Below are positions 1 through 64,000 of a stretch of DNA of 64,000 bases, one piece after another. How positions within the stretch are numbered: position 1 is the stretch's first letter; each line of letters opens with the position of its first letter. The DNA comes from an uncultured delta proteobacterium. Its GTDB lineage: Bacteria > Desulfobacterota > Desulfobacteria > Desulfobacterales > UBA11574. The stretch is from assembly GCA_963790095.1 (NCBI GenBank), contig CAWBNO010000022.1:1985-65984 (forward strand), given 5' to 3'. The notes under the pieces were generated by a model. It had not been told where the DNA came from, did not search any database, and was given only the letters and a program-made list of their open reading frames with translations. Both the position numbers and the translations under genes were made by a program.

Positions 1-3000
1 CCATATTTTTACGATATTTGGGCAGCATTTCATAAAAAGGCCGGTTGTTTTCAGTGGCATCATAGGTAAATAGTGCGACAAATTTATCGAGATCCTTGCT
101 TTCATAAGCTCTTGAATAGATGCGTAAAAATGATTTCAAACGCTCTTTCTGGGATTCTCCATCGGAAATCTCACTTTTTACGGCCAATGGCTCTTTTTCG
201 TTTCCGATCCCGGTCGATGGTGTGATTTCCTTCACTTTTTCTTTGGCCAATTTCGTTGTTTTAGATTCGGGCGTTGAAGCCGCCAGGGTATCCTTTTCCG
301 TCGATGCAGGGATCTCTATGACAGACGCCGTTTCCCCAACGGTGCTCTTTTTTGTTTCAATCGCTGATGCCTGCAGGTCCGTCGGCTTGGCGGCCGTTGA
401 TTTTTCCCGGGTAGAAGACGCCTTGGCCTTGGGTGAAACCGTTTCCCCTTGAACATCGGATTTGGTTTTTAAATCTTTTTTAGCCAAATGCTTGGGGGCT
501 TCTGTATTCTCAGGCAAAGCTCCGCCCTGATCCACAAGGATGATGGCCTTTTTCTTGTATTTTTCTAACCCCTCCAGGGCGGTTTCGACCTCTTCTTTGT
601 TGTTAAAAGGACCGATTCTGACTTTGTGCCAAGCCGCCTTTCCGGGTGACTTGCCCGAAACAAGGTATGCAGAAAATCCTTTGCTTTTAAGTTTTTTCAC
701 CAAATCTTCGGCAAAATCCCTGTCCCTGAATGCAGCAACCTGAATCGCGAGGCTTACCATGGGTTCAGACTTTTTTTCTAAACTTGGCGGCTCCTTTCTG
801 GGAACGGGTTCCGGTCTTTGGGCAGATTGTTCTTTGGGAGACGATACGGCTTCAGATTTAACTGCCGATTTTTCTTTCGTTGGGGATGCCGCCTTTACGA
901 CATCCGGCGTTTCCTTTAAAGTAAAAGTTCCCACAGCCGTATCGCTGGGTGTCCATCCGGGCATGTAGGCCCTGGCCTTAATGGTCGTTGTTTCTGCAAT
1001 CAGGATCGGTGATGTCACACCCGGTGATGCTTCAGTGGGATCCGTGTCGTCAAGGGTATAACGGATGATCGCGCCGTTGTCTGACGTGGAGATTTCCACC
1101 GATACCGGATCGGTGAAAATATGGGGAACATCCGGCGAGAATGCCGGTGCAGCCAGTTTAGGGGCATAGGTAACTTCTATGGAATCGATGGCCAGTTTTC
1201 CGTTCAGAGATTCGGCAACGACGGTAATGGGATTTATCCCTTTGTTCAAGGGCACTCTGAACGACCACGCTTCCATCGTCCCGATGTTGGCGGCTCCGGA
1301 ACTGCATGTCACGCTTTTAAGACCGGGGCCGTCTATATCGGCCGCACGCCCGGATACAAGGACAAAAGGTTCGGATGTAAATGCCGCTTCGGTTGTTGAG
1401 GGTTGCTGGATACTGATCATCGGTCCGGTATCGTCACGGACAAGGTATGCATAAGAGCCGGTTTCACTGTCAAAACCATGGAGGTCCAGGGCTTTAATTT
1501 TATAGTAAACGGTTCCAGCCCCCTGGGGTGGGATGGTTCCGATATACGTGGTGCCGGCAGAAGACATGTCCACCCGATTCCATGAACGACCGGCATCTGC
1601 GGAATAGAGCAAATCGGCGGACTGAACCCCTGAGGTGTCCGTTATCACGGCATTGACGTTTACCGACTCCTTTGACATTGGCGTGGTCGTCGAAAGGTAG
1701 GGTTTTTTAATTGCCGGCCGATCGTATACAAAAATTTTTGCACCGCCTTCGAGACTGCCGGTATTTCCGGCCTGGTCCACCGCATAAAAATCGACGGCAT
1801 GGAACCCCTCACCGGCTTCGCTGGAATTCCAACGATTGGCGAACAGACCGTCGCCGGGGTCTTTGTCTCCATGTTCTCCGTCATCGTACAGTTGAACCGT
1901 TGTCCCGGTATCGCCTTCCGACAGCCGGATTCTGGCCGTCACCTTTGACGTGTCGATGCCGGAATCCCCATCGAGCACACGGATGGAAAAATGGATCGGT
2001 GTTCCTTTGACACCGATGGCTGAACTGACATTGGGTTCGGTTAAAGTCGGCGGTGTGGCATCCGCCAGCCGATCCACCGTCATGGAAAAAGATGCGGAGT
2101 TCTTTAACGAATCTTCGGCCTCGACCAGAATGGTGTTCCCACCGTTTTTCAGAGAAATATTTTTTCTAAAAACACCGTCAGCTCCCAGGGCCAAGGCATC
2201 CGGTTCGCCGCCGTTCACGGAGACTCCGGCGGACCTGATATTATGGATGCCGACAATTTTCCCTTCGATCTCGGTGGAATCGGCGCTAAAAAATGCGTTG
2301 CTTTGGGGTGCGGCAATCTCAATTTTAGGACCGTTGAAAGTCGACTTCCCCAGGTTTCTTGCGGGCTGGATTTGATTCCCCTCGCTGCCCCCGAATACAA
2401 ACGATCCGGTTCCCGAAGTGCCGGTGGGGATGTGGGTCGCTGTCACCTTCACCCGCCTGGATTCATCGGTATTGATGGTAAACGTTCCAAAGGCCTTGCC
2501 GTTGGGATCGGTTTTCTGATCCGGGCCTTTTTCCCAGGCACAGCCCTCGGAAGGCTGTAAACGCCAGTTTACAGCCTCGCCGGCCACCGGTCGTTTTTCC
2601 GTAAAATACCCAAGGCTGGATATCACCTTAAAAGAATTTTTACCGGCAGAATGGAATTCCAGAGCGATACTTATGGGCTGTGACGTACAGCTTATGGCGG
2701 TGGTCACCGGAGGACCGTCCGGCGGAACGACGGTAACGGTCGCATTCCCGCTGGAACCCGGCGTGAAGATGATTTCGGCAATTCCCTGGGCGTTGGTCAC
2801 GACTTCTCCACCGGGAGGCGCAAAGACTCCCGGAAAACTCGTCTGGAATCGAACCGTCTCGCCGGCCAGAGGTTCCCCGTTTTTATCGTTTAACCGGGCG
2901 CTGATGGTTGCATGGTTGTCCTTTCCAACGCTTACGATGGATGGGCTGGACTCCACGGCAAACCGGATGCCCGAAGGCCGGCTCACCTTAAAAGAACCGT

Positions 3001-4342
3001 TGAGGGTTTGCTGCCGGCCGCCTTCCTGTTGAGAAACTTTGAAGGCGTAATAATGTTCTCCGGGCTTCAACCCCGTAAGACCGAAGTACGAGAAAACCTG
3101 TACCGGCGGCCCGGCGGTGAGTGGTATTGAAACCTCACTCACCAATTGGCCGTCAATCAATAGTTTTGCCGAACCCGGCGATCGATCAAAAGCACCTGGA
3201 AATGTTGCCACCACCGTATAGTTGTCATCCGGCCTGCCTTCGGATGGGACTACCCGGGTGTTCCCCTGCATGACTTGAGAATCTTTTTTATATTTAAAAT
3301 CTTTAATTACCATATCCGGCGCTGCCGGGGACACGGCGACAATCTCGGTAATATCCCCATCGTGTTCAGGGTGATGCACCGTAACGAAATAGGTGCCCGG
3401 CACGATTTGCCACAGGGAATACATCCCGTTGGCATTGGTTCTGGCAGAAAGCTTACCGTCTTTTGTACTTAAAACCGCTTCGGGGATCGGATTCCCGTCG
3501 CCGTCCTCTACCCTTCCGTAGAGTATCTTTGTCCCTGGAAAGAACTTTTTCAAAATGCCTTTTTTATCAAAGGGCGTCAGGTCTCGGACACCCGGATGCG
3601 CCATATCGTCCATCCCCCCCAACCATACCGGTCCGTCCTGGTCTTCCTGGAAACAGCGCACCTGGTTTTTGCACATCATCGAAGCACTGTTTCTATTGCA
3701 TGGCGGCGCCAGGCCGCATTCATCGGCATCTCCGTCAGGATATTCACAAAAGCCCAGGGCATGACCGATTTCTCTCATGGTCACTCGGATCACATCCCTT
3801 TGGGCTTCATCAAACAGGACCTTTTCTCCATCCAATACGCAAAACCACGGCGCTGTTTTTTTATGAAAAAAAATTCTTGCTCGGTGACCCTTGTCCGCGT
3901 CAGCCGGATCCCCAGATTCTGGAAAACGACACGCTGAATTGCAATCGTCAAATATGGTGAAGCCGAGTGCTTCCGGCATGTATTCGGAAAACAGATTGCC
4001 GATGTCGTTCTCATCCAAACACAGCTTTTTATCCTGGATGGAAATGCCGGGTCCCTTCACCGACCAGCCTTCAAAAATGATGTCCGCTTCTTCGGGGTTG
4101 TTTGCCGGCGTAAATTTGATGCTCCCGCCGGTTGCAGCCTCCCAGACTTTACAGGCCGTGACGACCGCTTCTTTGGCCTTGGCCAAATCAGGGTCGATCT
4201 CTTTTCCCAGAGGATTTTCTCCGCTAAAAAATTGTTCTGAAAAAATATACTTAAATTCAACAACGCCGTTGGCCAGGGATGGAGCGGTATTGAGGAGAAG
4301 GAAGGTGGAAATAAACAATACGATATGGGCTGTTTTCGACAT
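1..4342 (-). CDS. Giant secreted multidomain protein, C-terminus runs off the left edge (>=1447 aa in window): signal peptide, metzincin-like domain with degenerate motif, CarboxypepD_reg-like, Ig-like repeats, CHB_HEX_C-like, SPOR, low-complexity linker, NTF2/SnoaL-like C-terminal domain
   Basis: My own minus-strand translation from ATG at 4342 (AAGGA 6 nt upstream) gives MSKTAHIVLFISTFLLLNTAPSLANG... and stays open to position 1. It is absent from the track only because no stop lies in the window; every minus ORF the track lists here is in another frame. Motifs read: MREIGHALGF, SPOR-like SLAIQVAAFRDRDFAEDLVKKLKSKGF, C-terminal ERLKSFLRIYSRAYESKDLDKF. Confidence 0.8.
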   Translation of the reverse strand, partial: MSKTAHIVLFISTFLLLNTAPSLANGVVEFKYIFSEQFFSGENPLGKEIDPDLAKAKEAVVTACKVWEAATGGSIKFTPANNPEEADIIFEGWSVKGPGISIQDKKLCLDENDIGNLFSEYMPEALGFTIFDDCNSACRFPESGDPADADKGHRARIFFHKKTAPWFCVLDGEKVLFDEAQRDVIRVTMREIGHALGFCEYPDGDADECGLAPPCNRNSASMMCKNQVRCFQEDQDGPVWLGGMDDMAHPGVRDLTPFDKKGILKKFFPGTKILYGRVEDGDGNPIPEAVLSTKDGKLSARTNANGMYSLWQIVPGTYFVTVHHPEHDGDITEIVAVSPAAPDMVIKDFKYKKDSQVMQGNTRVVPSEGRPDDNYTVVATFPGAFDRSPGSAKLLIDGQLVSEVSIPLTAGPPVQVFSYFGLTGLKPGEHYYAFKVSQQEGGRQQTLNGSFKVSRPSGIRFAVESSPSIVSVGKDNHATISARLNDKNGEPLAGETVRFQTSFPGVFAPPGGEVVTNAQGIAEIIFTPGSSGNATVTVVPPDGPPVTTAISCTSQPISIALEFHSAGKNSFKVISSLGYFTEKRPVAGEAVNWRLQPSEGCAWEKGPDQKTDPNGKAFGTFTINTDESRRVKVTATHIPTGTSGTGSFVFGGSEGNQIQPARNLGKSTFNGPKIEIAAPQSNAFFSADSTEIEGKIVGIHNIRSAGVSVNGGEPDALALGADGVFRKNISLKNGGNTILVEAEDSLKNSASFSMTVDRLADATPPTLTEPNVSSAIGVKGTPIHFSIRVLDGDSGIDTSKVTARIRLSEGDTGTTVQLYDDGEHGDKDPGDGLFANRWNSSEAGEGFHAVDFYAVDQAGNTGSLEGGAKIFVYDRPAIKKPYLSTTTPMSKESVNVNAVITDTSGVQSADLLYSADAGRSWNRVDMSSAGTTYIGTIPPQGAGTVYYKIKALDLHGFDSETGSYAYLVRDDTGPMISIQQPSTTEAAFTSEPFVLVSGRAADIDGPGLKSVTCSSGAANIGTMEAWSFRVPLNKGINPITVVAESLNGKLAIDSIEVTYAPKLAAPAFSPDVPHIFTDPVSVEISTSDNGAIIRYTLDDTDPTEASPGVTSPILIAETTTIKARAYMPGWTPSDTAVGTFTLKETPDVVKAASPTKEKSAVKSEAVSSPKEQSAQRPEPVPRKEPPSLEKKSEPMVSLAIQVAAFRDRDFAEDLVKKLKSKGFSAYLVSGKSPGKAAWHKVRIGPFNNKEEVETALEGLEKYKKKAIILVDQGGALPENTEAPKHLAKKDLKTKSDVQGETVSPKAKASSTREKSTAAKPTDLQASAIETKKSTVGETASVIEIPASTEKDTLAASTPESKTTKLAKEKVKEITPSTGIGNEKEPLAVKSEISDGESQKERLKSFLRIYSRAYESKDLDKFVALFTYDATENNRPFYEMLPKYRKNM

Positions 4343-4463
4343 GAGTATCCTTGTAAACGTTCAGGGTTCACGGTTCAAAGGTTCTAGAGTTACTCAGAAC
4401 GGGTTCCATGGTTGTAACAGCTTGACATCGCCAACATTTAAACTTGATGTTTGTATAGGCCAC

Positions 4464-4482
4464 TTTCACCCATTGGGTGAAA
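4464..4482. promoter_or_regulatory. 19-bp perfect palindrome TTTCACCCA-T-TGGGTGAAA upstream of the giant gene
   Basis: Read directly. It lies about 120-140 nt upstream of the ATG at 4342 on the minus strand. No binding protein is known. Confidence 0.25.
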
Positions 4483-4759
4483 TAGCATTTCTGTCCCTCA
4501 GAATATAAAATCCTTTTTGCATGCGCTGGTTAGAACTACAGCGACCTTTTATTGCTAACCATCTGAAATTTAATCTAAATTATATTCGGATTTTTTGAAT
4601 TGTCATTCCCGCAAAACCGAGAATCCAGTTTGTTTTCAGATATTATTGGGGTTCTGGAGCGCCATCGCGGGGAGCATGACGTTAAAGAGTGACTTTGAAG
4701 TATAAGATCTCTGCCGTCTGGTTTTCGGAATAAACCGATGGAACCGGTAAACATTCGCG

Positions 4760-5341
4760 TTATTCACCATAATTAAGCTGCTGTACCAGGAATGAATCGC
4801 CGTGCGCTACGAGCTCCATGGAAATATCCCCGCTGTTATCTTTCCAGGATCCTCCGTGCAACAGGTACTGGGTGAAGAATTTTCCCTGGATCCGGATGTT
4901 TCCGGTGTCAGGTTGTGTAGAATAGGCTAAAATTTCAATCCGGTACTTAAACGAATCGATCATCTCCATATTTTTTCGGTACGAGGGCATCAACTCCTGA
5001 AATGGCTGGTTGTTTTCGGAAGCGTCCGGCGCAAAAAAGGTGAAAAATTTATCAAGATTTTTGTTTTCGTAGGCTTGGCAATAGGTGTTCAAAAAAGTTC
5101 TCAGACGATCCGCAGTATCCTCTTTTTCAAGGACATTCTCTTTGGAGGCCACAAGGGTCTGTTCTGTATCCGTTTCAGACGGTATCTTTTCAACCGCAAC
5201 CGCTGATGGCGTGTCCGTTTCAGGTGCCGAAGAAATTTCACCGAAAACCGAGGATGCTTCATCAGATGGGGTCGCAGCCGTTTCCCGGGCCTCGGCGGAA
5301 GTTGCAGAACTATCTGGAGCAGCTGGGGATTCTTTGACCTT
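4760..5341 (-). CDS. NTF2/SnoaL-like domain segment; probably the frameshifted C-terminal part of the 5340..6422 gene
   Basis: Track ORF 4760..5530. Only the part after ...KVKESPAAPDSS reads like protein; the N-terminal 63 aa are an out-of-frame reading of the upstream ORF. There is no ATG, and only one GTG without an SD (5152) that could serve as an independent start. The C-terminal domain is paralogous to the end of the giant protein. Confidence 0.55.
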   Translation of the reverse strand, partial: KVKESPAAPDSSATSAEARETAATPSDEASSVFGEISSAPETDTPSAVAVEKIPSETDTEQTLVASKENVLEKEDTADRLRTFLNTYCQAYENKNLDKFFTFFAPDASENNQPFQELMPSYRKNMEMIDSFKYRIEILAYSTQPDTGNIRIQGKFFTQYLLHGGSWKDNSGDISMELVAHGDSFLVQQLNYGE

Positions 5342-6422
5342 AGACCTCCGGTACTGCCTCCTTATCAGCTTCAGGGGCCGCTGCTGCCGGCAGGTCACTT
5401 CCGGATTCGGCAGGCGCCGCTTCCACGGACGATTTTCCCAAAGCCATTGTTTCTTCTGTTCGGGCTTCTGATGTTTGGTCGAGCTGCGGGGTTTCGATTT
5501 TTCCATCTTGAGATACGTTAGAAGCAGCACCGGCCTTCACGGCTTCTTTAGCAGCAGATTCATTGGATGTTTCTTTAATCTCGAGTTCGGGGGTTTTCTC
5601 TGTTTTAGTTTCCGTCCCTGTAGCCTGCAACTTCTCCCCGGCAGGAGCAGGCAGTTCCAATTTAACCGCCGGTTTCTCTTCCGCAGGTTCGACGCTTGCT
5701 TTGTCCTTTAATGAAGGTTGGATCTTCGGACTGCCGGTCTTTTGCTTTTCCGGCGCAGAAGGAATTTTATCGGCAATGGCTGCTGCCATTAGAGCAGATT
5801 CGGGTTTTGGCGCTTGCTTAACCTCAGCATCAGGGGCTTTTTTGGTTTCAGTATCATCTGCGGACGCCGACAGGCTATCGTCACCAGGTGCAACGGGCGC
5901 TTTTTTAACCGCTGTTTTTTCAACCACGGGGGTCTCTTTTTCCTCGGCTTTTGGAGCGGGTTTGATCTGGGTCCTCGGGACCATTGGTTTTTCTATGGCC
6001 GAAGGCGTCTCGCCGGTTACCGATGGGACGTTGACAAGGGGGGGTGAATCCGCCTTTGAATTTTCCTCCTGAACCGGAGAAGGCCGGTCAGGGGTTTCTT
6101 TGGGTGCTGAAGATGCCTCCGCCTCCTCGACGGTCTGGTCAGAAGGAACGGGCTGATAATGTATGGAATGTGTTTCGGTTTGGGCCGTTTCTTTTTGAGC
6201 CAGTTTTATGGCTGTTGTCTTTTTTTGGACACTCTGATAGAAGAAATATCCGCCGATGATGAGCACCAAAGCTAAGCCGACTGCAAATACGGGGATCATC
6301 CTGCCGGGTTGCCGTTCTGATTTTTTTTCAACATCTGTTTTTACGGCTTTTGGCGGTTCAGGTGCTGTCTTTTCCTCTGTCCTTGACGCCAACGGCTGGT
6401 TTTGCCGGAGGTTTTTCCACAT
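5340..6422 (-). CDS. Single-pass membrane protein with a long K/E/P/A/T-rich low-complexity region (N-terminal part of a frameshift-split gene)
   Basis: 360-aa ORF with TM helix MIPVFAVGLALVLIIGGYFF. It stops at TAA 5342..5340 exactly where the other frame becomes protein-like. Confidence 0.6.
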   Translation of the reverse strand: MWKNLRQNQPLASRTEEKTAPEPPKAVKTDVEKKSERQPGRMIPVFAVGLALVLIIGGYFFYQSVQKKTTAIKLAQKETAQTETHSIHYQPVPSDQTVEEAEASSAPKETPDRPSPVQEENSKADSPPLVNVPSVTGETPSAIEKPMVPRTQIKPAPKAEEKETPVVEKTAVKKAPVAPGDDSLSASADDTETKKAPDAEVKQAPKPESALMAAAIADKIPSAPEKQKTGSPKIQPSLKDKASVEPAEEKPAVKLELPAPAGEKLQATGTETKTEKTPELEIKETSNESAAKEAVKAGAASNVSQDGKIETPQLDQTSEARTEETMALGKSSVEAAPAESGSDLPAAAAPEADKEAVPEV

Positions 6423-6828
6423 CCTCCGGTTTTATGGCTTTAATCTCTTCCGTATATTCCCACATCATATTGAGTTCGGTCATGATGCTTGTTCGTTCAT
6501 GGAATTTTGCTTCATTTCTGCGATGTTCGAGTTCTGCAATCTTTTTCTGAGCATATTCGACACCCTGTTGGACCTGGCCATTGGGGTCAAGATTCGCATC
6601 CGGCATACCGATCAATTGGACAATCTGTTCCTGAGAGTAACCGACGACCACACAATGCAAGATCAGTTTCAACCGTGCACGATCATAGATGCTGTAAACG
6701 CGACGGGTCAATATGGAACTCCTTGGCGATATAAGCCCTTTTTCCTCACAGAAACGGATATGACTCTTTTTAACGTCAAATTCTTTTGCAAGTTCAGAAA
6801 TGGTAAAATAGCGTTCAGTATTACTCAT
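6358..6828 (-). CDS. MerR-family transcriptional regulator
   Basis: N-terminal HTH FTISELAKEFDVKKSHIRFCEEKGLISP...RVYS is typical of MerR. It heads the minus-strand gene string. Confidence 0.8.
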   Translation of the reverse strand: MSNTERYFTISELAKEFDVKKSHIRFCEEKGLISPRSSILTRRVYSIYDRARLKLILHCVVVGYSQEQIVQLIGMPDANLDPNGQVQQGVEYAQKKIAELEHRRNEAKFHERTSIMTELNMMWEYTEEIKAIKPEDVEKPPAKPAVGVKDRGKDST

Positions 6829-6970
6829 GGTGTCACCAATATCCTCCCGATTCTTGCATGCAAAATTTCAAATTCATGGACAGGAAATGTCAAGCTGATA
6901 TTAAAAACACGGGATTCAGCGTGTTTTCAGAATCTGGCACCCGTTGCAAATACGAATTTTAACCGCCCAA

Positions 6971-6999
6971 TATATAGAACAAATCCGTTTGCATGTCAA
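6971..6999 (-). promoter_or_regulatory. Sigma70-like promoter candidate TTGACA-N17-TATATA reading toward merR
   Basis: The minus strand reads TTGACAtgcaaacggatttgttcTATATA, about 145-170 nt upstream of the merR ATG. Motif match only. Confidence 0.3.
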
Positions 7000-7027
7000 A
7001 ATAAAATAAGTTATACGCAGGTCAAAT

Positions 7028-7346
7028 GTAACTACTCAGGTGGATAGACTGAAGGTTGAAGGCTTTTAGGGACAAATCATGCGCGATCACACAAAAATTT
7101 GGGCATTTGAGCTGGCTGACGAGGTAGCAGTATTGGTTTATCGGGTGACCGCAGGGTTTCCGAGAGAAGAGTTGTATGGTCTAACTTCTCAAATGCGGCG
7201 AGCAGCGGTTTCGGTTTCTTCTAACATCGTTGAAGGTTGCGCACGTGACAGTCAGGCAGATTATCTTGTAGGTGAGTAGACTGAAGACTGTTAGATCACT
7301 TCAGCCTTCAGTCTTCAGTCTTCAACCTAAATACCTGAGTAGTTAC
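7028..7346. repeat. Hairpin cassette (singleton S1): 14-bp perfect terminal inverted repeat GTAACTACTCAGGT/ACCTGAGTAGTTAC plus CTGAAG-type repeat arms, enclosing a truncated gene
   Basis: Left arm gtaactactcaggtggatagactgaaggttgaaggc. Right arm gccttcagtcttcagtcttcaacctaaatacctgagtagttac. Confidence 0.8.
7079..7279 (+). pseudogene. Truncated four-helix-bundle protein (23S rRNA intervening-sequence protein family, PF05635-like)
   Basis: The 66-aa ORF carries ...FPREELYGLTSQMRRAAVSVSSNIVEG, the conserved first half of the family. It ends inside the right hairpin arm at about half the usual length. Confidence 0.65.
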
Positions 7347-7404
7347 AAAAGATCTTTAATTTCAACCAATTAAAAAAATTTCGAGACGTTAATAACACCT
7401 TTTT

Positions 7405-9303
7405 ATGAAATCAACCGTCTGCATTCTCCTTGTGAGTGTCATCGCTTTTTTCTGGGCGTGCGGCCCAAGGCCGATCCCCCCGCCCCAGCCTGTGGAATTC
7501 CATCCAGGAACCCCACTCTTTTCAAAGGCTGAAAAATTGTTCCAGAAAAAAGAATATGAGAATGCCCTGGAACTTTACAATGAATACATTTCAAATTTTC
7601 CAAAAGGATATCTGGCAGCCGAAGCGCTGATGAAAATTGGATTGATCCAGACAGCTTTGGGAGAAAATGACGCCGCACGGAAAATCTATGAACAGATAAT
7701 TGACAGATATCCCGACAGCTTTTTTGCCCTTACCGCCAAAGTGGAGATTCTCACGACCTTATCCAATGAAGGAAAATATCAACAGGTTATCCGTCGGGCG
7801 GGAGTCATTATTAAATCAACGAATTCCAAGGCATACCTTCTTAGAACATACATTCTTCTGGGTGATTCATATCTTGCCACCGGCTTTGCCGTAGATGCGT
7901 TAGACAGCTATCTTTCGGCATATAAAAAAGCGGCTGAAGAAGAAAAAGAGAATCTATACCCCAAGATAGAATGGGCCGCAAAAGATGCTGACCCCAAATC
8001 CATAGTTCGGCTTTTGACTCGAATGGGCACTGAGCTGCCGGCAGATGACCTTATCTATAGACTGGGCGTAAAAAAGTATGAATGGAAAAAATACGAAGAT
8101 TCCGTCAGCCTGTTATCGGTTTTTGTGGAACAATTCCCGAAACATCCCCATGTGGTCCCGGCAGAGGACTTAATCCAAGAAATCAACGAAAAGTTCACCT
8201 TCAACCATAACACCCTGGGATGTTTGCTCCCCCTCAGCGGCCCCTACGAAACTTATGGCCATAAAATATTGAATTGCATCGAACTTGCCCGGTTTCAGTT
8301 TAATGTTATACACAACCATTCTCCAATAAGATTAATTATAAAAGATACAGAATCTGATCCTGAAAAAGCTGCTCTGGCCGTACGAGAACTCTCCGAAGAG
8401 AGAGTCGGCGCCATTATCGGACCTGTGGCCGCACATGAAGCCCCAGCGGCAGCGGCCCAGGAAAAAAGGATTCCCATCATTACATTCAGCCAGAAAGAAA
8501 ATATCACAACCATCGGCGACTATGTTTTCAGGAATTTCATTACCCCTAAAATGCAGGTCGAATCACTCGTATCGTATGCAATGGGCGTTCTTGGACTCAG
8601 CCGTTTCGCCGTTCTTTATCCCAACGAGAAATATGGCAAAACCTTTGCAGAACTATTCCAGGACGAAGTCGATGCTTATGGCGGTGAAATTGTCAAGGTC
8701 GAGACGTATGATCCGGATCAGACGGATTTTGCAGACCCCATAAAAAAGCTTGCAGAATCGGATATGGCGTTCATCGAACGCCCGGATGAAAAAATGGTCG
8801 GTCCGGAGATTGAACAGATCAAACCCATCATCGATTTTGACGCGATATTTATTCCTGACGGGCCCAAAACATCCGGACTCATTCTCCCCCAATTGGCCTT
8901 TTACGATGTGGTGGGCATACAACTTCTGGGGACCAACCTTTGGCATTCCCATCGACTGATCCAAATGGCACAACAATTTGTCCAGGGCGCTATAATGGTC
9001 GACGGATTTTTTGCGGAAAGCCGTTCAAAGAAGGTAGAGGATTTTGTCAATTTATTTGAAGAGACTTTCGACGATAAACCCGGATTCATCGAAGCCGTGG
9101 CGTATGATACGGCAATGATATTGTTTAATCTGGTCAGCAGAAATGATATCCAATCGAGAAGCCAAATCAAAGATGAAATATTGAATCTTCGAAACTTCCA
9201 CGGCCTAACCGGAGTTACTTCTTTCGACCCCACCGGAAATGCTCAAAAAAAGCTCTATATATTACAAATAGAAAAGGACCATTTTATAGAGCTGGAAAAG
9301 TAA
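7405..9303 (+). CDS. Lipoprotein with N-terminal TPR repeats fused to a type-I periplasmic-binding-protein (Leu/Ile/Val-binding-like) domain
   Basis: 632-aa ORF with a lipobox-like signal LLVSVIAFFWAC, a TPR-like N-terminus and a C-terminal two-thirds resembling LivK/Peripla_BP_6. Confidence 0.7.
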   Translation: MKSTVCILLVSVIAFFWACGPRPIPPPQPVEFHPGTPLFSKAEKLFQKKEYENALELYNEYISNFPKGYLAAEALMKIGLIQTALGENDAARKIYEQIIDRYPDSFFALTAKVEILTTLSNEGKYQQVIRRAGVIIKSTNSKAYLLRTYILLGDSYLATGFAVDALDSYLSAYKKAAEEEKENLYPKIEWAAKDADPKSIVRLLTRMGTELPADDLIYRLGVKKYEWKKYEDSVSLLSVFVEQFPKHPHVVPAEDLIQEINEKFTFNHNTLGCLLPLSGPYETYGHKILNCIELARFQFNVIHNHSPIRLIIKDTESDPEKAALAVRELSEERVGAIIGPVAAHEAPAAAAQEKRIPIITFSQKENITTIGDYVFRNFITPKMQVESLVSYAMGVLGLSRFAVLYPNEKYGKTFAELFQDEVDAYGGEIVKVETYDPDQTDFADPIKKLAESDMAFIERPDEKMVGPEIEQIKPIIDFDAIFIPDGPKTSGLILPQLAFYDVVGIQLLGTNLWHSHRLIQMAQQFVQGAIMVDGFFAESRSKKVEDFVNLFEETFDDKPGFIEAVAYDTAMILFNLVSRNDIQSRSQIKDEILNLRNFHGLTGVTSFDPTGNAQKKLYILQIEKDHFIELEK

Positions 9304-9305
9304 AT

Positions 9306-9585
9306 ATCCGGGTCCAAAGGGCCCGGCTTTGGATTGCCACTAGAAGGGCTGTTTTACTTAAAACCGTACAAGTTAAAAGTGTCTAAAGCGGCCTATGTCT
9401 GGTTAGCCGGTTAGCCCGTTGTCCGGTGTTAGATTGCGGGCTAACGGTGCATAACGGGCCAACGGGCACGAACCTTTCTTAGCTTTAGCTCACTTTAAAC
9501 TTTAGTTCACTTCAAACTCTCGCAGCGATTCTTCAGGCAGAGCCGGGGAACTCTGACCTGGCCCAAAGGCCCAGGCTTTTTAAGC
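9306..9585 (+). repeat. Hairpin repeat family G copy 1 (CTAAAG/CTTTAG-type arms)
   Basis: The core ...ctaaagcggcctatgtctggttagccggttagcccgttgtccgg...cgggctaacgg...ctttagctcactttaaactttagttcacttcaaact recurs at 18962-19150. It ends with gaactctgacctggcccaaaggcccaggcttttt, which also occurs at 30614-30647. Confidence 0.75.
9308..9330 (+). terminator. Hairpin CCGGGTCC-aaa-GGGCCCGG followed by CTTT, directly after the stop at 9303
   Basis: Read directly. The same hairpin type starts several repeat copies, so it may be part of the repeat rather than a dedicated terminator. Confidence 0.4.
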
Positions 9586-9644
9586 GTTTCTTTTGATGCT
9601 TAAAGTTCTGCCTCGATTATGGAATAATGGCAAACAAAAACGAA

Positions 9645-11114
9645 CTACAATTTCTCCATCAAATCCCAGAGCAACCGGACCCCAAAGCCGGTTCCGCCGA
9701 CACCGCAGTATGCGGATCCCTTCTGGGCGTATGCCGGCCCTGCAATATCAATATGTGACCAGCAGGTATCTCCCACAAACTCCGAAAGGAACAGGGCGGC
9801 GGTAATGGCGCCTCCATACCGGGTGCTCCCGATATTGCTCAGATCCGCGAAATCGCTTTTTAACAGTTCTTTGTAATCCTCGGGCAACGGCATCCGCCAG
9901 CAGCGTTCATGGACCTTTTGACCGGACAAGATGACCTCTTCAGCCAGTTTGTCATCAAAAGAGAAAATCCCGGCAATCTTTTCGCCCAAGGCCACGACAC
10001 AGGCACCGGTGAGCGTTGCTATATCAATGAGGATTTGAGGTTTATATTTTTTAATCGCATAGGAGATGGCATCGATCAATATCAATCTTCCTTCGGCATC
10101 TGTGTTGCCGATTTCTATGGTTTTCCCCTCATAGCTTTTAATAATGTCCCCCGGCCGGGAGGCATCGCCGGACGGCATGTTTTCAACGATGGGAATAAGG
10201 CCGATCAATTTTAATTCGGATTTAAGCCTTGCGGCAGTAATCAATGTCGCTGCGACTGCAGCAGCACCGGACATATCCAACTTCATTTCCAAAAGGGATG
10301 CCGAAGGCTTAAGGTTTATACCGCCCGAATCAAAAGTTACCCCTTTCCCCACAAGGGCAACCGTTTTTTTGGCCCTTGCCGGGTTGTACTCCAGGACCAC
10401 CATTCTGGGCTTGCTCCGGCTGCCGGCGGCAACCGCCAGTATGGCCCCGAATTTTTTTTGTTTCAATTCCTTTTCATCCAACACGGTGACCTTGAGGTTT
10501 TCTTTTTTGGCAAGGGTTACGATAGATTTTGTAAAACGTTCGGGTCTTTTGTCGTTGGGCGGCATGCTGACCCATTCTCTGGCGAGAATCGTCCCCTGGC
10601 AGACCGTTTCAACCCTCGATGGTAATTCGCTGTATTTTTCGGCCGTGTCTGCATCTACAAGGAAATTGATTTTTTTGATGGGATGATATTTCTTTTCTTT
10701 TTTGTACTTGTCAAAAAGATGGTTGCCGAGAAAGGCGCCCTCCATCATGGCCTCAAGAACCGACACCATCTCCACATCGATCTTCCCGGCCCCAGGAACC
10801 GCCATGAAGACGTCTGAAAACTCCTTCTTGATTCCCCCCTTTGCCGCCTTACCGGACATGGCACGCATCGCCTCCATATCGATTTTATCATGTTTTCCCA
10901 GCCCCAGAAAAACGACGCTCTCGGCTTTGACTTCGGACAGATTGTACAAGGCGACTTCATCATCTTTCCCACCTTTAAAGGCTTTAATCTTTTTTGCTTT
11001 TCGGATGAGAGAATTTATGGTCTTATCTTCGTGGATGTTCTTATCTTCACAAACCGGAATAACGAGGGATTCTATTTTTTCTTTTTTAAGGTCGACGGAT
11101 TTTAGGTATAACAT
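9645..11114 (-). CDS. pepA: Leucyl aminopeptidase (M17)
   Basis: 489 aa with the NTDAEGRL signature and the VGKGVTFDSGG motif. Confidence 0.9.
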   Translation of the reverse strand: MLYLKSVDLKKEKIESLVIPVCEDKNIHEDKTINSLIRKAKKIKAFKGGKDDEVALYNLSEVKAESVVFLGLGKHDKIDMEAMRAMSGKAAKGGIKKEFSDVFMAVPGAGKIDVEMVSVLEAMMEGAFLGNHLFDKYKKEKKYHPIKKINFLVDADTAEKYSELPSRVETVCQGTILAREWVSMPPNDKRPERFTKSIVTLAKKENLKVTVLDEKELKQKKFGAILAVAAGSRSKPRMVVLEYNPARAKKTVALVGKGVTFDSGGINLKPSASLLEMKLDMSGAAAVAATLITAARLKSELKLIGLIPIVENMPSGDASRPGDIIKSYEGKTIEIGNTDAEGRLILIDAISYAIKKYKPQILIDIATLTGACVVALGEKIAGIFSFDDKLAEEVILSGQKVHERCWRMPLPEDYKELLKSDFADLSNIGSTRYGGAITAALFLSEFVGDTCWSHIDIAGPAYAQKGSAYCGVGGTGFGVRLLWDLMEKL

Positions 11115-11129
11115 CTGTTGTTTCTCCTT

Positions 11130-11445
11130 TTCTAAAACATCTAGAAATTTCTACAATTGGTTAAAATTGATGAACTCGAAAAAATAAAATATCTTTTAAT
11201 AGCTACTGGTTTATGCCACTTCCATGGAATAATGGAATAATGGAGTGATGGATTTCAAAGGAGATTAAAAATTGTTCTTGTTGTTTCCCCAACTTTCCAT
11301 TGTTCCATCATTCCAATTGTGACCTGCGCGCTCGTGCCCCAGGCCGCATCGTCTTGCCCGTCCGCCATGGGCTTCGCCTCAGGCGAATGACGGGCGGGCT
11401 TGGCTGGCGGACGAGTTTGCAATGGCAGGCGGGGCGAACCGAACC
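11130..11445 (+). repeat. Repeat family E copy 1 (tail motif, GGAAT-type arms, GC-rich module)
   Basis: acatctagaaatttctacaatt ... ggaataatggaataatggagtgatgg ... ccattgttccatcattccaattg ... GC module ending ggcggggcgaacc. Related copies lie at 22588, 25370, 28010 and 45382. Confidence 0.8.
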
Positions 11446-11573
11446 AACTTGATTAAACAGCTCCACCATCAAGCTTGGTACATGGCAGATAATGTTCGAA
11501 TACGCCTGATTTGCAAGAGGGCAGACCCGTTTGGGGCTCCTCGCAAACCAAAGTTGGGCATTCACCCGGATAA

Positions 11574-11894
11574 TCAATGCGCAACATTCTGTTGGACGGG
11601 TAATGGTTTAATCGATTTTAGTTCTGCTGCTTCAGATTGCTGAGCAAAGTAAAGATCCCATCGAAGCTGAATATTCATCCAGAAATCCGCTGAGACTCTA
11701 AAATATTTACCAAGTCTTAATGCCGTGCTGGGTGTAACCCCCCTACGACCATTAATTATTTCATTAATCCTTTGGTATGGGACGTGTATTGCCTTTGCCA
11801 GTTCTTTCTGTGCGATACCCATTGGTTTTAAAAACTCTTCTAAGAGCATCTCCCCCGGATGGGTTGGCGTACGGTGAGTTGGTATGCGAATCAT
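11574..11894 (-). CDS. higA: HigA-family antitoxin (XRE HTH)
   Basis: HPGEMLLEEFLKPMGIAQKELAKAIHVPYQRINEIINGRRGVTPSTALRLGKYF is the canonical HigA pattern. It lies downstream of higB. Confidence 0.9.
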   Translation of the reverse strand: MIRIPTHRTPTHPGEMLLEEFLKPMGIAQKELAKAIHVPYQRINEIINGRRGVTPSTALRLGKYFRVSADFWMNIQLRWDLYFAQQSEAAELKSIKPLPVQQNVAH

Positions 11895-11919
11895 TTTGTG
11901 CTCCTAATATAAATAGTTA

Positions 11920-12213
11920 TTAATGATAATCGGTAATTTCAACTTCAACAGGACCTTTTTCAGACCATTTGAAACAAATCCGATATTGGTCATTTATTCG
12001 AACACTGTATTGCCCCAGCCTATTTCGAGTTAAAGCTTCTAATCTGTTTCCTGGTGGAATTCGAAGTTCATCAAGAGATAAAACAGAATCAATCTGGTCA
12101 AGTTTTCGGGCTGCAATTTTCCATAAGTTTTTCGGACATATTTTCCGGGCAATTTTTGAGGACAACCCATTAAAAATATCCTCGGTTCCTTTGCTCTTAA
12201 ATGACTGTATCAT
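11920..12213 (-). CDS. higB: HigB toxin (RelE/ParE superfamily, plasmid maintenance system killer)
   Basis: 97 aa: MIQSFKSKGTEDIF...LDELRIPPGNRLEAL...QYSVRINDQYRICF, with the toxin-first order typical of higBA. Confidence 0.9.
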   Translation of the reverse strand: MIQSFKSKGTEDIFNGLSSKIARKICPKNLWKIAARKLDQIDSVLSLDELRIPPGNRLEALTRNRLGQYSVRINDQYRICFKWSEKGPVEVEITDYH

Positions 12214-12467
12214 AAAAACATAATAACACGGTATCCATGCTATTTCAAGATAAAATTCTATTAACTGATATGTGCCCCCTGATGAAGCCCCATCTCCTTC
12301 ATTACCTGCCCGCGGTACTTTTAAAATGGCCGGGGGAATTTGCGGATTTGGAACCTATTGGTCTCATAACAACACTGTGGGTCATACTATATTTTATCTT
12401 TGACATTTACCGGGGACAACCTTTCGGATTGGCTTGACATAATGAGTGGTTGTCTGTATTTATAACC

Positions 12468-12668
12468 AAGGTTGAACGGTTCAGGGTTCATCGTTCCGGG
12501 TTGGAAAAACCTCAGATAACTCGTATCAATGTGATGCCGGCTTCATCGTGGTTTCAAAACCGTTCCACCCAAAAAATTATTACAGGTATACCGAATTCTG
12601 ATCAATAAGTTGTACAGTTTCAATCCGTTGTGCCCCTTCAACTTTGAACGCTGAACCTGGAACCGATC
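12468..12668. repeat. Hairpin repeat family F copy (GGTTCA-type arms)
   Basis: Left arm ggttgaacggttcagggttcatcgttcc. Right arm cttcaactttgaacgctgaacctggaacc. The same arm type occurs at 36554-36778, with a partial copy at 4356-4415. Confidence 0.7.
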
Positions 12669-12723
12669 AGTTTTAAATTATCAAACTACCGTATTGTGAA
12701 GATGGAAAAAAGGGAGGTAAATC

Positions 12724-13152
12724 ATGGCGGGAATTAACAAGGTAATCCTCATCGGCCATTTGGGCAACGACCCTGAAGTTCGGTATACACCCGACGGTAC
12801 CGCTGTTGCAAATTTCAGCATCGCAACGTCTGAAAAATGGACGGATAAAGCCACCAACGAAAAGAAAGAACGCACCGAATGGCATCGCATCGTTGCATGG
12901 CGCAGACTGGGTGAAATATGTGGCGAATACCTGTCAAAGGGGCGACAGGTTTACGTGGAAGGCAAGCTCCAGACGAGATCGTGGGAAAAAGACGGCGTAA
13001 CCCGATACACCACCGAAATTGTCGCATCGGATGTGCAGTTTCTCGGCGGGAAGGAACCCGCCGATGCCTACAGGTCTCCGGCCCCATCAGAGACGACTCA
13101 ATACTCGAAGCCTCCCATGGCGGACAGAGAGGATGATGACATCCCCTTTTAA
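12724..13152 (+). CDS. ssb: Single-stranded DNA-binding protein
   Basis: [23 protein letters not shown]... with the acidic tail DDDIPF. Confidence 0.95.
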
Positions 13153-13346
13153 GCCTTTTTCGAAATCGAATTGACACGGCATTTAAATTTGGTGGATTGG
13201 TATTAGATAAGGCATTGAATTATAAATCGATCGTGGATAAAGTTCGAAGCAACAAAAAAGGGCTGACGCATAGGTTTATAGTTCAACGTCTCACGCGTTG
13301 TGCAAGCTTGACACGAATCCTACAATTATTACCGGCACGTTTTTGT

Positions 13347-13368
13347 GGGGGATATTTTAATATCCCCC
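13347..13368. terminator. Perfect 9-bp stem hairpin GGGGGATAT-ttta-ATATCCCCC between the convergent ssb and tatA
   Basis: Read directly. It overlaps the tatA stop codon. T-rich sequence follows on the plus strand only. Confidence 0.4.
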
Positions 13369-13550
13369 TAAACTTCTTTGTTTTCCTCAATCTTGTCGGG
13401 CTCTATCTTTTCAGATTCCGCGGTGGCACCTTTAAAATTTTTGATGGCCTTGCCCATGCCCGCCCCTATTTCCGGAAGTTTGCCGGCACCAAAAATAATC
13501 AGAATAATGACAAGTATTATAATAAGTTCCGGCATTCCAATTCCAAACAT
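13368..13550 (-). CDS. tatA: Twin-arginine translocase subunit TatA/E
   Basis: [29 protein letters not shown]... The start is set at the internal ATG 13550, which has GGAGG 5 nt upstream; the track start at 13586 was rejected. Confidence 0.85.
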
Positions 13551-13744
13551 ACGACCCTCCAATTTGATTAATCTATTTTTTCTCAATAAATTTTGTATTA
13601 GTGTCCATCCAGAAATGAGAATTTTTGTCCAAGATCAAGGCATGCGAAAAAAATAACCACAAGCATATAGATGATATTCTGAGGATTATTTTTTGAGCAT
13701 AACGCTGAGATTGGGCAAAAAGACCATTTATTGATGGGCACGAA

Positions 13745-14233
13745 TCAGGTTTTGTCCTTAAGTTCATCCAAAAGTTGCCTAAACTCCCTCGATTTTAAAT
13801 ATCTGTCGATAACCCCTTGATAATCGATCCATTTCCGCCATAATTCAAGCCATATATCGTTGTGCCAGTAATATTCTGGATTTCCCTTTCCTTTGAGCCG
13901 TTGGGTAAAATCCATATATTCCTCGTTACAACTCTCACAAAATCGAAAAGGTGCCCGGAGATCGTCGATAAATCTTTGTTTAGCGGGTTCATCCGGATGG
14001 ATCTGTGTGCCGCATTTCACGCATTTGAAAGCACACTGTAGGCATTGAAAAACTTTCTGAACCGCCAGAATTTTACGCTTTTTTATTATTTCAGCTTTTT
14101 TTTCTTTTGTGTGCTTTAGTTTGTCGTCAAGTTGGATAATATTCGACACGCTCGAAAACTCCCTGCGCATCCTGTTTTTTTGAGAGACCTTTGCAAAACT
14201 CCCCTTTTCGCCCAATTTCTGCGTCAGGCTCAA
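13745..14233 (-). CDS. Hypothetical protein with CxxC...CxxC zinc-ribbon-like motifs
   Basis: 162-aa ORF with a TTG start at 14233 (GAGGA 7 nt upstream). An alternative ATG lies at 14170. The first ~17 codons lie inside repeat J1. No family was recognised. Confidence 0.55.
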   Translation of the reverse strand: MSLTQKLGEKGSFAKVSQKNRMRREFSSVSNIIQLDDKLKHTKEKKAEIIKKRKILAVQKVFQCLQCAFKCVKCGTQIHPDEPAKQRFIDDLRAPFRFCESCNEEYMDFTQRLKGKGNPEYYWHNDIWLELWRKWIDYQGVIDRYLKSREFRQLLDELKDKT

Positions 14234-14330
14234 ATTTTAATCCTCAAAATACCAAATGTATTCCTGTGGTTAAAATTTTCGCCTTCCTTGAACTTGAACA
14301 AAAATGAGTATTTTTCAAAGGTCTCTTTGA
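14178..14330 (-). repeat. Repeat family J copy 1 (arms GAGACCTTTG/CAAAGGTCTC; core CTGTGGTTAAAATTTTCG..CTTCCTTGAACTTGAACAAAAATGA)
   Basis: Matches 46252-46398 in the opposite orientation. A weaker third copy lies at about 13600-13680. Confidence 0.7.
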
Positions 14331-14577
14331 CATAAAGGATGCCAAATTTTAAGTATAATAACACCTGGGTATTTGCGTGTCAATCTATTCCAAGGGCGTT
14401 TTGAAACGCCTCTAAAGACGCATTTTTCAGCCCCCCAAGGCGGACTTTTCACCCCGTTCAAACAGAAAAAACAGATAGGCGTCCAAGGGTTCAACAGGGC
14501 AACCTCCGCTCCAACACGCTTCCAACGGTTTGTTTTTTCTATGTCTTGTAAAGTGATGGTAGTCGTGGTAATTATTG

Positions 14578-14900
14578 TAAAGAATCCGGACCCAGAGGAC
14601 CCGGCGTTGGTTTCACCCCAGAGGAAATTTGCTTTGTTGAAAGTCCATTGAATTATTAAAATCACAAATATCAAATTACAAATACCAAACAATGTCCAAT
14701 GACCGAAATTCGAAAATCCAAACAATGTCTCGTCATGGAAGGTTTTGGTCATTGAATATTGGAATTTGTGATTTATTTGTAATTTGGTGCTTGGAATTTG
14801 CAATTTTAGACACAAAACTCCAAGGTAGAGCCATTATCTCTGACTCTTGTTATACGGGACAAGTATGGCCCTGGGGAACAGGTTTCTCAAGATTAAAAAA
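14578..14900 (+). repeat. Hairpin repeat family A copy 1 (ACAAAT/ATTTGT-type arms) with 3' extension reaching the 14932 gene
   Basis: aaagaatccgg...ttgttgaaagtccattgaattattaaaatcacaaatatcaaattacaaatacc...caatgaccgaaattcgaaaatccaaac...ggttttggtcattgaatattggaatttgtgatttatttgtaatttggtgcttgg...gattttagacacaaaactccaagg. Copies also lie at 16302, 24724 and 30353. Confidence 0.85.
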
Positions 14901-14931
14901 CACGCAACCGCATTTATAAGGATTTTCATAC

Positions 14932-16008
14932 ATGTTAAGAAAATTTCAGGCAAATTGTCTCCCGCTTTTGATCGGAAGCCTTCCGCTACATGATCATGCG
15001 GAAAGTGTTGAACTGGTTTTTAAATATACCCCCCAAATTCCCCTGTGGGTTCAACTGCCGGTGTATAGAGAAGAAGGAATGGTCGCCCAATTCCTGCCAG
15101 GCTTTCCGGGCCTTGCCGTTGACAAGGACAAATCCTTTGTCAATACCGCCGATCCATCCTTTGATGACGATCTCTTAGGGTTTTACAAAGATTATCTATC
15201 TGTGAGCCAAGGAGAAACGGATCTTGCCGGTTCGAGGTTTACCATGACCACCGATACCGCCGAAGGATTTTTTGCATTTATTGAGCACCTCCGGCACCTT
15301 TCCCATCGCCCGGCAGCGTTAAAAGGACAAATCACCGGTCCCATAACCTTCGGGTTGGGATTAACCGATGAAAAAGGGAAAGCGATTTTTTACAACGAAC
15401 AACTCAGGGATGCGGCCGTTAAGCTTTTGGCCCAAAAAGCCAGGTACCAGGTCCAAAGGCTTTCAGGATTTGGATGTCCCTCCATTATTTTTTTTGATGA
15501 ACCGGCACTGGCCGGATTCGGTTCTTCTGCAATGATAAGCATCTCCCGCAAAGAAGTGGAAACATGTTTTGAAGAGGTCATTGACGCGGTTCACGACGAG
15601 AACGGCATGGCTGGAATCCATGTTTGTGCCAATGCCGACTGGTCCCTGCTACTGGAATCCAATGCCAACATCATCAGCTTTGACGCATATGCTTTTTTCG
15701 ATAAGTTGATGCTGTATCCGGATCTTCTCAAGGATTTTATCGAACGCGGGGGGATATTGGCCTGGGGGATCGTTCCCACTTTAAACAGCGAGGACATTGA
15801 AAAAGAAACCACGGAATCACTGGTGGCCAAGTGGGAGGATCAAGTCAGGAAGATAGCGGCCCTCGGCATAGAAAAATCCACCATACTGGCCCAGACGTTA
15901 ATAACGCCGAGCTGTGGAACGGGTTCTTTGAGCATCGACCTTACAACAAAGGTGTTGACGTTAACCCGACACGTCTCTGATGTTATCAGAGCCGCCGAAT
16001 TTAAATAA
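14932..16008 (+). CDS. UROD/MetE-superfamily (cobalamin-independent methionine-synthase-like) protein, function unknown
   Basis: Clean 358-aa ORF. The family assignment rests on overall resemblance only. Confidence 0.5.
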   Translation: MLRKFQANCLPLLIGSLPLHDHAESVELVFKYTPQIPLWVQLPVYREEGMVAQFLPGFPGLAVDKDKSFVNTADPSFDDDLLGFYKDYLSVSQGETDLAGSRFTMTTDTAEGFFAFIEHLRHLSHRPAALKGQITGPITFGLGLTDEKGKAIFYNEQLRDAAVKLLAQKARYQVQRLSGFGCPSIIFFDEPALAGFGSSAMISISRKEVETCFEEVIDAVHDENGMAGIHVCANADWSLLLESNANIISFDAYAFFDKLMLYPDLLKDFIERGGILAWGIVPTLNSEDIEKETTESLVAKWEDQVRKIAALGIEKSTILAQTLITPSCGTGSLSIDLTTKVLTLTRHVSDVIRAAEFK

Positions 16009-16011
16009 TAG

Positions 16012-16290
16012 AGAGGTCCGGGTGTTTTTATTTGTTAAATCGCTCCATGGACAATATTTTTTAAAAACCGTGTAAACTCGTGGTTAAAGGATCGTAAAGA
16101 AAGAACAGGTTTCAATATAAAAACAATGGGTTCAGCTTAGAATAAACACTTCCTAACTTTTGAAATGTTTCGGTAAGCCCCTGTTATTTCTAACGATCCC
16201 TAAACCACTCAAACAGAACACGCATTTTTAAAAAAATTATCCATTCCGCTGATATATAAAGGTTTACAATAAAAACTCCCCCCTCAATAA
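16012..16290 (-). repeat. Hairpin repeat family H copy 1
   Basis: Contains cctgttatttctaacgatccctaaaccactcaaacag, the reverse complement of ctgtttgagtggcttagggatcgttagaaggaacagg at 30100. A third copy lies at about 44270. Confidence 0.7.
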
Positions 16291-16301
16291 TTGAGAAGCA
16301 T

Positions 16302-16521
16302 TAAAGAATCCGGGCCAAGAGGACCGGGCTTTGTTGAAAGTTCATTGAATTGTTAAAATTACAAATATCAAACAAAGTCCAATGACCGAAATTCAAAAAT
16401 CCAAACAATGTCTCTTCATGGAAGGTTTTGGTCATTGTATATTGGAATTTGGATTTTATTTGGATTTTGGTGTTTGGATTTTGTGATTTTAGACACAAAA
16501 CTCCAAGGCAGAGCCATTATC
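16302..16521 (+). repeat. Hairpin repeat family A copy 2 (lacks the 3' extension)
   Basis: aaagaatccgggccaagaggaccggg...tccaatgaccgaaattcaaaaatccaaac...gattttagacacaaaactccaaggcagagccattatc. It ends 14 nt before the mrcA stop. Confidence 0.85.
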
Positions 16522-16534
16522 CGGCATCCAGTTA

Positions 16535-18892
16535 TCACATATCCGATTTGTAAAACTGTTCCGGCTCCGTCATCGAATCCGGCTTCTTGGTGTATTCGGT
16601 TGGGACGGTCCCTTCCTTAAAGCATTCAAAAATGGTCTTTTTAGACTCGGGGATCGGCAAAAAACCTGTTTCAGCATCAATATTAGAAAAAACAACCCCC
16701 TCGGGAACTTGAAAAACCCTGACGGGTTTGCCTGCCAGGATCTTCTGCATGAAGCCGAGCCATATGGGACTCGCCGCTCTGGACCCGGTTTCGCCCTTAC
16801 CCAGGGAGGTCTCATCATCAAACCCCACCCATGTGCCGGTTGTATATCCCGGCGAATACCCCGCAAACCAGGCATCATGAAGATTGTTTGTGGTGCCGGT
16901 TTTCCCTGCCACCGGCCTTTTTAACGCCAACACTCTGCGGCCGGTACCATGTTTGACCACACCCTCGAGCAGGCTGGTCATGATATAGGCGGTACTCGCT
17001 TCGATGACTTTTTCCCTGACAAGTTGGGCTTCTTCGATGACATTTCCATCCCTGTCCAAAATCTTTGTGATAAAGACAGGCGTTACAAGATAGCCAAGGT
17101 TATTAAAAACCGAATAGGCCCGAACAAGCTCGAGCAAAGAGACTCCCGAAGATCCTAAAGCTATTGAAAGATCCCTGTTCAGGTTTGACGTAATTCCGAG
17201 TTTTCGAGCATAATCAATCGCATAATCGATGCCGATATCTTTTAATATCTTGATGGTGACAACATTTCGTGATTTTGCAATAGCATCCCGAAAAAGTGTC
17301 GGCCCGTAAAATTTTTCCTTGTAGTTCTTGGGCTTCCAGGTAAAGTCATGATCTATGTCTTGATACACAATTGGGGAATCGATGATGGTCGTTGCAGGGG
17401 TGAATCCCTTGTCAAGGGCCGATGCATAAATGATAGGCTTAAACGCCGACCCCGGCTGACGCCGCGACTGAACCGCGCGATTAAACTGACTCTCTCTGAA
17501 ATCCCGTCCCCCGATCATGACCTTTACAAACCCGGTTTCCGACTCAATGCAAAGCAGTGCGGCTTGAACCTTTGGCGTCTGTTCCAGAGCCAACCACCAT
17601 CGGTCGGTATTGAAAATTTTTTGTTTGACCCGAACCTGTATCACGTCACCCACCTTTAGAACTTCTCCGGGATGTTTAACTCTGGCTTCATAATAGGCAA
17701 TCTCAGGGTCCGGCTTTCTTGCCCAACGCATATCCTCGATTCTAATTACGCCCAGGGCCTTGCCCATACGAACAATGACCGTATCGTTCTTGTCATTGAC
17801 TTCAATAACAACGCCGTCTAATATCCGGCCGTCTTCGAGGGGGGCCATATCAAGTTTATCCTGAAGCGCCTTTGAAAACGATTCTATTCCTTCCGGCGGA
17901 AGATGCTCCGTGGGCCCCCGATATCCCTGACGCTTATCGAGTGCGGACAACCCCTTTTCGATTTCTTCCCGCGCAATCTTTTGCATCTCAACATTTACCG
18001 CGGCATAAATCTTGAGACCGCCTTCGTACAGAACGTCATTACCGTATTTATTGGCGATATACCGTCTTATGTGCTCCGTATAGACGGGGACCTCTTCGAT
18101 ATACAGATTTCTTCGGGGTTTAATATCCAGCACTCTATTGATGGCTTCTGTGGCCTGGAGGTTGGTAATATAGTCTTCTCCAACCATTCGGTTTAAAACG
18201 TAGATCTGGCGCTGCTTTGCTCTTTCAGGATACCTGAACGGTGAATATCTGCTCGGAGCCTGGGGCAGACCTGCCAGGACCGCACATTCGGCCAGGTTCA
18301 ATTCCTGGGCAGATTTTCCAAAATAGTTCTCCGATGCGGCCTCAACCCCATATGCCCCGTGTCCCAGGTAAATCTGATTCAAATACAAAAATAGGATTTC
18401 TTCTTTGGTAAATTTTTTATCAATTCGATAGGCAAGGATGGCTTCCTTTATCTTACGAACATAGCTTTTTTGGGGGGTCAAAAAAAAGGACTTGGCAACC
18501 TGCTGGGTAATTGTGCTCCCGCCTTGAACGATAGCCCCTGCCTCGATATTCTTGAAAAATGCTCTGATAATACTTAAAATATCTATTCCTTTGTGATTGT
18601 AAAATCTTGCATCTTCAGCAGCGATAAATGCATTTTTCAGCATGGGAGACATTTGGGAAAGGGGGATTACAATTCTGCGTTCTTTAAAAAATTCAGCGAT
18701 CTTTCGATTGTCGTCCGAAAAAACCGTTGTAATGACAGGGGGACGGTAATCCTTTAAGGTTGATATTTTAGGAAGATTTTTGCTTAAATAGAAATAGACG
18801 CCGGCAACTCCGATGGCACCGGATATTCCGGCAAAAACAAATGCCAGCAAAAACCACCGGGCGATCTTTGCGCCCATCCCCCTTCGGGCCAT
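16535..18892 (-). CDS. mrcA: Penicillin-binding protein 1A (bifunctional transglycosylase/transpeptidase)
   Basis: 785 aa. Glycosyltransferase motifs EDARFYNHKGID and GGSTITQQ; transpeptidase motifs SAFKP and KTGTT. Confidence 0.95.
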   Translation of the reverse strand: MARRGMGAKIARWFLLAFVFAGISGAIGVAGVYFYLSKNLPKISTLKDYRPPVITTVFSDDNRKIAEFFKERRIVIPLSQMSPMLKNAFIAAEDARFYNHKGIDILSIIRAFFKNIEAGAIVQGGSTITQQVAKSFFLTPQKSYVRKIKEAILAYRIDKKFTKEEILFLYLNQIYLGHGAYGVEAASENYFGKSAQELNLAECAVLAGLPQAPSRYSPFRYPERAKQRQIYVLNRMVGEDYITNLQATEAINRVLDIKPRRNLYIEEVPVYTEHIRRYIANKYGNDVLYEGGLKIYAAVNVEMQKIAREEIEKGLSALDKRQGYRGPTEHLPPEGIESFSKALQDKLDMAPLEDGRILDGVVIEVNDKNDTVIVRMGKALGVIRIEDMRWARKPDPEIAYYEARVKHPGEVLKVGDVIQVRVKQKIFNTDRWWLALEQTPKVQAALLCIESETGFVKVMIGGRDFRESQFNRAVQSRRQPGSAFKPIIYASALDKGFTPATTIIDSPIVYQDIDHDFTWKPKNYKEKFYGPTLFRDAIAKSRNVVTIKILKDIGIDYAIDYARKLGITSNLNRDLSIALGSSGVSLLELVRAYSVFNNLGYLVTPVFITKILDRDGNVIEEAQLVREKVIEASTAYIMTSLLEGVVKHGTGRRVLALKRPVAGKTGTTNNLHDAWFAGYSPGYTTGTWVGFDDETSLGKGETGSRAASPIWLGFMQKILAGKPVRVFQVPEGVVFSNIDAETGFLPIPESKKTIFECFKEGTVPTEYTKKPDSMTEPEQFYKSDM

Positions 18893-18961
18893 TTTTAGCG
18901 CGCTTTTTGAGTACTTGAGATGTTCTTTTGTCTTTTGCCATATCTATCAAACTCTAAAAAG

Positions 18962-19150
18962 TAAAGAATCCGGGCCCAGAGGAGCCCGGCTTTGGGTTAC
19001 CCCTAAAGTGAGCTAAAATGCCTAAAGTCTGGTTAGCGGATAGCGCGTTGTCCGGCGCAGATCACGGGCTAACAGAGCGATAGGGCCAAAGGCACAACCT
19101 TCAACTTTAGCTCACTTTAGTTCACTTCAAACTTTAGTCGCTTTCCAAGC
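18962..19150 (+). repeat. Hairpin repeat family G copy 2
   Basis: aaagaatccgggcccagaggagcccggctttggg + cctaaagtgagctaaaatgcctaaagtctggttagcgg...cgggctaac...ctttagctcactttagttcacttcaaacttt. Confidence 0.75.
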
Positions 19151-19396
19151 TGACCGGAGATCTGCAGGCTCGCCGCAATATCGGAACTGATCTGGCTCTA
19201 AGAACCAGGTTTTTAACAACCCAATAGATGTTACAAGCCACCGTTATGTGTCTTACATAGAAAGTCTAAATATCAAATATGGTACTGTTAAGCAAGATGC
19301 TCTGTAAACAAAAAAATAAATTGACATTATCCCCTAAATAGATAATTTTTATGGTTTTAAGTATTTAATTGCAATCTGAACAAAAGAGATAACACA

Positions 19397-19771
19397 ATGA
19401 TCGAACTCAACTTCAAAAAAATGGGTGGATTGATACCTGCTGTTGTTCAAGATTATAAAACCGGAGAGGTATTGATGCTGGCGTTTATGAATCAAGCGGC
19501 TTGGGAAGCCACACTCGCCACCGGAAAAGCCACATATTACAGCCGTACCCGGCAGGAGCTTTGGATAAAAGGAAAAACATCCGGCAATATGCAAATAATC
19601 AAAGAAATAAGAATCGACTGTGACGATGATACCGTGGTTTTGAAAGTCGATCAGGTGGGCGGTGCGGCCTGCCACACCGGCCATAAAAGCTGTTTTTATA
19701 AAAAGGTTGACGATGGATCCGTCCGGATTGTTGGAAAACCGATATTTAATCCCGAGGAGGTATATAAATAA
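19397..19771 (+). CDS. hisI: Phosphoribosyl-AMP cyclohydrolase
   Basis: 124 aa: [22 protein letters not shown]...[18 protein letters not shown]. Confidence 0.9.
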
Positions 19772-20647
19772 ATGAAACGGCCCTTAAAATTGGGAATTCC
19801 AAAGGGAAGCCTGCAAAACGCGACCATAGACCTGTTCAGGCGATCTGGATGGAAGATCAATGTCAACGGAAGAAGTTATTTCCCTGAAATCAACGATGAT
19901 ACCATCGAGTGTACGTTGTGCAGGGCCCAGGAAATGTCCGGACATGTTGAAAACGGTACCCTCGATGCCGGATTGACCGGTAAGGACTGGATCGCTGAAA
20001 ACAAATCCGATGTCCATGTGATCACCGACCTCATCTATTCAAAGGTGAGTGCAAGACCTGCAAGATGGGTACTGGCGGTGACACACGATTCTCCCATTCA
20101 AAAACTCGAGGATCTTCAGGGTAAAAAAATATCCACCGAACTTGTGGAATTTACCAAAAACTATTTTTCCGAACGTAAAATAGATGTAAACGTTGAATTT
20201 TCCTGGGGAGCCACGGAAGCAAAAGTCGTTTCCGGCCTTGCCGATGCCATCGTGGAAGTCACTGAGACCGAAAGTACCATTAAGGCTCACGGACTCAAAA
20301 TTATCCATGAATTGATGCAGACCAATACCCAGTTCATCGCCAATCATGAAATCTGGAAGAATCCCGAGAAAAGAGAAAAGCTGGAACAGATCGCCCTTTT
20401 ATTGAAGGGGGCTCTTGCAGCGGAGAAACTGGTGGGCCTTAAAATGAATACTCCGGATAAATACCTCAAAACGATTGTTTCTCTGCTTCCAAGCCTGAAT
20501 GCACCCACAGTCGCCCCCCTTTACGACTCGGATTGGTTTTCCGTGGAAACGGTGGTGGGATCCAATGTTGTAAGGGACCTTATCCCAAAGCTTTTGAAGC
20601 ATGGCGCCGAAGGCATTATAGAATATCCGTTGAACAAAGTCGTGTAA
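19772..20647 (+). CDS. hisG: ATP phosphoribosyltransferase, long form
   Basis: 291 aa: [11 protein letters not shown]...DAGLTGKDW, with a C-terminal regulatory domain. Confidence 0.9.
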
Positions 20648-20657
20648 GGTAAAAAAA

Positions 20658-21827
20658 ATGACATCAAATCGAACCAAAGAAATGACCCCTTTCATTGCCA
20701 TGGAAGTTCTGGAGAAAGCCCATGAAATGGAACGCCGAGGTGTTCATGTGATCCACCTGGAAGTGGGCGAGCCCGATTTTGACACCCCCAGATGCATCAA
20801 GGAGGCCGCCTGCAAAGCACTCGACAACGGCCATACCCATTATACCCACAGTCTGGGCATGATCGAACTCAGAGAAGCCATCAGTGAGCATTATTCAACG
20901 ACATATGGCGTATCGGTGGATCCTGACCAGATCGTGATATCGTCCGGTACGTCGCCGGCGATGTTTGTTATGTTCTCCACGCTTTTGGAAAAAGGAGACC
21001 AGGTCATTGTCTCTGACCCCCATTATGCCTGCTATCCCAATTTTATAAGGTTCGTCCAGGGCCATCCGGTGTTCGTACCGGTTTATGAGGAAGACGGCTT
21101 TCAATACCGACCCAAGGCCATTGAAAAAAAGATAACGCCCAACACAAAAGGAATATTTATCAACTCCCCGTCCAACCCCACCGGAAACCTCCTTTCCAAG
21201 GAGCGCATGGCGGCCATTGCCGAGTTGTCGTTAAAACCGGATTCACCGTATATTATCTCGGATGAAATCTATCATGGTCTGGTTTATGAGGGGAAAGAAC
21301 ACTCTATTTTGGAATTTACAAAAAAGGCATTTGTATTCAACGGTTTCTCAAAACTATATGCCATGACCGGGTTAAGACTTGGATACATGATCGCTCCGAA
21401 ACATTTTATGCGATCCATCCAAAAGATTCAGCAAAACTTCTTCATTTCCGCCAATGCGATGGTTCAGGTGGCGGGAATCGCCGCCCTTAAAGAAGCCGGA
21501 GAAGATATCTCACGCATGAAGCGAATTTACAATGAGCGAAGGCAATACATGATCCGTCGCCTAAAAGATATGGGACTCGGAATTACCGTGGAACCGACAG
21601 GGGCTTTTTATGTATTTGCAAATGCAAAACACATCTCCGGCGATTCGTATAAACTCGCCTTTGATATTCTCGAAAAAGCCCACGTCGGGGTGACGCCGGG
21701 CATCGATTTTGGTAAAAACGGCGAGGGCTACCTTCGATTTTCATATGCTACTTCGATGGAAAATATTACCGAGGGATTGAACCGACTGGAGAACTACCTA
21801 AAACATTATGATCATAAAATCGGCTGA
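20658..21827 (+). CDS. Class I/II pyridoxal-phosphate aminotransferase (aspartate-aminotransferase-like)
   Basis: 389 aa with SNPTGN and the FSKLYAMTGLRLGY lysine motif. Confidence 0.85.
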   Translation: MTSNRTKEMTPFIAMEVLEKAHEMERRGVHVIHLEVGEPDFDTPRCIKEAACKALDNGHTHYTHSLGMIELREAISEHYSTTYGVSVDPDQIVISSGTSPAMFVMFSTLLEKGDQVIVSDPHYACYPNFIRFVQGHPVFVPVYEEDGFQYRPKAIEKKITPNTKGIFINSPSNPTGNLLSKERMAAIAELSLKPDSPYIISDEIYHGLVYEGKEHSILEFTKKAFVFNGFSKLYAMTGLRLGYMIAPKHFMRSIQKIQQNFFISANAMVQVAGIAALKEAGEDISRMKRIYNERRQYMIRRLKDMGLGITVEPTGAFYVFANAKHISGDSYKLAFDILEKAHVGVTPGIDFGKNGEGYLRFSYATSMENITEGLNRLENYLKHYDHKIG

Positions 21828-22407
21828 TTTTGTTAAAAGCGCTGTTAAACCATCCCACTATCCCCCTGGGACTTTACCGGAAATCGCGTTTACGGGACGA
21901 TCCAATGTGGGAAAATCTTCTCTGATCAACACCCTCGTAAACCGTAAACGTTTGGTAAAAACCAGCTCAACACCCGGTCGCACCCAACTCATCAATTTTT
22001 TTAACATAAACAATGCGTTCTCGTTTGTTGACCTTCCGGGATTCGGATACGCCAAAGTTCCGGAATCCATAAAAAGAACCTGGGGACCCATGGTTGAGAC
22101 GTACCTGTTAAACCGAAAAACATTAAAAGGCGTCGTGCTCATCATGGACATTCGTCGCATGCCCGGAACCCATGAACTCGATTTTATTGAATGGCTTCGT
22201 TACCACACGATTCCCACCATTCTCATCCTGACAAAGGCGGATAAGCTCTCCAAGTCAAAACAGATGAACCAGCATATTGCCATCACAAAAATCCTGGGAA
22301 CCCATCACGACGACCTGATCTTGTTCTCAGCCAAAACCCGCATGGGAAAAGATGCGACCTGGGCTGAAATTGAACAGTTGATCGATGACAACCTGAATCT
22401 TGGATGA
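21808..22407 (+). CDS. engB: Ribosome-biogenesis GTPase EngB/YsxC/YihA
   Basis: PEIAFTGRSNVGKSSLINTL, DLPGFGYAKV and TKADKL motifs. Confidence 0.9.
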   Translation: MIIKSADFVKSAVKPSHYPPGTLPEIAFTGRSNVGKSSLINTLVNRKRLVKTSSTPGRTQLINFFNINNAFSFVDLPGFGYAKVPESIKRTWGPMVETYLLNRKTLKGVVLIMDIRRMPGTHELDFIEWLRYHTIPTILILTKADKLSKSKQMNQHIAITKILGTHHDDLILFSAKTRMGKDATWAEIEQLIDDNLNLG

Positions 22408-22555
22408 AAATTAATGAGAATCTTTAGGTTAGTTGATTGAAGAGGGTTTAAGAAAGATTACAATATCGTACATTTTACCCGCATGGCATACCCGCCTGCC
22501 TCTGCGAGACACGAGGGGGCAGGTCGGATGAGGATCTTTTTTCTCATTAATTTTC
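22406..22555. repeat. Hairpin element (singleton S2) with a 15-bp perfect terminal inverted repeat GAAAATTAATGAGAA/TTCTCATTAATTTTC
   Basis: Read directly. It starts within the engB stop codon. The centre carries cccgcctgcctctgcgagacacgagggggcagg, a motif related to parts of family E and S3. Confidence 0.7.
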
Positions 22556-22587
22556 ACGCAAAATTCAGGTACGAACCGTTTAAATAA

Positions 22588-22945
22588 GAAAAACGTCTCG
22601 GAAATTCTGCAATTGTTTGAAAAAATAGGATATTTTTTGAGGCTTTAACGCTTGCCTCAAAAATGGAATAATGGAATAGTGGAATACTGGAAGATTGGTT
22701 TTTAAAAGGATATTTGCCATTTTAATTTTATCGTCAACACAAATTTTACCATTAACCCGATATAGCATTATGCCAGAACCCACTATTCCATTATTCCAGC
22801 ATTCCACCATTCCAATTGGGCCTGCCCGCTCGTGCCCCAGGCCGCCTCGCCTTGCCCGTCCGCCATGGGCTTCGCCTCTGGCGAATGCCGGGCAGTCTTG
22901 GCTGGCGGCGAGCTTGCAATGGCAGGCGGGGCGAAGCCCCTAAGT
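22588..22945 (+). repeat. Repeat family E copy 2, full length (tail, GGAAT arms, ~95-bp centre, GC module 22816-22941)
   Basis: acgtctcggaaattctgcaattg...ggaataatggaatagtggaatactgg...ccactattccattattccagcattccaccattccaattgggcctgcccgctcgtgcc...ggcggggcgaagcccc. Confidence 0.9.
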
Positions 22946-22965
22946 TCTGGTTAACAAGGATTTAC

Positions 22966-23874
22966 ATGTCAGATATAAAGGAAAATTTTCCGGAATTTAA
23001 ATCCGGATTCGTGGCCATTGTGGGTGCACCGAATGTGGGGAAATCGACCCTTCTAAATCAGATTCTGGGCGAAAAGATTTCAATTACTTCCAAAAAACCA
23101 CAAACCACACGGAACCGGATACTGGGTGTCGTTCATCGGCCCGGGTCTCAACTTATTTTCTTAGATACACCGGGGGTCCATAAGGCCAAACGCCCGTTGA
23201 ACATCCGAATTGTGGAGACAGCCCTTTCAGCACTGGAAAATGTAGATATTGTCCTTGTCCTGATCGATGTGTCCAATCCGGATACTGAATCAGAAGCTTT
23301 TATGGTAAAGAAACTACAAGAAATAAAACGGCCGGTTGTCCTGGTCCTTAACAAAATAGATCTCATAAAAAAGCCTGCGCTCCTGGCCATTATGGACCAT
23401 TGGACGAAATTTCACCCATTTAAGGCCATCATACCGATTTCCGCAATACTTGGGGATCAGGTGGAAGAACTCATTAAGGCCATCGAGGCGTTACTGCCAA
23501 CAGGACCTGCCTATTTTCCCGAAGAAACCCTCACCGATTTGCCGGAACGTTTTATCGCCGCTGAAATGATTCGTGAAAAGGTTTTTCGCTTAACCGGACA
23601 GGAAATACCGTATTCCACAGCCGTCACTGTGGAGTCATTTTCCGAAAAGAAAAAAGGATCCCTGGTAAAAATTGATGCAACCATTCATGTTGAGCGCAGT
23701 TCACAAAAAGGTATGGTTATCGGAAAAAACGGGAGCCGGCTGAAAATGATCGGCACAGAGGCCAGAAAAGAGATCGAACGGATGCTGGGTGCAAAGGTCT
23801 TTCTAAAACTTTTTGTCCGGGTCCATAAAAACTGGAGTAAAGACACAAAAGCCCTTAGAAGATTTGGTTACTGA
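22966..23874 (+). CDS. era: GTPase Era
   Basis: MSDIKENFPEFKSGFVAIVGAPNVGKSTLLN..., with a KH domain at the C-terminus. The start is reset to ATG 22966; the track start at 22816 lies inside repeat E2. Confidence 0.9.
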   Translation: MSDIKENFPEFKSGFVAIVGAPNVGKSTLLNQILGEKISITSKKPQTTRNRILGVVHRPGSQLIFLDTPGVHKAKRPLNIRIVETALSALENVDIVLVLIDVSNPDTESEAFMVKKLQEIKRPVVLVLNKIDLIKKPALLAIMDHWTKFHPFKAIIPISAILGDQVEELIKAIEALLPTGPAYFPEETLTDLPERFIAAEMIREKVFRLTGQEIPYSTAVTVESFSEKKKGSLVKIDATIHVERSSQKGMVIGKNGSRLKMIGTEARKEIERMLGAKVFLKLFVRVHKNWSKDTKALRRFGY

Positions 23875-24725
23875 TGATTCTGTCCTATCACCCCTGCTTT
23901 GAAGGTGAGAAAAACTTACTCTGCGCCGGGCGGGAGCCTGGAGCCGATGACCTTGATGCAATCAGGGCCGCCGATGCCGTTATCCTGCCCCAGGGATGCT
24001 ATCAATCCCTCTACGAAATGGCACGCAAAAACTGCAAACATGTTTTTCCAAATTTTGATGCACGGTTTAATTATAAGGGAAAGATCGGACAGATTCAGCT
24101 TTTTCGAGAAAAAAATGCGCCCCATCCAAAAACTGAAACCCATATAAATATCGACACATTTTCCATAAAATACGGTGAAATATCCCCAAAACCCCCTTTC
24201 GATTTTCCCTTTGTATTCAAATTCGACTGGGGCGGAGAGGGAGATCATGTCTTTTTGATAAAATCGCCTGAGGATTTTCTGAGGATCCTACAAACTGCCA
24301 AGAAATTTGAAAACAGCAACCAAAAGGGATTTATCCTTCAGGAATATATTCCTTCGGAAAACCGATCGCTGAGAGTTGTTATTATCGGACAGACCATGGT
24401 TTCCTACTGGCGGATTCAGCATGAAATAGAAAGTTTTACATCAAATATTGCCAAAGGGGCGGTTGTCGATTTTGACGCTGACCCGGAGCTGCAGAAAGAA
24501 GCCGTCAAATCCGTAAAAGATTTTTGCCTCCGGACGGGAATCGATCTGGCCGGTTTTGATATCCTTTTTTCATCCGGTGCTGGAGTTAACACACCTCTTT
24601 TTTTGGAAATAAACTACTTTTTTGGAAGACGCGGCCTTGGAGGATCAGAAAAATTTTATGGGATATTAAACAGAGAAATCGTAAAATGGATAGACCGTAT
24701 TGGGTTCTCGAAAAAATACCCATAA
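23874..24725 (+). CDS. ATP-grasp domain protein (RimK-like fold), function unknown
   Basis: 283-aa ORF overlapping the era stop by 1 nt. The ATP-grasp-like central and C-terminal region is recognised by resemblance only. Confidence 0.6.
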   Translation: MILSYHPCFEGEKNLLCAGREPGADDLDAIRAADAVILPQGCYQSLYEMARKNCKHVFPNFDARFNYKGKIGQIQLFREKNAPHPKTETHINIDTFSIKYGEISPKPPFDFPFVFKFDWGGEGDHVFLIKSPEDFLRILQTAKKFENSNQKGFILQEYIPSENRSLRVVIIGQTMVSYWRIQHEIESFTSNIAKGAVVDFDADPELQKEAVKSVKDFCLRTGIDLAGFDILFSSGAGVNTPLFLEINYFFGRRGLGGSEKFYGILNREIVKWIDRIGFSKKYP

Positions 24726-25045
24726 AGAATCCGGGCCCAGAGGATCCGGCGTTTGTTTTACCCCATAGGAAATTTGCTTTGTTGAAAGTTCATTGAATTA
24801 TTAAAATTACAAATATCAAATGACAAATATCAAACAATGTCCAATGACCGAAATTCGAAAATCCAAACAATGTTTCGTCCTGGAAGGTTTTGGTCATTGA
24901 ATATTGGAATTTGTGATTTATTTGTAATTTGGTGCTTGGAATTTGTGATTTTAGACACAAAACTCCAAGGCAAAGCCATTATCTCTCTGACTCCAGTAAT
25001 ACGGGACATGCATGGCATAGAGGACCAGATTTTTCAAGATTAAAC
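24724..25045 (+). repeat. Hairpin repeat family A copy 3, with 3' extension reaching the HNH gene
   Basis: Near-identical to copy 1 through ...gccattatctct..gactc...atacgggaca...caagattaaa. Confidence 0.9.
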
Positions 25046-25057
25046 AAAAGACATAAC

Positions 25058-25360
25058 ATGGAGCCATTTGCATATAATCTGGAGGAGAAAGACATCAAAA
25101 GGGAGCGCCGCAAGGCCAGAGAACTCCGGAACTCCCAGTGGTGGAAACGTCGGTGTGCCAAGGGCGTCTGCCACTACTGCGGAGGCTCTGTTCCGCCCAC
25201 GGAACTGACCATGGACCATATTGTGCCGATCTCCCGAGGCGGCCGGACCACCAAAGGGAACGTGGTCACTGCTTGCAAGGATTGCAACAACGCCAAAAAA
25301 CAGCTTCTCCCCATTGAATGGGAACAATACTTAATAGACCTCCGGACGGATACCGGGTAA
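25058..25360 (+). CDS. Small stand-alone HNH endonuclease
   Basis: [11 protein letters not shown]...[44 protein letters not shown]. The start is reset to ATG 25058; the track start lies in the repeat. Confidence 0.8.
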
Positions 25361-25369
25361 AAAACGAAC

Positions 25370-25585
25370 ATAGGGGCTTTGCCCCGACTGGACTATTGCA
25401 AGACTCGCCAGCCAGCCAAGAACTGCCGGCATTCTGCCAGAGGCGAAGCCCATGGCGGACGGGCAAGGCGAGGCGGCCTGGGGCACGAGCGGGCAGGCCC
25501 AAATGGAATGGTGGAAGTGGCATAAACCAGGCGCTATTAAAAAATCTTTAATTTCAAAAAATTGTAGATTTTCGGAGACGTTAGG
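25370..25585 (-). repeat. Repeat family E copy 3 (GC module 25373-25502 plus tail; GGAAT arms largely missing)
   Basis: ggggctttgcccc...gccagaggcgaagcccatggcggacgggcaaggcgaggcggcctggggcacgagcgggcaggccc...aattgtagattttcggagacgtt. Confidence 0.85.
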
Positions 25586-25595
25586 AGTGCGTTGT

Positions 25596-26492
25596 ATGCG
25601 TATCGTAACCAGACCAGACTTTGACGGCGTGGTATGTGCTGCGCTTCTGTATGAAGCGGAAAATGTAACAAAACCTGTGAAATGGGTCGAACCCAATGAC
25701 ATGCAAAGGGGCCTGATCGACGTTCAAGAGGGGGATATCATCGCAAACCTGCCCTATCACAAGGGATGCTCCCTCTGGTTTGACCATCACCATACCAATA
25801 GAATCGATACGCCGTTCAAGGGTGTTTTCAAGATTGCACCTTCGGCGGCCGGCGTTATTTTTGAACATTACAAAGACCGATTTACCCGTGATTATAGGGA
25901 ATTAATCAAAGAAACAGACAAAATCGATTCCGCCGATTTATCTTTGGATGAAGTGCTGTATCCTGAAAACTACGATTATATTTTGCTCTCCATGACGATT
26001 TTGGGTCGGGACGACGATGGTGAGCCCTATTGGAACCGGCTTGTCGATCTACTCAGAAAATATGACATCAACACGGTTTTTGAAGATCCGGAGGTGAAGG
26101 CACGTTGCAGTGGCGCTGTTGAAGACAACAAGAAATATAAATCCATTTTGAAAGAACATACGAAATTGAAAGGACACGTATCCATTACAGATTTTCGTGG
26201 GTTCGATAAAGCACCGGAGGGCAATCGTTTTTTGGTCTATTCCATGTATTCCGAAGCGGTGGTGAGTGTTAAAATATTTTATGACGGCGATGATAAAGAA
26301 AAAGTCGCCGTAAGTGTGGGGCACAGTATTTTTAATCGAAATTGCAATGTGAATGTAGGGCTGATGCTCTCAGGGTTTGAAGGCGGCGGGCATCGTGGCG
26401 CAGGGTCCTGCAGGTTCCACGTCAGCAAGTCGGAAGATTATATCCCCAAGATTATAGACATCTTGTTGAAGAATGAAAACAACGAGAATTAA
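25596..26492 (+). CDS. DHH-superfamily phosphoesterase (NrnB/exopolyphosphatase-related type)
   Basis: MRIVTRPDFDGVVCAALL, DHHH and GGGH (FEGGGHRGAGS) motifs. The start is reset to ATG 25596. Confidence 0.75.
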   Translation: MRIVTRPDFDGVVCAALLYEAENVTKPVKWVEPNDMQRGLIDVQEGDIIANLPYHKGCSLWFDHHHTNRIDTPFKGVFKIAPSAAGVIFEHYKDRFTRDYRELIKETDKIDSADLSLDEVLYPENYDYILLSMTILGRDDDGEPYWNRLVDLLRKYDINTVFEDPEVKARCSGAVEDNKKYKSILKEHTKLKGHVSITDFRGFDKAPEGNRFLVYSMYSEAVVSVKIFYDGDDKEKVAVSVGHSIFNRNCNVNVGLMLSGFEGGGHRGAGSCRFHVSKSEDYIPKIIDILLKNENNEN

Positions 26493-26504
26493 GATTGATA
26501 GTCC

Positions 26505-26609
26505 TGTGAAAAGTAAAAAGTTAAACGTGAAAAGTCTATATGTTGTTTAATATTGCCTCTTAATGTACTAAATGTAGTCGTTTTACATTTCACGTTTCAC
26601 TTTTTACAA
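26505..26609 (+). repeat. Hairpin repeat family K copy 1 (GTGAAA/GTAAAA-type arms)
   Basis: gtgaaaagtaaaaagttaaacgtgaaaagtctatatgttgtttaatattgcctcttaatgtactaaatgtagtcgttttacatttcacgtttcactttttac. The reverse complement recurs at 31583-31693. Confidence 0.9.
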
Positions 26610-26614
26610 ATTTA

Positions 26615-27979
26615 TCAAGGTTGAACTTTAAGTGAACCTTGGTCGACCGTCAGTTTCTTAAGGTTGGAAATTGTTTTCCAGGAAAAGGGGTCTTTCCCAC
26701 AGGGTAATAGGGCATTGTTCGTAAATACAGGGTCAGCTTCCAGATCGTATCGCGAGGATGCAACCGCCCGGCGCCACAGCGCTGTCTGGGGGATCGGCGT
26801 GTAATAGGCCAGGATCGGGTCTATTCCGTTTTGTCTGACGATTTCGATGGAACTCTCTATGGACGCTATCTTTTGTCCGGGGAGACCGACCAGCAGGTAT
26901 GCGCCCAATCCACCTTTGTCAAAACCCGCCGCTTTCAGACAGGTAACAGCGCTTTTAAATTCTTCGGCAGTTACCTTTCCATCCAATTCTTCTCTTTTTT
27001 CAAAAGCGGTCGTCTCGAGCCCGAGGCGAAGTGTCTTGAAACCTGCTTGAAACATCAAGGCTGCTGTCTGTTTCGAAATTCCGCGGATATGAACCGCATT
27101 GGGGGTATGGAAACGGACGTCAAGACCGGCATCGATAATCTTTTCGAACATGGGAACCGCATGCATTTCCGAATCGACAAGGAGTGCGTCGTCGTAGAAT
27201 ACAAAATCTTTTACCGCATACCGTTTATGCCAGTAAGTTATTTCTTCCACCACGGATTCGGGACTCCGCAACATTCTTTTTGGATTCAACACATGGGAGG
27301 CACAATATTTACAGGAAAACGGACATCCTTTGGATGTCAGCAGCGGCACATAGTTTATCTTTGTTTGAAGATCAAATGCCGGATAAGGGTATGTATCGAG
27401 ATCATCCGGGTCAAACTTGGGATTTACGGGTGCCCCGGTATAGTCACCGACCAGATCGAGGATATATTCCTCACCGGCTCCTGTTGTTACCCGGTCTGCA
27501 CCTGAATGGATTGTGGCATGCTCCGACCAAAGGCTGGCATATATGCCTCCCAGCACAATGGCCACATCCGGAAAAACCTCTTTTAAAACCCCAATGGTTT
27601 CCTGTATGCCCGGATACCAGTAGGTCATCATGGACGTCATGAGCACAAGATCGGGTCGGTGTATGGAAATGAGATCTTTCATGAACCATTCTTTCCGGAC
27701 ACCGTATCTGGAATAGTTCCGCGGAATGTCTTCCAGGCCGGGGGGATTTGGAATTAGGGTCTTAAGGTAGGGCCCCCGGCCGTATCTGGCATAAGGATCT
27801 GCAAAAGACGCCTCCGGATGAAAACGATCCAGGCAGTCCATGTATGTAATGGCAAATCCATGATCCCGAAGTATCGCTGCCAAGGTAAGAAGTCCCAATG
27901 GTTTGGCCCAGAAATCATACGCCGCAAAATCGTGTATCCAAGGATTTACCAGAAGTATGTGGGGGGTATCAGGCTTCAC
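26615..27979 (-). CDS. B12-binding-domain radical SAM enzyme
   Basis: 454 aa with an N-terminal B12-binding-like domain (ILLVNPW...) and the CPFSCKYC radical SAM cluster motif. Confidence 0.8.
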   Translation of the reverse strand: MKPDTPHILLVNPWIHDFAAYDFWAKPLGLLTLAAILRDHGFAITYMDCLDRFHPEASFADPYARYGRGPYLKTLIPNPPGLEDIPRNYSRYGVRKEWFMKDLISIHRPDLVLMTSMMTYWYPGIQETIGVLKEVFPDVAIVLGGIYASLWSEHATIHSGADRVTTGAGEEYILDLVGDYTGAPVNPKFDPDDLDTYPYPAFDLQTKINYVPLLTSKGCPFSCKYCASHVLNPKRMLRSPESVVEEITYWHKRYAVKDFVFYDDALLVDSEMHAVPMFEKIIDAGLDVRFHTPNAVHIRGISKQTAALMFQAGFKTLRLGLETTAFEKREELDGKVTAEEFKSAVTCLKAAGFDKGGLGAYLLVGLPGQKIASIESSIEIVRQNGIDPILAYYTPIPQTALWRRAVASSRYDLEADPVFTNNALLPCGKDPFSWKTISNLKKLTVDQGSLKVQP

Positions 27980-28009
27980 AAGTTAACGGGTCGAAGAGGT
28001 TTTCAAACA

Positions 28010-28358
28010 CAAGTTAGGGGCTTCGCCCCGCCTGCCATTGCAAGCTCGCCCGCCAGCCAAGACTGCCCGGCATTCGCCAGAGGCGAAGCCCATGGCGGAC
28101 GGGCAAGGCGAGGCGGCCTGGGGCACGAGCGGGCAGGCCCAATTGGAATGCTGGAATAATGGAATCATGGGTTCTGGGATAATGCAATGTTGGGTTAATG
28201 GTGGAGTTTGTGTTGACGATAAAATTAAAATGGCTAATATCCTTTTAACAACCAATCTTCCAGTATTCCACTATTCCATTATTCCATATTCGAGCCAAGC
28301 TTTCAAGTCTCAAAAAATGTCCTATATTTTCATTAAGTTGAAGAAATTCCGAGACGTT
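28010..28358 (-). repeat. Repeat family E copy 4, full length, inverted relative to copy 2 (GC module 28016-28142)
   Basis: The GC module is the reverse complement of the copy-2 module except for one extra nucleotide. The centre and arms are about 90% similar by eye. Confidence 0.9.
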
Positions 28359-28361
28359 CAT

Positions 28362-28844
28362 TTATCGGACATCATTCGTCGGAAAATATTTCATGGAGGT
28401 TTTCTTCAATTCTTTGCGGCTGAAGAGAAGGGTGTAGGTGTTGACCGAAGCTTCTGTGGACAATATCCCGGCAATTTCCCGGCAGGATGCTTCATCTTTT
28501 GCATGGATCATCGTATAAAGATTATACGGCCAGTCACCGGTTGGATTTCGCCGGTAACAGTGAGAAACCGCATTAAAGGAGGCCATCTTTTCTCCCACCG
28601 CGTCAATGCGGTCTTCATCAACCTGCCATGCCACCATGGCATTGGCTTCAAATCCGGATTGCTGATGACGTATGGTTGCACCAAACCGTCGGATAACTCC
28701 CCTGTCACAAAGATCTTTCATCCTTTCCAGGAGCAATTCTTCGTCAATGCCCAATTTTTCTGCTATTTTTAAATATGGGCGTTGCGTGATTGCAATTTCA
28801 CCTTGAATCGAAGCAATGATTTTTTTATCCAGTTCTGTCAACAT
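28362..28844 (-). CDS. Lrp/AsnC-fold protein of the siroheme-decarboxylase AhbA/AhbB (NirD/L/G/H) type
   Basis: MLTELDKKIIASIQGEIAITQRPYLKIAEKLGIDEELLLERMKDLCDRGVIRRFGA... The start is reset to ATG 28844; the longer track ORF overlaps mtnA. Confidence 0.65.
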   Translation of the reverse strand: MLTELDKKIIASIQGEIAITQRPYLKIAEKLGIDEELLLERMKDLCDRGVIRRFGATIRHQQSGFEANAMVAWQVDEDRIDAVGEKMASFNAVSHCYRRNPTGDWPYNLYTMIHAKDEASCREIAGILSTEASVNTYTLLFSRKELKKTSMKYFPTNDVR

Positions 28845-28875
28845 AGGGCGATTTAAGAGATTGTCATAAAAAAAG

Positions 28876-29988
28876 TCAAGGGTTTTTCTTTTCCGGGAAT
28901 AAGCGGAGTATCTCTTTTTCCGAAGCCGAACAGACCCCCCTTTCCGTGATAAATCCTGTAACAAGTCTTGACGGCGTAACATCAAAAGCAAAGTTTTGGG
29001 CCGGACTGTCAGCCGGTGCAATCAGAACATGTCGAATATCCCCCCGGTCCAGTCCCTGGACATATCGTACTTCATCCGGGTCCCGGGTTTCGATAGGTAT
29101 CTCTTTGACCCCGTCTCTGAGCTTCCAGTCAAAGGTGCTGGATGGGAGGGCCACATAGAAAGGGATATTGTTGTCCCTTGCCGCAAGGGCTTTAAGATAC
29201 GTCCCGATCTTGTTGGCCACATCTCCGGTACAGGTGGTTCTGTCGGTTCCGACGATCACCATGTCGACCATGCCGTGCTGCATGAGATGACCACCGGCAT
29301 TGTCGGTGATGATGGTATGTTTAACACCGTACTTGCCCAGCTCCCAGGCCGTCAGTCTGGCACCCTGGTTGAGGGGCCGGGTTTCGTCGACCCACACATG
29401 GATATCTATACCCTTATCAAAGGCCGCATACATCGGCGCGGTGGCCGTACCGTATTCTATACAGGCCAGCCATCCGGCATTACAATGGGTTAACAGATTG
29501 ACAGTTTTTCCTTTTTTGCTGCGACTGATGTTGTCGATCAAACTAAATCCATGCGCCCCGATTTTACGGCAGTTTTCAGCTTCGGCCTCGGCAATTTTTT
29601 CGGCTTCCTTTCTGGCTGCTTCAACCTTCTCTGACGAATTGCCGATGTTCAACATCTCTGACAACACCGCATCCACGGCCCAGGCCAGATTAACCGCTGT
29701 GGGCCGGGCCGATTTCAATCGGATGCATTCTTCAATGAGATAGGCATCTTCAATAGGATCTGTGGGAGAATTCAACGCCGCAAGATATACCCCATATGCA
29801 GCCGTCACACCGATTAACGGTGCCCCCCTGACAAACATCTCCTGGATGGCCCGGATGACGTCATCAACGCTTTTAAGATCGGCAACGACAAACTCGTGGG
29901 GCAGCCGCCGCTGATCGATGACGTTTACCGTTTTTAAATCCGAATCGAGCCATATGGGGCGGATGTTTTGACCGTCTACTTTCATCAT
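28876..29988 (-). CDS. mtnA: S-methyl-5-thioribose-1-phosphate isomerase (eIF-2B alpha/beta/delta-like family)
   Basis: 370 aa: VIDQRRLPHEFVVADLKSVDDVIRAIQEMFVRGAPLIG...VGTDRTTCTGDVANKIGTY. Confidence 0.85.
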   Translation of the reverse strand: MMKVDGQNIRPIWLDSDLKTVNVIDQRRLPHEFVVADLKSVDDVIRAIQEMFVRGAPLIGVTAAYGVYLAALNSPTDPIEDAYLIEECIRLKSARPTAVNLAWAVDAVLSEMLNIGNSSEKVEAARKEAEKIAEAEAENCRKIGAHGFSLIDNISRSKKGKTVNLLTHCNAGWLACIEYGTATAPMYAAFDKGIDIHVWVDETRPLNQGARLTAWELGKYGVKHTIITDNAGGHLMQHGMVDMVIVGTDRTTCTGDVANKIGTYLKALAARDNNIPFYVALPSSTFDWKLRDGVKEIPIETRDPDEVRYVQGLDRGDIRHVLIAPADSPAQNFAFDVTPSRLVTGFITERGVCSASEKEILRLFPEKKNP

Positions 29989-30030
29989 CGAAACCCTTTT
30001 ACGGAAATAACCGATGTTTTAAATAATTGA

Positions 30031-30306
30031 AGGGTCGGGGAGTTTTTATTCTAACTCCTTGAGTACCAGCGGAATGGATGATCTTTTTTTAAATCGGATG
30101 CTGTTTGAGTGGCTTAGGGATCGTTAGAAGGAACAGGCGTATGACGAAATGGTATTTTTAAAGAAATTTTAAAGTTATGCAATGAACCTATTGATATTTC
30201 AAAGATAATTTCCTGTTCTTTCTCTACGATTCCTTGCCGCGAGTTCATGCGGTTTAAAAAAAGATCATCCATGAAGCGACTTTATTAAAAAAACACCCCG
30301 ACCCCT
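30031..30306 (+). repeat. Hairpin repeat family H copy 2
   Basis: Termini gggtcgggg / ccccgaccc. Internal ctgtttgagtggcttagggatcgttagaaggaacagg pairs with cctgttctttctctacgattcc. Confidence 0.75.
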
Positions 30307-30352
30307 CAAATAATTAATCAATCTTTACATTTGGCCGAATTATTTGAAAATG

Positions 30353-30647
30353 TAAAAAATCCTGGTCCAGAGGGCCAGGCTTTGGGTTACCCCTGGAAGG
30401 GGCTGTTTTCCTGAAAGTTAATTGACTTATTGAAATTCCAAATAACAAATCCCAAAAAACAAACAAATAACAATGACCGAAATTCAAAATCCCAAACAAA
30501 AAAACAACCGCTTTGAACCAGTTTGGAATTTGTATTTTCGAATTTGAGATTTATTTGTGATTTGGTGCTTGGAGTTTGTGATTTTAGGCACAAAAATCCA
30601 AGGCAGAGCCAAAGAACTCTGACCTGACCCAGAGGGCCAGGTTTTTC
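30353..30647 (+). repeat. Hairpin repeat family A copy 4 (more diverged)
   Basis: ...acaatgaccgaaattcaaaatcccaaac...gatttatttgtgatttggtgcttggagtttgtgattttaggcacaaaaatccaaggcagagcc, bounded by cctggtccagagggccagg hairpins. Confidence 0.8.
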
Positions 30648-30660
30648 AAGGTAAAATAAA

Positions 30661-31125
30661 TCATTCTGTTTCCGATCTCGGCATGAGGGTTTTCAGAATA
30701 TCTTCTTTCCCCACGATTCCCAGAAGCTCCCCTTCCTCCACCACTGGAATGGTGTGAAAACTTTGGTCGATCATGAGGGCAGCCAGCGCTTCGATGTCCG
30801 TATCCGGTTGCACGGTAACCGGGTTGGGCGTCATGGCCTGGGCCACGGTAACAGCAGCGATTTTCTGAACCTCCTTTTCCATCTGTTTCATGGAGGTCAG
30901 CGTAATCAAACCATCCAAAAACGTAAAAAAGGAAGGGATGGGAAGCTTTTTCTGTTGGGCGATCAGATCACTCTGGCAGAGAATTCCCACCAGTTTTCCC
31001 GTTTCATCCATTACCGGAGCACCGTTGATACGGTTTTCCAGAAGAATTTTTGCTGCGTGGACAATCTCCATGTCGGGCGAGACAGTTATCACCGCTTTTG
31101 TCATGATATCTTTTGCTTTGAGCAT
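30661..31125 (-). CDS. CBS-domain pair protein
   Basis: 154 aa with two CBS repeats (MTKAVITVSPD..., MTPNPVTVQPD...). Confidence 0.8.
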   Translation of the reverse strand: MLKAKDIMTKAVITVSPDMEIVHAAKILLENRINGAPVMDETGKLVGILCQSDLIAQQKKLPIPSFFTFLDGLITLTSMKQMEKEVQKIAAVTVAQAMTPNPVTVQPDTDIEALAALMIDQSFHTIPVVEEGELLGIVGKEDILKTLMPRSETE

Positions 31126-31254
31126 GCCACCTCCTGGGATTTTAATGAAGGGCCTATAGGGTTAAATTTTGACCCCGATTCCGGGAAAAAGTTGGGTTGG
31201 ACCCATTTTTTGAACCTATAGATTATTGAAACCGTGATTTTATGTCAAGTGGGT

Positions 31255-31575
31255 TCAACCTCTCTGCTCAGACGAATCAACAAACAGCGGCACCACCTTG
31301 AACTGCGTGACGTCCACCAGTCCTTTGTCGGTAATTTTTAGCTCGGGAATGACGGGAAGCGCCAAAAACGATAAGGTCATAAAAGGATCGGTTAGGGTTG
31401 AACCGAATTCCCGGGCGGCGTCGAGGAGACGATCCAGCTGATGGTTTATGGTTTGGATCGGTTCCAAAGACATGAGACCTGCGATGGGAAGCGGTAGGTC
31501 GGCCCATACCCTGTTGTCACAGACGGCTGCCAGCCCTCCGCCCATGGTGATCAAGGCTTGCACTGCTGTTTTCAT
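31255..31575 (-). pseudogene. C-terminal fragment of adenine deaminase (Adenine_deam_C-like), lacking the catalytic amidohydrolase domain
   Basis: The 106-aa ORF GGGLAAVCDNRVWADLPLPIAGLMS...DPFMTLSFLALPVIPELKITDKGLVDV matches only the last ~100 aa of Ade-type enzymes. Repeat K2 starts 8 nt upstream of it. Confidence 0.6.
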
Positions 31576-31582
31576 ATCCCCT

Positions 31583-31693
31583 TTGTAAAAAGTGAAACGT
31601 GAAATGTAAAATGTAAAACGACTACATTTAGTAGATTAAGAAGCAATATTGCACAACATATAGACTTTTCACGTTTAACTTTTAACTTTTTAC
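31583..31693 (-). repeat. Hairpin repeat family K copy 2 (inverted relative to copy 1)
   Basis: gtaaaaagtgaaacgtgaaatgtaaaatgtaaaacgactacatttagtagattaagaagcaatattgcacaacatatagacttttcacgtttaacttttaactttttac. Confidence 0.9.
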
Positions 31694-31745
31694 CGAACTA
31701 TCACTATTTAATATTTATTTTTATCCGAACAAGAACTCATTTTTT

Positions 31746-33062
31746 TCATTTCTTTTTGATGCCATCGCTTATTTTGCGAACCTTTTCGAGGATATCTTCC
31801 AGATCCACAGTCAAAAGTTCCCGATTCCGGACAAGAATATTTCCGGAAACCATGACATCTTGCACATCCTGGCCGTTGGCGGCATAAACGATTTGGGATA
31901 CAGGGTTATAAATTGGAACCAGGTGGGGCTTACGGGTATCGATTACAATGACATCCGCCTGTTTTCCGGCCTCAAGGGAACCGATTGCGTGGTCAAGGCC
32001 GATGGCTTTTGCGCCGCCCATGGTCGCCATATTGAGTATGGTTCGGGCATTCATGACGGTGGAATCGAGGACGTTCACCTTGTGAAGCTTTGCCCCAGTG
32101 TCCATTTCCCGAAAAAGATCTAAATCATTGTTGCTGGCGCACCCGTCGGTGCCGAGGCCAACGGTAACGCCGGCCTTCAACAGATCCAATACCGGCGCGA
32201 TACCCGACGCCAGCTTCATATTGCTTTCAGGATTATGGGAGACGTTTGCCTTCCGTTTGGAAATAATTTCGATGTCTTCATGGTCGAGCCATATGGCATG
32301 AACCAGCAGGGTATTGGGATCGAGAATGCCGATCCTGTCCAGATATTTTACCGGTGTTGTACGATGTTCTGTCTGGAACCGAACGTATTCGTCTCGGGTT
32401 TCAGCCACATGAATCTGAAAAACTATCCCTTTTGAATCAGCGGCGGCTTTGGCCCGTTTTAATGTCTTTTCGGAACACGTATACGGGGAATGACAAAATA
32501 TCGAAGGATGAATCAGGTGAGACAACCCCTGACATTTTTCAGCATACCCCACAGCGGTTTTAATGTTATCCGCCGGGTTCGGCACCCCCGGTGCCGGAAA
32601 ATCGATAACGCCCTGCCCCAATACGCCTCTCATCCCGATTTCATCGACCGCGGCGGCAACAACATCTTCATAAAAGTATCCGTCACAGCAGGTGGTCGTT
32701 CCCGACAGTATCATTTCGGCACAAGACAAGAGCGCACCGAACCGGACGGATTCGGGATTAATATGCTTCGCTTCAGCAGGAAAGATGCATTCATTCAACC
32801 ATACGGAAAGGGGCAGATCATCCGCTAATCCTCTGAAAAGGGCCATGGGAAGATGGGTGTGTGTATTCACGAGTCCCGGCATAACAATGCCGCCCTGTGC
32901 ATCCAGCAGCGCTTTCCCGTCGGGCACGGAAGAATCGTTTGACCGTGTTCCAATCTTTACAATTTTTCCGTTCTTTATGCAGATGACACCGTCTTCGATG
33001 ATATCAAAATCGCGATTTACGGTGACGATGACCCCGTTATGTATGACCGTATCAAAAACCAT
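31746..33062 (-). CDS. mtaD: Amidohydrolase of the 5-methylthioadenosine/S-adenosylhomocysteine deaminase (MtaD) type, paralog 1
   Basis: GLVNTHTHLPMALFRGLADDLPL..., HVAET, HNPESNMKLASGIAP and GTDGCASNN motifs. The ATG at 33062 is preferred (GAAGGA 6 nt upstream); the track start is 33089. Confidence 0.8.
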   Translation of the reverse strand: MVFDTVIHNGVIVTVNRDFDIIEDGVICIKNGKIVKIGTRSNDSSVPDGKALLDAQGGIVMPGLVNTHTHLPMALFRGLADDLPLSVWLNECIFPAEAKHINPESVRFGALLSCAEMILSGTTTCCDGYFYEDVVAAAVDEIGMRGVLGQGVIDFPAPGVPNPADNIKTAVGYAEKCQGLSHLIHPSIFCHSPYTCSEKTLKRAKAAADSKGIVFQIHVAETRDEYVRFQTEHRTTPVKYLDRIGILDPNTLLVHAIWLDHEDIEIISKRKANVSHNPESNMKLASGIAPVLDLLKAGVTVGLGTDGCASNNDLDLFREMDTGAKLHKVNVLDSTVMNARTILNMATMGGAKAIGLDHAIGSLEAGKQADVIVIDTRKPHLVPIYNPVSQIVYAANGQDVQDVMVSGNILVRNRELLTVDLEDILEKVRKISDGIKKK

Positions 33063-33141
33063 TTGTTTTCCTTCATGATACAATACCATTTTATTGTCAA
33101 GAGAGGTTGACGGATAATCCCCCTTAGCTTAAAATACGGAA

Positions 33142-33391
33142 CCGGTCCGTGTTCAGGGGTACGCTCTCCCGCTTCACTCCGGTGTCTGCGTGTCTGGTCA
33201 TTTCAATGACTTGGCAGCGGGGGCATTCCTGCCCCCTCCGTGTTCTCCCGCAAAAAGCATGCGGGAGCCGCGGTCTCCCCCACTGCCAAGTCATTGAAAT
33301 AACGAAGCCACTCCGCCAACCCGCCTGCCATGCGAGGCACGAGCGGGCAGGTATCGTTACACGGGATAGCGTACCCCTGAACACGGACCGG
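33142..33391. repeat. 250-bp nested hairpin element (singleton S3) with a perfect 24-bp terminal inverted repeat
   Basis: CCGGTCCGTGTTCAGGGGTACGCT (33142-33165) is the exact reverse complement of 33368-33391. Inner inverted repeat tcatttcaatgacttggcag/ctgccaagtcattgaaata; central stem ctcccgca/tgcgggag. Confidence 0.9.
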
Positions 33392-33443
33392 GACAGTGCC
33401 TCTGAAGCTCAAAAACAGCATGAACAACGACGGGAGAAGACGG

Positions 33444-34757
33444 ATGCAAGACCCAGATCTCATCATTAAAAACGGCACCATTTTGACCATGGATTCTAAA
33501 AATTCAATTCTTGAAAACGGATTTATAGGGATTCGCGGCGATGGTATTTCCCATATGGGAACCGGAGATATGCCTTCTATAAAAGGAGTCAAAATCATCG
33601 ACGCCAAAGGTGGTTTGGTTCTCCCCGGTCTGGTGAACGGTCATACCCATGCAGCCATGACCCTTTTCAGAGGTCTGGCAGATGACCTTCCATTGATGCA
33701 ATGGCTTGAAAACTACATTTTCCCGGCAGAGCGCAACATGGATGCAGAGTTTGTATATACCGGGACCCAGCTTGCCCTTGCCGAAATGATACTGTCCGGC
33801 ACCACAACGTTTTGCGACATGTATCTGTTTGAAGAAGAAGTGGCAAAGGCAGCTAAAGAAGCGGGGGTTAGATGTCTGGTGGGAGAAGTCCTGTATGATT
33901 TTCCATCGCCGAACTATGGATCGGTGGGAAACGGCCTGGCGTATACGGAATCGTTGATTCAAAAATGGCGGGACGATCCCATTGTGTCCATAGCGGTGGA
34001 ACCCCATTCCCTTTTTACCTGCAGCCCGGAACTGCTGACGGCATCCAATGAACTGGCATCGAAGCACGGTGTCCCGTTGATTATCCATGTGGCCGAGACG
34101 TTAAATGAAGTCTCCGAAATAAAGAAAAAATATTCAAAAACACCCATAGAATATCTCGATTCCCTGGGGCTTTTGGGCGCCCACCTGACTGCAGACCATT
34201 GCGTTCATCTGGAACCATCGGACATTGAGACCATGGCGGAACACGGGGTAAAGGTGGTTCATAATCCGGAAAGCAATATGAAGCTGGCGTCGGGTATCGC
34301 GCCGGTCCCGGAGTTGATCAAACAGGGCGTGACCGTCGGTTTGGGAACCGATGGATGTGCATCCAACAATAACCTGGATTTATTTTCAGAAATGGATACC
34401 GCTGCGAAACTTCACAAGGTTCATGCAATGGATCCGACGGTGGCAGATGCCGTTACCGTTCTGAGAATGGCAACCATCGAAGGCGCAAGGGCTTTAGGAC
34501 TTCAAGATATCACCGGTTCATTGGAAATCGGCAAAAAGGCGGATATTATTGTCATCGACACCCATAAACCCCACCTCACACCCATATATAATGCAGTGTC
34601 CACGCTGGTCTATGCTGCAAGTGGAAACGATGTCACACACTCGGTGATCAACGGCAAACTGGTCTTGGCAGATCGGAAATTATTGACCCTGGATCTTGAT
34701 GAAATAATCGCACGCTCCAGGGAAAAATCTTTTCTGGTCAAGGCGTGGCTGTCATAG
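33444..34757 (+). CDS. mtaD: Amidohydrolase of the MtaD type, paralog 2
   Basis: Carries the same motif set as paralog 1. The start is reset to ATG 33444 (GGGAGAAGA upstream); the track start at 33396 is just past the S3 hairpin. Confidence 0.8.
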   Translation: MQDPDLIIKNGTILTMDSKNSILENGFIGIRGDGISHMGTGDMPSIKGVKIIDAKGGLVLPGLVNGHTHAAMTLFRGLADDLPLMQWLENYIFPAERNMDAEFVYTGTQLALAEMILSGTTTFCDMYLFEEEVAKAAKEAGVRCLVGEVLYDFPSPNYGSVGNGLAYTESLIQKWRDDPIVSIAVEPHSLFTCSPELLTASNELASKHGVPLIIHVAETLNEVSEIKKKYSKTPIEYLDSLGLLGAHLTADHCVHLEPSDIETMAEHGVKVVHNPESNMKLASGIAPVPELIKQGVTVGLGTDGCASNNNLDLFSEMDTAAKLHKVHAMDPTVADAVTVLRMATIEGARALGLQDITGSLEIGKKADIIVIDTHKPHLTPIYNAVSTLVYAASGNDVTHSVINGKLVLADRKLLTLDLDEIIARSREKSFLVKAWLS

Positions 34758-34847
34758 AAGCCGTTTCAAAATTTTCCATCACCGTCCCATGAGCCGCCGA
34801 GGCCGGCGTCGCGGCCGTCCTCGTGGGCCCATCGGCGTACTCGCTGT

Positions 34848-35258
34848 TTATTTCAGGCCGACGTCCTTAAGAGCCTGTTTGCAACGTTTGCTGATGTTCT
34901 TGGCGTTTTTATTGAGGCAGTCGATCAAGCGGCCTTGGCCGGGGGGAACCGATGAACAGTATTGCTCCAAATCCGCGTCACATTCATTGGCGAGGTAGGA
35001 TAATGCCGCCACGGCACGCTCCAGTTGAACCGCCGCATCGTAAAGCGCATATTCACACTGACCGGAAAGTTTGTCCCCATGTGCATACAAACAGGCCAGG
35101 ATTCGGCCCTCGCCGGGGGTGACATTGGCGCAATAGGCGTTGAGTTCCTTTTCACAACCCTTTGCCACCGTGTCCACCAAAGACTCCCCTGCCGATGCAA
35201 ACGTCACCACCATGAAAACCAGACAGAATGAAAATAACACCGTGATGATTTGACGCAT
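34848..35258 (-). CDS. Small secreted cysteine-rich repeat protein
   Basis: Signal peptide MRQIITVLFSFCLVFMVVTFASA, then two copies of C-x3-L-x3-C-x4-PG-x-GR-x3-CL...C-x2-AL. Confidence 0.65.
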   Translation of the reverse strand: MRQIITVLFSFCLVFMVVTFASAGESLVDTVAKGCEKELNAYCANVTPGEGRILACLYAHGDKLSGQCEYALYDAAVQLERAVAALSYLANECDADLEQYCSSVPPGQGRLIDCLNKNAKNISKRCKQALKDVGLK

Positions 35259-35476
35259 AAACTCCTCCTTTCTTCACTGTTAAGGATTTATAAAAGGTTT
35301 CAAAATTCTACAGTTTTTTGAATATAAGGGATATTGGACGTATATCCTTAACTCGAACAGGGCGTAATGGAATGGCAAGATAATGGACTATCGATTTTTC
35401 AAAAATGATATCGACTGATTGAATCTCCTGTCAAGAAGTTTTTTTCAACATGCTGTTTTTAAAGCAATTATAGTGT

Positions 35477-35497
35477 TATCCCGGCAAGCCGGGGATA
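35477..35497 (-). terminator. Hairpin TATCCCGG-caag-CCGGGGATA just downstream of the phosphorylase stop
   Basis: Read directly. The U-tract is weak. Confidence 0.3.
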
Positions 35498-35503
35498 TCC
35501 GGA

Positions 35504-36325
35504 TCAATTGTTTTCAATCACATGTTTAATAATCGCTTCAAGCTTTGGCGCGGCCTGCTGGGCCACGGCGATAATTTCTTCGACCGTTGCGGGAACCGGC
35601 CGATCCGGATCGTGTACATTGGTTATGATGGAAAGGCCGAGCACCTTTATCCCTGCATGAATCGCGGCAATGACTTCCTGTATGATTGAAAAGGCTACGG
35701 CATCGGCACCGATGCTCCTTAGAAAGCGAACTTCGGCCGGCGTTTCAAGGGACGGGCCCTTCAGTCCCACAAATACCCCTTTTTGCAAACAGATGCCTTC
35801 ATTCTTTCCAGCCTTTTTCGCAAGGTCCATCAGCCCGGTGTCGTAGGCCGCACTCATATCCGGGAACCGAGTTCCCCAGTTCGCTTCATTGGGGCCGACC
35901 AAGGGGTTTAACCCGGTTAAATTGATATGATCGCTAATGATCATAATATCACCGGTATTAAATTCTGGGTTCAGACCGCCGGCAGCATTCGAAAGGATGA
36001 GGGTTTTAACACCGAGCGCCTGCATCACCCGTATGGGGAAGGTTACCTCCAGGGGTGAATAGCCTTCGTAAAGATGAAAACGCCCCTGCATGGCCATGAT
36101 CGGTTTATCCCGGATTTCTCCGAAAAGAAGCCGCCCATAATGACTCTCCACCGTTGATGTGGAAAAATTGGGAATATCTTTATATTCAAAGGAAACCGAT
36201 ATATCTAAAGATTTCGAACTTTCTCCGAGACCCGTACCGGTTATAAGCCCGATTAGGGGTGGCGTTTTGATATGTTTTTTCAAGAATTCTGAAGTTTCAA
36301 CCACTTTATGTTTATAATCTCTCAT
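35504..36325 (-). CDS. Purine nucleoside phosphorylase (PunA-type); candidate methylthioinosine phosphorylase by context
   Basis: GRFHLYEGYSP...LILSNAAGGLNPEF...GPSLETPAE motifs. The ATG at 36325 is preferred (GAGGA 6 nt upstream); the track start is 36370. Confidence 0.8.
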   Translation of the reverse strand: MRDYKHKVVETSEFLKKHIKTPPLIGLITGTGLGESSKSLDISVSFEYKDIPNFSTSTVESHYGRLLFGEIRDKPIMAMQGRFHLYEGYSPLEVTFPIRVMQALGVKTLILSNAAGGLNPEFNTGDIMIISDHINLTGLNPLVGPNEANWGTRFPDMSAAYDTGLMDLAKKAGKNEGICLQKGVFVGLKGPSLETPAEVRFLRSIGADAVAFSIIQEVIAAIHAGIKVLGLSIITNVHDPDRPVPATVEEIIAVAQQAAPKLEAIIKHVIENN

Positions 36326-36553
36326 AATGAGTCCTCGACGGTTTCGTAAAAAATCTTTTGTGAGGGACATCGAACAATTTTGGAGCGAGCAAAATCAGAC
36401 TTTTTTCGAGTTCATCAAATTTTATTGACATGCTTTTTTACAACATATAGTAATTTCTTTTTGTGCTCAATACAAAACAATCTGGTAAAAAGGCCTCTTT
36501 TTTTGACCGTCTGCAAGGCCATCAAATACGAATACCATTAGAATTATGGTTGG

Positions 36554-36778
36554 CGTTCACGGGTTCAAAGGTTCAGGGGTTCAAGGTTCCATTCTTGGCC
36601 CGGCCTGCATTTGGGATGCAAATTTACGAGAAAAACGTAAGTTTCATCAGTCCTCATTCAAAATTTGAAGCTAAATTGACAATTATTTGGGAAAATGAAC
36701 ATTTGTAAAGAGGACTTCGGATCTTCATGCCTTCTTTGTCCTTAACCCTGAACGTTGAACCCTGAACCTGTGAACGGT
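36554..36778. repeat. Hairpin repeat family F copy (GGTTCA-type arms) in the hdrA leader region
   Basis: Left arm cgttcacgggttcaaaggttcaggggttcaaggttcc. Right arm ccttaaccctgaacgttgaaccctgaacctgtgaacgg. It ends 38 nt before the hdrA ATG. Confidence 0.8.
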
Positions 36779-36815
36779 TACAAATACTGTTTTAGTTTCA
36801 CCAGGAGAATAAACC

Positions 36816-39800
36816 ATGTCCAAAGATGTAATCGGATCGGTACTGGTAGTGGGAGGCGGAATAACAGGAATGCAATCTGCTTTGGATTTAGCGGATTCCG
36901 GGTTTTATGTCCACCTCGCGGAAAAGTCACCGGCCATCGGCGGCATAATGTCACAACTGGACAAGACCTTTCCCACCAATGACTGTGCCATGTGAATTAT
37001 CTCACCCAAACTGGTCGAGGTCGGCCGGCACATTAACATAGAGCTCCACACCATCACCGAGGTTAAGGAAATATCCGGCGAAGCCGGTAATTTTAAGGTC
37101 ACCCTGAACAAAGGTGCGCGATATATCGATCTTGACAAATGTACGGGGTGCGGAGATTGTACCGAAGTTTGCCCGGTCAGTCTTCCCAGTTTTTACGATG
37201 AGCGACTCATCGACCGGAAAGCGGTGTATAAGCCTTATGCACAGGCCGTACCCGGAGCCTATTCCATAGACAAAAGAGATTCTTCCCCCTGTACCCATGC
37301 CTGTCCGAACCATGTAAATGCTCACGGATATGTGGCCATGATTGCACAGGGAAAATATACGGAGGCCCTGGAGGTTATCACACGGACCCTGCCGCTGCCG
37401 GGTGTTCTCGGTCGGATCTGTCCCCATCCGTGCGAAGACGGGTGCCGACGGAAAGACGTGGATGAACCGATCTCCATCTGCACTCTCAAACGTTTTGCAG
37501 CGGACCAGGTTGATATCCATGACCTTCCCTTGACCGAGATCACGCCAAGGGACGAAAAGATCGCAATCATTGGCGCCGGACCTGCCGGCCTCACCGCGGC
37601 CTATTTTCTGGCACAAGATGGTTTCAAGGTGACCATTTTCGAGGCCCTTCCTGTGGCCGGCGGCATGCTCAGAGTCGGAATTCCGGATTACAGGCTCCCA
37701 CCGGATGTTCTTGAAAAAGAGATCGAGTGGATCACCCGGCTCGGCGTCGAGATAAAATTCAATACAGCCCTTGGACGAGACATGACCATCGATAGCTTGA
37801 TGGACGACGGGTACCAATCGGTTTATCTCGCCGTCGGCTGTCATGCCAATATGAAACTTAACATCCCCAACGAAGATACCGAAGGTGTCATCCCCGGCGT
37901 TAAATTCTTAAGAGATGCAGCACTTGGCGACATCAAAGACGTCAAGGGGAATGTCGCCATCGTCGGCGGCGGGGATGTGGCAATCGATGCTGCGAGATCA
38001 GCGTTACGCCTGGGTGCGGACACCGTCAGCATCCTTTACCGGCGGACCCTTACAGAAATGCCGGCTCGGGCAGAGGAGATCGAAGATGCCCTCGAAGAAG
38101 GGGTCGATATTCAGTTCCTTATGGCCCCGATGGAGGTAATGGAAAAAGACGGTAAAGCCGTGGGTCTCAAATGCATAAAAATGAAATTGGGAGCCCCGGA
38201 TAAAAGCGGCCGTCGTCGCCCGGTTCCGGTTGAAGGAAGTGAATTTGTCGTCGATACGGATGTTATCATACCGGCCATCGGCCAGCGTACCGACACGGCG
38301 TTTCTTAACGGCTCAACCGGTGTCGATCTGGACCGATGGAACAACATCGACGTCGATCCGGTGAGCTTCGAAACCACCAGAAAAGGCGTGTTTGCAGGGG
38401 GTGATGCCCAGACCGGCGCTTGGATCGCCATTGGAGCGGTGGCTGCCGGACGGGAGGCCGCAATTTCCATATCCAGATATCTCGATGGCGCAGATTTAAA
38501 AGAAGGGCGAAAACCCATTGAAATTCCCCAGAAAAATTTCAACCCCATCGATAAAAATATCCCAAAGGTTAAAAGGGCCAAAATGCCCAGAATTTCCATG
38601 GAAGCCCGGAAAACAACCTTTGACGAGGTTGAACGGGGTTTGAGTGAAGCCGCGGCGGTGACCGAGGCCAAAAAATGCCTGAACTGCATGGTATGCTGTG
38701 AGTGTCTCGAATGTGTAAAGGTTTGTAAGGCCGAAGCACTGACCCTCAAAACCCATTCCCAAAAGGATGAACCGATAGAGATCCAGGTGGGTTCCATCAT
38801 TTTGACGCCGGGGGGTGCACCCTATGATCCTGCCCGGCACGACATCTACGGATACACCAAACATCCCAACGTGGTGACGTCCATGGAGTTCGAGCGGATT
38901 CTTTCGGCTTCCGGACCCTATGGCGGGCATATGGTAAGACCCTCGGATCATAAAGAGCCGAAAAAAATAGCCTGGCTCCAGTGCATCGGGTCCAGGGATG
39001 TCCATGTGGGTGCCAATGGCTACTGCTCAGGGGTGTGCTGTACGTACGCCATCAAAGAAGCCATGCTGGCCAAAGAGCACAGCAGCGAAGACCTGGATGC
39101 AGCCGTTTTTTATATCGACATCCGCACCTACGGGAAAGACTTCGAAAGATACTACAACCGTGCCAAGGATGAACTGGGGGTTCGGTTCGTCAAATCCAAA
39201 GTGTCCCGTATCGACCCGGATGAAGAGACGGGGATGCAGATTATCCGGTATGTGGACGAGACCGGCAGGCGTGTGGAAGAAGAATTTGACATGGTGGTCC
39301 TGTCCGTGGGCCTGACAGCATCGATGGAAACAACCGCCCAGGCAAAAAAATGGGGCATCGATCTGGATCATTACAACTTTGCCAGCAGCAGCAGCTTTGA
39401 TCCGGTTCAGACGTCCAGGGCCGGCATATATGCCTGCGGTATTTTTCAAGCCCCCAAAGATATCCCGTCTTCGGTGATCGATTCCAGCGCTGCTGCGGGT
39501 GTGGCCGGCAGCAGGTTGGCCGAGTCTCGGTGGACCCTCACAAAAACCAGAGAAGTCCCCGACGAAACGGATGTCCGGGGAGACCCGCCCCGGATCGGTG
39601 TTTTTGTCTGCCGATGCGGAACCAATATCGCGGGAATCGTCGATGTCCCTGAAGTTGCGGAGTTTGCAAAAGACCTCCCCGGCGTTGCCCACGTAGAGGA
39701 GAACATGTTCAGCTGCTCCCAGGACACACAGGATAAGATGACCGAGGTCATTAAAGCGCACCGACTGAATCGGGTGGTGGTTGCCGCCTGTACCCCAAAG

Positions 39801-41264
39801 ACCCACGAGCCTTTATTTCAAGAGACCTTAATTAACGCCGGTATCAACAAGTATCTGTTTGAGATGGCCAACATTCGGAACCAGTGTTCGTGGGTTCATA
39901 AAGACGACCCGGCCAAGGCCACTGAAAAGTCGAAAGATATTCTCAGGATGGCCGTTGCCAAGGCCATGCTTCAGGAACCGTTGTCGGAATCGACCATGGA
40001 GATCCACCCGTCGGCTTTGGTTGTCGGCGGCGGGGTTTCGGGAATGGCAGCGGCCAAAAATCTGTCGGAACAGGGATATCAGGTATTTCTGGTTGAAAAG
40101 ACCGATGCCCTCGGGGGGCAAGCGCGTCATCTCCATGAAACCTGGCGGGGTGAGGACATTCAGGAATATTTGACAAGTTTAACGGCTGCGGTTCAGTCCG
40201 ATGATAACATAACGGTCGTTCTAAATGCCGAGATTACCCATGTTGACGGATTTGTGGGGAACTTTAAAACCACCGTCTCCTGCAACGGCGAAGACAACGT
40301 CCTGGAGCACGGCGTGACCATCATTGCCTCGGGGGCGTCGGAATTCAAGCCCGACGGATATCTATACCCAGAAGACGCCCGCGTGGTAACAGGCCTGGAG
40401 CTTCAGCAGCGGTTTATCGACAAGGACCCGTCCATCGATCAAATCGACACGGCGGTGTTTGTTCAGTGTGTGGGCTCCAGAATCCCGGACAGACCCTACT
40501 GTTCCAAGGTCTGCTGCACACAATCCATTAAGAGCGCGCTGAAACTTAAAGAAACCAACCCGAAAATGGACGTTTTTATTCTTTACAGGGATTTACGCCC
40601 CTATGGTCTCAGGGAAGATCTTTACCGCCGAGCGCGCACCGAAGGCATTGTATTCATCCGCTATGACTCGGGAAAAGACCTCCACGTGGCTACGGAAGAC
40701 GGGGAGCTCAAGGTCAGTTTCACCGACCGGGTTCTGGGACGGATGATGGAGATACGGCCTGAACTTTTGGTCCTGGCTTCGGCCATTGTTCCGGATTCAA
40801 AAAACCCCCTGGCCCAGATGTATAAGATCCCCCAGAATGCCGATGGATTTTTTGCCGAAGCCCATGTCAAACTACGGCCAATGGATTTTGCCACGGACGG
40901 TGTTTTCGTGTGCGGACTGGCCCATGCGCCCAAACCCATCGATGAATCCATCGTTCAGGGGGAGGCCGCCGCTTCCCGTGCCGTAACAGTATTGGCCAAA
41001 GGGGTGTTCCAGACCAGCGGCATTGTCGCTGAAACAAACCCTGCCCACTGCAGTTCCTGCGGGGTATGTGTTTCCGAATGTCCTTATTCAGCACCCAGTT
41101 TTATTGAAGAGGGACCTTTTACCGGAAAAACCCGGATCAATCCGGTTCTGTGTAAAGGCTGCGGTCTCTGCGTCGCCTCTTGTCGATCCGGCGCCATTCA
41201 CCTCAAAGGATTCGACAATGATCAGATCTTTGCACAGATCTTTGCATTGAATGAGGCGGTATAA
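36816..41264 (+). CDS. hdrA: HdrL-type heterodisulfide reductase subunit A-like flavoprotein with an inserted GltD/NfnB-like NAD(P)H module; selenocysteine encoded by TGA at 36993-36995
   Basis: ATG 36816 (AGGAG 9 nt upstream) gives [29 protein letters not shown]...[24 protein letters not shown]... This is in frame with and continuous into track ORF 37224..41264. The Sec sits where HdrA homologs carry Cys/Sec. Total about 1482 codons. Confidence 0.85.
37011..37028 (+). promoter_or_regulatory. Candidate SECIS hairpin CUGGUC-GAGGUC-GGCCGG, 15 nt downstream of the hdrA UGA
   Basis: Folded by eye only. The GGUC-containing loop resembles bacterial SECIS apical loops. Confidence 0.3.
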
Positions 41265-41325
41265 TCGTTATTCTGTCTTTTTCGTAACAGATTTTGTTTA
41301 AATACAATCATGGGCGGCTCAAAGA

Positions 41326-41440
41326 AATGCCTAAAATTAAAATCGCCTAAATTGTTTGAAGTTTAGGATGGCAATGATTCAACAAAATGAAGAATTCCAA
41401 AATCTTCGTCTATTTTAAACTTTGCTTCACTTTAGGGACT
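41326..41440 (+). repeat. Family G-like hairpin element in the hdrA-mvhD spacer
   Basis: atgcctaaaattaaaatcgcctaaattgtttgaagtttagg ... ttttaaactttgcttcactttaggg. The arm type matches family G and the centre differs. Confidence 0.5.
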
Positions 41441-41474
41441 TCCCCGGTTTATCCGGGTTAGGAGAATTCTTAAT

Positions 41475-41906
41475 ATGTCAGACTGGGAACCCAAAATCGT
41501 CAGTTTCTTATGCAACTGGTGCAGTTATGGTGCCGCTGATCTTGCAGGGGTCAGCAGGATGGAATATCCGCCGAACATCCGGGTGATCAGAATTCCTTGT
41601 ACAGGTCGGATGAGCCCGAAATTCATTCTGGCTGCCTTCAGACAGGGCGCGGACGGCGTATGGGTGTCCGGGTGACATCCCGGAGATTGCCATTACCTGG
41701 AAGGTAATTACTATGCACGCAGAAAATTTGCTTTATTTAAAAACTTCATCGAATATATGGGGATCGAACCCGGTCGCCTCCATTTTTCATGGATCTCCTC
41801 TGCAGAATCGGTAAAATTTGTGGATGTGGCCAAAGAGACCGTGGAGGCAGTCAAAGCCCTTGGACCGAACAACAATTTTATAAAAACAAAAGCTAAGGTC
41901 GCTTAA
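41475..41906 (+). CDS. mvhD: MvhD/FlxD-like (methyl-viologen-reducing hydrogenase delta subunit family) selenoprotein; TGA at 41673-41675 read as Sec
   Basis: Track ORF ...GADGVWVSG stops at TGA. The same frame continues [18 protein letters not shown]... to TAA 41904-41906. The family motif is G-C-x-x-G-D-C-H-Y, so Sec replaces the first Cys. Confidence 0.8.
41692..41708 (+). promoter_or_regulatory. Candidate SECIS hairpin AUUACC-UGGAA-GGUAAU downstream of the mvhD UGA
   Basis: Perfect 6-bp stem read directly, 16 nt after the UGA. Confidence 0.3.
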
Positions 41907-41907
41907 C

Positions 41908-42855
41908 ATGTTCGCCTACATAGAAAAAATCAAAGAAATATCGAATCGGCTGTTAAAAGAATCCAAGGTTGATCTCATTGTCGGCTTCAGAAAAGGAACG
42001 GTACCGATGATGAACGAACCTTGTTTTGCAAAAACCCCGGAAGATGTTGACGGTTTGGTATGGGACAGCAGTTGCGGAATCAATCTGGCGAACTACCTTG
42101 CCAACAGAAAGGAAAAAATCGGTATTGTTTCAAAGGGGTGCGATTCCAGAAACATCGTGACCCATATTATCGAAAATAAAATCAAACGGGATCAGGTCGT
42201 AATTATCGGCGTCCCCTGCAAAGGAATGATCGACCGGCACAAAATCGAAGCCATGTTTGATACCGAAATCGAGGCGGTCACCGAGGCCGACGGCCGAATA
42301 AATATCAAGGGCGACGGTGTTGATAAAATCATCGATAAAAAAGATGTCCTCCAGCAAAACTGCACCATCTGTACCCACCGCAACCCGGTCATCTACGATG
42401 AACTTGCCGCCGATCTTGTCGAAGAGCAGACCGATGTGGACAAGTACGAGGATGTTCGCAGAATTGAAGACATGACACCCGAAGAGAAATGGGAATATTT
42501 CGAGGATCTTCTCTCGACGTGTATCCGCTGCTATGCCTGTAGAAATGCATGCCCACTCTGCTATTGTCCCACCTGTTTTGTGGATGAGTCACAGCCCCAG
42601 TGGGTGGGCAAAAGTCAAAACCCCACAGACATAAGGACGTTTCACTTTTTACGAGCATATCATTGTGCCGGTCGGTGCACCGACTGCGGGGCATGTGAGC
42701 GTGCCTGTCCAATGGGAATTAAGGTCAGACTCTTAACAAAGAAACTGGAAAAAGACTGCCTTGAGCTGTTCGACTGGGAGTCCGGTTTGACCCTGGAAAA
42801 AAGGCCGCCTCTGGATACTTACAGACCCGATGATCCGGATGATTTTATTAAATAG
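41908..42855 (+). CDS. Fe-S protein with two 4Fe-4S motifs (FlxC/AsrA-like partner of HdrA-MvhD)
   Basis: 315 aa with CIRCYACRNACPLCYCPTC and CTDCGACERACP. The start is 1 nt after the mvhD stop. Confidence 0.7.
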   Translation: MFAYIEKIKEISNRLLKESKVDLIVGFRKGTVPMMNEPCFAKTPEDVDGLVWDSSCGINLANYLANRKEKIGIVSKGCDSRNIVTHIIENKIKRDQVVIIGVPCKGMIDRHKIEAMFDTEIEAVTEADGRINIKGDGVDKIIDKKDVLQQNCTICTHRNPVIYDELAADLVEEQTDVDKYEDVRRIEDMTPEEKWEYFEDLLSTCIRCYACRNACPLCYCPTCFVDESQPQWVGKSQNPTDIRTFHFLRAYHCAGRCTDCGACERACPMGIKVRLLTKKLEKDCLELFDWESGLTLEKRPPLDTYRPDDPDDFIK

Positions 42856-42919
42856 TGTCCATCCACAATTGTTAAATGGGCACATTACGTTTCCAATTCA
42901 TAAATGAGCAATTTTTGTT

Positions 42920-43001
42920 CGGATCAAGGCCGCACAAGGGTTTTCGGTGAGGCATACTCCCTGTATGCCGCAGCCGGAAACTCACGGAGAACGCAGATCC
43001 G
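42920..43001 (+). ncRNA. Candidate structured RNA (nested stems) inside the 285-nt intra-cluster gap
   Basis: P1 CGGATC/GATCCG (42920-25/42996-43001), P2 GTGAG/CTCAC, P3 GCATAC-tccct-GTATGC (42952-42968). Folded by eye, and no known family was recognised. Confidence 0.25.
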
Positions 43002-43139
43002 GGCAAAAAGAGCCATTTATGGATGGAAACTAAATAGGTATTGGACATGGTCCATCGTCATGGGGCATTATCCGTTTGTAAAAAGAATGTATGAGCCCAC
43101 AACACGTGACTCCTGGCAAAAAAGATAAAGGCACATACC

Positions 43140-44186
43140 ATGAACGTCATAAAAATCGATAAAAAGAACTGGGCTGAAGGGCTGAAACGTTTGGCAGATA
43201 AATTTCAATTATTCGGTCCGGTTCAGAAGGATGAGTTTCATATTTTTAAGGAACTCCATAAAGATGAGCTTCCGGATCTGAGTTTGCAAAACACACGGCT
43301 TTCTCCAAAATCGGTGGTTTACCCCCAGTCGGAAACCCTGTTCGAATACACTCTGGATGAAAAACAGGAAGATCATCACATTTTAAAAGAAATTGATAAA
43401 GACACTTCGCCCCGGGCCGTCGTCGGCATCCGACCGTGTGATGCCAAAGCATTTCTCCTGGTAAAACGGAACTTTGATACACCCGAATATAAAGACCCTT
43501 ACTGGATCAACGCTTACGAAGCCACCACCTGGATCGGATATGCCTGCAATACGCCGTGCCGCAACTGCTTCTGTACCACGGCCGGATGCGGACCGTTTCA
43601 TGAAGAAGGACTGGATGTTCTCCTGGTCGATGCAGCGGATCATTATCTCGCCAAAATTATCAGTGAAAAGGGAAAAGAATTCATCACAGCGGCCGGCTGG
43701 GACATGGCAGACGAGGCCGGTGATTTGGAAGAACAGATTCAAACCCTAAAACAGGCTGCGGAAACGAAAATAACCGTCCGGGTTTCCACGGACAAATTAA
43801 AGGATAAAGATACCACAGCGCTTTTTGAAGCATCTTTTTGGGAAGATGTGGCGTTTGCCTGTATCAATTGTGGAACCTGCACCTATGCGTGTCCCACGTG
43901 TTGGTGTTTCGATATTCAAGACGAAACCTTCGGATCTTCCGGCACCCGCATTCGCAATTGGGACAGCTGCATGTATCCGCTGTTTACCCATCACGGATCC
44001 GGACACAATCCCAGGGACATGAAAATGCAGCGGGTCCGCCAGCGTTTCATGCACAAACTGAAATATTACGTCGACAAATATGCAAACGGCATTCAATGTG
44101 TAGGCTGCGGGCGATGCATCCGTCTCTGCCCGGTGAATATCGATATCCGTAAGGTTTGCGATTTGATGAACAGTTATGAACTTTAG
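43140..44186 (+). CDS. AsrA/HydB-like Fe-S subunit (FlxB-like)
   Basis: 348 aa with CINCGTCTYACPTCWCFD and CVGCGRCIRLCPVNI. Confidence 0.75.
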   Translation: MNVIKIDKKNWAEGLKRLADKFQLFGPVQKDEFHIFKELHKDELPDLSLQNTRLSPKSVVYPQSETLFEYTLDEKQEDHHILKEIDKDTSPRAVVGIRPCDAKAFLLVKRNFDTPEYKDPYWINAYEATTWIGYACNTPCRNCFCTTAGCGPFHEEGLDVLLVDAADHYLAKIISEKGKEFITAAGWDMADEAGDLEEQIQTLKQAAETKITVRVSTDKLKDKDTTALFEASFWEDVAFACINCGTCTYACPTCWCFDIQDETFGSSGTRIRNWDSCMYPLFTHHGSGHNPRDMKMQRVRQRFMHKLKYYVDKYANGIQCVGCGRCIRLCPVNIDIRKVCDLMNSYEL

Positions 44187-44269
44187 GACTGACTTCGTGA
44201 CTGAATTATCAACAACAGTTTTGTCCTTCAAAACAAACCCGGTTTCAAACGAGCTTCAAGTTTGATTAA

Positions 44270-44440
44270 ATTTTATTCTGGAAACTGTTTGAGTGGTTTA
44301 GGGCTTGTTATGAAAGAACCATCGTTGAATTAATTTAAAGCTAAAACGTTTTATCAAAGTACAAACCTTTATTAATGGCCTTGGCGAGTTCTTTTATTAC
44401 AAGCCCTTGTCCACGAGTTTTTTCAGAAAAAATTTAATTA
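44270..44440 (+). repeat. Hairpin repeat family H copy 3, inside the 340-nt spacer before the FAD subunit gene
   Basis: ctgtttgagtggtttagggcttgttatgaaagaacc pairs with gagttcttttattacaagcccttgtccacgag. Confidence 0.6.
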
Positions 44441-44528
44441 TACTTGAAGCGATAATATTTTTAAAAAGCTAAATTGCTGCTATTTTTATAAGACGATTCA
44501 ATATCAATCGTGAATTCTCAAAGGAGAA

Positions 44529-45380
44529 GTGGAAGTGCGAAATCCGTATTTGCCGTATCCGGTTCGTATAGATGAAATCATCACTGAAACCGAAGATAAA
44601 AATCTGAAAACATTTAAACTGGTCTTTATACATCCGGAGGACGAAGAAAAATTTAATTACCAGGCCGGTCAGTTTGCCGAGCTCTCGGTTGCCGGAAAAG
44701 GAGAAATTCCCATCGGCATCGCTTCATCTCCCACGGAAAAAGGGTTTTTAATGTTTACGGTCAACAAGGTGGGTCTGGTAACATCCCATCTTCACAATAT
44801 GAAGGCCGGAGATATCATGGGCGTCCGTGGACCTTTGGGAAACTGGTACCCCTGGGATATCATGGAAGGCAAGAACGTTGTCATTATCGGCGGCGGGTTT
44901 GCGTTTACCACCCTTCGCTCTTCCATCATATATATGCTGGATCCGGCCAACCGGCCAAAATTTAAAGATATCCATGTAATATACGGCGCCCGTACACCGG
45001 GCATGCTTCTTTACAGGGACGAACTGGCCCAATGGGAAAAACGCGACGATATCAACATGCATATTACGGTGGATGCTACGGACGATCCAGACTGGAAATA
45101 CAATATCGGCTTTGTCCCCACCATTACCAACCAGAAGGCCCCCCCCGGCAACCCGGACACCTATGCCATTGTCTGCGGACCTCCCATTATGATTAAGTTT
45201 ACCCAGCCGGTTTTGGATACCCTGGACTATTCCCATGATCATATTATCATGTCCCTTGAAATGCGCATGAAATGCGGCATCGGAATATGCGGCCGGTGCA
45301 ACATCGGTAAAGAATTCGTTTGTAAAGACGGTCCGGTCTTTACGCTGAACCAGCTGAATAATATGCCGAAAGAGTACTAA
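44529..45380 (+). CDS. AsrB/HydG/PyrK-like FAD/NAD(P)-binding subunit with C-terminal 2Fe-2S (FlxA-like)
   Basis: 283 aa with GGGFAFTTLRS and CGIGICGRCNIG. The GTG at 44535 is an equally plausible start (AGGAG 8 nt upstream). Confidence 0.8.
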   Translation: MEVRNPYLPYPVRIDEIITETEDKNLKTFKLVFIHPEDEEKFNYQAGQFAELSVAGKGEIPIGIASSPTEKGFLMFTVNKVGLVTSHLHNMKAGDIMGVRGPLGNWYPWDIMEGKNVVIIGGGFAFTTLRSSIIYMLDPANRPKFKDIHVIYGARTPGMLLYRDELAQWEKRDDINMHITVDATDDPDWKYNIGFVPTITNQKAPPGNPDTYAIVCGPPIMIKFTQPVLDTLDYSHDHIIMSLEMRMKCGIGICGRCNIGKEFVCKDGPVFTLNQLNNMPKEY

Positions 45381-45381
45381 T

Positions 45382-45560
45382 ACGTCTCGGAAATTCTACA
45401 ATTTATTGAAATTAAAGGTTTTTTAATAGCTTCTGGTTTATGCTTCTTCCATGGAATATTGGAATAGTGGAATGCTGGGACGAAGGAACAAAATCAATCT
45501 GATTCCTTCAGTAACCCATTATTCCATTGTTCCATCATTCCAATTGTGAGCCAAGCGAAC
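45382..45560 (+). repeat. Repeat family E copy 5 (tail plus GGAAT arms, no GC module)
   Basis: acgtctcggaaattctacaattt begins 1 nt after the TAA stop ... ggaatattggaatagtggaatgctggg ... cccattattccattgttccatcattccaattg. Confidence 0.8.
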
Positions 45561-45680
45561 TAACTTGAATATCTTCAACACCCAATTCACCTAAAAGTCG
45601 TGACTTTTTAAAAACAGGTGTTATTTTGTGGTATAAACAAAATTGATTCTGAGCATAAATCAGCAAAGAAGGTAATATTT

Positions 45681-46118
45681 ATGGCCACCGAAGAAGGCAT
45701 TGTGATTAAAACCGATTCCCAAACAGCATGGGTGAAAACCACCAAAACCGGTGCATGTAAGGCGTGTTCGGCAAGGAGCTCCTGCCAGAGCCTGGGCGGC
45801 GGTAAGGAAATGGAGGTGGAAGCAATTAATCGTGCAGGGGCGAAAGTGGGCCAGAAGGTGGTGCTGAGTTTTGACACGTCCCCGTTGCTAAAAGCCACGT
45901 TTCTGCTTTACGTGTTTCCCATTATTGCCATGGTCGTCGGCGCTTTTATCGGTCAGAAGATGGCTGCTTTTTGGAATTTCGACACGTCCATGGTCTCTGC
46001 AATTATGGGATTTTCATTTTTTGGGCTTACACTCCTCTTCGTTCGATCAAAGGGAAACAAGCTGGCCCAAAAAGACGAATACCAGCCGAAAATCATCAGG
46101 ATTATCCGGCAGTCATAG
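45681..46118 (+). CDS. rseC: RseC/MucC-family (SoxR-reducing system) membrane protein
   Basis: MATEEGIVIKTDSQTAWVKTTKTGACKACSARSSCQ followed by two TM helices. The start is reset to ATG 45681. Confidence 0.7.
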   Translation: MATEEGIVIKTDSQTAWVKTTKTGACKACSARSSCQSLGGGKEMEVEAINRAGAKVGQKVVLSFDTSPLLKATFLLYVFPIIAMVVGAFIGQKMAAFWNFDTSMVSAIMGFSFFGLTLLFVRSKGNKLAQKDEYQPKIIRIIRQS

Positions 46119-46251
46119 GGGGCTTATTCTATTGAGGTCTTAGCCTTTCTGCACCAGGATTTCAGATCACAAGGTCACGGTGTTGCAGAACATGAACTTG
46201 CCCGGTTGAAATCTCCAAAATTCCAACGGGCGGTCCGCTGACATACAATTT

Positions 46252-46398
46252 GTAGAGACCTTTGAAAAAGGTTCATTTTTGTTCAAGTTCAAGGAAGACG
46301 AAAATTTTAACCACAGGAATACATAGCGTATTTCGAGGTTTATAATTTGAAACCTGACGCAGAAATTGGGCAAAAAGGGGCGTTTTGCTAAGGTCTCT
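46252..46398 (+). repeat. Repeat family J copy 2: duplicate of the upstream region plus first ~14 codons of gene 13745..14233
   Basis: gagacctttgaaaaaggttcatttttgttcaagttcaaggaagacgaaaattttaaccacaggaatac...tttgaaacctgacgcagaaattgggcaaaaaggggcgttttgctaaggtctct. Confidence 0.75.
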
Positions 46399-46400
46399 CG

Positions 46401-47051
46401 TTAACTGTCTTCTTGGGCATCCTTTAACGTCAAAGCACCCACCGGACATATTTTAACACAGACATCGCATTTTTCACAAGTCTGCAACGAAGCTTCCCCT
46501 TCACCGTAAGCGCTGATGACGGTATCGAACCCCCGCTCGGCAAAGGTCCAAACAGATTGACCATGCTCTCTCCGGCAAATGTGTACACATTTTCCGCACA
46601 AAACACATCGGTTGGGATAGTGGTTTAAAAAAGGGTGAATTTGGTCGACTTCTGTCTCTTTAAGATATCGTTCAAGCCCCTTGGGCTTTAAACCGACCTT
46701 TAGAAATTTGGCGATGCGCTGGAGTTCGCATTTTTTATTGGCCGGACAATGCTTGCAATCCACATGATGAACCGAAAGAAGCAGCCGAAGGGCGGATCGT
46801 TGCAACTGTCTCACGACCGGAGTGTCGGTTTTGACAACCATGTCGTCTTCGACGGCAACCGTGCAGGATGTTATCGGCTGTCTTTCCCCTTGGATTTCAA
46901 CAAAGCACATCCTGCACGACGCTGAAGGGTTTTCCATGCTTTCCAGAAAACAAAGGTTGGGAATATAGATGTCGTTGTCAAGGCAGGCCTGAAGTAATGT
47001 CGTCCCTTGCTTGGTTTCGATCTCCTTACCATCCACCCGGATTTTCGGCAT
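46401..47051 (-). CDS. NuoG-N-terminal-like Fe-S subunit (2Fe-2S plus 4Fe-4S clusters)
   Basis: 216 aa: RVDGKEIETKQGTTLLQACLDNDIYIPNLC...SCRMCFV, HHVDCKHCP, CVLCGKCVHIC, CEKCDVCVKICPVGA. Confidence 0.8.
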   Translation of the reverse strand: MPKIRVDGKEIETKQGTTLLQACLDNDIYIPNLCFLESMENPSASCRMCFVEIQGERQPITSCTVAVEDDMVVKTDTPVVRQLQRSALRLLLSVHHVDCKHCPANKKCELQRIAKFLKVGLKPKGLERYLKETEVDQIHPFLNHYPNRCVLCGKCVHICRREHGQSVWTFAERGFDTVISAYGEGEASLQTCEKCDVCVKICPVGALTLKDAQEDS

Positions 47052-47054
47052 GTC

Positions 47055-49004
47055 TTATCGTCCTTCTTCTTTTTTTTCCGGCATCTTCTCTATCAGAGGA
47101 ACCAGATTCGGAGGAGATACCTTTCTGACCGCATCATATTCCGGCGGGCAGGCCACCAGGCACTCGCCGCATTTTACGCAAAGTTCCTGGTCAACCCCTT
47201 TCTTGCGGTTGCTGGTGGTAAATACCGCTTCAACCGGGCAGCACGTGGCACAGGCATCACATCCCCGGGCGCACAGGTCCAAATCGAAATAAAAAGCGGT
47301 CAACGCCCGGCACATCAAGGCAGGGCAGCGTTTTTCTTTGACATGGGCCTCGTATTCTTCTCTGAAATATTTCAGTGAAGTGAGTACCGGATTCGGGGCG
47401 GTTTTACCCAAACCGCACAGTGACCCGGCTTTGATGTCCCGGCTCAAGGTTTCCAACAGCTCCAGATCACCGTCAAGGCCCTCCCCTTTTGTCAATCGTT
47501 GGAGTATTTTAAGAAGGTGGTAGGTCCCGATTCTGCAAAAGGTGCATTTCCCGCAAGATTCCTTTTGGGTGAAATCGAGGAAATATCGAGCGACTTCCAC
47601 CATGCAGGTATCTTCATCCATCACCACCATGCCGCCGGATCCCATCATCGCCCCGGCTTGGGTCAGAGAATCGAAGTCGATGGGGGTATCCAAGAAATCT
47701 TCATTCAGGCATCCGCCGGAAGGCCCGCCGATCTGAACAGCCTTGAATTTCTTTTTATTGGGAATCCCGCCGCAGATATCAAATATAAGGCTCCGCAGGG
47801 ATACGCCCATGGGGATCTCAACCAAACCCGCATGCACCACATTCCCCACGATGGAGAAAATAGCAGTGCCCGGGCTGTTTTCGGTCCCGATGTCTCTGTA
47901 CCAGGCCGCACCATTATTCAGTATGGGGGCCACGGAGGCCAGGGTCTTCACATTGTTGATGATCGTCGGCGTACCCCACAGTCCTTTTTCAACCGGATAA
48001 GGGGGACGGTGCCGGGGCATGCCCCGATACCCTTCGATGGATCGAATCAGGGCGGTTTCCTCACCACAGACAAAGGCACCGGATCCTTGGAACACATCAA
48101 TTTCCAAATCAAACCCGCTGCCCAGAATCCCTTTGCCCATAAGTCCCAGTTCTTCTGCCTGCCCAATGGCTTTTGTGACGATATTGACGGCCAGGGGATA
48201 TTCCGATCTGACATACACCACGGCTTTATGCGCGCCCACGGCATACGCACAGATAGCCATGCCTTCAATGACCTGATGCGGGTTGCTTTCCAGAATAGTT
48301 CTGTCCATGTATGCGCCGGGGTCCCCTTCATCTGCATTGCAGATGACGATTTTGTCCTGGGACAGGGTATTTCTTGCAAGTTTCCACTTTCTTCCCGTGG
48401 GAAATCCGGCGCCGCCCCTACCCCTTAAACCGGAATGCTCGATCTCGTTGATGATCTCGTCCGGGGAGCGCTGTAAAGCTTTGGCAAGGGTTGAATATCC
48501 GCCTTCGGCAATGTAGTCATAGATATCTTCGGGATTAATATGCCCGCATTTTTCCATAACGATCCGTTTTTCCTGGTTGAACCGTGGAAACTCCATGATC
48601 GAAGGAATCAGATCGTTTTCCTTGGTGGCACCGAGGATGTGTTCAAAGCGGGGGTCCCCTTCTCCCAAAAACAGTTTTACCAGCATTTGGGCTTTGCCCG
48701 CGGTAACTTCGGGATAGAAAATGGGGGGAAATCCGGAATCCGGATGATCGATGATAACCACCGGCTCTGCATAACAATGGCCGATACAGCCCACCGGATG
48801 AATGATGGCCTCCATATTACGTTTAGCGAGAATCTCTTCGAATGCCTTTTTGGTTTCAAGGGCCCCGGAGGCGATACCGCATGTGGCCATACCAATGTGA
48901 ATTTTGGGAACCGGCGCTTCTGTGAATGCCTTCCGGCGTTTTTCGGCCGCTTCAAGAATCACACTGAACTTCTGATCTATTTTTTCATTTTCCGGCGGAT
49001 TCAT
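47055..49004 (-). CDS. NuoF/HydB-like FMN- and NAD(H)-binding flavoprotein with extra N-terminal 2Fe-2S and C-terminal 2x4Fe-4S domains
   Basis: 649 aa: GLRGRGGAGFPTGRKW, ICNADEGDPGA, ESCGKCTFCR and C-terminal ferredoxin motifs. Confidence 0.85.
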   Translation of the reverse strand: MNPPENEKIDQKFSVILEAAEKRRKAFTEAPVPKIHIGMATCGIASGALETKKAFEEILAKRNMEAIIHPVGCIGHCYAEPVVIIDHPDSGFPPIFYPEVTAGKAQMLVKLFLGEGDPRFEHILGATKENDLIPSIMEFPRFNQEKRIVMEKCGHINPEDIYDYIAEGGYSTLAKALQRSPDEIINEIEHSGLRGRGGAGFPTGRKWKLARNTLSQDKIVICNADEGDPGAYMDRTILESNPHQVIEGMAICAYAVGAHKAVVYVRSEYPLAVNIVTKAIGQAEELGLMGKGILGSGFDLEIDVFQGSGAFVCGEETALIRSIEGYRGMPRHRPPYPVEKGLWGTPTIINNVKTLASVAPILNNGAAWYRDIGTENSPGTAIFSIVGNVVHAGLVEIPMGVSLRSLIFDICGGIPNKKKFKAVQIGGPSGGCLNEDFLDTPIDFDSLTQAGAMMGSGGMVVMDEDTCMVEVARYFLDFTQKESCGKCTFCRIGTYHLLKILQRLTKGEGLDGDLELLETLSRDIKAGSLCGLGKTAPNPVLTSLKYFREEYEAHVKEKRCPALMCRALTAFYFDLDLCARGCDACATCCPVEAVFTTSNRKKGVDQELCVKCGECLVACPPEYDAVRKVSPPNLVPLIEKMPEKKEEGR

Positions 49005-49521
49005 TTTTTTGTTTTTCTCTTTCTGCCATCTCTTTTTCTATTGCAATCCGCATGATAAGCCCTTCCACTTTGCTGGGGGCCATATGGGCATGAACGGTCT
49101 CGCCAATAATGGCTACGGGCGCCAGCGCGCAGCATCCCACACATGCGACCCTTTCGATGCTGAACTCTCGGTCCGGCGTGGTTTCACCTTCGGAGATCTC
49201 GAGCTTACGCTCAAAATTTTCGAGGATGATATCCCCCGCCCGGACATGACAGGCCGTCCCCAGACACACTTTGATGGGGTGTTTGCCAGGGGGATGAAAC
49301 CTGAATTGATTATAGAAAGTTGCAACCCCATAAACTTCGGATTCCGAAATTTCGAGGTGTTCTGCCACCATTTTAAGGGATTCACGGGGAAGATAGGCAA
49401 GTTCTTTCTGGATCATCTGAAGGATGGGAATTAGATTTCGTCTCTGTTTTTTAAGGGAAGTAATTTTTATTGCAACATGTTTAAGGGCCGCTTTGTCTTC
49501 ATCCGTTAATTCAATATTCAT
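48985..49521 (-). CDS. NuoE/HydC-like thioredoxin-fold 2Fe-2S subunit
   Basis: 178 aa: GKHPIKVCLGTACHVRG...VACVGCCALAP. Confidence 0.85.
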   Translation of the reverse strand: MNIELTDEDKAALKHVAIKITSLKKQRRNLIPILQMIQKELAYLPRESLKMVAEHLEISESEVYGVATFYNQFRFHPPGKHPIKVCLGTACHVRAGDIILENFERKLEISEGETTPDREFSIERVACVGCCALAPVAIIGETVHAHMAPSKVEGLIMRIAIEKEMAEREKQKNESAGK

Positions 49522-49837
49522 ATTGCGTTCCCTTTCAGACGAACCATTTCCATTATTCTGCTATGCATCTTTGGTTGGCATTATTCTTCCGAATCAGCTG
49601 AAATAAAAGAAATTAAAAAATCCACCTTTTATTATATTGTAAGAGAGGAAATGTCAAATAATAAGGGATGCGATCCGGAGTATATGCTTGACAAATCTGT
49701 TGAAACTGTCAGAGTATACTTTAGATTATATGTCGTTGAGACCCTTGAAAAAAGCTCTCTTTTGCCTGCCCGGTTAAATCCGTATTTAATGTTTAACCGG
49801 GGTCCAATCTCAACATTAAAAATAAAAGAGGTGGCAT

Positions 49838-50305
49838 ATGAACCCTATGGAAATAGAATATGCTTTGGGGAGTTGTGAGTTTTTCGAGTTGCTGGGAAAA
49901 AATGAACTATCTGAAATCGCTAAACTCTGCCAGCCGACAACCTATAAAAGTGGTGAATATGTATTTCAACAGGGCGATTACGGGGAGCGTATCTATGTTA
50001 TTGCCGACGGTTATATACATTTAGAACGGTCTGTGGATCTAGGGACACACAAGGGTAATATCGTCATCGAAACCCTCGGGAAGGGAAGAATTCTGGGCTG
50101 CTGGTCCACCCTGCTGAACATGCCCCACATCCTCATGTCTTCGGCCGTTTGTCAGAAACCGACCCACATCGTAACGCTCCGGGGCGCTGATTTGAGAAAG
50201 ATGATGATCGGTAACACCGAACTTGGATTTAATATTATGGAAAGACTCTGCTATTTACTTCGGGACAGATTACAGGCTGCATACGGCGCCATGGAGAAAA
50301 TATAG
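49838..50305 (+). CDS. Cyclic-nucleotide-binding-domain protein (no DNA-binding domain)
   Basis: 155 aa with a cNMP-binding-like fold (FQQGDYGERIYVIADG...LGKGRILG). Confidence 0.7.
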   Translation: MNPMEIEYALGSCEFFELLGKNELSEIAKLCQPTTYKSGEYVFQQGDYGERIYVIADGYIHLERSVDLGTHKGNIVIETLGKGRILGCWSTLLNMPHILMSSAVCQKPTHIVTLRGADLRKMMIGNTELGFNIMERLCYLLRDRLQAAYGAMEKI

Positions 50306-50309
50306 CATC

Positions 50310-52263
50310 ATGGACACAGTTAAAATATTATTTCTGCCCCACAATATAGAAACAACCGTTGCCCGTGGAGAAAACCTTATCCGTGCCGCCATGAAAGCAG
50401 GGGTTCATATTAATGCATCTTGTGGTGGGGAAGGTGTCTGCGGAAAGTGCAGGGTTATCATCGAGAACGGGGAGGTTGAAGGAGGGATATCGGAAAAGCT
50501 GAGCACCGAAGACCTGAACAACGGGTATCGCCAGGCCTGTCTGGCCGCTGTTAAAAGGGATCTTGTGGTACGCATCCCCATAGAGTCGGAAGTCGATGCA
50601 GGGGTTCTTAATCTCCAGACAACGCCGCGAAGGACGGCCGGGATCTGGGAAATGAATCTCGAAGATCTAAAGGATAAAGGACTTTTCATCCCGCCGGTGG
50701 AAAAGAAATATCTCCAGGTTCCGGAGCCGACCTTACAGGATAACCTTCCAGATGTAACCCGACTCGTCTCTTTTTTGAAAGCTAAATTCGACGAACACCG
50801 TCTGGTGGTTCGGCTTCCCGTTATCCGGAAAATTCCGGACATCTTGAGAAAAGACGGCTTCAGAGTTACCGCTACCCTTGCCCGGCCGGTTCAATCCGGA
50901 AGAAAGACCCACATCATAAATGTTCAGCCCGGGGATACCACCGATCGAAATTATGCAATTGCCGTGGACATCGGAACAACCACCGTCTACGGCCAACTGG
51001 TCGACCTTAAAACAGGGGGTGTTCTGGCCCAGTTTGGCGACTACAACGGCCAGATCAGTTATGGTGAAGACGTCATCAGCAGAATCATTTATGCGGGGAA
51101 ACCCGAGGGTCTACAGAAGCTTCACGAGGTGGTTATTCATACCATCAACACGTTAATCAAGAAGATGGTCAAACAGGCCCGGATCGATCTCGACGAAATT
51201 TCCACCATTACCATGGCCGGCAATACAACCATGACCCAGCTCATGCTGAAGATCGACCCCAAATATATTCGGCTTTCACCCTATGTGCCGGCGTCAACCC
51301 TCTATCCCCCCATCAGTGCAGTTGAACTGGGCCTTGCCCTTGGGGACCATGTCACCGCTTTGGTATACCCGGCGGTTTCGAGTTATGTTGGGGGCGACAT
51401 TGTGGCCGGCGTAATGGGGTCGGGAATGTATCGCACCGAAGATTTGACGCTTTTCATGGATATCGGAACCAATGCAGAGATTGTCATCGGCAATAAAGAC
51501 TGGCTTGCCTGTGCATCCTGTTCCGCCGGGCCGGCATTTGAAGGGGGCGGCGTAAAGTTTGGAATGCGCGCCGCCAAAGGTGCCATTGAAGATTTTTCCA
51601 TGGATCCCGTGACATTCGAACCCATGAATATTACCATCGGCAATGTCAGACCCAAAGGGTATCTGCGGCTCTGGACTGATCATCATCGCAGCAACCCTGT
51701 TTGAAATGGGTGTCATCGATAACCAGGGCAAATTCAACCGGGACCTCGATACCCCCCGTGTTCGGAAAACCGATGGTATTTTCGAGTACGTCCTTGCCTG
51801 GAAGGATGAAACCGAGATCGGCAGAGATATTGCCTTAACTGAACCGGACCTTGACAATCTCATACGCGCCAAAGGGGCGATTTACAGCGGTTGCATCACC
51901 CTCCTGGAAGAGGTGGGTCTTACGATGCAAGATATCGACCGAATTTATTTGGCAGGGGGATTTGGAAGCTATGTGGACCTGGAAAAGGCCATGGTGATCG
52001 GTCTGTTGCCTGAAATGGACCTGGATAGAATTCGGTTTATCGGCAACGGGTCTTTAATGGGGGCAAAAATGAGTTCTCTGACCAACCGCATCAGAAAAGA
52101 TGTGGTGGAAGTAACCAAGAGGATGACAAATTTCGAGCTGTCGGAAACACCCTCTTTTATGGATAATTACGTGGCCGCTCTTTTTCTGCCACATACCGAC
52201 ATGGATAAGTTCCCCAAACTCAAAGGACGCCTAAAAGCCCGTAGGGCTCTAAAAACAAACTAG
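50310..52263 (+). pseudogene. RACo-like protein (2Fe-2S ferredoxin + ASKHA ATPase; reductive activator of corrinoid proteins family, COG3894) interrupted by a +1 frameshift at 51651-51660
   Basis: Track ORFs 50223..51704 and 51643..52263 overlap in different frames. The first carries CGGEGVCGKCRV. The junction reads ...ITIGNVRPKG | ICGSGLIII.., which is continuous if one base of CCCAAAGGG is removed. Confidence 0.7.
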
Positions 52264-53444
52264 TTTCCATCCATAAATGGTCTTTTTTGCCCGGATCTGC
52301 GATCCATCACCTGGGCGCCCTTCAGAACCAGTCCCCCTGTCATGGCAATAAAGCTGCTGATCATAAACATTTTAAATGTCCCCAAAATTTCAAAAAAATA
52401 GCCGCTCACGAAAAGTCCAACCATGAGGCCGAGCCCATAGGTTGTCGCGTTGTTTACCGACTGCCCCAGAGTTTTGGTTTCATCGGGTGATAAGGAATCG
52501 ATGTATAAAATACTCGCCACATGAAACGTTCCATAGGTCACCGCGTGAAGAATTTGTAAGGACAGGATCGACGCTGGAGATGTGGCAAAAAAGAGCCCAA
52601 ACCACCTTAGTGCCGCCACCATGAATGAAAAGACCAGAACATTATCGATGGTAAAACGTTTGAAGATCATATCCGATTTTATCATCACGACAATTTCTGC
52701 AATGGATGCCAGTGCCCATGAGATCCCGATAAATGTCTTTCCGTATCCCAGGTTTTCAAGATGAATGGAATAAAAACCGTAGTAGGTTCCATGACTCACC
52801 AGCATTAAAAACGCACAGAACAGAAACACCACCACACGTCTTTTTAAAAGGACTTTGACTTTCGAAGAAAAAGAGGTTTTCTTCTTGATCTGAATATCCG
52901 GGATCTTAAAGGAAATCAGTGCCAGTGCCAGAGATCCGCAGAAAATGAGTATGAGAATTATTCGGATGGAATAGAGGTCTATAATCCGCCCCAGCACGAT
53001 GACAGTAATGATAAAAGCGATGGAGCCCCATCCCCGAATCGTCCCGTAGCGTTTCTTTTTTGGGCCCAAAACGTCCATGGTAAAGGCTTCGAGAAAGGAA
53101 ATGATGGGGGCGTAAAATATGCCGTAAAAAACGGTGATAAAAAGCATGGGCCAAAAGTCGGTGGTGAAGAAGTAAAAACCCCATATTGCGACACTGATCA
53201 AATTACAAAAAATATATATCGGTCTTCTAATTTGAAAACGGTCCGCCAAAATTCCCCAGGCCAGTGAGAATAAAATTAAGGCCACGGACCTGACGGCGGA
53301 CAGCGTACCGATTTGAAGCCCGCTAAAATCGAGGTGATAGCAGTATAAATTAAAATAGGGCAAAAAAATGCCCATGACGCCAAAGTATAAAAAATACTGA
53401 GAGCCGATGATAAGCTTAAATGAATTTTTAAAATGTCGATCCAT
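52260..53444 (-). CDS. MFS transporter (MFS_1_like/HcaT-like)
   Basis: 394 aa with about 12 predicted hydrophobic helices. Assigned by family resemblance. Confidence 0.75.
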   Translation of the reverse strand: MDRHFKNSFKLIIGSQYFLYFGVMGIFLPYFNLYCYHLDFSGLQIGTLSAVRSVALILFSLAWGILADRFQIRRPIYIFCNLISVAIWGFYFFTTDFWPMLFITVFYGIFYAPIISFLEAFTMDVLGPKKKRYGTIRGWGSIAFIITVIVLGRIIDLYSIRIILILIFCGSLALALISFKIPDIQIKKKTSFSSKVKVLLKRRVVVFLFCAFLMLVSHGTYYGFYSIHLENLGYGKTFIGISWALASIAEIVVMIKSDMIFKRFTIDNVLVFSFMVAALRWFGLFFATSPASILSLQILHAVTYGTFHVASILYIDSLSPDETKTLGQSVNNATTYGLGLMVGLFVSGYFFEILGTFKMFMISSFIAMTGGLVLKGAQVMDRRSGQKRPFMDGN

Positions 53445-53957
53445 TGGGTTTTTAATATTTCATTTAAGGACAAAATACAATTTTTATCTATAAACAGAAT
53501 ACACCCTTTTCGTAATTGACTGACAAGATTCGCGGGGTGAACCCATTTGATTTCGGCACAGCGAAGCGACGGCGTGTTTCTCTTGGAAACCGACGGGCTG
53601 TTTGAAGGGCTTTAGCACGCGTTAGACAGAGCCGAATGAAATTATAATTTAAAACATCCATTGGATATTTTTTTCGACGAATGATTCTTTATAACTCTGG
53701 CACGGCTCGGGCTTACGGGTGCTCGAGCACAAGTTCCCGTCGGTTGAAAAGAGATATGCGCCGTCGTGGAGCGTTCTCTCTCTATTGGGATTCAAATGCC
53801 TTTGCCCTGACAATATTCGGGACTTTTCTTTACAAACACCTTGTTCGGTGTTAATATTCGGACATTGAAGTTCCCTGAAGCCCCGCCAAGCGGGATGAAT
53901 CGACGCATCAGCTTGTGATTGTTTTTGAACCAACCCTTAGCGCCCAGGAGCTTTAAA

Positions 53958-54404
53958 ATGGATTATATCAAAATACGATTCACCGACGGTTTTGATCATC
54001 TAGATTCCAAGTTCGAAAGAACAGTGGAGGATCTCTTTAGATCGATAAATCCTATGTTTACGATATCCGAACGGACGTGGAGGCCTCAAATGGATATCTA
54101 TGAAACGCCGGACGAAATAATTATCATGGGTGAAATCGCCGGGGTGACAAAAGAGGATCTGGAGCTGGAAATCAGCAGTAAAGCCGTTAAGATTCAAGGA
54201 AACCGTGACCCGATAACACGCATGGAAAATGCGACATACCGTCTGGCGGAAATACAGTATGGTAATTTTGAGCGCATACTCTATCTGCCTGCGCCCATCG
54301 ACCCTGAGGTTGTTTCCGCCTCATATTCCAACGGATTTCTTCAGGTTCGACTTGCCAAGCTTTCCCTTGATAAGACTTTCAAGGTCCCGATTACAGAGCG
54401 ATAG
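53958..54404 (+). CDS. Hsp20/alpha-crystallin small heat-shock protein
   Basis: WRPQMDIYETPDEIIIMGEIAGVTKEDLELE...GNFERILYLPAPID. The start is reset to ATG 53958 (AGGAG 7 nt upstream). Confidence 0.85.
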   Translation: MDYIKIRFTDGFDHLDSKFERTVEDLFRSINPMFTISERTWRPQMDIYETPDEIIIMGEIAGVTKEDLELEISSKAVKIQGNRDPITRMENATYRLAEIQYGNFERILYLPAPIDPEVVSASYSNGFLQVRLAKLSLDKTFKVPITER

Positions 54405-54452
54405 CGTTAAAAAAATCAGAATTCCTTTGTATGAAACGATTTGGAGGTTCAC

Positions 54453-56801
54453 ATGATAGAACAGCAGCCATCACCTGAACTCAGCGCGAAAAAACTTCCG
54501 GAACTTCTTCCGATTCTTCCATTGTTTGACGCGGCGCTTTTCCCAAAAATGGTTTTGCCCCTGGTTGTTATGCAGCCGGAATCGATTAAGCTGGTGGACG
54601 AAGCCATGTCCCACAATCGACTCATAGGGCTGATTTTAGTCAAAAAGCCCTCCGAAGACACCGTTCATGCTATGGAGGATCTGAACACCGTGGGCACCAG
54701 CGCAATGATTCTTAAAATGGCAAAAACCGAAGACAATAAATTGCAATTGCTGGCCCAGGGATTGGAAAGATTCAAGGTCAAAGAATATGTGCAAGAAACG
54801 CCGTATCTTCGGGCCAAGGTCGAACATATTAAAGACATAGATACAAAAGACAAAGAGACAGAGGCCCTGATGTCCAACATGATCGACCAGTTTACCAGAA
54901 TTGCCGAACTTTCTCCCGGGTTGCCCCAGGAAATAGTGGTGATGGCAAGATCCATAAGAGAACCCGGCATATTGGGGGATATGATTGCCTCCACCATCAA
55001 CTCCAGCCTTGAAGAAAAACAGAAAGTCCTGGAAATTTTTGACACGAATAAACGGTTAAAAGAAGTGACTCGGCTGGTTAACCATCAGTTGGAAATCCTC
55101 GAGCTGGGAAACAAAATTCAATCCCAGGTCAAAGGAGATATGGATAAACGGCAGCGGGAATACTATCTTCGCGAGCAGCTCAAAGCCATCAAAGAAGAAT
55201 TGGGCGAAAAAGATGAAGCCGCTGTGGAAGTTGAAGATTACCGGGCAAAAATCGATGAAAAAAACCTTCCCGAGGAAGCTCTCAAGGAGGCTGAACGGGA
55301 ACTGAACCGCCTTTCCCGAATGCATCCGTCTTCAGCGGAATATACCGTGGCATCTACCTATCTGGACTGGCTCACCGCACTTCCCTGGCATGAGAGTACA
55401 AAAGACAACCTTGACATCAAAAAGGCCAGACAAATTTTAGATAAAGAACACTTTGGCCTGGACAAAGCCAAAAAGCGAATTCTGGAATATCTGGCAGTAC
55501 GCAAGTTAAAACCGGAGTCAAAGGGACCCATTCTTTGCTTTGTCGGTCCCCCCGGTACGGGAAAAACATCTCTGGGCCGCTCCATCGCCGAGGCTTTAGG
55601 CCGGCAGTTTTTCCGAATTTCACTCGGCGGCGTGAGGGATGAGGCTGAAATAAGGGGACATCGACGCACTTATGTCGGTGCGCTCCCCGGCCGCATTATT
55701 CAGGGGATACGACGATCCGGATCGAACAATCCCGTATTTATGCTCGACGAAATTGATAAGGTTGGAAGCGATTTTAGAGGGGATCCATCGTCTGCACTTC
55801 TGGAAGTTCTCGATCCTGAACAGAACTTTTCTTTTTCAGATCATTATCTGGACGTGCCCTTTGACCTGTCAAAGGTGATGTTCATAACCACCGCCAATAT
55901 TCTGGATACCATCCCGCCTGCACTGCGGGACAGAATGGAGGTCCTGAAGCTTCTCGGCTATACACTCGACGAAAAAATCAGAATCGCCAACCGCTTTCTA
56001 ATCCCCCGTCAACGTGAAGCCCATGGACTTCAGCGCAAACAATTGTCTTTTACAAAAGGCGCTGTAAAACAGATTATATCCGGATATACCCGGGAAGCCG
56101 GCTTGAGAAATCTCGAACGTGAAATTGCATCCATCTGTCGCGGCGTTGCTGCCAGTGTCGCTGAAAATAAAGTTGGATCCGTTACGATCAAGGTTGAAAA
56201 TATTTCCGAGTACCTCGGGCCCCTTCGATTGATTGCGGAAGCAAAGGCTAGAACTTCAATTCCCGGAGTGGCAACGGGGCTTGCCTGGACAGAGACCGGC
56301 GGTGAACTCCTCTTTATTGAAGCAACCTCCATGCGGGGTGGTAAAGGCCTTACCCTGACGGGCCAGCTTGGAGATGTCATGAAAGAATCCGCAACCGCGG
56401 CATTGAGTTTTATTCGATCGAATTCCGAAACCATCGGCATTCCAGAAGATTATTTCGAAAAACACGATATTCATATTCATGTTCCGGCGGGCGCCATTCC
56501 CAAAGACGGTCCTTCAGCCGGTGTCACCATGCTGACGGCACTGACATCGTTACTGACCCATAAAACCATCAAAAAAGATCTTGCCATGACCGGCGAAATA
56601 ACATTAAGAGGTCAGGTTCTCCCGGTTGGCGGCGTCAAGGAAAAGGTCCTGGCAGCCCATCGTGCGGGCATAAAAACGATTATCATTCCAAAATGGAACG
56701 AAAAAGATCTGGAAGACATCCCCAAAGAGATTCAAAAAAAGATTCGCTTCTACCCTGTGGAAAGGATGCTGGATGTTTTGAAAATCGCATTTGAAAAATA
56801 G
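54453..56801 (+). CDS. lon: ATP-dependent Lon protease
   Basis: GPPGTGKTS Walker A and the PKDGPSAG catalytic Ser motif. The ATG at 54453 is preferred (GGAGG 5 nt upstream); the track start is TTG 54441. Confidence 0.95.
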   Translation: MIEQQPSPELSAKKLPELLPILPLFDAALFPKMVLPLVVMQPESIKLVDEAMSHNRLIGLILVKKPSEDTVHAMEDLNTVGTSAMILKMAKTEDNKLQLLAQGLERFKVKEYVQETPYLRAKVEHIKDIDTKDKETEALMSNMIDQFTRIAELSPGLPQEIVVMARSIREPGILGDMIASTINSSLEEKQKVLEIFDTNKRLKEVTRLVNHQLEILELGNKIQSQVKGDMDKRQREYYLREQLKAIKEELGEKDEAAVEVEDYRAKIDEKNLPEEALKEAERELNRLSRMHPSSAEYTVASTYLDWLTALPWHESTKDNLDIKKARQILDKEHFGLDKAKKRILEYLAVRKLKPESKGPILCFVGPPGTGKTSLGRSIAEALGRQFFRISLGGVRDEAEIRGHRRTYVGALPGRIIQGIRRSGSNNPVFMLDEIDKVGSDFRGDPSSALLEVLDPEQNFSFSDHYLDVPFDLSKVMFITTANILDTIPPALRDRMEVLKLLGYTLDEKIRIANRFLIPRQREAHGLQRKQLSFTKGAVKQIISGYTREAGLRNLEREIASICRGVAASVAENKVGSVTIKVENISEYLGPLRLIAEAKARTSIPGVATGLAWTETGGELLFIEATSMRGGKGLTLTGQLGDVMKESATAALSFIRSNSETIGIPEDYFEKHDIHIHVPAGAIPKDGPSAGVTMLTALTSLLTHKTIKKDLAMTGEITLRGQVLPVGGVKEKVLAAHRAGIKTIIIPKWNEKDLEDIPKEIQKKIRFYPVERMLDVLKIAFEK

Positions 56802-57577
56802 TGATGGCCATTTTATTAAAAAAAAGACAACCCCCTGCCATTCATAGACGTCTTGCTCTTTGTGGTCTTTTTGTTTTTCTCTTTTTCGGATGTGCAACCG
56901 TCGAGCCTCCGCCGACCCCTCCCGGGCAGCCGAAACCCTATAAAATCGGGAAAAACTGGTATCAGCCGCTGGCCCATGCACAAGGGTTTAACCAGCGGGG
57001 CCGAGCATCCTGGTACGGTAGGGACTTTCACGGGAAAAAGACATCCAACGGCGAAACCTATAATATGTATGCCATGACCGCTGCCCACAAAACCCTCCCC
57101 TTTGGCACCTATGTCCGCGTACATAATTTGGAAAACAACCGAAAAATCGACGTCAGGATTAACGACCGGGGGCCTTTTGCCCGGGGGCGGATCATCGACC
57201 TCTCTTATACTGCGGCAAAAAAACTCGGCGTTGTGGGACCCGGTACGGCGGATGTTGAAATTATAGCACTCGGCACACCCAATCCATCGGACATAACCAA
57301 AAGCACCGATCAATCCTATTCGCCGTCGAATTATTATCAGGGAAATTTTACCATTCAGATCGGGGCCTTCAGTGAGTGGACCAACGCTGAAAGACTCCGG
57401 GAAAAGCTTGCTCGATCCTACAAAAATGTCCACATCAAAGCCTATTTCGATGGGAATGCCACTTTATATCGGGTACGGGTAGGCAAATATTCGAGCCTGG
57501 AAGAAGCAGACAGGAATGAAGAATTCATGATCCAAAACGGATATAAGAATGCATTTGCAATTGCGATGGATAATTGA
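56801..57577 (+). CDS. rlpA: Septal-ring lytic transglycosylase RlpA-family lipoprotein (DPBB + SPOR)
   Basis: Lipobox FFGC, ASWYGRDFHGKKTSNGETYN, VRINDRGPF and a C-terminal SPOR domain. Confidence 0.9.
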   Translation: MMAILLKKRQPPAIHRRLALCGLFVFLFFGCATVEPPPTPPGQPKPYKIGKNWYQPLAHAQGFNQRGRASWYGRDFHGKKTSNGETYNMYAMTAAHKTLPFGTYVRVHNLENNRKIDVRINDRGPFARGRIIDLSYTAAKKLGVVGPGTADVEIIALGTPNPSDITKSTDQSYSPSNYYQGNFTIQIGAFSEWTNAERLREKLARSYKNVHIKAYFDGNATLYRVRVGKYSSLEEADRNEEFMIQNGYKNAFAIAMDN

Positions 57578-58176
57578 CGATTCGAGAACACATACTGCAA
57601 AAAGTCGCCTTTCTGGACCGTGACGGCGTGATTAACCGGGATTCGGCGGATTATATAAAGCACTGGTCTGAATTTGAGTTTCTGCCAAAAAGTTTAGAGG
57701 CTTTAAAGAAACTCAAACAGAATGGGTTTACCACCATTGTCATCACCAACCAGTCGGTTATCAATCGTAAGATGGTATCCAGAGAAGGACTCCGCCATAT
57801 TCATACCCGAATGAAGGCCAGTGTTCAATCCAGCGGAGGTGAAATCACAGATATATTCTTTTGCCCCCATACACCCGAAGACCGGTGCCATTGCCGGAAA
57901 CCAAAACCGGGATTGATTTATCAGGCAAAAAAAAGATACCGGATCGACCTTTCCACTGCTGTCATGGTTGGGGATAGTGCAAAGGACATCGAATGTGCTC
58001 GGAATGCGGGCTGCAGATATGCGCTTCTGGTCGAAACCGGTAATGGCATCCAGGCTGAAAAAATATTAAAAGAAAAATCGATCCATCCGGACCATGTGGT
58101 CCCGGACCTTTTCAACGCCGTTGACTGGATAATCACCCGTTACAAATCCCCAGACCATTCGGACCACCGGCATTGA
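57574..58176 (+). CDS. gmhB: D-glycero-D-manno-heptose-1,7-bisphosphate phosphatase (HAD-IIIA)
   Basis: FLDRDGVIN, TNQS and GDSAKD motifs. TTG start overlapping the rlpA stop. Confidence 0.8.
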   Translation: MTIREHILQKVAFLDRDGVINRDSADYIKHWSEFEFLPKSLEALKKLKQNGFTTIVITNQSVINRKMVSREGLRHIHTRMKASVQSSGGEITDIFFCPHTPEDRCHCRKPKPGLIYQAKKRYRIDLSTAVMVGDSAKDIECARNAGCRYALLVETGNGIQAEKILKEKSIHPDHVVPDLFNAVDWIITRYKSPDHSDHRH

Positions 58177-58178
58177 TC

Positions 58179-60365
58179 ATGAACAGGCCCCTCCCCATAA
58201 CCACCCTTGAAGGTGAGTTGGAAAGAATCACCTATTCTAATCCCGAGACCCATTATACCATCGCAAAATTAAAAACGAGCAAGACCCACAATATGGTGAC
58301 CATCGTGGGGTCTATGCCGGCTGTCATACCGGGACAATTCCTTAAAATTGAAGGGGCCTGGGAAACCCATCCTAAATATGGCCAGCAGTTCAAAATTGCG
58401 TCATATGAGGAGACGTTGCCGGCAACCATTAGCGGTATCCAAAAATATTTGGCCTCCGGCATTGTCAAGGGGATCGGGCCTTCAACAGCCCAAAGAATGA
58501 TCCGTTGTTTTGGCGCCAGGACTTTTGAAATCATAGAAAAAAACCCTGAAAAACTCGTGGAAGTGGACGGCGTCGGACCTGCAAAAGCAGCGTTGATATG
58601 TGATGCCTGGAAATACAATCATGCCGCAAGGGGCGTCATGCAGTTATTGCAAAATGCAGGGGTGAAAACCGCCTATTGTGCAAAAATACTTAAAACTTAC
58701 GGTGCGGATGCGGTCAATATTATCCAAAGTGATCCCTACCGTTTGGCCGGCGATATTCCCGGAATCGGTTTTTATTTTGCGGACAAAATTGCGCTCAAGC
58801 TCGGTGTATCAAGGGATGACACCCAGCGTGTGAAGGCTTGCATCCGCCATGTGATCGAGCAATTTATCCATGAGGGTCACGTCTTTATTTTTGAACATCA
58901 CTTGGTTGCCCAGTGTGCAAACCTTTTTTACCTTGAAGCCGATATCACCCGATATTCCATGGAGAAATTATCGGAAGACGGAGAACTGGTGATTGAAAAT
59001 TCCCCGGATACTCCTGAAAACAGAATCGTTTACTTGAAAGAAATTCACCGGGCGGAAACCGGTATATCCAATCGCCTGAAAGCCCTGTTGTCGGTCCCGG
59101 TAACACCGCCCACAATAGATGCGGAACGAATTTCAAAAGAAGTTCAAAAGAAATTGGCCATCAAACTTTCCCGGGAACAAATTGACGTCCTTGAAAAAAT
59201 TCTATCCCATCGTGCGGTGATTATTACCGGGGGGCCTGGAACCGGCAAAACAACCCTGATTCGATCTGTGAATGCTGTTTTTGAAGCCCTCGGGAAACGG
59301 GTTCTTCTTGCAGCGCCAACCGGTCGCGCAGCCAGACGGCTGTCCGAGGTTACCCGAAGGAATGCAAAAACCATTCACAGATTATTGGGCGTTAACTTTA
59401 AAGACGGCCTGTTCGATAAGAACCGGGACAACCCCTTGGACGCGGATGCAGTCATTATTGATGAAGCGTCCATGGTGGATACCCTTTTGATGTTTCATCT
59501 GATCGATGCGGTCCCCATGACCGCTGTTCTGGTACTGGTCGGTGACGTTTTCCAGCTTCCGTCAATAGGTCCCGGAAATGTTCTTTCCGACATGATAAAA
59601 TCAGCCCGTGCACCGACATTTTATCTCAAGAAGATTTTCAGGCAGGCTCATAAAAGCCCCATTGTGTCTAACGCTCACAGAATTCGCCAGGGTGAGTTCC
59701 CGGTCTTCAAGCCGCTGGACCCTGCCGAAAGCCTTTCCGAGTTTTATTTTATAGAAGAGAATGATCCCAACACGGTTGTCGCCACGATTCTTGAATTGTG
59801 CAACAAAATAATTCCTGAACGGTTTAACGTCGATCCGGTGCATGACGTTCAGATTCTAACCCCCATGCATAAAGGCGTCATCGGCACCACCCATCTTAAC
59901 CAGGTTTTGCAGGAGGTATTGAACCCAAATCCGGTGATCGTCGAAACCAGAGGCAGTCGATTCAAAATTGGAGACAAGGTCATGCACCTTAAAAACAACT
60001 ATCAAAAAGAAGTTTTCAATGGAGATATCGGGACCATACGCACTGTTGACGTAAAAGAAAATGTCTTTTCCGTGGACTTCTATGGAAGGACGGTAAGTTA
60101 CGATTTTACGGAGATGGATGAAATATCCCTGGCCTATGCCATATCTGTTCATAAATCACAGGGATCCGAATATCCGGCCGTCATATTACCGATAATGACC
60201 CAGCATTTTGTTCTTCTCCAAAGAAATCTTTTATACACGGCTATTACACGGGGTAAGAAGCTGGTAATTCTAATCGGCACCAAAAAAGCCCTGGCAATTG
60301 CACTCAAAAACGATACGCCCAAAAAACGTCTTTCCGGCCTTGCTTTCAGACTTAAACAGAATTAA
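58179..60365 (+). CDS. recD2: RecD2-type SF1 ATP-dependent DNA helicase
   Basis: About 728 aa: ITGGPGTGKTT, IIDEASM, SVHKSQGSE and an N-terminal HhH region. The track start is TTG 58173. Confidence 0.9.
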   Translation: MNRPLPITTLEGELERITYSNPETHYTIAKLKTSKTHNMVTIVGSMPAVIPGQFLKIEGAWETHPKYGQQFKIASYEETLPATISGIQKYLASGIVKGIGPSTAQRMIRCFGARTFEIIEKNPEKLVEVDGVGPAKAALICDAWKYNHAARGVMQLLQNAGVKTAYCAKILKTYGADAVNIIQSDPYRLAGDIPGIGFYFADKIALKLGVSRDDTQRVKACIRHVIEQFIHEGHVFIFEHHLVAQCANLFYLEADITRYSMEKLSEDGELVIENSPDTPENRIVYLKEIHRAETGISNRLKALLSVPVTPPTIDAERISKEVQKKLAIKLSREQIDVLEKILSHRAVIITGGPGTGKTTLIRSVNAVFEALGKRVLLAAPTGRAARRLSEVTRRNAKTIHRLLGVNFKDGLFDKNRDNPLDADAVIIDEASMVDTLLMFHLIDAVPMTAVLVLVGDVFQLPSIGPGNVLSDMIKSARAPTFYLKKIFRQAHKSPIVSNAHRIRQGEFPVFKPLDPAESLSEFYFIEENDPNTVVATILELCNKIIPERFNVDPVHDVQILTPMHKGVIGTTHLNQVLQEVLNPNPVIVETRGSRFKIGDKVMHLKNNYQKEVFNGDIGTIRTVDVKENVFSVDFYGRTVSYDFTEMDEISLAYAISVHKSQGSEYPAVILPIMTQHFVLLQRNLLYTAITRGKKLVILIGTKKALAIALKNDTPKKRLSGLAFRLKQN

Positions 60366-60561
60366 CATGTAATGAAGCCCCGCTCCCCCAAGAGACGGAA
60401 TCTCGTCCGTACGCCGCCAAAAGGCGGGGTATTGGAAAGCAAAATAAATATGTATTAAAAATCTTGACAATGCTTATTATTTCAATTAGTTAAACTTCAA
60501 CATTGACAACGTATGGATTTAAATAACATTTCAACAAAAACAAATAGTTAGGTGGTTAATT

Positions 60562-60738
60562 ATGGCAGTTCCAAAACGAAAAACATCAAAATCAAAGCGG
60601 GATAAGCGGCGGACGCATCAAAAAATTGCAGGCCCCAATCTCACCAGTTGTCCCCAGTGCGGGGAAGCCAGGCTTCCACACCATGCATGCCACAGTTGCG
60701 GTACGTATAAGGGCCGCACTGTAATCGAAACCGAATAG
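60562..60738 (+). CDS. rpmF: 50S ribosomal protein L32
   Basis: My own translation gives MAVPKRKTSKSKRDKRRTHQKIAGPNLTSCPQCGEARLPHHACHSCGTYKGRTVIETE. At 58 aa it falls below the track's size cut-off. Confidence 0.9.
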   Translation: MAVPKRKTSKSKRDKRRTHQKIAGPNLTSCPQCGEARLPHHACHSCGTYKGRTVIETE

Positions 60739-60858
60739 TTTTGATGGTTTCCTAAAAAGATTTTTTACGCGACCGGTGAACGTTTTTGAGATTCTTGAAA
60801 ATATTGTTCCTTCAAAAATTTCAACGGTTCCTTCATTTCCAATATACAGGGTAATATC

Positions 60859-61350
60859 ATGTCCGGAAACACAACACCCCTGGTGATCGGCAGTGATCAT
60901 GCGGCATATGATTTGAAAGAAAAAATCAAAGCATTCTTGGTGGAACAGTCCATCGATGTTGAAGATGTGGGATGCTTCAGTGAAAATTCGGTGGACTATC
61001 CGGACTATGGTGTCAAGGTCGCATCATTGGTTTCATCGGGCAAATTTTCCCGTGGGATTCTGTTGTGCGGCACAGGGATCGGCATGTCCATGGTTGCCAA
61101 TAAATTCTCTCATGTCAGGGCGGCCCTGTGTTCAGATCTTTTTTCCGCTATCATGAGCAGACGACACAACGATTCCAATATATTGGTCTTGGGGGCACGT
61201 GTTATCGGAGACGTGCTTGCTCTGGAAATCGTCAGGGTCTGGCTGGAGACACCCTTTGAGGGAGGACGGCATCTTCGCCGGCTGGAAAAATTTGATCGGC
61301 TTGATACGGATGTGAAGCACGGCTGTTCCGACGGATCTGTTGGCGGTTAA
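60859..61350 (+). CDS. rpiB: Ribose-5-phosphate isomerase B
   Basis: IGSDHAAYDLKE...LLCGTGIGMSMVANK...RRHNDSNILVLGARV. Confidence 0.9.
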   Translation: MSGNTTPLVIGSDHAAYDLKEKIKAFLVEQSIDVEDVGCFSENSVDYPDYGVKVASLVSSGKFSRGILLCGTGIGMSMVANKFSHVRAALCSDLFSAIMSRRHNDSNILVLGARVIGDVLALEIVRVWLETPFEGGRHLRRLEKFDRLDTDVKHGCSDGSVGG

Positions 61351-61419
61351 ACCGTCCACCGGCAACCGTCGAAACCATGGTTACAGTTTCGCGTTCTAAG
61401 CCAAACAAGGAAAAAATAT

Positions 61420-62682
61420 TTGGACTTTAGACTCATCGAAAAAGTAGATCCCGAGATTGCCCGGGCAATTTCCATGGAAATCGACCGGCAGACCAACACG
61501 TTGGAGCTTATTGCATCGGAAAATATTGCAAGCCCTGCGGTCATGGCTGCCCAGGCAAGTGTACTTACCAATAAATATGCCGAAGGCTATCCGGATAAAC
61601 GGTATTACGGCGGGTGCGAATATGTCGATGTTGTTGAGAAACTTGCAGTCAGTCGCGCAAAAAAACTATTTAAAGCCCCGTATGCGAATGTTCAGCCCCA
61701 CTCGGGTTCCCAAGCCAATATGGCCGTATATTTTGCGCTGTTAGATCCGGGAGATACGGTCATGGGAATGAGTTTGTCCCATGGAGGACACCTGACCCAT
61801 GGCAGTTCGGCCAGTTTTTCGGGAAAACTCTATAATTTTATTCACTATGGCGTAAATGCAGATACCGGTACCATCGACTATGAAGACGTGGCACGATTGG
61901 TAAAAAAGCATCGGCCAAAGTTGATCGTTGCCGGTGCCAGTGCCTATCCGCGTATCATAGATTTCGAAGCCTTCTCACAAATGGCGGCGTCGGTAAACGC
62001 ATATTTAATGGTGGATATGGCCCATATCGCGGGTCTTGTGGCCGCCGGACTTCATCCATCTCCCGTACCCTTTGCCGATGTGGTAACTTCAACAACGCAC
62101 AAAACGTTAAGGGGGCCGCGGGGCGGCCTGATTCTGGCACGAACCGATTACGGCACCCGGCTGAATAAGGAAATATTCCCCGGAATTCAAGGCGGACCGC
62201 TCATGCATGTTATTGCGGCCAAAGCGGTTGCTTTCAAAGAAGCCTTGAGCGAATCATTCAAGACCTATCAGAAAGATATCGTGAAAAATGCGGATGCTCT
62301 TGCCGGCCATCTCATGGATAGCGGTTTAACACTGGTTTCCAACGGTACCGACAACCATATGATGATCGTGGATTTGAGAAATTTGAAAATAACAGGGAAA
62401 GATGCTGAAGACGCCTTGGGCCATGCCGGAATTACCGTGAACAAAAATTCCATACCCTTTGAGACCCTCGGCCCTGCGGTGACCAGTGGTATCCGTATCG
62501 GGACCCCCGCAATTACCACCAGGGGCATGCAAGCGCCTGAAATGAAATCAATTGCAGAACTTATTGTCCATGTGCTTCAAAATCCCACGGATGATAAAAT
62601 TATTGCAACGACAAAGAAAACCGTGTTTGAGCTCTGCCAAGCGTTTCCCCTGTATCAAAACTGGCACAAAGAGGTGGAATAA
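61420..62682 (+). CDS. glyA: Serine hydroxymethyltransferase
   Basis: 420 aa: [12 protein letters not shown]...[11 protein letters not shown]...[15 protein letters not shown] start with AAGGA upstream. Confidence 0.95.
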
Positions 62683-62684
62683 AA

Positions 62685-63155
62685 GTGGCAGAGAGAAGCA
62701 ACCGACCTTCGTGGGAAGCCTATTTTATGGACATCACGTCTTTGGTGGCCCGGCGTTCCACATGTCTCCGGAGATCGGTCGGCGCCATCATCGTAAAAGA
62801 CAAAAGAATCTTGTCCACCGGGTACAACGGTGCGCCCACCGGCATTAAACACTGCCTTGAAACAGGATGCCTTCGGGAGAAACTGAATATCGCCTCCGGT
62901 GAAAATCATGAGCTTTGTCGAGGGATACATGCCGAACAAAATGCGATCATTCAGGCCGCTTATCATGGTGTTACCATAAAGGGTGCATCACTTTTCTGTA
63001 CCAACCTGCCCTGTTCCATATGTGCCAAGATGATTATCAACGCAGGAATACGTAGCATTTTTTACGCGTCTGGTTACGCAGACTCCATGTCCGAAGAAAT
63101 GTTGAAGGAAGCGGGTATTGACGTCATAAAGATCGATGTCGACCCGTTCGAATAA
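62685..63155 (+). CDS. Deoxycytidylate (dCMP) deaminase / ComEB-family cytidine-deaminase-fold protein
   Basis: HAEQNAI and PCSICAKMI zinc motifs. Confidence 0.85.
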
Positions 63156-63191
63156 CCATCAATAATACGAGATAGCGCCAGGGAGGGATTC

Positions 63192-63647
63192 ATGAAGTGT
63201 CCATTTTGCGGAGAAATAGACAACAAAGTGATCGACTCTAGATTGAGTAAAGATGGGAATGTCATCCGGAGACGCAGGGAATGCATTTTATGTAGCAGAC
63301 GATTTACAACTTACGAACATATTGAAGATATCCCCGTCATGATTGTTAAAAAAGATGGGCGGCGTGAAGTTTTTTCCCGGGAGAAGGTCCGTTCGGGTCT
63401 CCAAAAGGCATGTCAGAAACGGGATATCAGCGTAAATGTCATCGACGAGTTCCTCGACGAGCTGGAACGCGATCTCAGAGAAACCGGTGAAAAGGAGATA
63501 CCTTCCCACAAAATCGGTGAAAAGATCATGGCAAAACTTCATGATTTAGATGATGTCGCATATGTAAGGTTTGCTTCAGTATACAGGGAATTCAAGGATG
63601 TAAATGATTTTGTTTCTGAATTAAAACATCTTTTGAGCAGGCATTAA
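63192..63647 (+). CDS. nrdR: Transcriptional repressor NrdR
   Basis: [17 protein letters not shown]...[16 protein letters not shown] plus an ATP-cone. Confidence 0.95.
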
Positions 63648-63688
63648 ATATGATGCGTTCGAAGAACGCCAAACGCATCCGAGGTTAG

Positions 63689-64000
<312 letters not shown>

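Follow-up and report, generated by a model that had tools for sequence, protein, structure and literature searches.

The intergenic spacers of this Desulfobacterales genome, and of the clade to which it belongs, probably contain a mixture of IVS-type, MITE-like non-autonomous hairpin elements and their ORF-less derivatives. Elements in the window (the whole 64,000-nt stretch of DNA analyzed) are mobile or have recently been lost. They do not constitute one homogeneous superfamily. Some are MITEs with TIRs and TSDs (S1 and J, and copies of F and G type in relatives), and others are composites (A, G) delimited by terminator-like hairpins. E, which is asymmetric, and a small GC module make up further classes.

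We identified 26 gaps within positions 4356-46400, totaling 9330 nt (~9.3 kb; 22% of the region). Of this gap length, 68% is covered by 28 elements and fragments, with bounds drawn by hand. Table 1 lists the hairpin stretches by position. Every gap longer than 150 nt (23/23) carries at least one element, including those within the hdrA-mvhD and hisIGC-engB-era runs, in line with the near-complete occupancy, operons included, described in a sequence-only reading of this DNA. That hairpins recur in families was confirmed: direct-repeat families were recovered for A, E, G, K and H, for hairpins of the I type and for a 107-nt GC-rich module, which is a separate nested insertion. Ten long inverted repeats were also identified. 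The four copies of family A have a mean column identity of 77%. G3 had no other identifiable copy. The short-period arms noted earlier were confirmed: arm periodicity is 7-8 nt, and TRF arrays of period 7, 8, 14 or 16-17 occur in the arms of S1, G1, G2, E1, E2, E4, E5, A1-A4, K1, K2, F1 and F3. The small GC hairpin reported at element ends was found at A1-A4, G1 and G2, and its pattern, CCKGGNCCMRAGGRNCCNGG, has 5 matches compared with 0.17 expected. As previously stated, no CRISPR-like spacing was seen, and the window ORFs that were scanned contained no transposase or integrase domain. No Rfam match was found for the elements.

Table 1. Hairpin elements and fragments, in window coordinates.
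Element	Position	Strand	Remarks
F1, short hairpin fragment, GGTTCA-type units	4356..4430	.	TRF period 7 at 4359-4377
S1, IVS-type hairpin element	7028..7346	+	TIR, periodic arms, truncated ORF
E-family end segment, solo fragment adjoining S1	7347..7391	-	family D11
G1, composite	9303..9584	+	left terminator-like hairpin 9308-9327, CTAAAG arms; interior GGTTAGCC hairpin, then right hairpin and T-run
E-family fragment	9591..9630	+	family D12
E1, conserved 5' segment and hairpin with TGGAATAA-type 8-nt units	11134..11322	+	
GC1, GC-rich 107-nt module nested at E1 end	11323..11430	+	92% identity to GC2
F2, hairpin, GGTTCA arms, unique centre	12455..12665	.	85% copy in L039, other site
I-type fragment	13621..13722	-	78% identity to I1
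I1, long hairpin without periodic arms	14160..14345	-	long inverted repeat
A1, composite: end hairpins and ACAAAT/ATCAAA-arm module	14578..14905	+	
H1, long hairpin	16005..16290	-	72% identity to H2
A2, A copy without right end hairpin	16302..16524	+	
G2, composite, insertion polymorphism	18961..19222	+	
I7, 188-nt hairpin altering engB 3' end	22387..22574	.	
E2	22575..22820	+	repeat family, TRF array
GC2, nested GC-rich module, insertion polymorphism	22821..22927	+	
A3, composite; first TAA is the upstream gene's stop codon	24723..25050	+	
GC3 and E3 (partial E)	25380..25590	-	repeat families
K1, hairpin, GTGAAA/GTAAAA heptads	26495..26613	+	
GC4 and E4	28007..28361	-	355 nt in all
H2, long hairpin	30015..30320	+	86% copy in L058
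A4, composite, both end hairpins (CCTGGTCCAGAGGGCCAGG / CCTGACCCAGAGGGCCAGG)	30353..30655	+	
K2	31580..31703	-	88% identity to K1, inverted
J1, GC-rich long hairpin	33140..33392	.	mini GC module nested at ~33319-33352
E-like end fragment	35291..35336	+	family D8
F3, GGTTCA-arm hairpin upstream of hdrA	36545..36775	.	
G3, CTAAA-arm hairpin between hdrA and mvhD, singleton	41300..41460	.	
42.8k-type hairpin, inside operon	42848..43040	+	copies in L042, L044, L001
H3, hairpin partly related to H2	44255..44420	.	family D15
E5, without GC module	45379..45560	+	repeat family, TRF array
I6, I-type hairpin	46250..46400	+	90% identity to I1, inverted

A few elements lie beyond the range given earlier, 4356-46398 (53567-53766, and a fragment at 52261-52304). 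The families are not restricted to the window, as other Desulfobacterales MAGs have A, G, F, K, E, H and J and the 42.8k type at 70-95% identity. The centre of G, previously described as conserved, is not so across genomes, and other MAGs have a different inner hairpin.

Comparison of orthologous regions revealed empty sites at G2, I7 and GC2. G2 (262 nt) is exactly absent from L002, in contigs that are 98-99% identical elsewhere, and present in L001 and L003-L005; the G2-less site reads CTCAAAAAA followed by TAGATG. I7 is exactly absent in L001-L005 (L039 has it at 85%), and GC2 (107 nt) is exactly absent in L003 and L005 and present in L001, L002 and L004. H1 and A2 are missing in L001, where 16008-16521 is swapped for a different element of ~60 nt. 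In syntenic MAG contigs of ~90% identity, the genes are kept and the elements at the same sites differ. For example, E2 is replaced by an F element, and L039 has a J-type element at the K1 site, only a simple solo terminator-like hairpin at the A3 site, and lacks all 355 nt of E4 and GC4. L064 has a different element at the G1 site and a 119-nt F-type element with a GTAAC TIR at the site orthologous to F2. Nesting is also common: the GC module occurs within E and J, J is found in the arm of an E copy, an A arm has gained an insert of 47 nt, a decayed IVS-protein ORF harbors a composite, and the loop of an end hairpin holds a 31-nt hairpin. Strain polymorphism, site swapping and nesting, together with the IVS-protein gene fragment of S1 and the TIR and TSDs of its relatives (below), favor the MITE-like or IVS-like selfish hairpins of the sequence-only reading over its RNA-level modules. 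No clean TSD was seen at G2, E4, I7 or the GC module in the empty-site comparisons. Additional J copies were identified in L039, L053 and L064, and two J copies have TSDs of 8-9 bp; the apparent TSD of the L064 copy falls within a periodic arm, where a change in the number of units could account for it instead.

S1 has a perfect 14-nt TIR (7028-7041 / 7333-7346), arms of CTGAAGG/TTGAAGG units and an ORF (7079-7279) that is a truncated four-helix-bundle gene (PF05635, 23S rRNA IVS protein; E 2.7e-17 to TIGR02436, profile positions 4-55 of 109). Full-length relatives match PF05635 (E 1e-34 to 1e-40) and PDB 2GSC. Formerly listed as a singleton, S1 is dispersed: its DNA occurs in >25 metagenome contigs at 72-98% identity, with unrelated flanks. 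The relatives carry the TIR GTAACTACTCAGGT and exact 8-bp target duplications. TSD matching is bimodal (8/8 in 5 of 31 GTA...TAC TIR pairs, at most 5 in all others), and two more offset cases were identified among the relatives. The window copy of S1 has no TSD. The TIR-defined family includes a largest class of 453-483 nt with a 118-aa ORF, a middle class of 279-330 nt with a truncated ORF (S1 has 319 nt), and a smallest form of 119 nt with F-type arms and no ORF. L015 is an ORF-less MITE of 314 nt; its arms are of the G type (CTAAAG), and it has a perfect TSD and a GTAAC TIR. L017 and L018 have decayed IVS-protein genes enclosed by F-type arms. IVS-protein remnants were not detectable in the window loops of A, E, G, K, H, J and F1-F3.

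The TIRs of ISDge4 (IS66 family, ISBst12 group) are GTGACTACTCAGCA / GTAACTGCTCAGCA, and its direct repeat is 8 bp long (PMC12898284); IS66 IRs begin GTAAGCG, with 8-bp DRs (PMC11946415). The TIR of the S1 relatives agrees with ISDge4 at 11/14 positions, and this TIR with its 8-bp TSD is the published signature of IS66-family (ISBst12-group) elements. The "IVS-like" label of the earlier reading thus becomes concrete, as a PF05635/TIGR02436 gene fragment in an element whose relatives have IS66/ISBst12-like ends. Similar to MITEs and cassettes of this group, these elements are multi-copy, lack an internal transposase and sometimes carry a passenger gene. In contrast, A, E, K and the GC module lack a matching TIR/TSD signature. 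Subterminal periodic arrays and a four-helix-bundle passenger are not known as features of IS66 derivatives.

In general, inverted arrays of 7-8-nt units lie on either side of IVS-protein genes. At 26/49 metagenome loci, the 150-nt flanks of the gene share an inverted repeat scoring at least 24 bits, compared with 1/133 control ORFs (p 7e-14). Under a strict test, the array period is always 7 or 8. Inverted heptamer arrays also occur at 7/10 plasmid loci of cultured bacteria, most of them cyanobacterial. One of these loci (Azospirillum, L154) is a true 23S rRNA IVS (LSU model positions 987-1467) with inverted heptamer-array arms like those of the S1 type. At some IVS-protein loci (L147, L145) the arrays are direct, not inverted.

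Known 23S rRNA IVSs (e.g., of Leptospira and Coxiella) are stem-loops with an S23p/PF05635 ORF and are cut by RNase III (PMC4990558). As in the S1 type, their complementary termini form a stem around a ~120-aa four-helix-bundle gene. Their distribution is sporadic, as for the window elements, and mobility has long been suspected. They replace the tip of a pre-existing hairpin, and several insertions here are at hairpin tips too. Unlike rRNA IVSs, the window elements occupy intergenic and operon spacers and most lack an ORF; for IVSs we found no report of IS66-like TIRs and 8-bp TSDs such as those of the S1 type. Cyanobacterial STRR (e.g., hupS-hupL) are hairpin-capable tandem repeats of 7-bp units that, like the window elements, occur in spacers within operons (PMC2670836). 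However, STRR were described for filamentous cyanobacteria rather than Desulfobacterales, and the window units are degenerate and family-specific, in hairpins demonstrably gained or lost between strains. Thus, the earlier view that the elements match no described class holds in part: STRR and rRNA IVSs are described, but we found no description of a link between them, of an association of STRR with four-helix-bundle genes, or of an occurrence in Desulfobacterales.

The folding expected of these stretches was supported for 21/27, with z from -2.5 to -13.5 relative to dinucleotide shuffles; the other six (F1, F2, A1, G2, GC2, GC3+E) do not clearly outperform shuffled sequence. Values of z are +0.8 for F1, -4.3 for S1, -3.2 for G1, -6.4 for I1, -5.8 for H1, -7.1 for I7, -5.0 for E2, -3.8 for K1, -12.4 for H2, -13.5 for J1, -2.9 for F3, -2.8 for G3, -8.3 for the 42.8k type, -3.2 for H3 and -5.5 for E5. 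In family A, the 43 pairs considered for covariation are mostly invariant. G-U strand asymmetry is present in S1, H, I and the 42.8k type; minus-strand RNA of I1 is better folded than plus-strand RNA by 16 kcal/mol, and plus-strand RNA of I6 is better folded by 19 kcal/mol. Arm duplexes are more stable on the sense strand at 31 loci and on the antisense strand at 18 (p 0.005). E is asymmetric with a promoter-like 5' segment, and could therefore represent a small transcription unit instead of a MITE.

Strand asymmetry that agrees with RNA folding could indicate host-selected RNA modules (terminators, mRNA stabilizers, RNase III processing sites or operon insulators), repeated by convergent selection or gene conversion without transposition. 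The end hairpins have T-runs and are the top terminator-like matches of the scanned region, 33/62 cassette copies lie directly 3' of a co-oriented ORF (15 supply its in-frame TAA stop), solo copies separate a stop codon from the following ribosome-binding site, and transcript stabilization has been proposed for STRR hairpins (PMC2670836). We consider this explanation unlikely, given whole-element differences between strains of 98-99% identity, unrelated elements at the same site in sister species, insertions into a decayed ORF or into other elements, and, in relatives, target duplications that are exact over 8 bp. G2, J1, F2 and F3 are in divergent promoter regions, and the truncated passenger genes point to decay, not maintenance. 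An RNA-level role (termination, RNase III processing) is compatible with mobile elements, as a possible reason for their tolerance.

Elements of the REP/BIME/REPIN, ERIC and Correia (NEMIS) families share transcripts with neighboring genes, vary between strains and serve as terminators, mRNA stabilizers or RNase III targets. Like the window elements, they lie between genes and form hairpins (REPIN: PMC3116915); the window elements differ in their unrelated and much longer sequences (100-350 nt), periodic arms, many co-resident families and nesting. The shell of A and G (GTAAAGAATCC-GGGCC-CAGAGG-...) could itself be REP-like and moved as single-stranded DNA by an HUH enzyme (RAYT or IS200/IS605-type), with the end hairpins as left and right subterminal hairpins. 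These are direct repeats of one hairpin, with loops matching within an element; G2 lacks a TSD, and the shell is multi-copy in many Desulfobacterales MAGs. Yet no RAYT or Y1 transposase was noticed in the loci at hand, REPINs are inverted pairs, not direct, and the elements enclose a cargo hairpin of 150-250 nt. All window shell copies (6/6) are on the + strand, although the two-sided chance of this is ~0.03 in a small sample. Overall, movement by an HUH enzyme seems distinctly unlikely.

The arrays might instead have grown in place by slippage, and the palindromes by template switching, with homologous recombination or gene conversion as their sole means of spread from site to site and no dedicated mobility. 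Unit sequences are highly diverse, unit-number indels affect a single arm only (e.g., 14 nt, 2 x 7, in A2/L058), outer hairpins carry inner ones at their tips, and the solo hairpin equals the outermost stem of a composite, as deletion between end hairpins predicts. Near-identical copies at unrelated loci and in different genera, conserved TIRs with exact TSDs in relatives, and a G2 empty site without homologous sequence for recombination make such an origin very improbable.

Under the favored explanation, of IVS-type and MITE-like elements, the periodic-arm design would be that of IVS-type elements, and internal deletions would yield ORF-less hairpins. The S1 lineage and J, as well as copies of F and G type in relatives, would at least move as MITEs or mobile insertion cassettes; other families may or may not. 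These lineages have TIRs starting GTAAC/GTAC and 8-bp duplications of AT-rich targets, features that fit an IS66-family (ISBst12-group) DDE transposase, presumably supplied in trans from elsewhere in the genome. The ends expected of a matching IS66/ISBst12-type transposase are GTAACTACTCAGG; no autonomous IS with matching ends was identified in the window or in ~0.8 Mb of compared DNA. A, E, K and the window G copies are tied to IVS-type elements by shared design only. A and G are enclosed in an additional shell made up of two terminator-like GC hairpins, which can collapse to a single terminator-like hairpin of ~45 nt. By analogy with rRNA IVSs, the long stem may insulate the insert and is a likely RNase III substrate, and the end hairpins could terminate transcription. 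Together, these properties would make insertions beside stop codons and inside operons survivable. The IVSs of rRNA, the heptamer-repeat hairpins of cyanobacteria and the gap hairpins of Desulfobacterales, three puzzles usually treated apart, may share one design.

The source genome belongs to an uncultured anaerobe, and the window encodes hisIGC, PBP1A, era, an M17 peptidase and an HdrA/MvhD-type operon with in-frame TGA codons. Between positions 4356 and 46400, a hand-curated gene map yields 26 gaps that total 9330 nt (22% of the region), and 28 elements or fragments fill 68% of this space. The sequence-only reading had described hairpin repeats in nearly every gap larger than 150 nt; on this map at least one element is present in each of the 23 such gaps. 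A direct-repeat search recovered the families A, E, G, K, H and I type along with the GC-rich module, an inverted-repeat search found ten long palindromes, and the periodic arms were evident as TRF arrays of period 7, 8, 14 and 16-17 in S1, A, E, F, G and K. Folding surpassed that of dinucleotide shuffles in 21 of 27 stretches (z -2.5 to -13.5); F1, F2, A1, G2 and the GC module were not clearly better. Covariation is silent for or against selection on structure, as the pairs in nine copies of family A are almost all invariant. Transposase and integrase domains are indeed lacking in the scanned window ORFs, and there is no CRISPR-like spacing, the units being 7-8 nt long and contiguous in inverted arrays. 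No Rfam family matched the window at gathering score, and at E <= 1 there were only chance matches to plant miRNA hairpins. Searches for tRNA and tmRNA genes found none, and the window has no rRNA. The repeats are real, are more than chance, and are present beyond the window. Inside the window, one further hairpin and a fragment of the 42.8k family lie past the range first described (table).

Coordinates of elements and other features in the window
Feature	Position	Description
S1	7028-7346	319 nt; perfect 14-nt TIR; CTGAAGG/TTGAAGG arms; 66-codon ORF
H1 + A2	16008-16521	L001 instead carries a ~60-nt piece of a different family
G2	18961-19222	absent from L002
I7	22387-22574	absent from L001-L005
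GC module	22821-22927	107 nt; absent from L003 and L005
A/G left end hairpins	9308, 14586, 16310, 18970, 24731, 30361	+ strand
E end segments	11134-11179, 22590-22635, 45379-45424, 7347-7391, 25539-25583, 28315-28359	conserved, ~45 nt
Promoter-like hexamers of an E element	28306-28278	TTGAAA-17-AATAAT
42.8k-family fragment	52261-52304	
Further hairpin	53567-53766	200 nt; arms 81% complementary
higB/higA-type pair	11574-12213	between E1+GC1 and F2
Non-coding stretch	14346-14577	~230 nt; between I1 and A1
Conserved part	14326-14479	80% conserved in L064
Promoter-like site	14383-14355	minus strand; 11/12
engB-like gene	21808-22407	I7 at extreme 3' end
HNH endonuclease gene	25059-25360	100 aa; between A3 and GC3+E3
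hdrA-like gene	36817-41264	in-frame TGA ~36992-36994
mvhD-like gene	41476-41905	in-frame TGA near 41672-41674

We identified relatives of the window at two distances. A scan for the end-hairpin pattern in one genome per species gave 58 loci, nearly all from Desulfobacterales/Desulfobacteraceae MAGs, and two of these (L064, from MAG-BB-01-B, and L039, from SF_100_bin76) are syntenic with the window at ~90% nucleotide identity. Carriers of the end hairpin include the complete MAG chromosomes CP070843 and CP070694. In exact-protein look-ups four window proteins had no match and HisG alone gave matches; six metagenome contigs encoding this very HisG match the window at 98-99% identity. Comparison with these contigs revealed exact presence/absence differences between strains (table). 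The empty site of G2 reads CTCAAAAAA/TAGATG. This junction is compatible with a TA target duplication, which is too short to serve as evidence. I7 is present in L039, and its absence from the closer strains is therefore probably a loss. The C-terminus of the engB-like protein is altered where I7 overlaps the gene (199 aa, vs 194 aa in L001-L005). In the ~90%-identity species the genes are conserved and the spacers hold other elements: L039 lacks E4+GC4 and has a simple hairpin only at the A3 site, a J element at the K1 site and an F element at the E2 site, and L064 has J-type elements at the G1 site. Elements also lie inside one another: for example, the GC module occurs in E and J, J interrupts an E arm, 47 nt are inserted into an A arm, and one entire composite sits within a decayed ORF.

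Among the window elements, only S1 has terminal inverted repeats (TIRs) resembling those of ISDge4. Its TIR, GTAACTACTCAGGT, agrees at 11 of 14 positions with the published ends of this member of the IS66 family, ISBst12 group, which are GTGACTACTCAGCA and GTAACTGCTCAGCA with an 8-bp direct repeat (PMC12898284); IS66 ends begin GTAAGCG and are accompanied by 8-bp repeats (PMC11946415). The S1 ORF encodes the N-terminal half of a TIGR02436 four-helix-bundle protein, and the complementary termini form a long stem around it, as in the intervening sequences (IVSs) of 23S rRNA. A metagenome scan with the S1 peptide gave 306 relatives, of which 80 were kept as loci, a sample biased towards S1 relatives. 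Full-length relatives belong to PF05635 (23S_rRNA_IVP), with PDB relatives 2GSC and 2RLD and sub-threshold similarity to bAvd; the relationship of the family to Avd has also been stated elsewhere (PMC10053308). More than 25 contigs whose flanks are unrelated carry S1 DNA (72-98% identity), which has no transposase inside. Of 31 GTA...TAC TIR pairs in all loci gathered, five (L065, L066, L071, L101 and L015) are flanked by a perfect 8/8 target-site duplication (TSD) and the others match at 5/8 or fewer, with further, offset TSDs at L088 and L095. The window copy matches at 1/8, and its right flank is another element. A scan of the window and gathered loci for an autonomous IS, as 0.9-4-kb GT...AC TIR pairs with TSDs, gave nothing convincing. 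Because of the dispersed copies, the TIR match and the 8-bp TSDs of relatives, S1-type elements appear on this evidence to be non-autonomous derivatives of the ISBst12 group that carry a passenger gene. An IS66/ISBst12-type transposase encoded outside the window would mobilise the elements in trans. In L100, which is syntenic with window positions 4834-7196, the flanking genes are 85% identical and the S1 element 96%, which suggests a recent replacement or transfer of the element.

The S1-type family shows a decay series from ORF-bearing to ORF-less copies. The largest (453-483 nt) have a 118-aa ORF and those of 279-330 nt have truncated ORFs; in L065 a mini-hairpin breaks codon 66, with the C-terminal half still present. 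At the site orthologous to window F2, L064 has a copy of 119 nt that lacks an ORF and has F-type arms (GGTTCA), and L015 has an ORF-less element of 314 nt whose arms are G-type (CTAAAG), whose TIR is GTAAC and whose TSD is perfect. Decayed IVS-protein genes lie within F-type arms in L017 and L018, and J copies have the TIR GTACGTGTTCAGGGGG, with 8-9-bp duplications at two sites. The lineages with both TIRs and TSDs are S1, J, the F type and the G type, and the IVS protein is linked to both S1 and F-type arms. Searching six-frame translations of the window and L001-L064, an HMM built from 35 proteins, used to look for IVS-protein remnants, detected S1, L064, L017, L028 and, weakly, L018, and detected no remnant in A, E, G, K, H, J or F1-F3. 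The ORF-less A, E, G and K hairpins of the window may derive from ORF-bearing ancestors, a step drawn from their design because no coding remnant was found. Units of the E, A, G or K type were not seen beside IVS-protein genes in the 80 metagenome loci, whose sampling favours S1 relatives.

The periodic-arm design extends to IVS-protein genes elsewhere. In the metagenome loci the gene lies between inverted arrays of a degenerate short unit, 15-40 nt upstream and 0-60 nt downstream, and the unit varies with protein clade (CTGAAGG, CTGTAGG, TTAAGGG, NTGAGC, TTAGC, GTGAACN, GGTCAGT and others). Inverted repeats of at least 24 bits flank 26 of 49 IVS-protein genes vs 1 of 133 control ORFs in the same loci (p 7e-14), and the period is always 7 or 8 where periodicity passes a strict test. 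As an independent check we used ten plasmid loci from cultured bacteria. Inverted heptamer arrays are present in seven (Nostoc punctiforme, Anabaena sp. 90, Calothrix brevissima, Nostoc edaphicum, Aulosira, Geminocystis and Azospirillum); in two others the arrays run in the direct orientation, and the remaining locus is weak. In Azospirillum the element interrupts a genuine 23S rRNA gene (positions 987-1467 of the Rfam LSU model), so a bona fide IVS shares the periodic-arm design. Two plasmids, pPg_01 of Pseudanabaena galeata and pANA02 of Anabaena sp. 90, have a four-helix-bundle gene with long heptamer arrays between cas6 and cas4; the arrays of pPg_01 are direct, not inverted, with (AAAAGCT)n upstream and (AAAAGCC)n downstream. 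IVS-protein genes within cas operons were noted previously (PMC3936711), and heptamer arrays could explain the reported 'CRISPR association' of the family.

Known systems resemble these elements in part. Like S1, 23S rRNA IVSs encode the PF05635/TIGR02436 protein, full-length in the relatives of S1 and truncated in S1 itself; however, IVSs are seated in an rRNA helix, whereas all of the window copies lie between protein-coding genes. The STRR of cyanobacteria, hairpin-forming 7-bp tandem repeats in operon spacers, have no assigned function (PMC2670836). Such heptanucleotide hairpins occupy intergenic and operon spacers, as do the window elements with their 7-8-nt periods in paired arms, although STRR are known from (filamentous) cyanobacteria and the genomes closest to the window are Desulfobacterales MAGs. 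Our literature search found no paper with the end-hairpin sequence or describing these Desulfobacterales repeats, and none linking heptamer repeats to four-helix-bundle genes.

A and G composites are enclosed by a shell of GC-rich end hairpins. They start with (G)TAAAGAATCC-GGGCC-CAGAGG-...CCGG and end with CCTGGCC-CAGAGG-GCCAGG-TTTTTCAAG..TAAATAAA; as both hairpins have the loop CAGAGG on one strand, they are direct repeats, and the loops agree within an element. About one third of 62 oriented copies are a solo form of ~45 nt, GTAAAGAATCCGGGCCCAGAGGACCAGGTTTTCAAGGACTAAATAAA, composed of the left half of the left hairpin and the right half of the right hairpin, i.e., the outermost stem of the composite. 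The inner hairpins of the remaining copies are very diverse. The solo form is either the product of deletion between the end hairpins or a target whose loop received an inner hairpin. Since the empty site of G2 lacks a hairpin altogether, movement of the composite as a unit is favoured. An integron attC reading of the solo hairpin was ruled out: attC sites have RYYYAAC/GTTRRRY cores, which it lacks. RAYT-dependent REP/REPIN sequences are another candidate. Like REPs, the A/G end hairpin is a short, GC-rich imperfect palindrome in high copy (58 MAG loci; 5 matches in the window vs 0.17 expected), but the REPIN mobile unit consists of two inverted REPs and the A/G hairpins are direct. Viral contigs scanned for the end-hairpin pattern gave no match.

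Of all sites in the scanned region, the end hairpins look most like terminators. Judged from sequence, they have the features of intrinsic terminators, namely a T-run after a GC-rich stem-loop, downstream of a gene, and the solo form follows stop codons; in 15 of 62 copies the upstream ORF ends at the TAA of the element. All six left end hairpins in the window are on the + strand regardless of how the flanking genes are oriented, and A4 is antisense to both neighbours. This may reflect replication-strand bias or chance (two-sided p ~0.03).

Arm duplexes are more stable on the sense strand in 31 loci vs 18 (p 0.005), and S1, H, I and the 42.8k type show strand asymmetry. This modest excess is consistent with folding as RNA. 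Insertions would be tolerated at the RNA level if RNase III processes the long stem, as it does in rRNA IVSs (PMC4990558), or if the stem terminates transcription. The conserved end segment of E elements (..ACGTCTCGGAAATTCTACAATTG..) contains promoter-like hexamers and adjoins gene starts at three places and stop codons at three; E may have its own promoter.

Several other features were identified. The in-frame TGA codons of the hdrA-like (..NDCAM*IISPK..) and mvhD-like (..VSG*HPGDCHY..) genes fall where homologues usually have Cys and are probably selenocysteine codons; as a consequence, the ORF finder splits hdrA. The stand-alone HNH endonuclease gene is in the same place in L039, and the HNH domains of Cas9d and IscB are its closest NCBIfam matches, though far below cut-offs. 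HigA of the toxin-antitoxin pair matches TIGR02607 (E 1e-30). The non-coding stretch between I1 and A1 matches no repeat family, begins near a strong promoter-like site, and could be a small RNA or leader.

The finding is best filed under known kinds, MITE, IVS and STRR, and its main added value is the link between all three. Tentatively, and with the odds against it, these could be one widespread, unrecognised class of mobile element, in which hairpins with inverted arrays of 7-8-nt units surround a four-helix-bundle (Avd-like) gene, and of which rRNA IVSs, cyanobacterial STRR and the ORF-less spacer hairpins of this genome would all be manifestations. The oligomeric protein would recognise its own tandem units and act in mobility or RNA processing, and entry would occur preferentially at the tips of existing hairpins (rRNA helices, terminators and other elements). 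Since the early 1990s it has been asked how rRNA IVSs arose and move, and what their conserved ORF does (PMC4990558). In the window genome the IVS-type architecture is abundant and polymorphic between strains, and is found at every stage from ORF-bearing to ORF-less. The transposon-type ends and target duplications in relatives provide a concrete, testable mechanism of mobility and point to a nucleic acid that the four-helix-bundle/Avd-like proteins may target. The elements inflate intergenic DNA to 22% here and break metagenome assemblies; they can pass for arrays or genes associated with CRISPR, and terminators may be seeded by them.

Follow-up and report, generated by a model that had tools for sequence, protein, structure and literature searches.

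Inverted GC-rich repeats around era in an uncultured member of the Desulfobacterales are copies of a small hairpin element nested in a larger intergenic repeat

What are the two near-identical GC-rich stretches that bracket, in opposite orientations, a 5-kb segment beginning with era in an uncultured delta proteobacterium (GTDB Desulfobacterota; Desulfobacteria; Desulfobacterales; UBA11574), and does their inverted arrangement make this segment a switch? Both lie in the window analysed here, a stretch of 64,000 nt (GCA_963790095.1, contig CAWBNO010000022.1, forward-strand positions 1,985-65,984). Each is a copy of the GC module, a very small mobile DNA element that forms hairpins and is nested in a larger AT-rich intergenic repeat, family E, which consists of a leader, a long hairpin with TGGAATNN octamer arms, the ~110-nt GC module and a short tail. 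The elements of the window are the following.

22593-22946, plus strand: E1, full family-E copy between engB (21808-22407) and era (22966-23874), with leader (22593-22638), small hairpin GAGGC...GCCTC (22639-22658), TGGAATNN-arm hairpin (22664-22817), GC module (22821-22930) and tail (22931-22946)
22821-22930, plus strand: GC module of E1, 110 nt, CCTGCCCGCTCG...TGGCAGGCGGG
28011-28357, minus strand: E4, full family-E copy, inverted relative to E1, between a B12-radical SAM gene (26615-27979, minus) and a NirDL-like gene (28362-28844, minus), with tail (28011-28026), GC module (28027-28137), hairpin (28140-28293) and leader (28294-28357)
25367-25582, minus strand: E3, family-E copy between HNH (25058-25360) and a DHH-like gene (25596-26492), with leader, GC module (about 25384-25497) and tail, the GGAAT hairpin being collapsed to CCAAATGGAATGGTGGAAG
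11137-11451, plus strand: E copy with a more diverged GC module (11323-11433), neighbouring a leucyl aminopeptidase gene (9645-11114, minus) and HigA/HigB
45382-45567, plus strand: E copy with leader, hairpin and tail and no GC module
7347-7391, minus strand: solo E leader in the opposite orientation to the E copy at 11137 (repeat finder D11, I15)
33320-33351, minus strand: 32-nt short form of the module (CCTGCCCGCTCGTGCCTCGCATGGCAGGCGGG) in another carrier repeat, F (33142-33391)
22491-22523, minus strand: second short-form hairpin, with 3 mismatches, in a small composite element (22391-22575) upstream of E1

Among the genes named in a first-pass annotation, Pfam confirms Era, the RimK-type ATP-grasp protein, HNH and the B12-radical SAM protein; the DHH gene has no Pfam match at E<=0.001, although DHH and GGGH motifs occur in its translation.

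Global alignment of 22816-22941 with the reverse complement of 28016-28142 gives 126/127 identical positions, the sole difference being a 1-nt indel (GGCGGCGAG versus GGCGGGCGAG), exactly as had been read by eye. The shorter form is a strain-specific deletion in E1, the 98% identical ortholog (L012) having GGCGGGCGAG. The longest exact run measures 101 nt (22808-22908 / 28150-28050) and is followed by 35 nt more after the indel. Outside the module, over leader, arms and centre (22588-22815 versus 28143-28358), identity falls to 83.8%, short of the ~90% estimated by eye, and E1 and E4 as a whole are 88.8% identical (324 matches over 363/354 nt), in agreement with the repeat finder (I1, 215 nt, 88%; I2, 121 nt, 97%; I12, 51 nt, 90%). 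Since the DNA immediately beyond the two elements is unrelated (~49% identity), these boundaries are real. The first 67 nt of a third copy (25373-25502) match without change, much as described earlier, and several indels follow (91.7% identity overall); a fourth (11319-11440) is indeed more diverged (87.4%). The window contains a module-derived 21-mer 4 times, where 100 shuffles give an expectation of 0.

Rather than being just a conserved segment of E, the GC module is a nested unit with a mobility of its own. Its ends are exact (5'-CCTGCC...GGCAGGCGGG-3'), and it exists in a 32-nt core form and a ~110-nt expanded form, the extra hairpin layers of the latter being located in the loop of the core. 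The make-up of E itself is modular, as seen in the copy at 45382-45567, which lacks the module, and in E3, which lacks the hairpin. Modules are found in E carriers, in the unrelated F carrier, in the MAGs JAFCZV01, DATKWE01 and JAAXQD01 and in ~25 metagenome contigs, and comparison of empty and filled sites shows that they are gained and lost precisely, without target-site duplication at the module junctions, at defined positions of several unrelated AT-rich carriers.

The orthologous sites of E1, E3 and E4 all have a module-less E in related Desulfobacterales metagenome contigs. Several of the contigs used here are short assemblies, and some (L022, L045) are demonstrably mosaic. At the E1 site all states can be seen: no E (L050/L051), E without the module (L060/L061), and E with the module (the window and L012); part of the composite element at 22391-22575 is moreover present without E in L054 and L058. 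The spacer orthologous to E3 (L050, L051, L054) contains an E carrier in reverse orientation that is complete, hairpin included, but has no module, and the E4 site is filled in the window and module-less in the mosaic L045. Within the window, the copy at 45382-45567 represents a paralogous empty carrier (CCAATTGTGA/GCCAAGCGAACTAACTTG), which was compared with filled carriers in L007, L028, L033 and L035. Similarly, F carriers occur empty, with a 32-nt module or with a ~109-nt module, with identical junctions (GATA/.../TTGG): the 33.3-kb site is empty in L042, which is 99.25% identical to the window, as well as in L050, L010 and L019, and is occupied by the long module in at least 10 distinct contigs across the JAFCZV01, PVMK01 and JGI metagenome assemblies. 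Finally, in the L010 and L019 orthologues of the 11.3-kb locus the module is interrupted by an additional short hairpin of 33 nt, which the window and a 97% identical ortholog (L039) lack at this locus.

The module-less relatives at these sites bear out the suggestion that the identity of E1 and E4 reflects recent spread or gene conversion. Primary insertions would be the work of an enzyme that recognises hairpins and whose gene lies elsewhere in the genome, the simplest option being a single-strand HUH/tyrosine-type transposase (against this, no transposase is found among the ~30 window ORFs scanned with Pfam). Once a carrier is filled, homologous gene conversion between E copies would spread and homogenise the module, which would account both for the single module variant shared by E1, E3 and E4 within 5.8 kb and for the identity of E1 and E4 over ~140 nt alongside a 16% difference between their AT-rich parts. 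The TCT/CAGT variant is found only at these three sites and their orthologues; L017 and L023 have the TCT loop without CAGT. Where such structured inserts fall in 5' UTRs or between cistrons, any effects on neighbouring genes would be incidental.

Could conversion among carriers have done everything, the presence and absence of modules being mere conversion tracts without any transposition? The module invariably keeps one position and one orientation in E carriers, and likewise in F carriers, so that conversion alone could yield the pattern without repeated transposition; the identical tract of E1 and E4 reaches beyond the module into the carrier, by ~13 nt on its left and ~16 nt on its right; the shared variant is confined to a local cluster; and E1, whose leader matches the module-less ortholog L060 over its first 32 nt and whose interior is E4-type, looks like a conversion-like mosaic. 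Nevertheless we regard this as unlikely, given that at least five unrelated contexts, with no homology between their flanks, contain this unit with identical, exact ends (the junction with the E tail, the F carrier, the 22.4-kb element, an intergenic position in L030 and the module interior in L010/L019); conversion could not have created the first copy in each. Selection on a structured non-coding RNA, a cis-regulator or sRNA that would give era and the radical SAM gene a common 5' element, appears very improbable. In its favour, modules from several MAGs and metagenomes share 92-97% identity, those of E1 and E4 directly precede the downstream gene and point the same way, and the minus-strand RNA reaches a folding z-score of -2.4. 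Yet other repeat families and syntenic coding DNA are about as similar across genomes (88-95%), E3 and the 11.3-kb copy run antisense to the adjacent genes, and the era, radical SAM and DHH-like genes of close relatives lack the module altogether. The palindromic pairings noted earlier (GGGCTTCGCC with GGCGAAGCCC, GGCCTG with CAGGCC) are genuine, but the module as a whole is a weak imperfect palindrome (58.5% identity to its own reverse complement, a score equalled by 3/500 shuffles), with a hairpin potential just marginally above shuffled sequence (z = -0.8 to -2.4) and minimum-free-energy structures that vary between copies and between strands. Rfam returns no match at gathering thresholds, the sole sub-threshold match (WsnRNA46, 28.8 bits versus a gathering score of 65.3) falling on the AT hairpin; the module copies show 0 compensatory pairs, with paired cells and covariation score at the level of shuffles; and copies occur in both orientations relative to flanking genes. 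Rfam, covariation and strand bias thus give no support for an RNA gene.

The proposal that E1 and E4 form an inverted recombination substrate holds as far as homology is concerned (354-363 nt, 89%, a 101-nt exact run), and the pair would be usable for RecA-type inversion of the era-radical SAM segment without being a dedicated switch; that this segment inverts is plausible but unproven. With regard to orientation, three contigs ~99% identical to the window (L042, L043, L044) are collinear with it at E4, and an inversion-type junction is seen only in L049 (1.9 kb), which joins NirDL, E4, the module and era as predicted. This contig extends just ~50 nt beyond the repeat and joins a left flank of the 99% type to an era allele of the 95% type, and may therefore be chimeric. 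A second inverted pair, the solo leader at 7347-7391 (a fuller copy in L010, a full E in L032/L033) and the E copy at 11137, brackets a 3.7-kb segment (7391-11134) that is apparently inverted in L019, whose order is 7795->7347, then E, then 11356->11928. Rearrangement breakpoints coincide with E in L011, L012, L017, L019, L023, L032/L033 and L049, of which the recombinant junctions of L049, L019 and L011 cross repeats longer than the assembler k-mer and so could be chimeras. A programmed, phase-variation-like switch that recombines at E1 and E4 and thereby controls era, the radical SAM gene and the genes next to them is scarcely credible, even with an inverted pair around 5 kb, the L049 junction and the second pair flipped in L019. 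No invertase or recombinase gene is found in or near the segment by a Pfam scan of window ORFs, the enclosed genes are housekeeping genes in ancestral synteny (engB-era-rimK-HNH-DHH, which the engB-E1-era order follows), the E copies are recent, lineage-specific insertions, the three near-identical contigs have only the window's orientation, and the mixed L049 resembles a chimera, same-sample mosaics being known (L022, L045). With a history of insertion and conversion, the inverted pair would be a by-product.

The system belongs to the class of REP/BIME/MITE-like nested repeats. REP, BIME and REPIN elements of Enterobacteria and Pseudomonas are mobilised by RAYT tyrosine transposases (PMC3116915, PMC3337134, PMC2817692, PMC3733652). 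Shared features are short GC-rich extragenic hairpins within AT-richer intergenic DNA, mosaic composite repeats, a hairpin unit of ~100 nt, loss that is precise and involves no target duplication, and numerous copies at gene boundaries, with copies acting as hotspots of recombination and insertion. In contrast, the module palindrome has no adjoining GTAG or CGTC tag, the 110-nt module does not consist of one conserved REP and its inverted copy (its two halves have just CCTGCC/GGCAGG in common), no RAYT is found among the ~30 window ORFs scanned with Pfam, and the sequence is unrelated, in a host from the Desulfobacterales rather than the gamma- or alpha-proteobacteria. Another parallel is offered by the small dispersed repeats SDR1-8 of Nostocaceae (Elhai et al. 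2008, Genome Res 18:1484, as cited in PMC3116915, ref. 43, and PMC5861425). These are said to be very small hairpin-forming units of tens of nt, inserted precisely without duplication, and reportedly nest in tandem short-period repeats, mini-transposons and each other; we know of no enzyme that mobilises them. The module shares their tiny hairpin units, duplication-free insertion and nesting in repeats and each other, but differs in phylum, in sequence and in having an expanded 110-nt form, and it lands in hairpin carriers of octamer periodicity, not in heptamer tandem repeats or HIP1.

Modular MITE-like repeats include pneumococcal BOX (boxA-boxB-boxC), Neisseria Correia/NEMIS and enterobacterial ERIC (PMC3184786, PMC10969869, PMC2229807). 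Like these, E is a non-coding intergenic repeat of 100-400 nt with interchangeable modules and long hairpin potential, which adjoins start or stop codons and varies between copies in the presence of modules; unlike them, it has neither terminal inverted repeats nor target-site duplication. Again in contrast to them, we know of no parent insertion sequence for E. Insertion sequences that target REP loops are exemplified by IS1397 (PMC94167, as listed in PMC3116915). As far as the available descriptions go, such elements and IS200/IS605-derived palindrome-associated elements (PATEs) share with the module the lack of terminal inverted repeats and of duplication, end hairpins, precise excision, and insertion into or beside existing hairpins. 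The module nevertheless departs from IS200/IS605-type target rules, because no conserved target, of 4-5 nt 5' of the left end or otherwise, is found among the five left-flank endings compared (GATA, GTGA, TGGG, CTTG, CCGA); TnpA/TnpB are not seen among the ~30 window ORFs scanned with Pfam, and at 32-110 nt the module is smaller than described PATEs.

We thus consider it likely that family E is a mosaic repeat of intergenic DNA, neither coding nor autonomous, and the GC module a separate, smaller hairpin element inserted by an enzyme and spread by conversion. The nested repeats near era are a clean new instance of a general kind of "junk" repeat already known in bacteria, rather than a novel type of gene or switch.

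Alignment of the five family-E copies in the window shows that this AT-rich intergenic repeat is a mosaic of four parts. Its leader reads ACGTCTCGGAAATTCTACAATT..., the arms of its long hairpin consist of repeated TGGAATNN octamers, and a GC-rich module of ~110 nt and a short tail (GCGAAGCCCCTAAGTT or GCGAAGCGAACTAACTTG) make up the rest; copies vary in the parts that they carry.

Copies of family E, of its GC module and of the short form of the module
22593-22946, + strand: E1, module at 22816-22941
25367-25582, - strand: E3, leader, module and tail with collapsed hairpin; third module copy at 25373-25502
28011-28357, - strand: E4, module at 28016-28142
45382-45567: E copy without module (leader, hairpin and tail)
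7347-7391: solo E leader
11319-11440: fourth module copy
33142-33391: F, a second carrier repeat of the module, holding only the 32-nt short form CCTGCCCGCTCGTGCCTCGCATGGCAGGCGGG (33320-33351)
22491-22523: second short form, directly upstream of E1

Global alignment of 22816-22941 with the reverse complement of 28016-28142 gives 126 identical positions of 127, the sole difference being a 1-nt indel (GGCGGCGAG vs GGCGGGCGAG), just as a first-pass annotation made from the sequence alone had read. The longest exact run common to E1 and E4 covers 101 nt (22808-22908 / 28150-28050) and is followed by 35 nt past the indel. Outside the module (leader, GGAAT arms and centre) identity is 83.8%, below the ~90% that had been estimated by eye for arms and centres, and over the whole elements it is 88.8%; the sequences directly flanking the two elements are unrelated (~49%). 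The third module copy is identical over its first 67 nt (~65 had been claimed), beyond which it carries indels (91.7% overall), and the fourth, correctly described as more diverged, stands at 87.4%. A module 21-mer occurs four times in the window against none expected. E1, E4 and the 45.4-kb copy run in the direction of the genes next to them, whereas E3 and the 11.1-kb copy are antisense to theirs.

The module is a separate unit with constant ends across contigs (5'-CCTGCCCGCTCG...TGGCAGGCGGG-3'), sitting either in E carriers or in the unrelated F carrier. Its long version corresponds to the short form plus ~80 nt of hairpin layers between GTGCC and TGCA, and intermediate or extra-layered versions exist in related contigs (L015, L013/L029). 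Short forms have stems of 6-9 bp and DNA fold z-scores of -0.7 to -2.7. There are six units in the 64 kb, every copy being intergenic. A 21-mer scan of public genomes and metagenomes recovered true module copies only in the Desulfobacterales/'Deltaproteobacteria' MAGs JAFCZV01, DATKWE01 and JAAXQD01 (the closest MAG, ~91% identical over syntenic DNA) and in ~25 sediment metagenome contigs. Neither the module nor E1 has a copy in viral, plasmid or phage collections, and an nhmmer module profile found no diverged copies beyond the 21-mer carriers in the sequence set searched.

Comparison of orthologous sites among related metagenome and MAG contigs (numbered with the prefix L) shows this unit to be gained or lost precisely.

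States of the carriers at orthologous sites
F, empty: GATA followed directly by TTGGCGGAG; L010 (two copies), L019, L042, L050
F, short-filled: window
F, long-filled: many JAFCZV01 and PVMK01 contigs
E4 site, E without module: CATTCCAAATG followed directly by GGGCGAAGCCCCTAACTTG; L045
E3 site, E without module: TAGGGGCTTCGCCCC followed directly by AATTGGAAT..., hairpin and leader intact; L050, L051, L054
E1 site (engB-era spacer), 53 nt without E: L050/L051
E1 site, E without module: L060/L061
E1 site, E with module: window and L012

The three states of F have identical junctions; in L042, whose sequence at the F locus matches the window at 99.25% identity, the 32-mer is missing. Relatives carry E without the module at all three sites E1, E3 and E4. 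Within the 11.3-kb module, a 33-nt short form separates CCTTG from CCCGTCC in the orthologues L010 and L019, and is missing from the window and from L039 (97%). Empty/filled pairs at the E1, E4, E3 and F sites and in the module interior show no target-site duplication, and the insertion sites have no flank motif in common. The unit has therefore been mobile in evolutionary time, and recently too, with fixed ends and precise gain or loss without target duplication in at least five unrelated contexts. The E-less engB-era spacer (L050 7947-8001, L051 3562-3616; window 22407-22966) contains TATCTTACCC, which stands exactly where E sits in other lineages and looks like the two ends of E joined together (ACGTCT...AGCCC), perhaps the footprint of an excision or a seed that preceded insertion.

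Between E copies there are also mosaics of a conversion-like kind. E1 begins with 32 nt of leader equal to those of the module-less orthologue L060, and its interior is E4-type; the module variant that combines a TCT loop with GGGCAGTC is found only at E1, E3, E4 and their orthologues (L017 and L023 have the TCT loop, CAGT being absent), and the 1-nt deletion of E1 is missing from its 98% orthologue L012. Such a pattern would be expected if, once the carriers had diverged by 16%, neighbouring E copies had converted one another or a single master had inserted repeatedly. The mosaic of leader and interior, together with the locally restricted variant, supports the recent spread or gene conversion that the first-pass annotation had invoked.

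In their behaviour the repeats resemble REP, BIME and REPIN sequences (PMC3116915, PMC2817692, PMC3733652), modular MITE-like repeats (PMC3184786, PMC10969869) and cyanobacterial small dispersed repeats, the latter as far as they are cited in PMC3116915 and PMC5861425. The 32-33-nt form agrees with REP/REPIN sequences in being a short (20-40 bp), GC-rich, imperfect, extragenic and multicopy palindrome. A REP bears an unpaired GTAG or CGTC tag at one palindrome end (PMC3733652), whereas the unit ends in CCTGCC... and ...GGCAGGCGGG with flanks GATA, GTGA, TGGG / TTGG, GCGA; the leader of E does have CGTC at its outer end (ACGTCTCGG), but no palindrome adjoins it. A REPIN pairs two highly conserved inverted REPs across a spacer of lower conservation, so that a single long hairpin with compensatory changes results (PMC3116915). 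In contrast, the palindrome that had been read in the module is present but weak (58.5% identity to its own reverse complement, with 3 of 500 shuffles scoring as high), its folding z-scores range from -0.8 to -2.4, minimum-energy folds vary and compete among copies and strands, explicit counting gives no compensatory pairs, and the module ends share just the 6-bp CCTGCC/GGCAGG. Unlike MITEs, E is devoid of terminal inverted repeats, its ends ACGTCTCGG... and ...CTAACTTG being non-complementary, the module ends are complementary over 6 bp only, and target duplications are absent at the E4, E3 and F sites and within the module. The absence of both features is shared with PATEs of the IS200/IS605 type, but not the conserved 4-5-nt target 5' of the left end, since the left flanks of the unit differ (…CGATA, …TGTGA, …TTGGG, …CCTTG, …TCCGA, …GAATA), as do its reverse-strand flanks. 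Membership of the REP/REPIN class would further call for a RAYT (Y1 transposase) gene flanked by the REPs in the genome, of which the analysis covered 64 kb. The SDR1-8 families, reportedly named by Elhai in 2008, are said to be 21-27-nt sequences restricted to Nostocaceae; with a Desulfobacterales host, a length of 32 or 110 nt and another sequence, our unit is similar to them in behaviour (nested, precise, without duplication) and not by membership. As tested here, the repeats thus behave like known kinds, without REP tag or doublet symmetry, terminal inverted repeats, target duplication or fixed target.

As to what moves the unit, primary insertions would be made by a hairpin-recognising single-strand transposase encoded elsewhere, and homologous conversion would account for secondary spread. 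Among the ~30 window ORFs scanned with Pfam there is no transposase (Y1_Tnp or other), and neither the window nor the inspected related loci (380 kb) contain an autonomous insertion sequence with the same ends, from which a MITE would derive. The HNH gene was rejected as source of the mobilising enzyme, because it belongs to an era-rimK-HNH-DHH synteny that is conserved in relatives with a module-less E3 and is unlinked to the presence of the module. The ORF at 25596-26492, called a DHH gene in the first-pass annotation, has DHH and GGGH motifs in its translation but no Pfam match (E<=0.001), and is conserved downstream of HNH in relatives. Exact-protein look-ups found no record for engB, radical SAM (V and M starts), DHH-like or HNH. 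We put forward only as a tentative and rather doubtful proposal that the 32-nt CCTGCC...GGCAGGCGGG hairpin and its 110-nt layered derivative may represent a previously undescribed class of ultra-small mobile elements of Desulfobacterales, which would insert without target duplication, be still active (precisely present or absent among contigs 99% identical to the window), land in AT-rich hairpin repeats of octamer periodicity, and be moved by neither a GTAG/CGTC-tag RAYT nor a classical fixed-target IS200/IS605 TnpA.

As far as the tests reach, the module is not an RNA gene. Rfam 15 gives no match at gathering thresholds over the whole window, so that the Rfam/Infernal scan proposed in the first-pass annotation came out empty, and a permissive scan of 22380-22970 returned WsnRNA46 (28.8 bits vs 65.3) and a miRNA model (17.7 vs 83), both on the AT hairpin. 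RNAalifold on 27 distinct copies, too similar for a decisive result, finds one compensatory pair with a covariation term of 0.19 kcal/mol (~zero), and explicit counting on the MFE-derived structure equals shuffles. A C-G to T-A compensation visible by eye (CTCGCC/GGCGAG to TCGTC/GACGAG, in the 11.3-kb copy and L039) belongs to just one of several competing folds. Moreover, the module is dispensable at orthologous sites and occurs in either orientation relative to transcription. Counts from sigma-70 and terminator scans are not above those of shuffles (E4 contains a TTGAAA-17-AATAAT match and E1 a weaker one). By eye, the reverse leader has a TGGCAT resembling a sigma-54 site, which fails at the -12 element, and a tRNA/tmRNA scan found none. 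The finding reveals no new gene, RNA or regulatory switch.

From contig comparisons, an inversion between E1 and E4 is no more than plausible. Relatives whose Era protein is ~91% identical share the ancestral order engB-era-rimK-HNH-DHH, which means that no rearrangement has taken place at E1 in the window, and three contigs of ~99% identity (L042, L043, L044) are collinear with it across NirDL-E4-rSAM(-DHH). L049 (1937 nt, JGI 3300068095) runs from NirDL into a leader and hairpin of the E4 type and on, via the module, into the beginning of era, exactly the junction predicted for an E1 x E4 inversion; it reaches only ~50 nt past the repeat, and its left side is of the 99% type and its era allele the 95%-type one of L011. 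The module is a frequent end point of contigs, and the two 97% Era contigs are cut off 35-94 nt ahead of the gene, too early to give context. L022 (vs 27967-29616) and L045 (vs 27819-30104) are mosaic, one side being 100% and the other 78-90% identical to the window, with the switch in L045 at the E hairpin; either inter-strain recombination or chimeric assembly may have produced them, and they call for caution with every junction taken from these samples. Given the short overhang and mixed alleles of L049, these mosaics and the contig ends at the module, chimeric assembly is a possible source of such junctions. In a comparable case at 7.3-11.1 kb, inverted E copies surround a 3.7-kb segment: both copies are kept in L010, the full copy is on the other side in L032/L033, and the segment is flipped in L019. 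Further alternative flanks at E copies occur in L011, L012, L017 and L023. A HigB/HigA toxin-antitoxin pair (11574-12213) adjoins the 11.1-kb E copy and is absent from syntenic L032, which has only ~217 nt there.

Family E is one of many families in the dispersed repeat of the window, which by self-BLAST amounts to ~4.3 kb in 27 mostly intergenic intervals. Octamer-periodic arms are common to all its AT-rich families. A fourth family of ~260 nt (14578-14841, 16261-16524, 24723-24986, 30353-30611), with one copy between rimK and HNH within the E1-E4 segment, combines a GC-rich hairpin at its head (GGGCCCAGAGG..CCCGG) with a long hairpin whose CAAAT arms have ~8-nt periodicity. The inverted pair 26491-26610 / 31582-31708 (117 nt at 88%, 30-nt perfect core, arms with ~8-nt AAAAGT periodicity) has one arm inside the E1-E4 segment and the other outside, so that the two inverted pairs interleave. 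Relative to L042, 1465 nt are missing at 31581/31582; the gap begins exactly at the edge of the AT-rich hairpin repeat (31582-31708), and the deletion has removed the 5' two-thirds of an adenine deaminase gene, leaving a 106-aa C-terminal ORF (31255-31575). The 275 nt at 53535-53809, which are 90-93% identical on at least six otherwise unrelated JAFCZV01/PVMK01 contigs and have no Rfam match at gathering thresholds, are probably another dispersed repeat or an unannotated RNA. Some E hairpins hold a further small GC hairpin in their loops (CCGGGGTGAAAC...GTTTCACCGGGG; L033 ~576-760, L019 ~530-600), which points to further nested families of micro-hairpins.

To our knowledge, small nested repeats of this type have rarely been documented outside Enterobacteria, Pseudomonas and cyanobacteria. 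Here one orthologous spacer offers clean before-and-after states (no carrier, carrier only, carrier with module), a second carrier is found empty or with 32 or 110 nt, and contigs 99% identical to each other differ, which would make insertion rules and enzyme directly testable given a complete genome or an enrichment culture. Short-read metagenome assemblies of this lineage become broken or scrambled at these repeats, as contigs end or turn mosaic at the module. Synteny breakpoints, and an adjacent deletion that truncates a gene, likewise coincide with the repeats, which thus matter both for MAG quality and for the interpretation of gene order.
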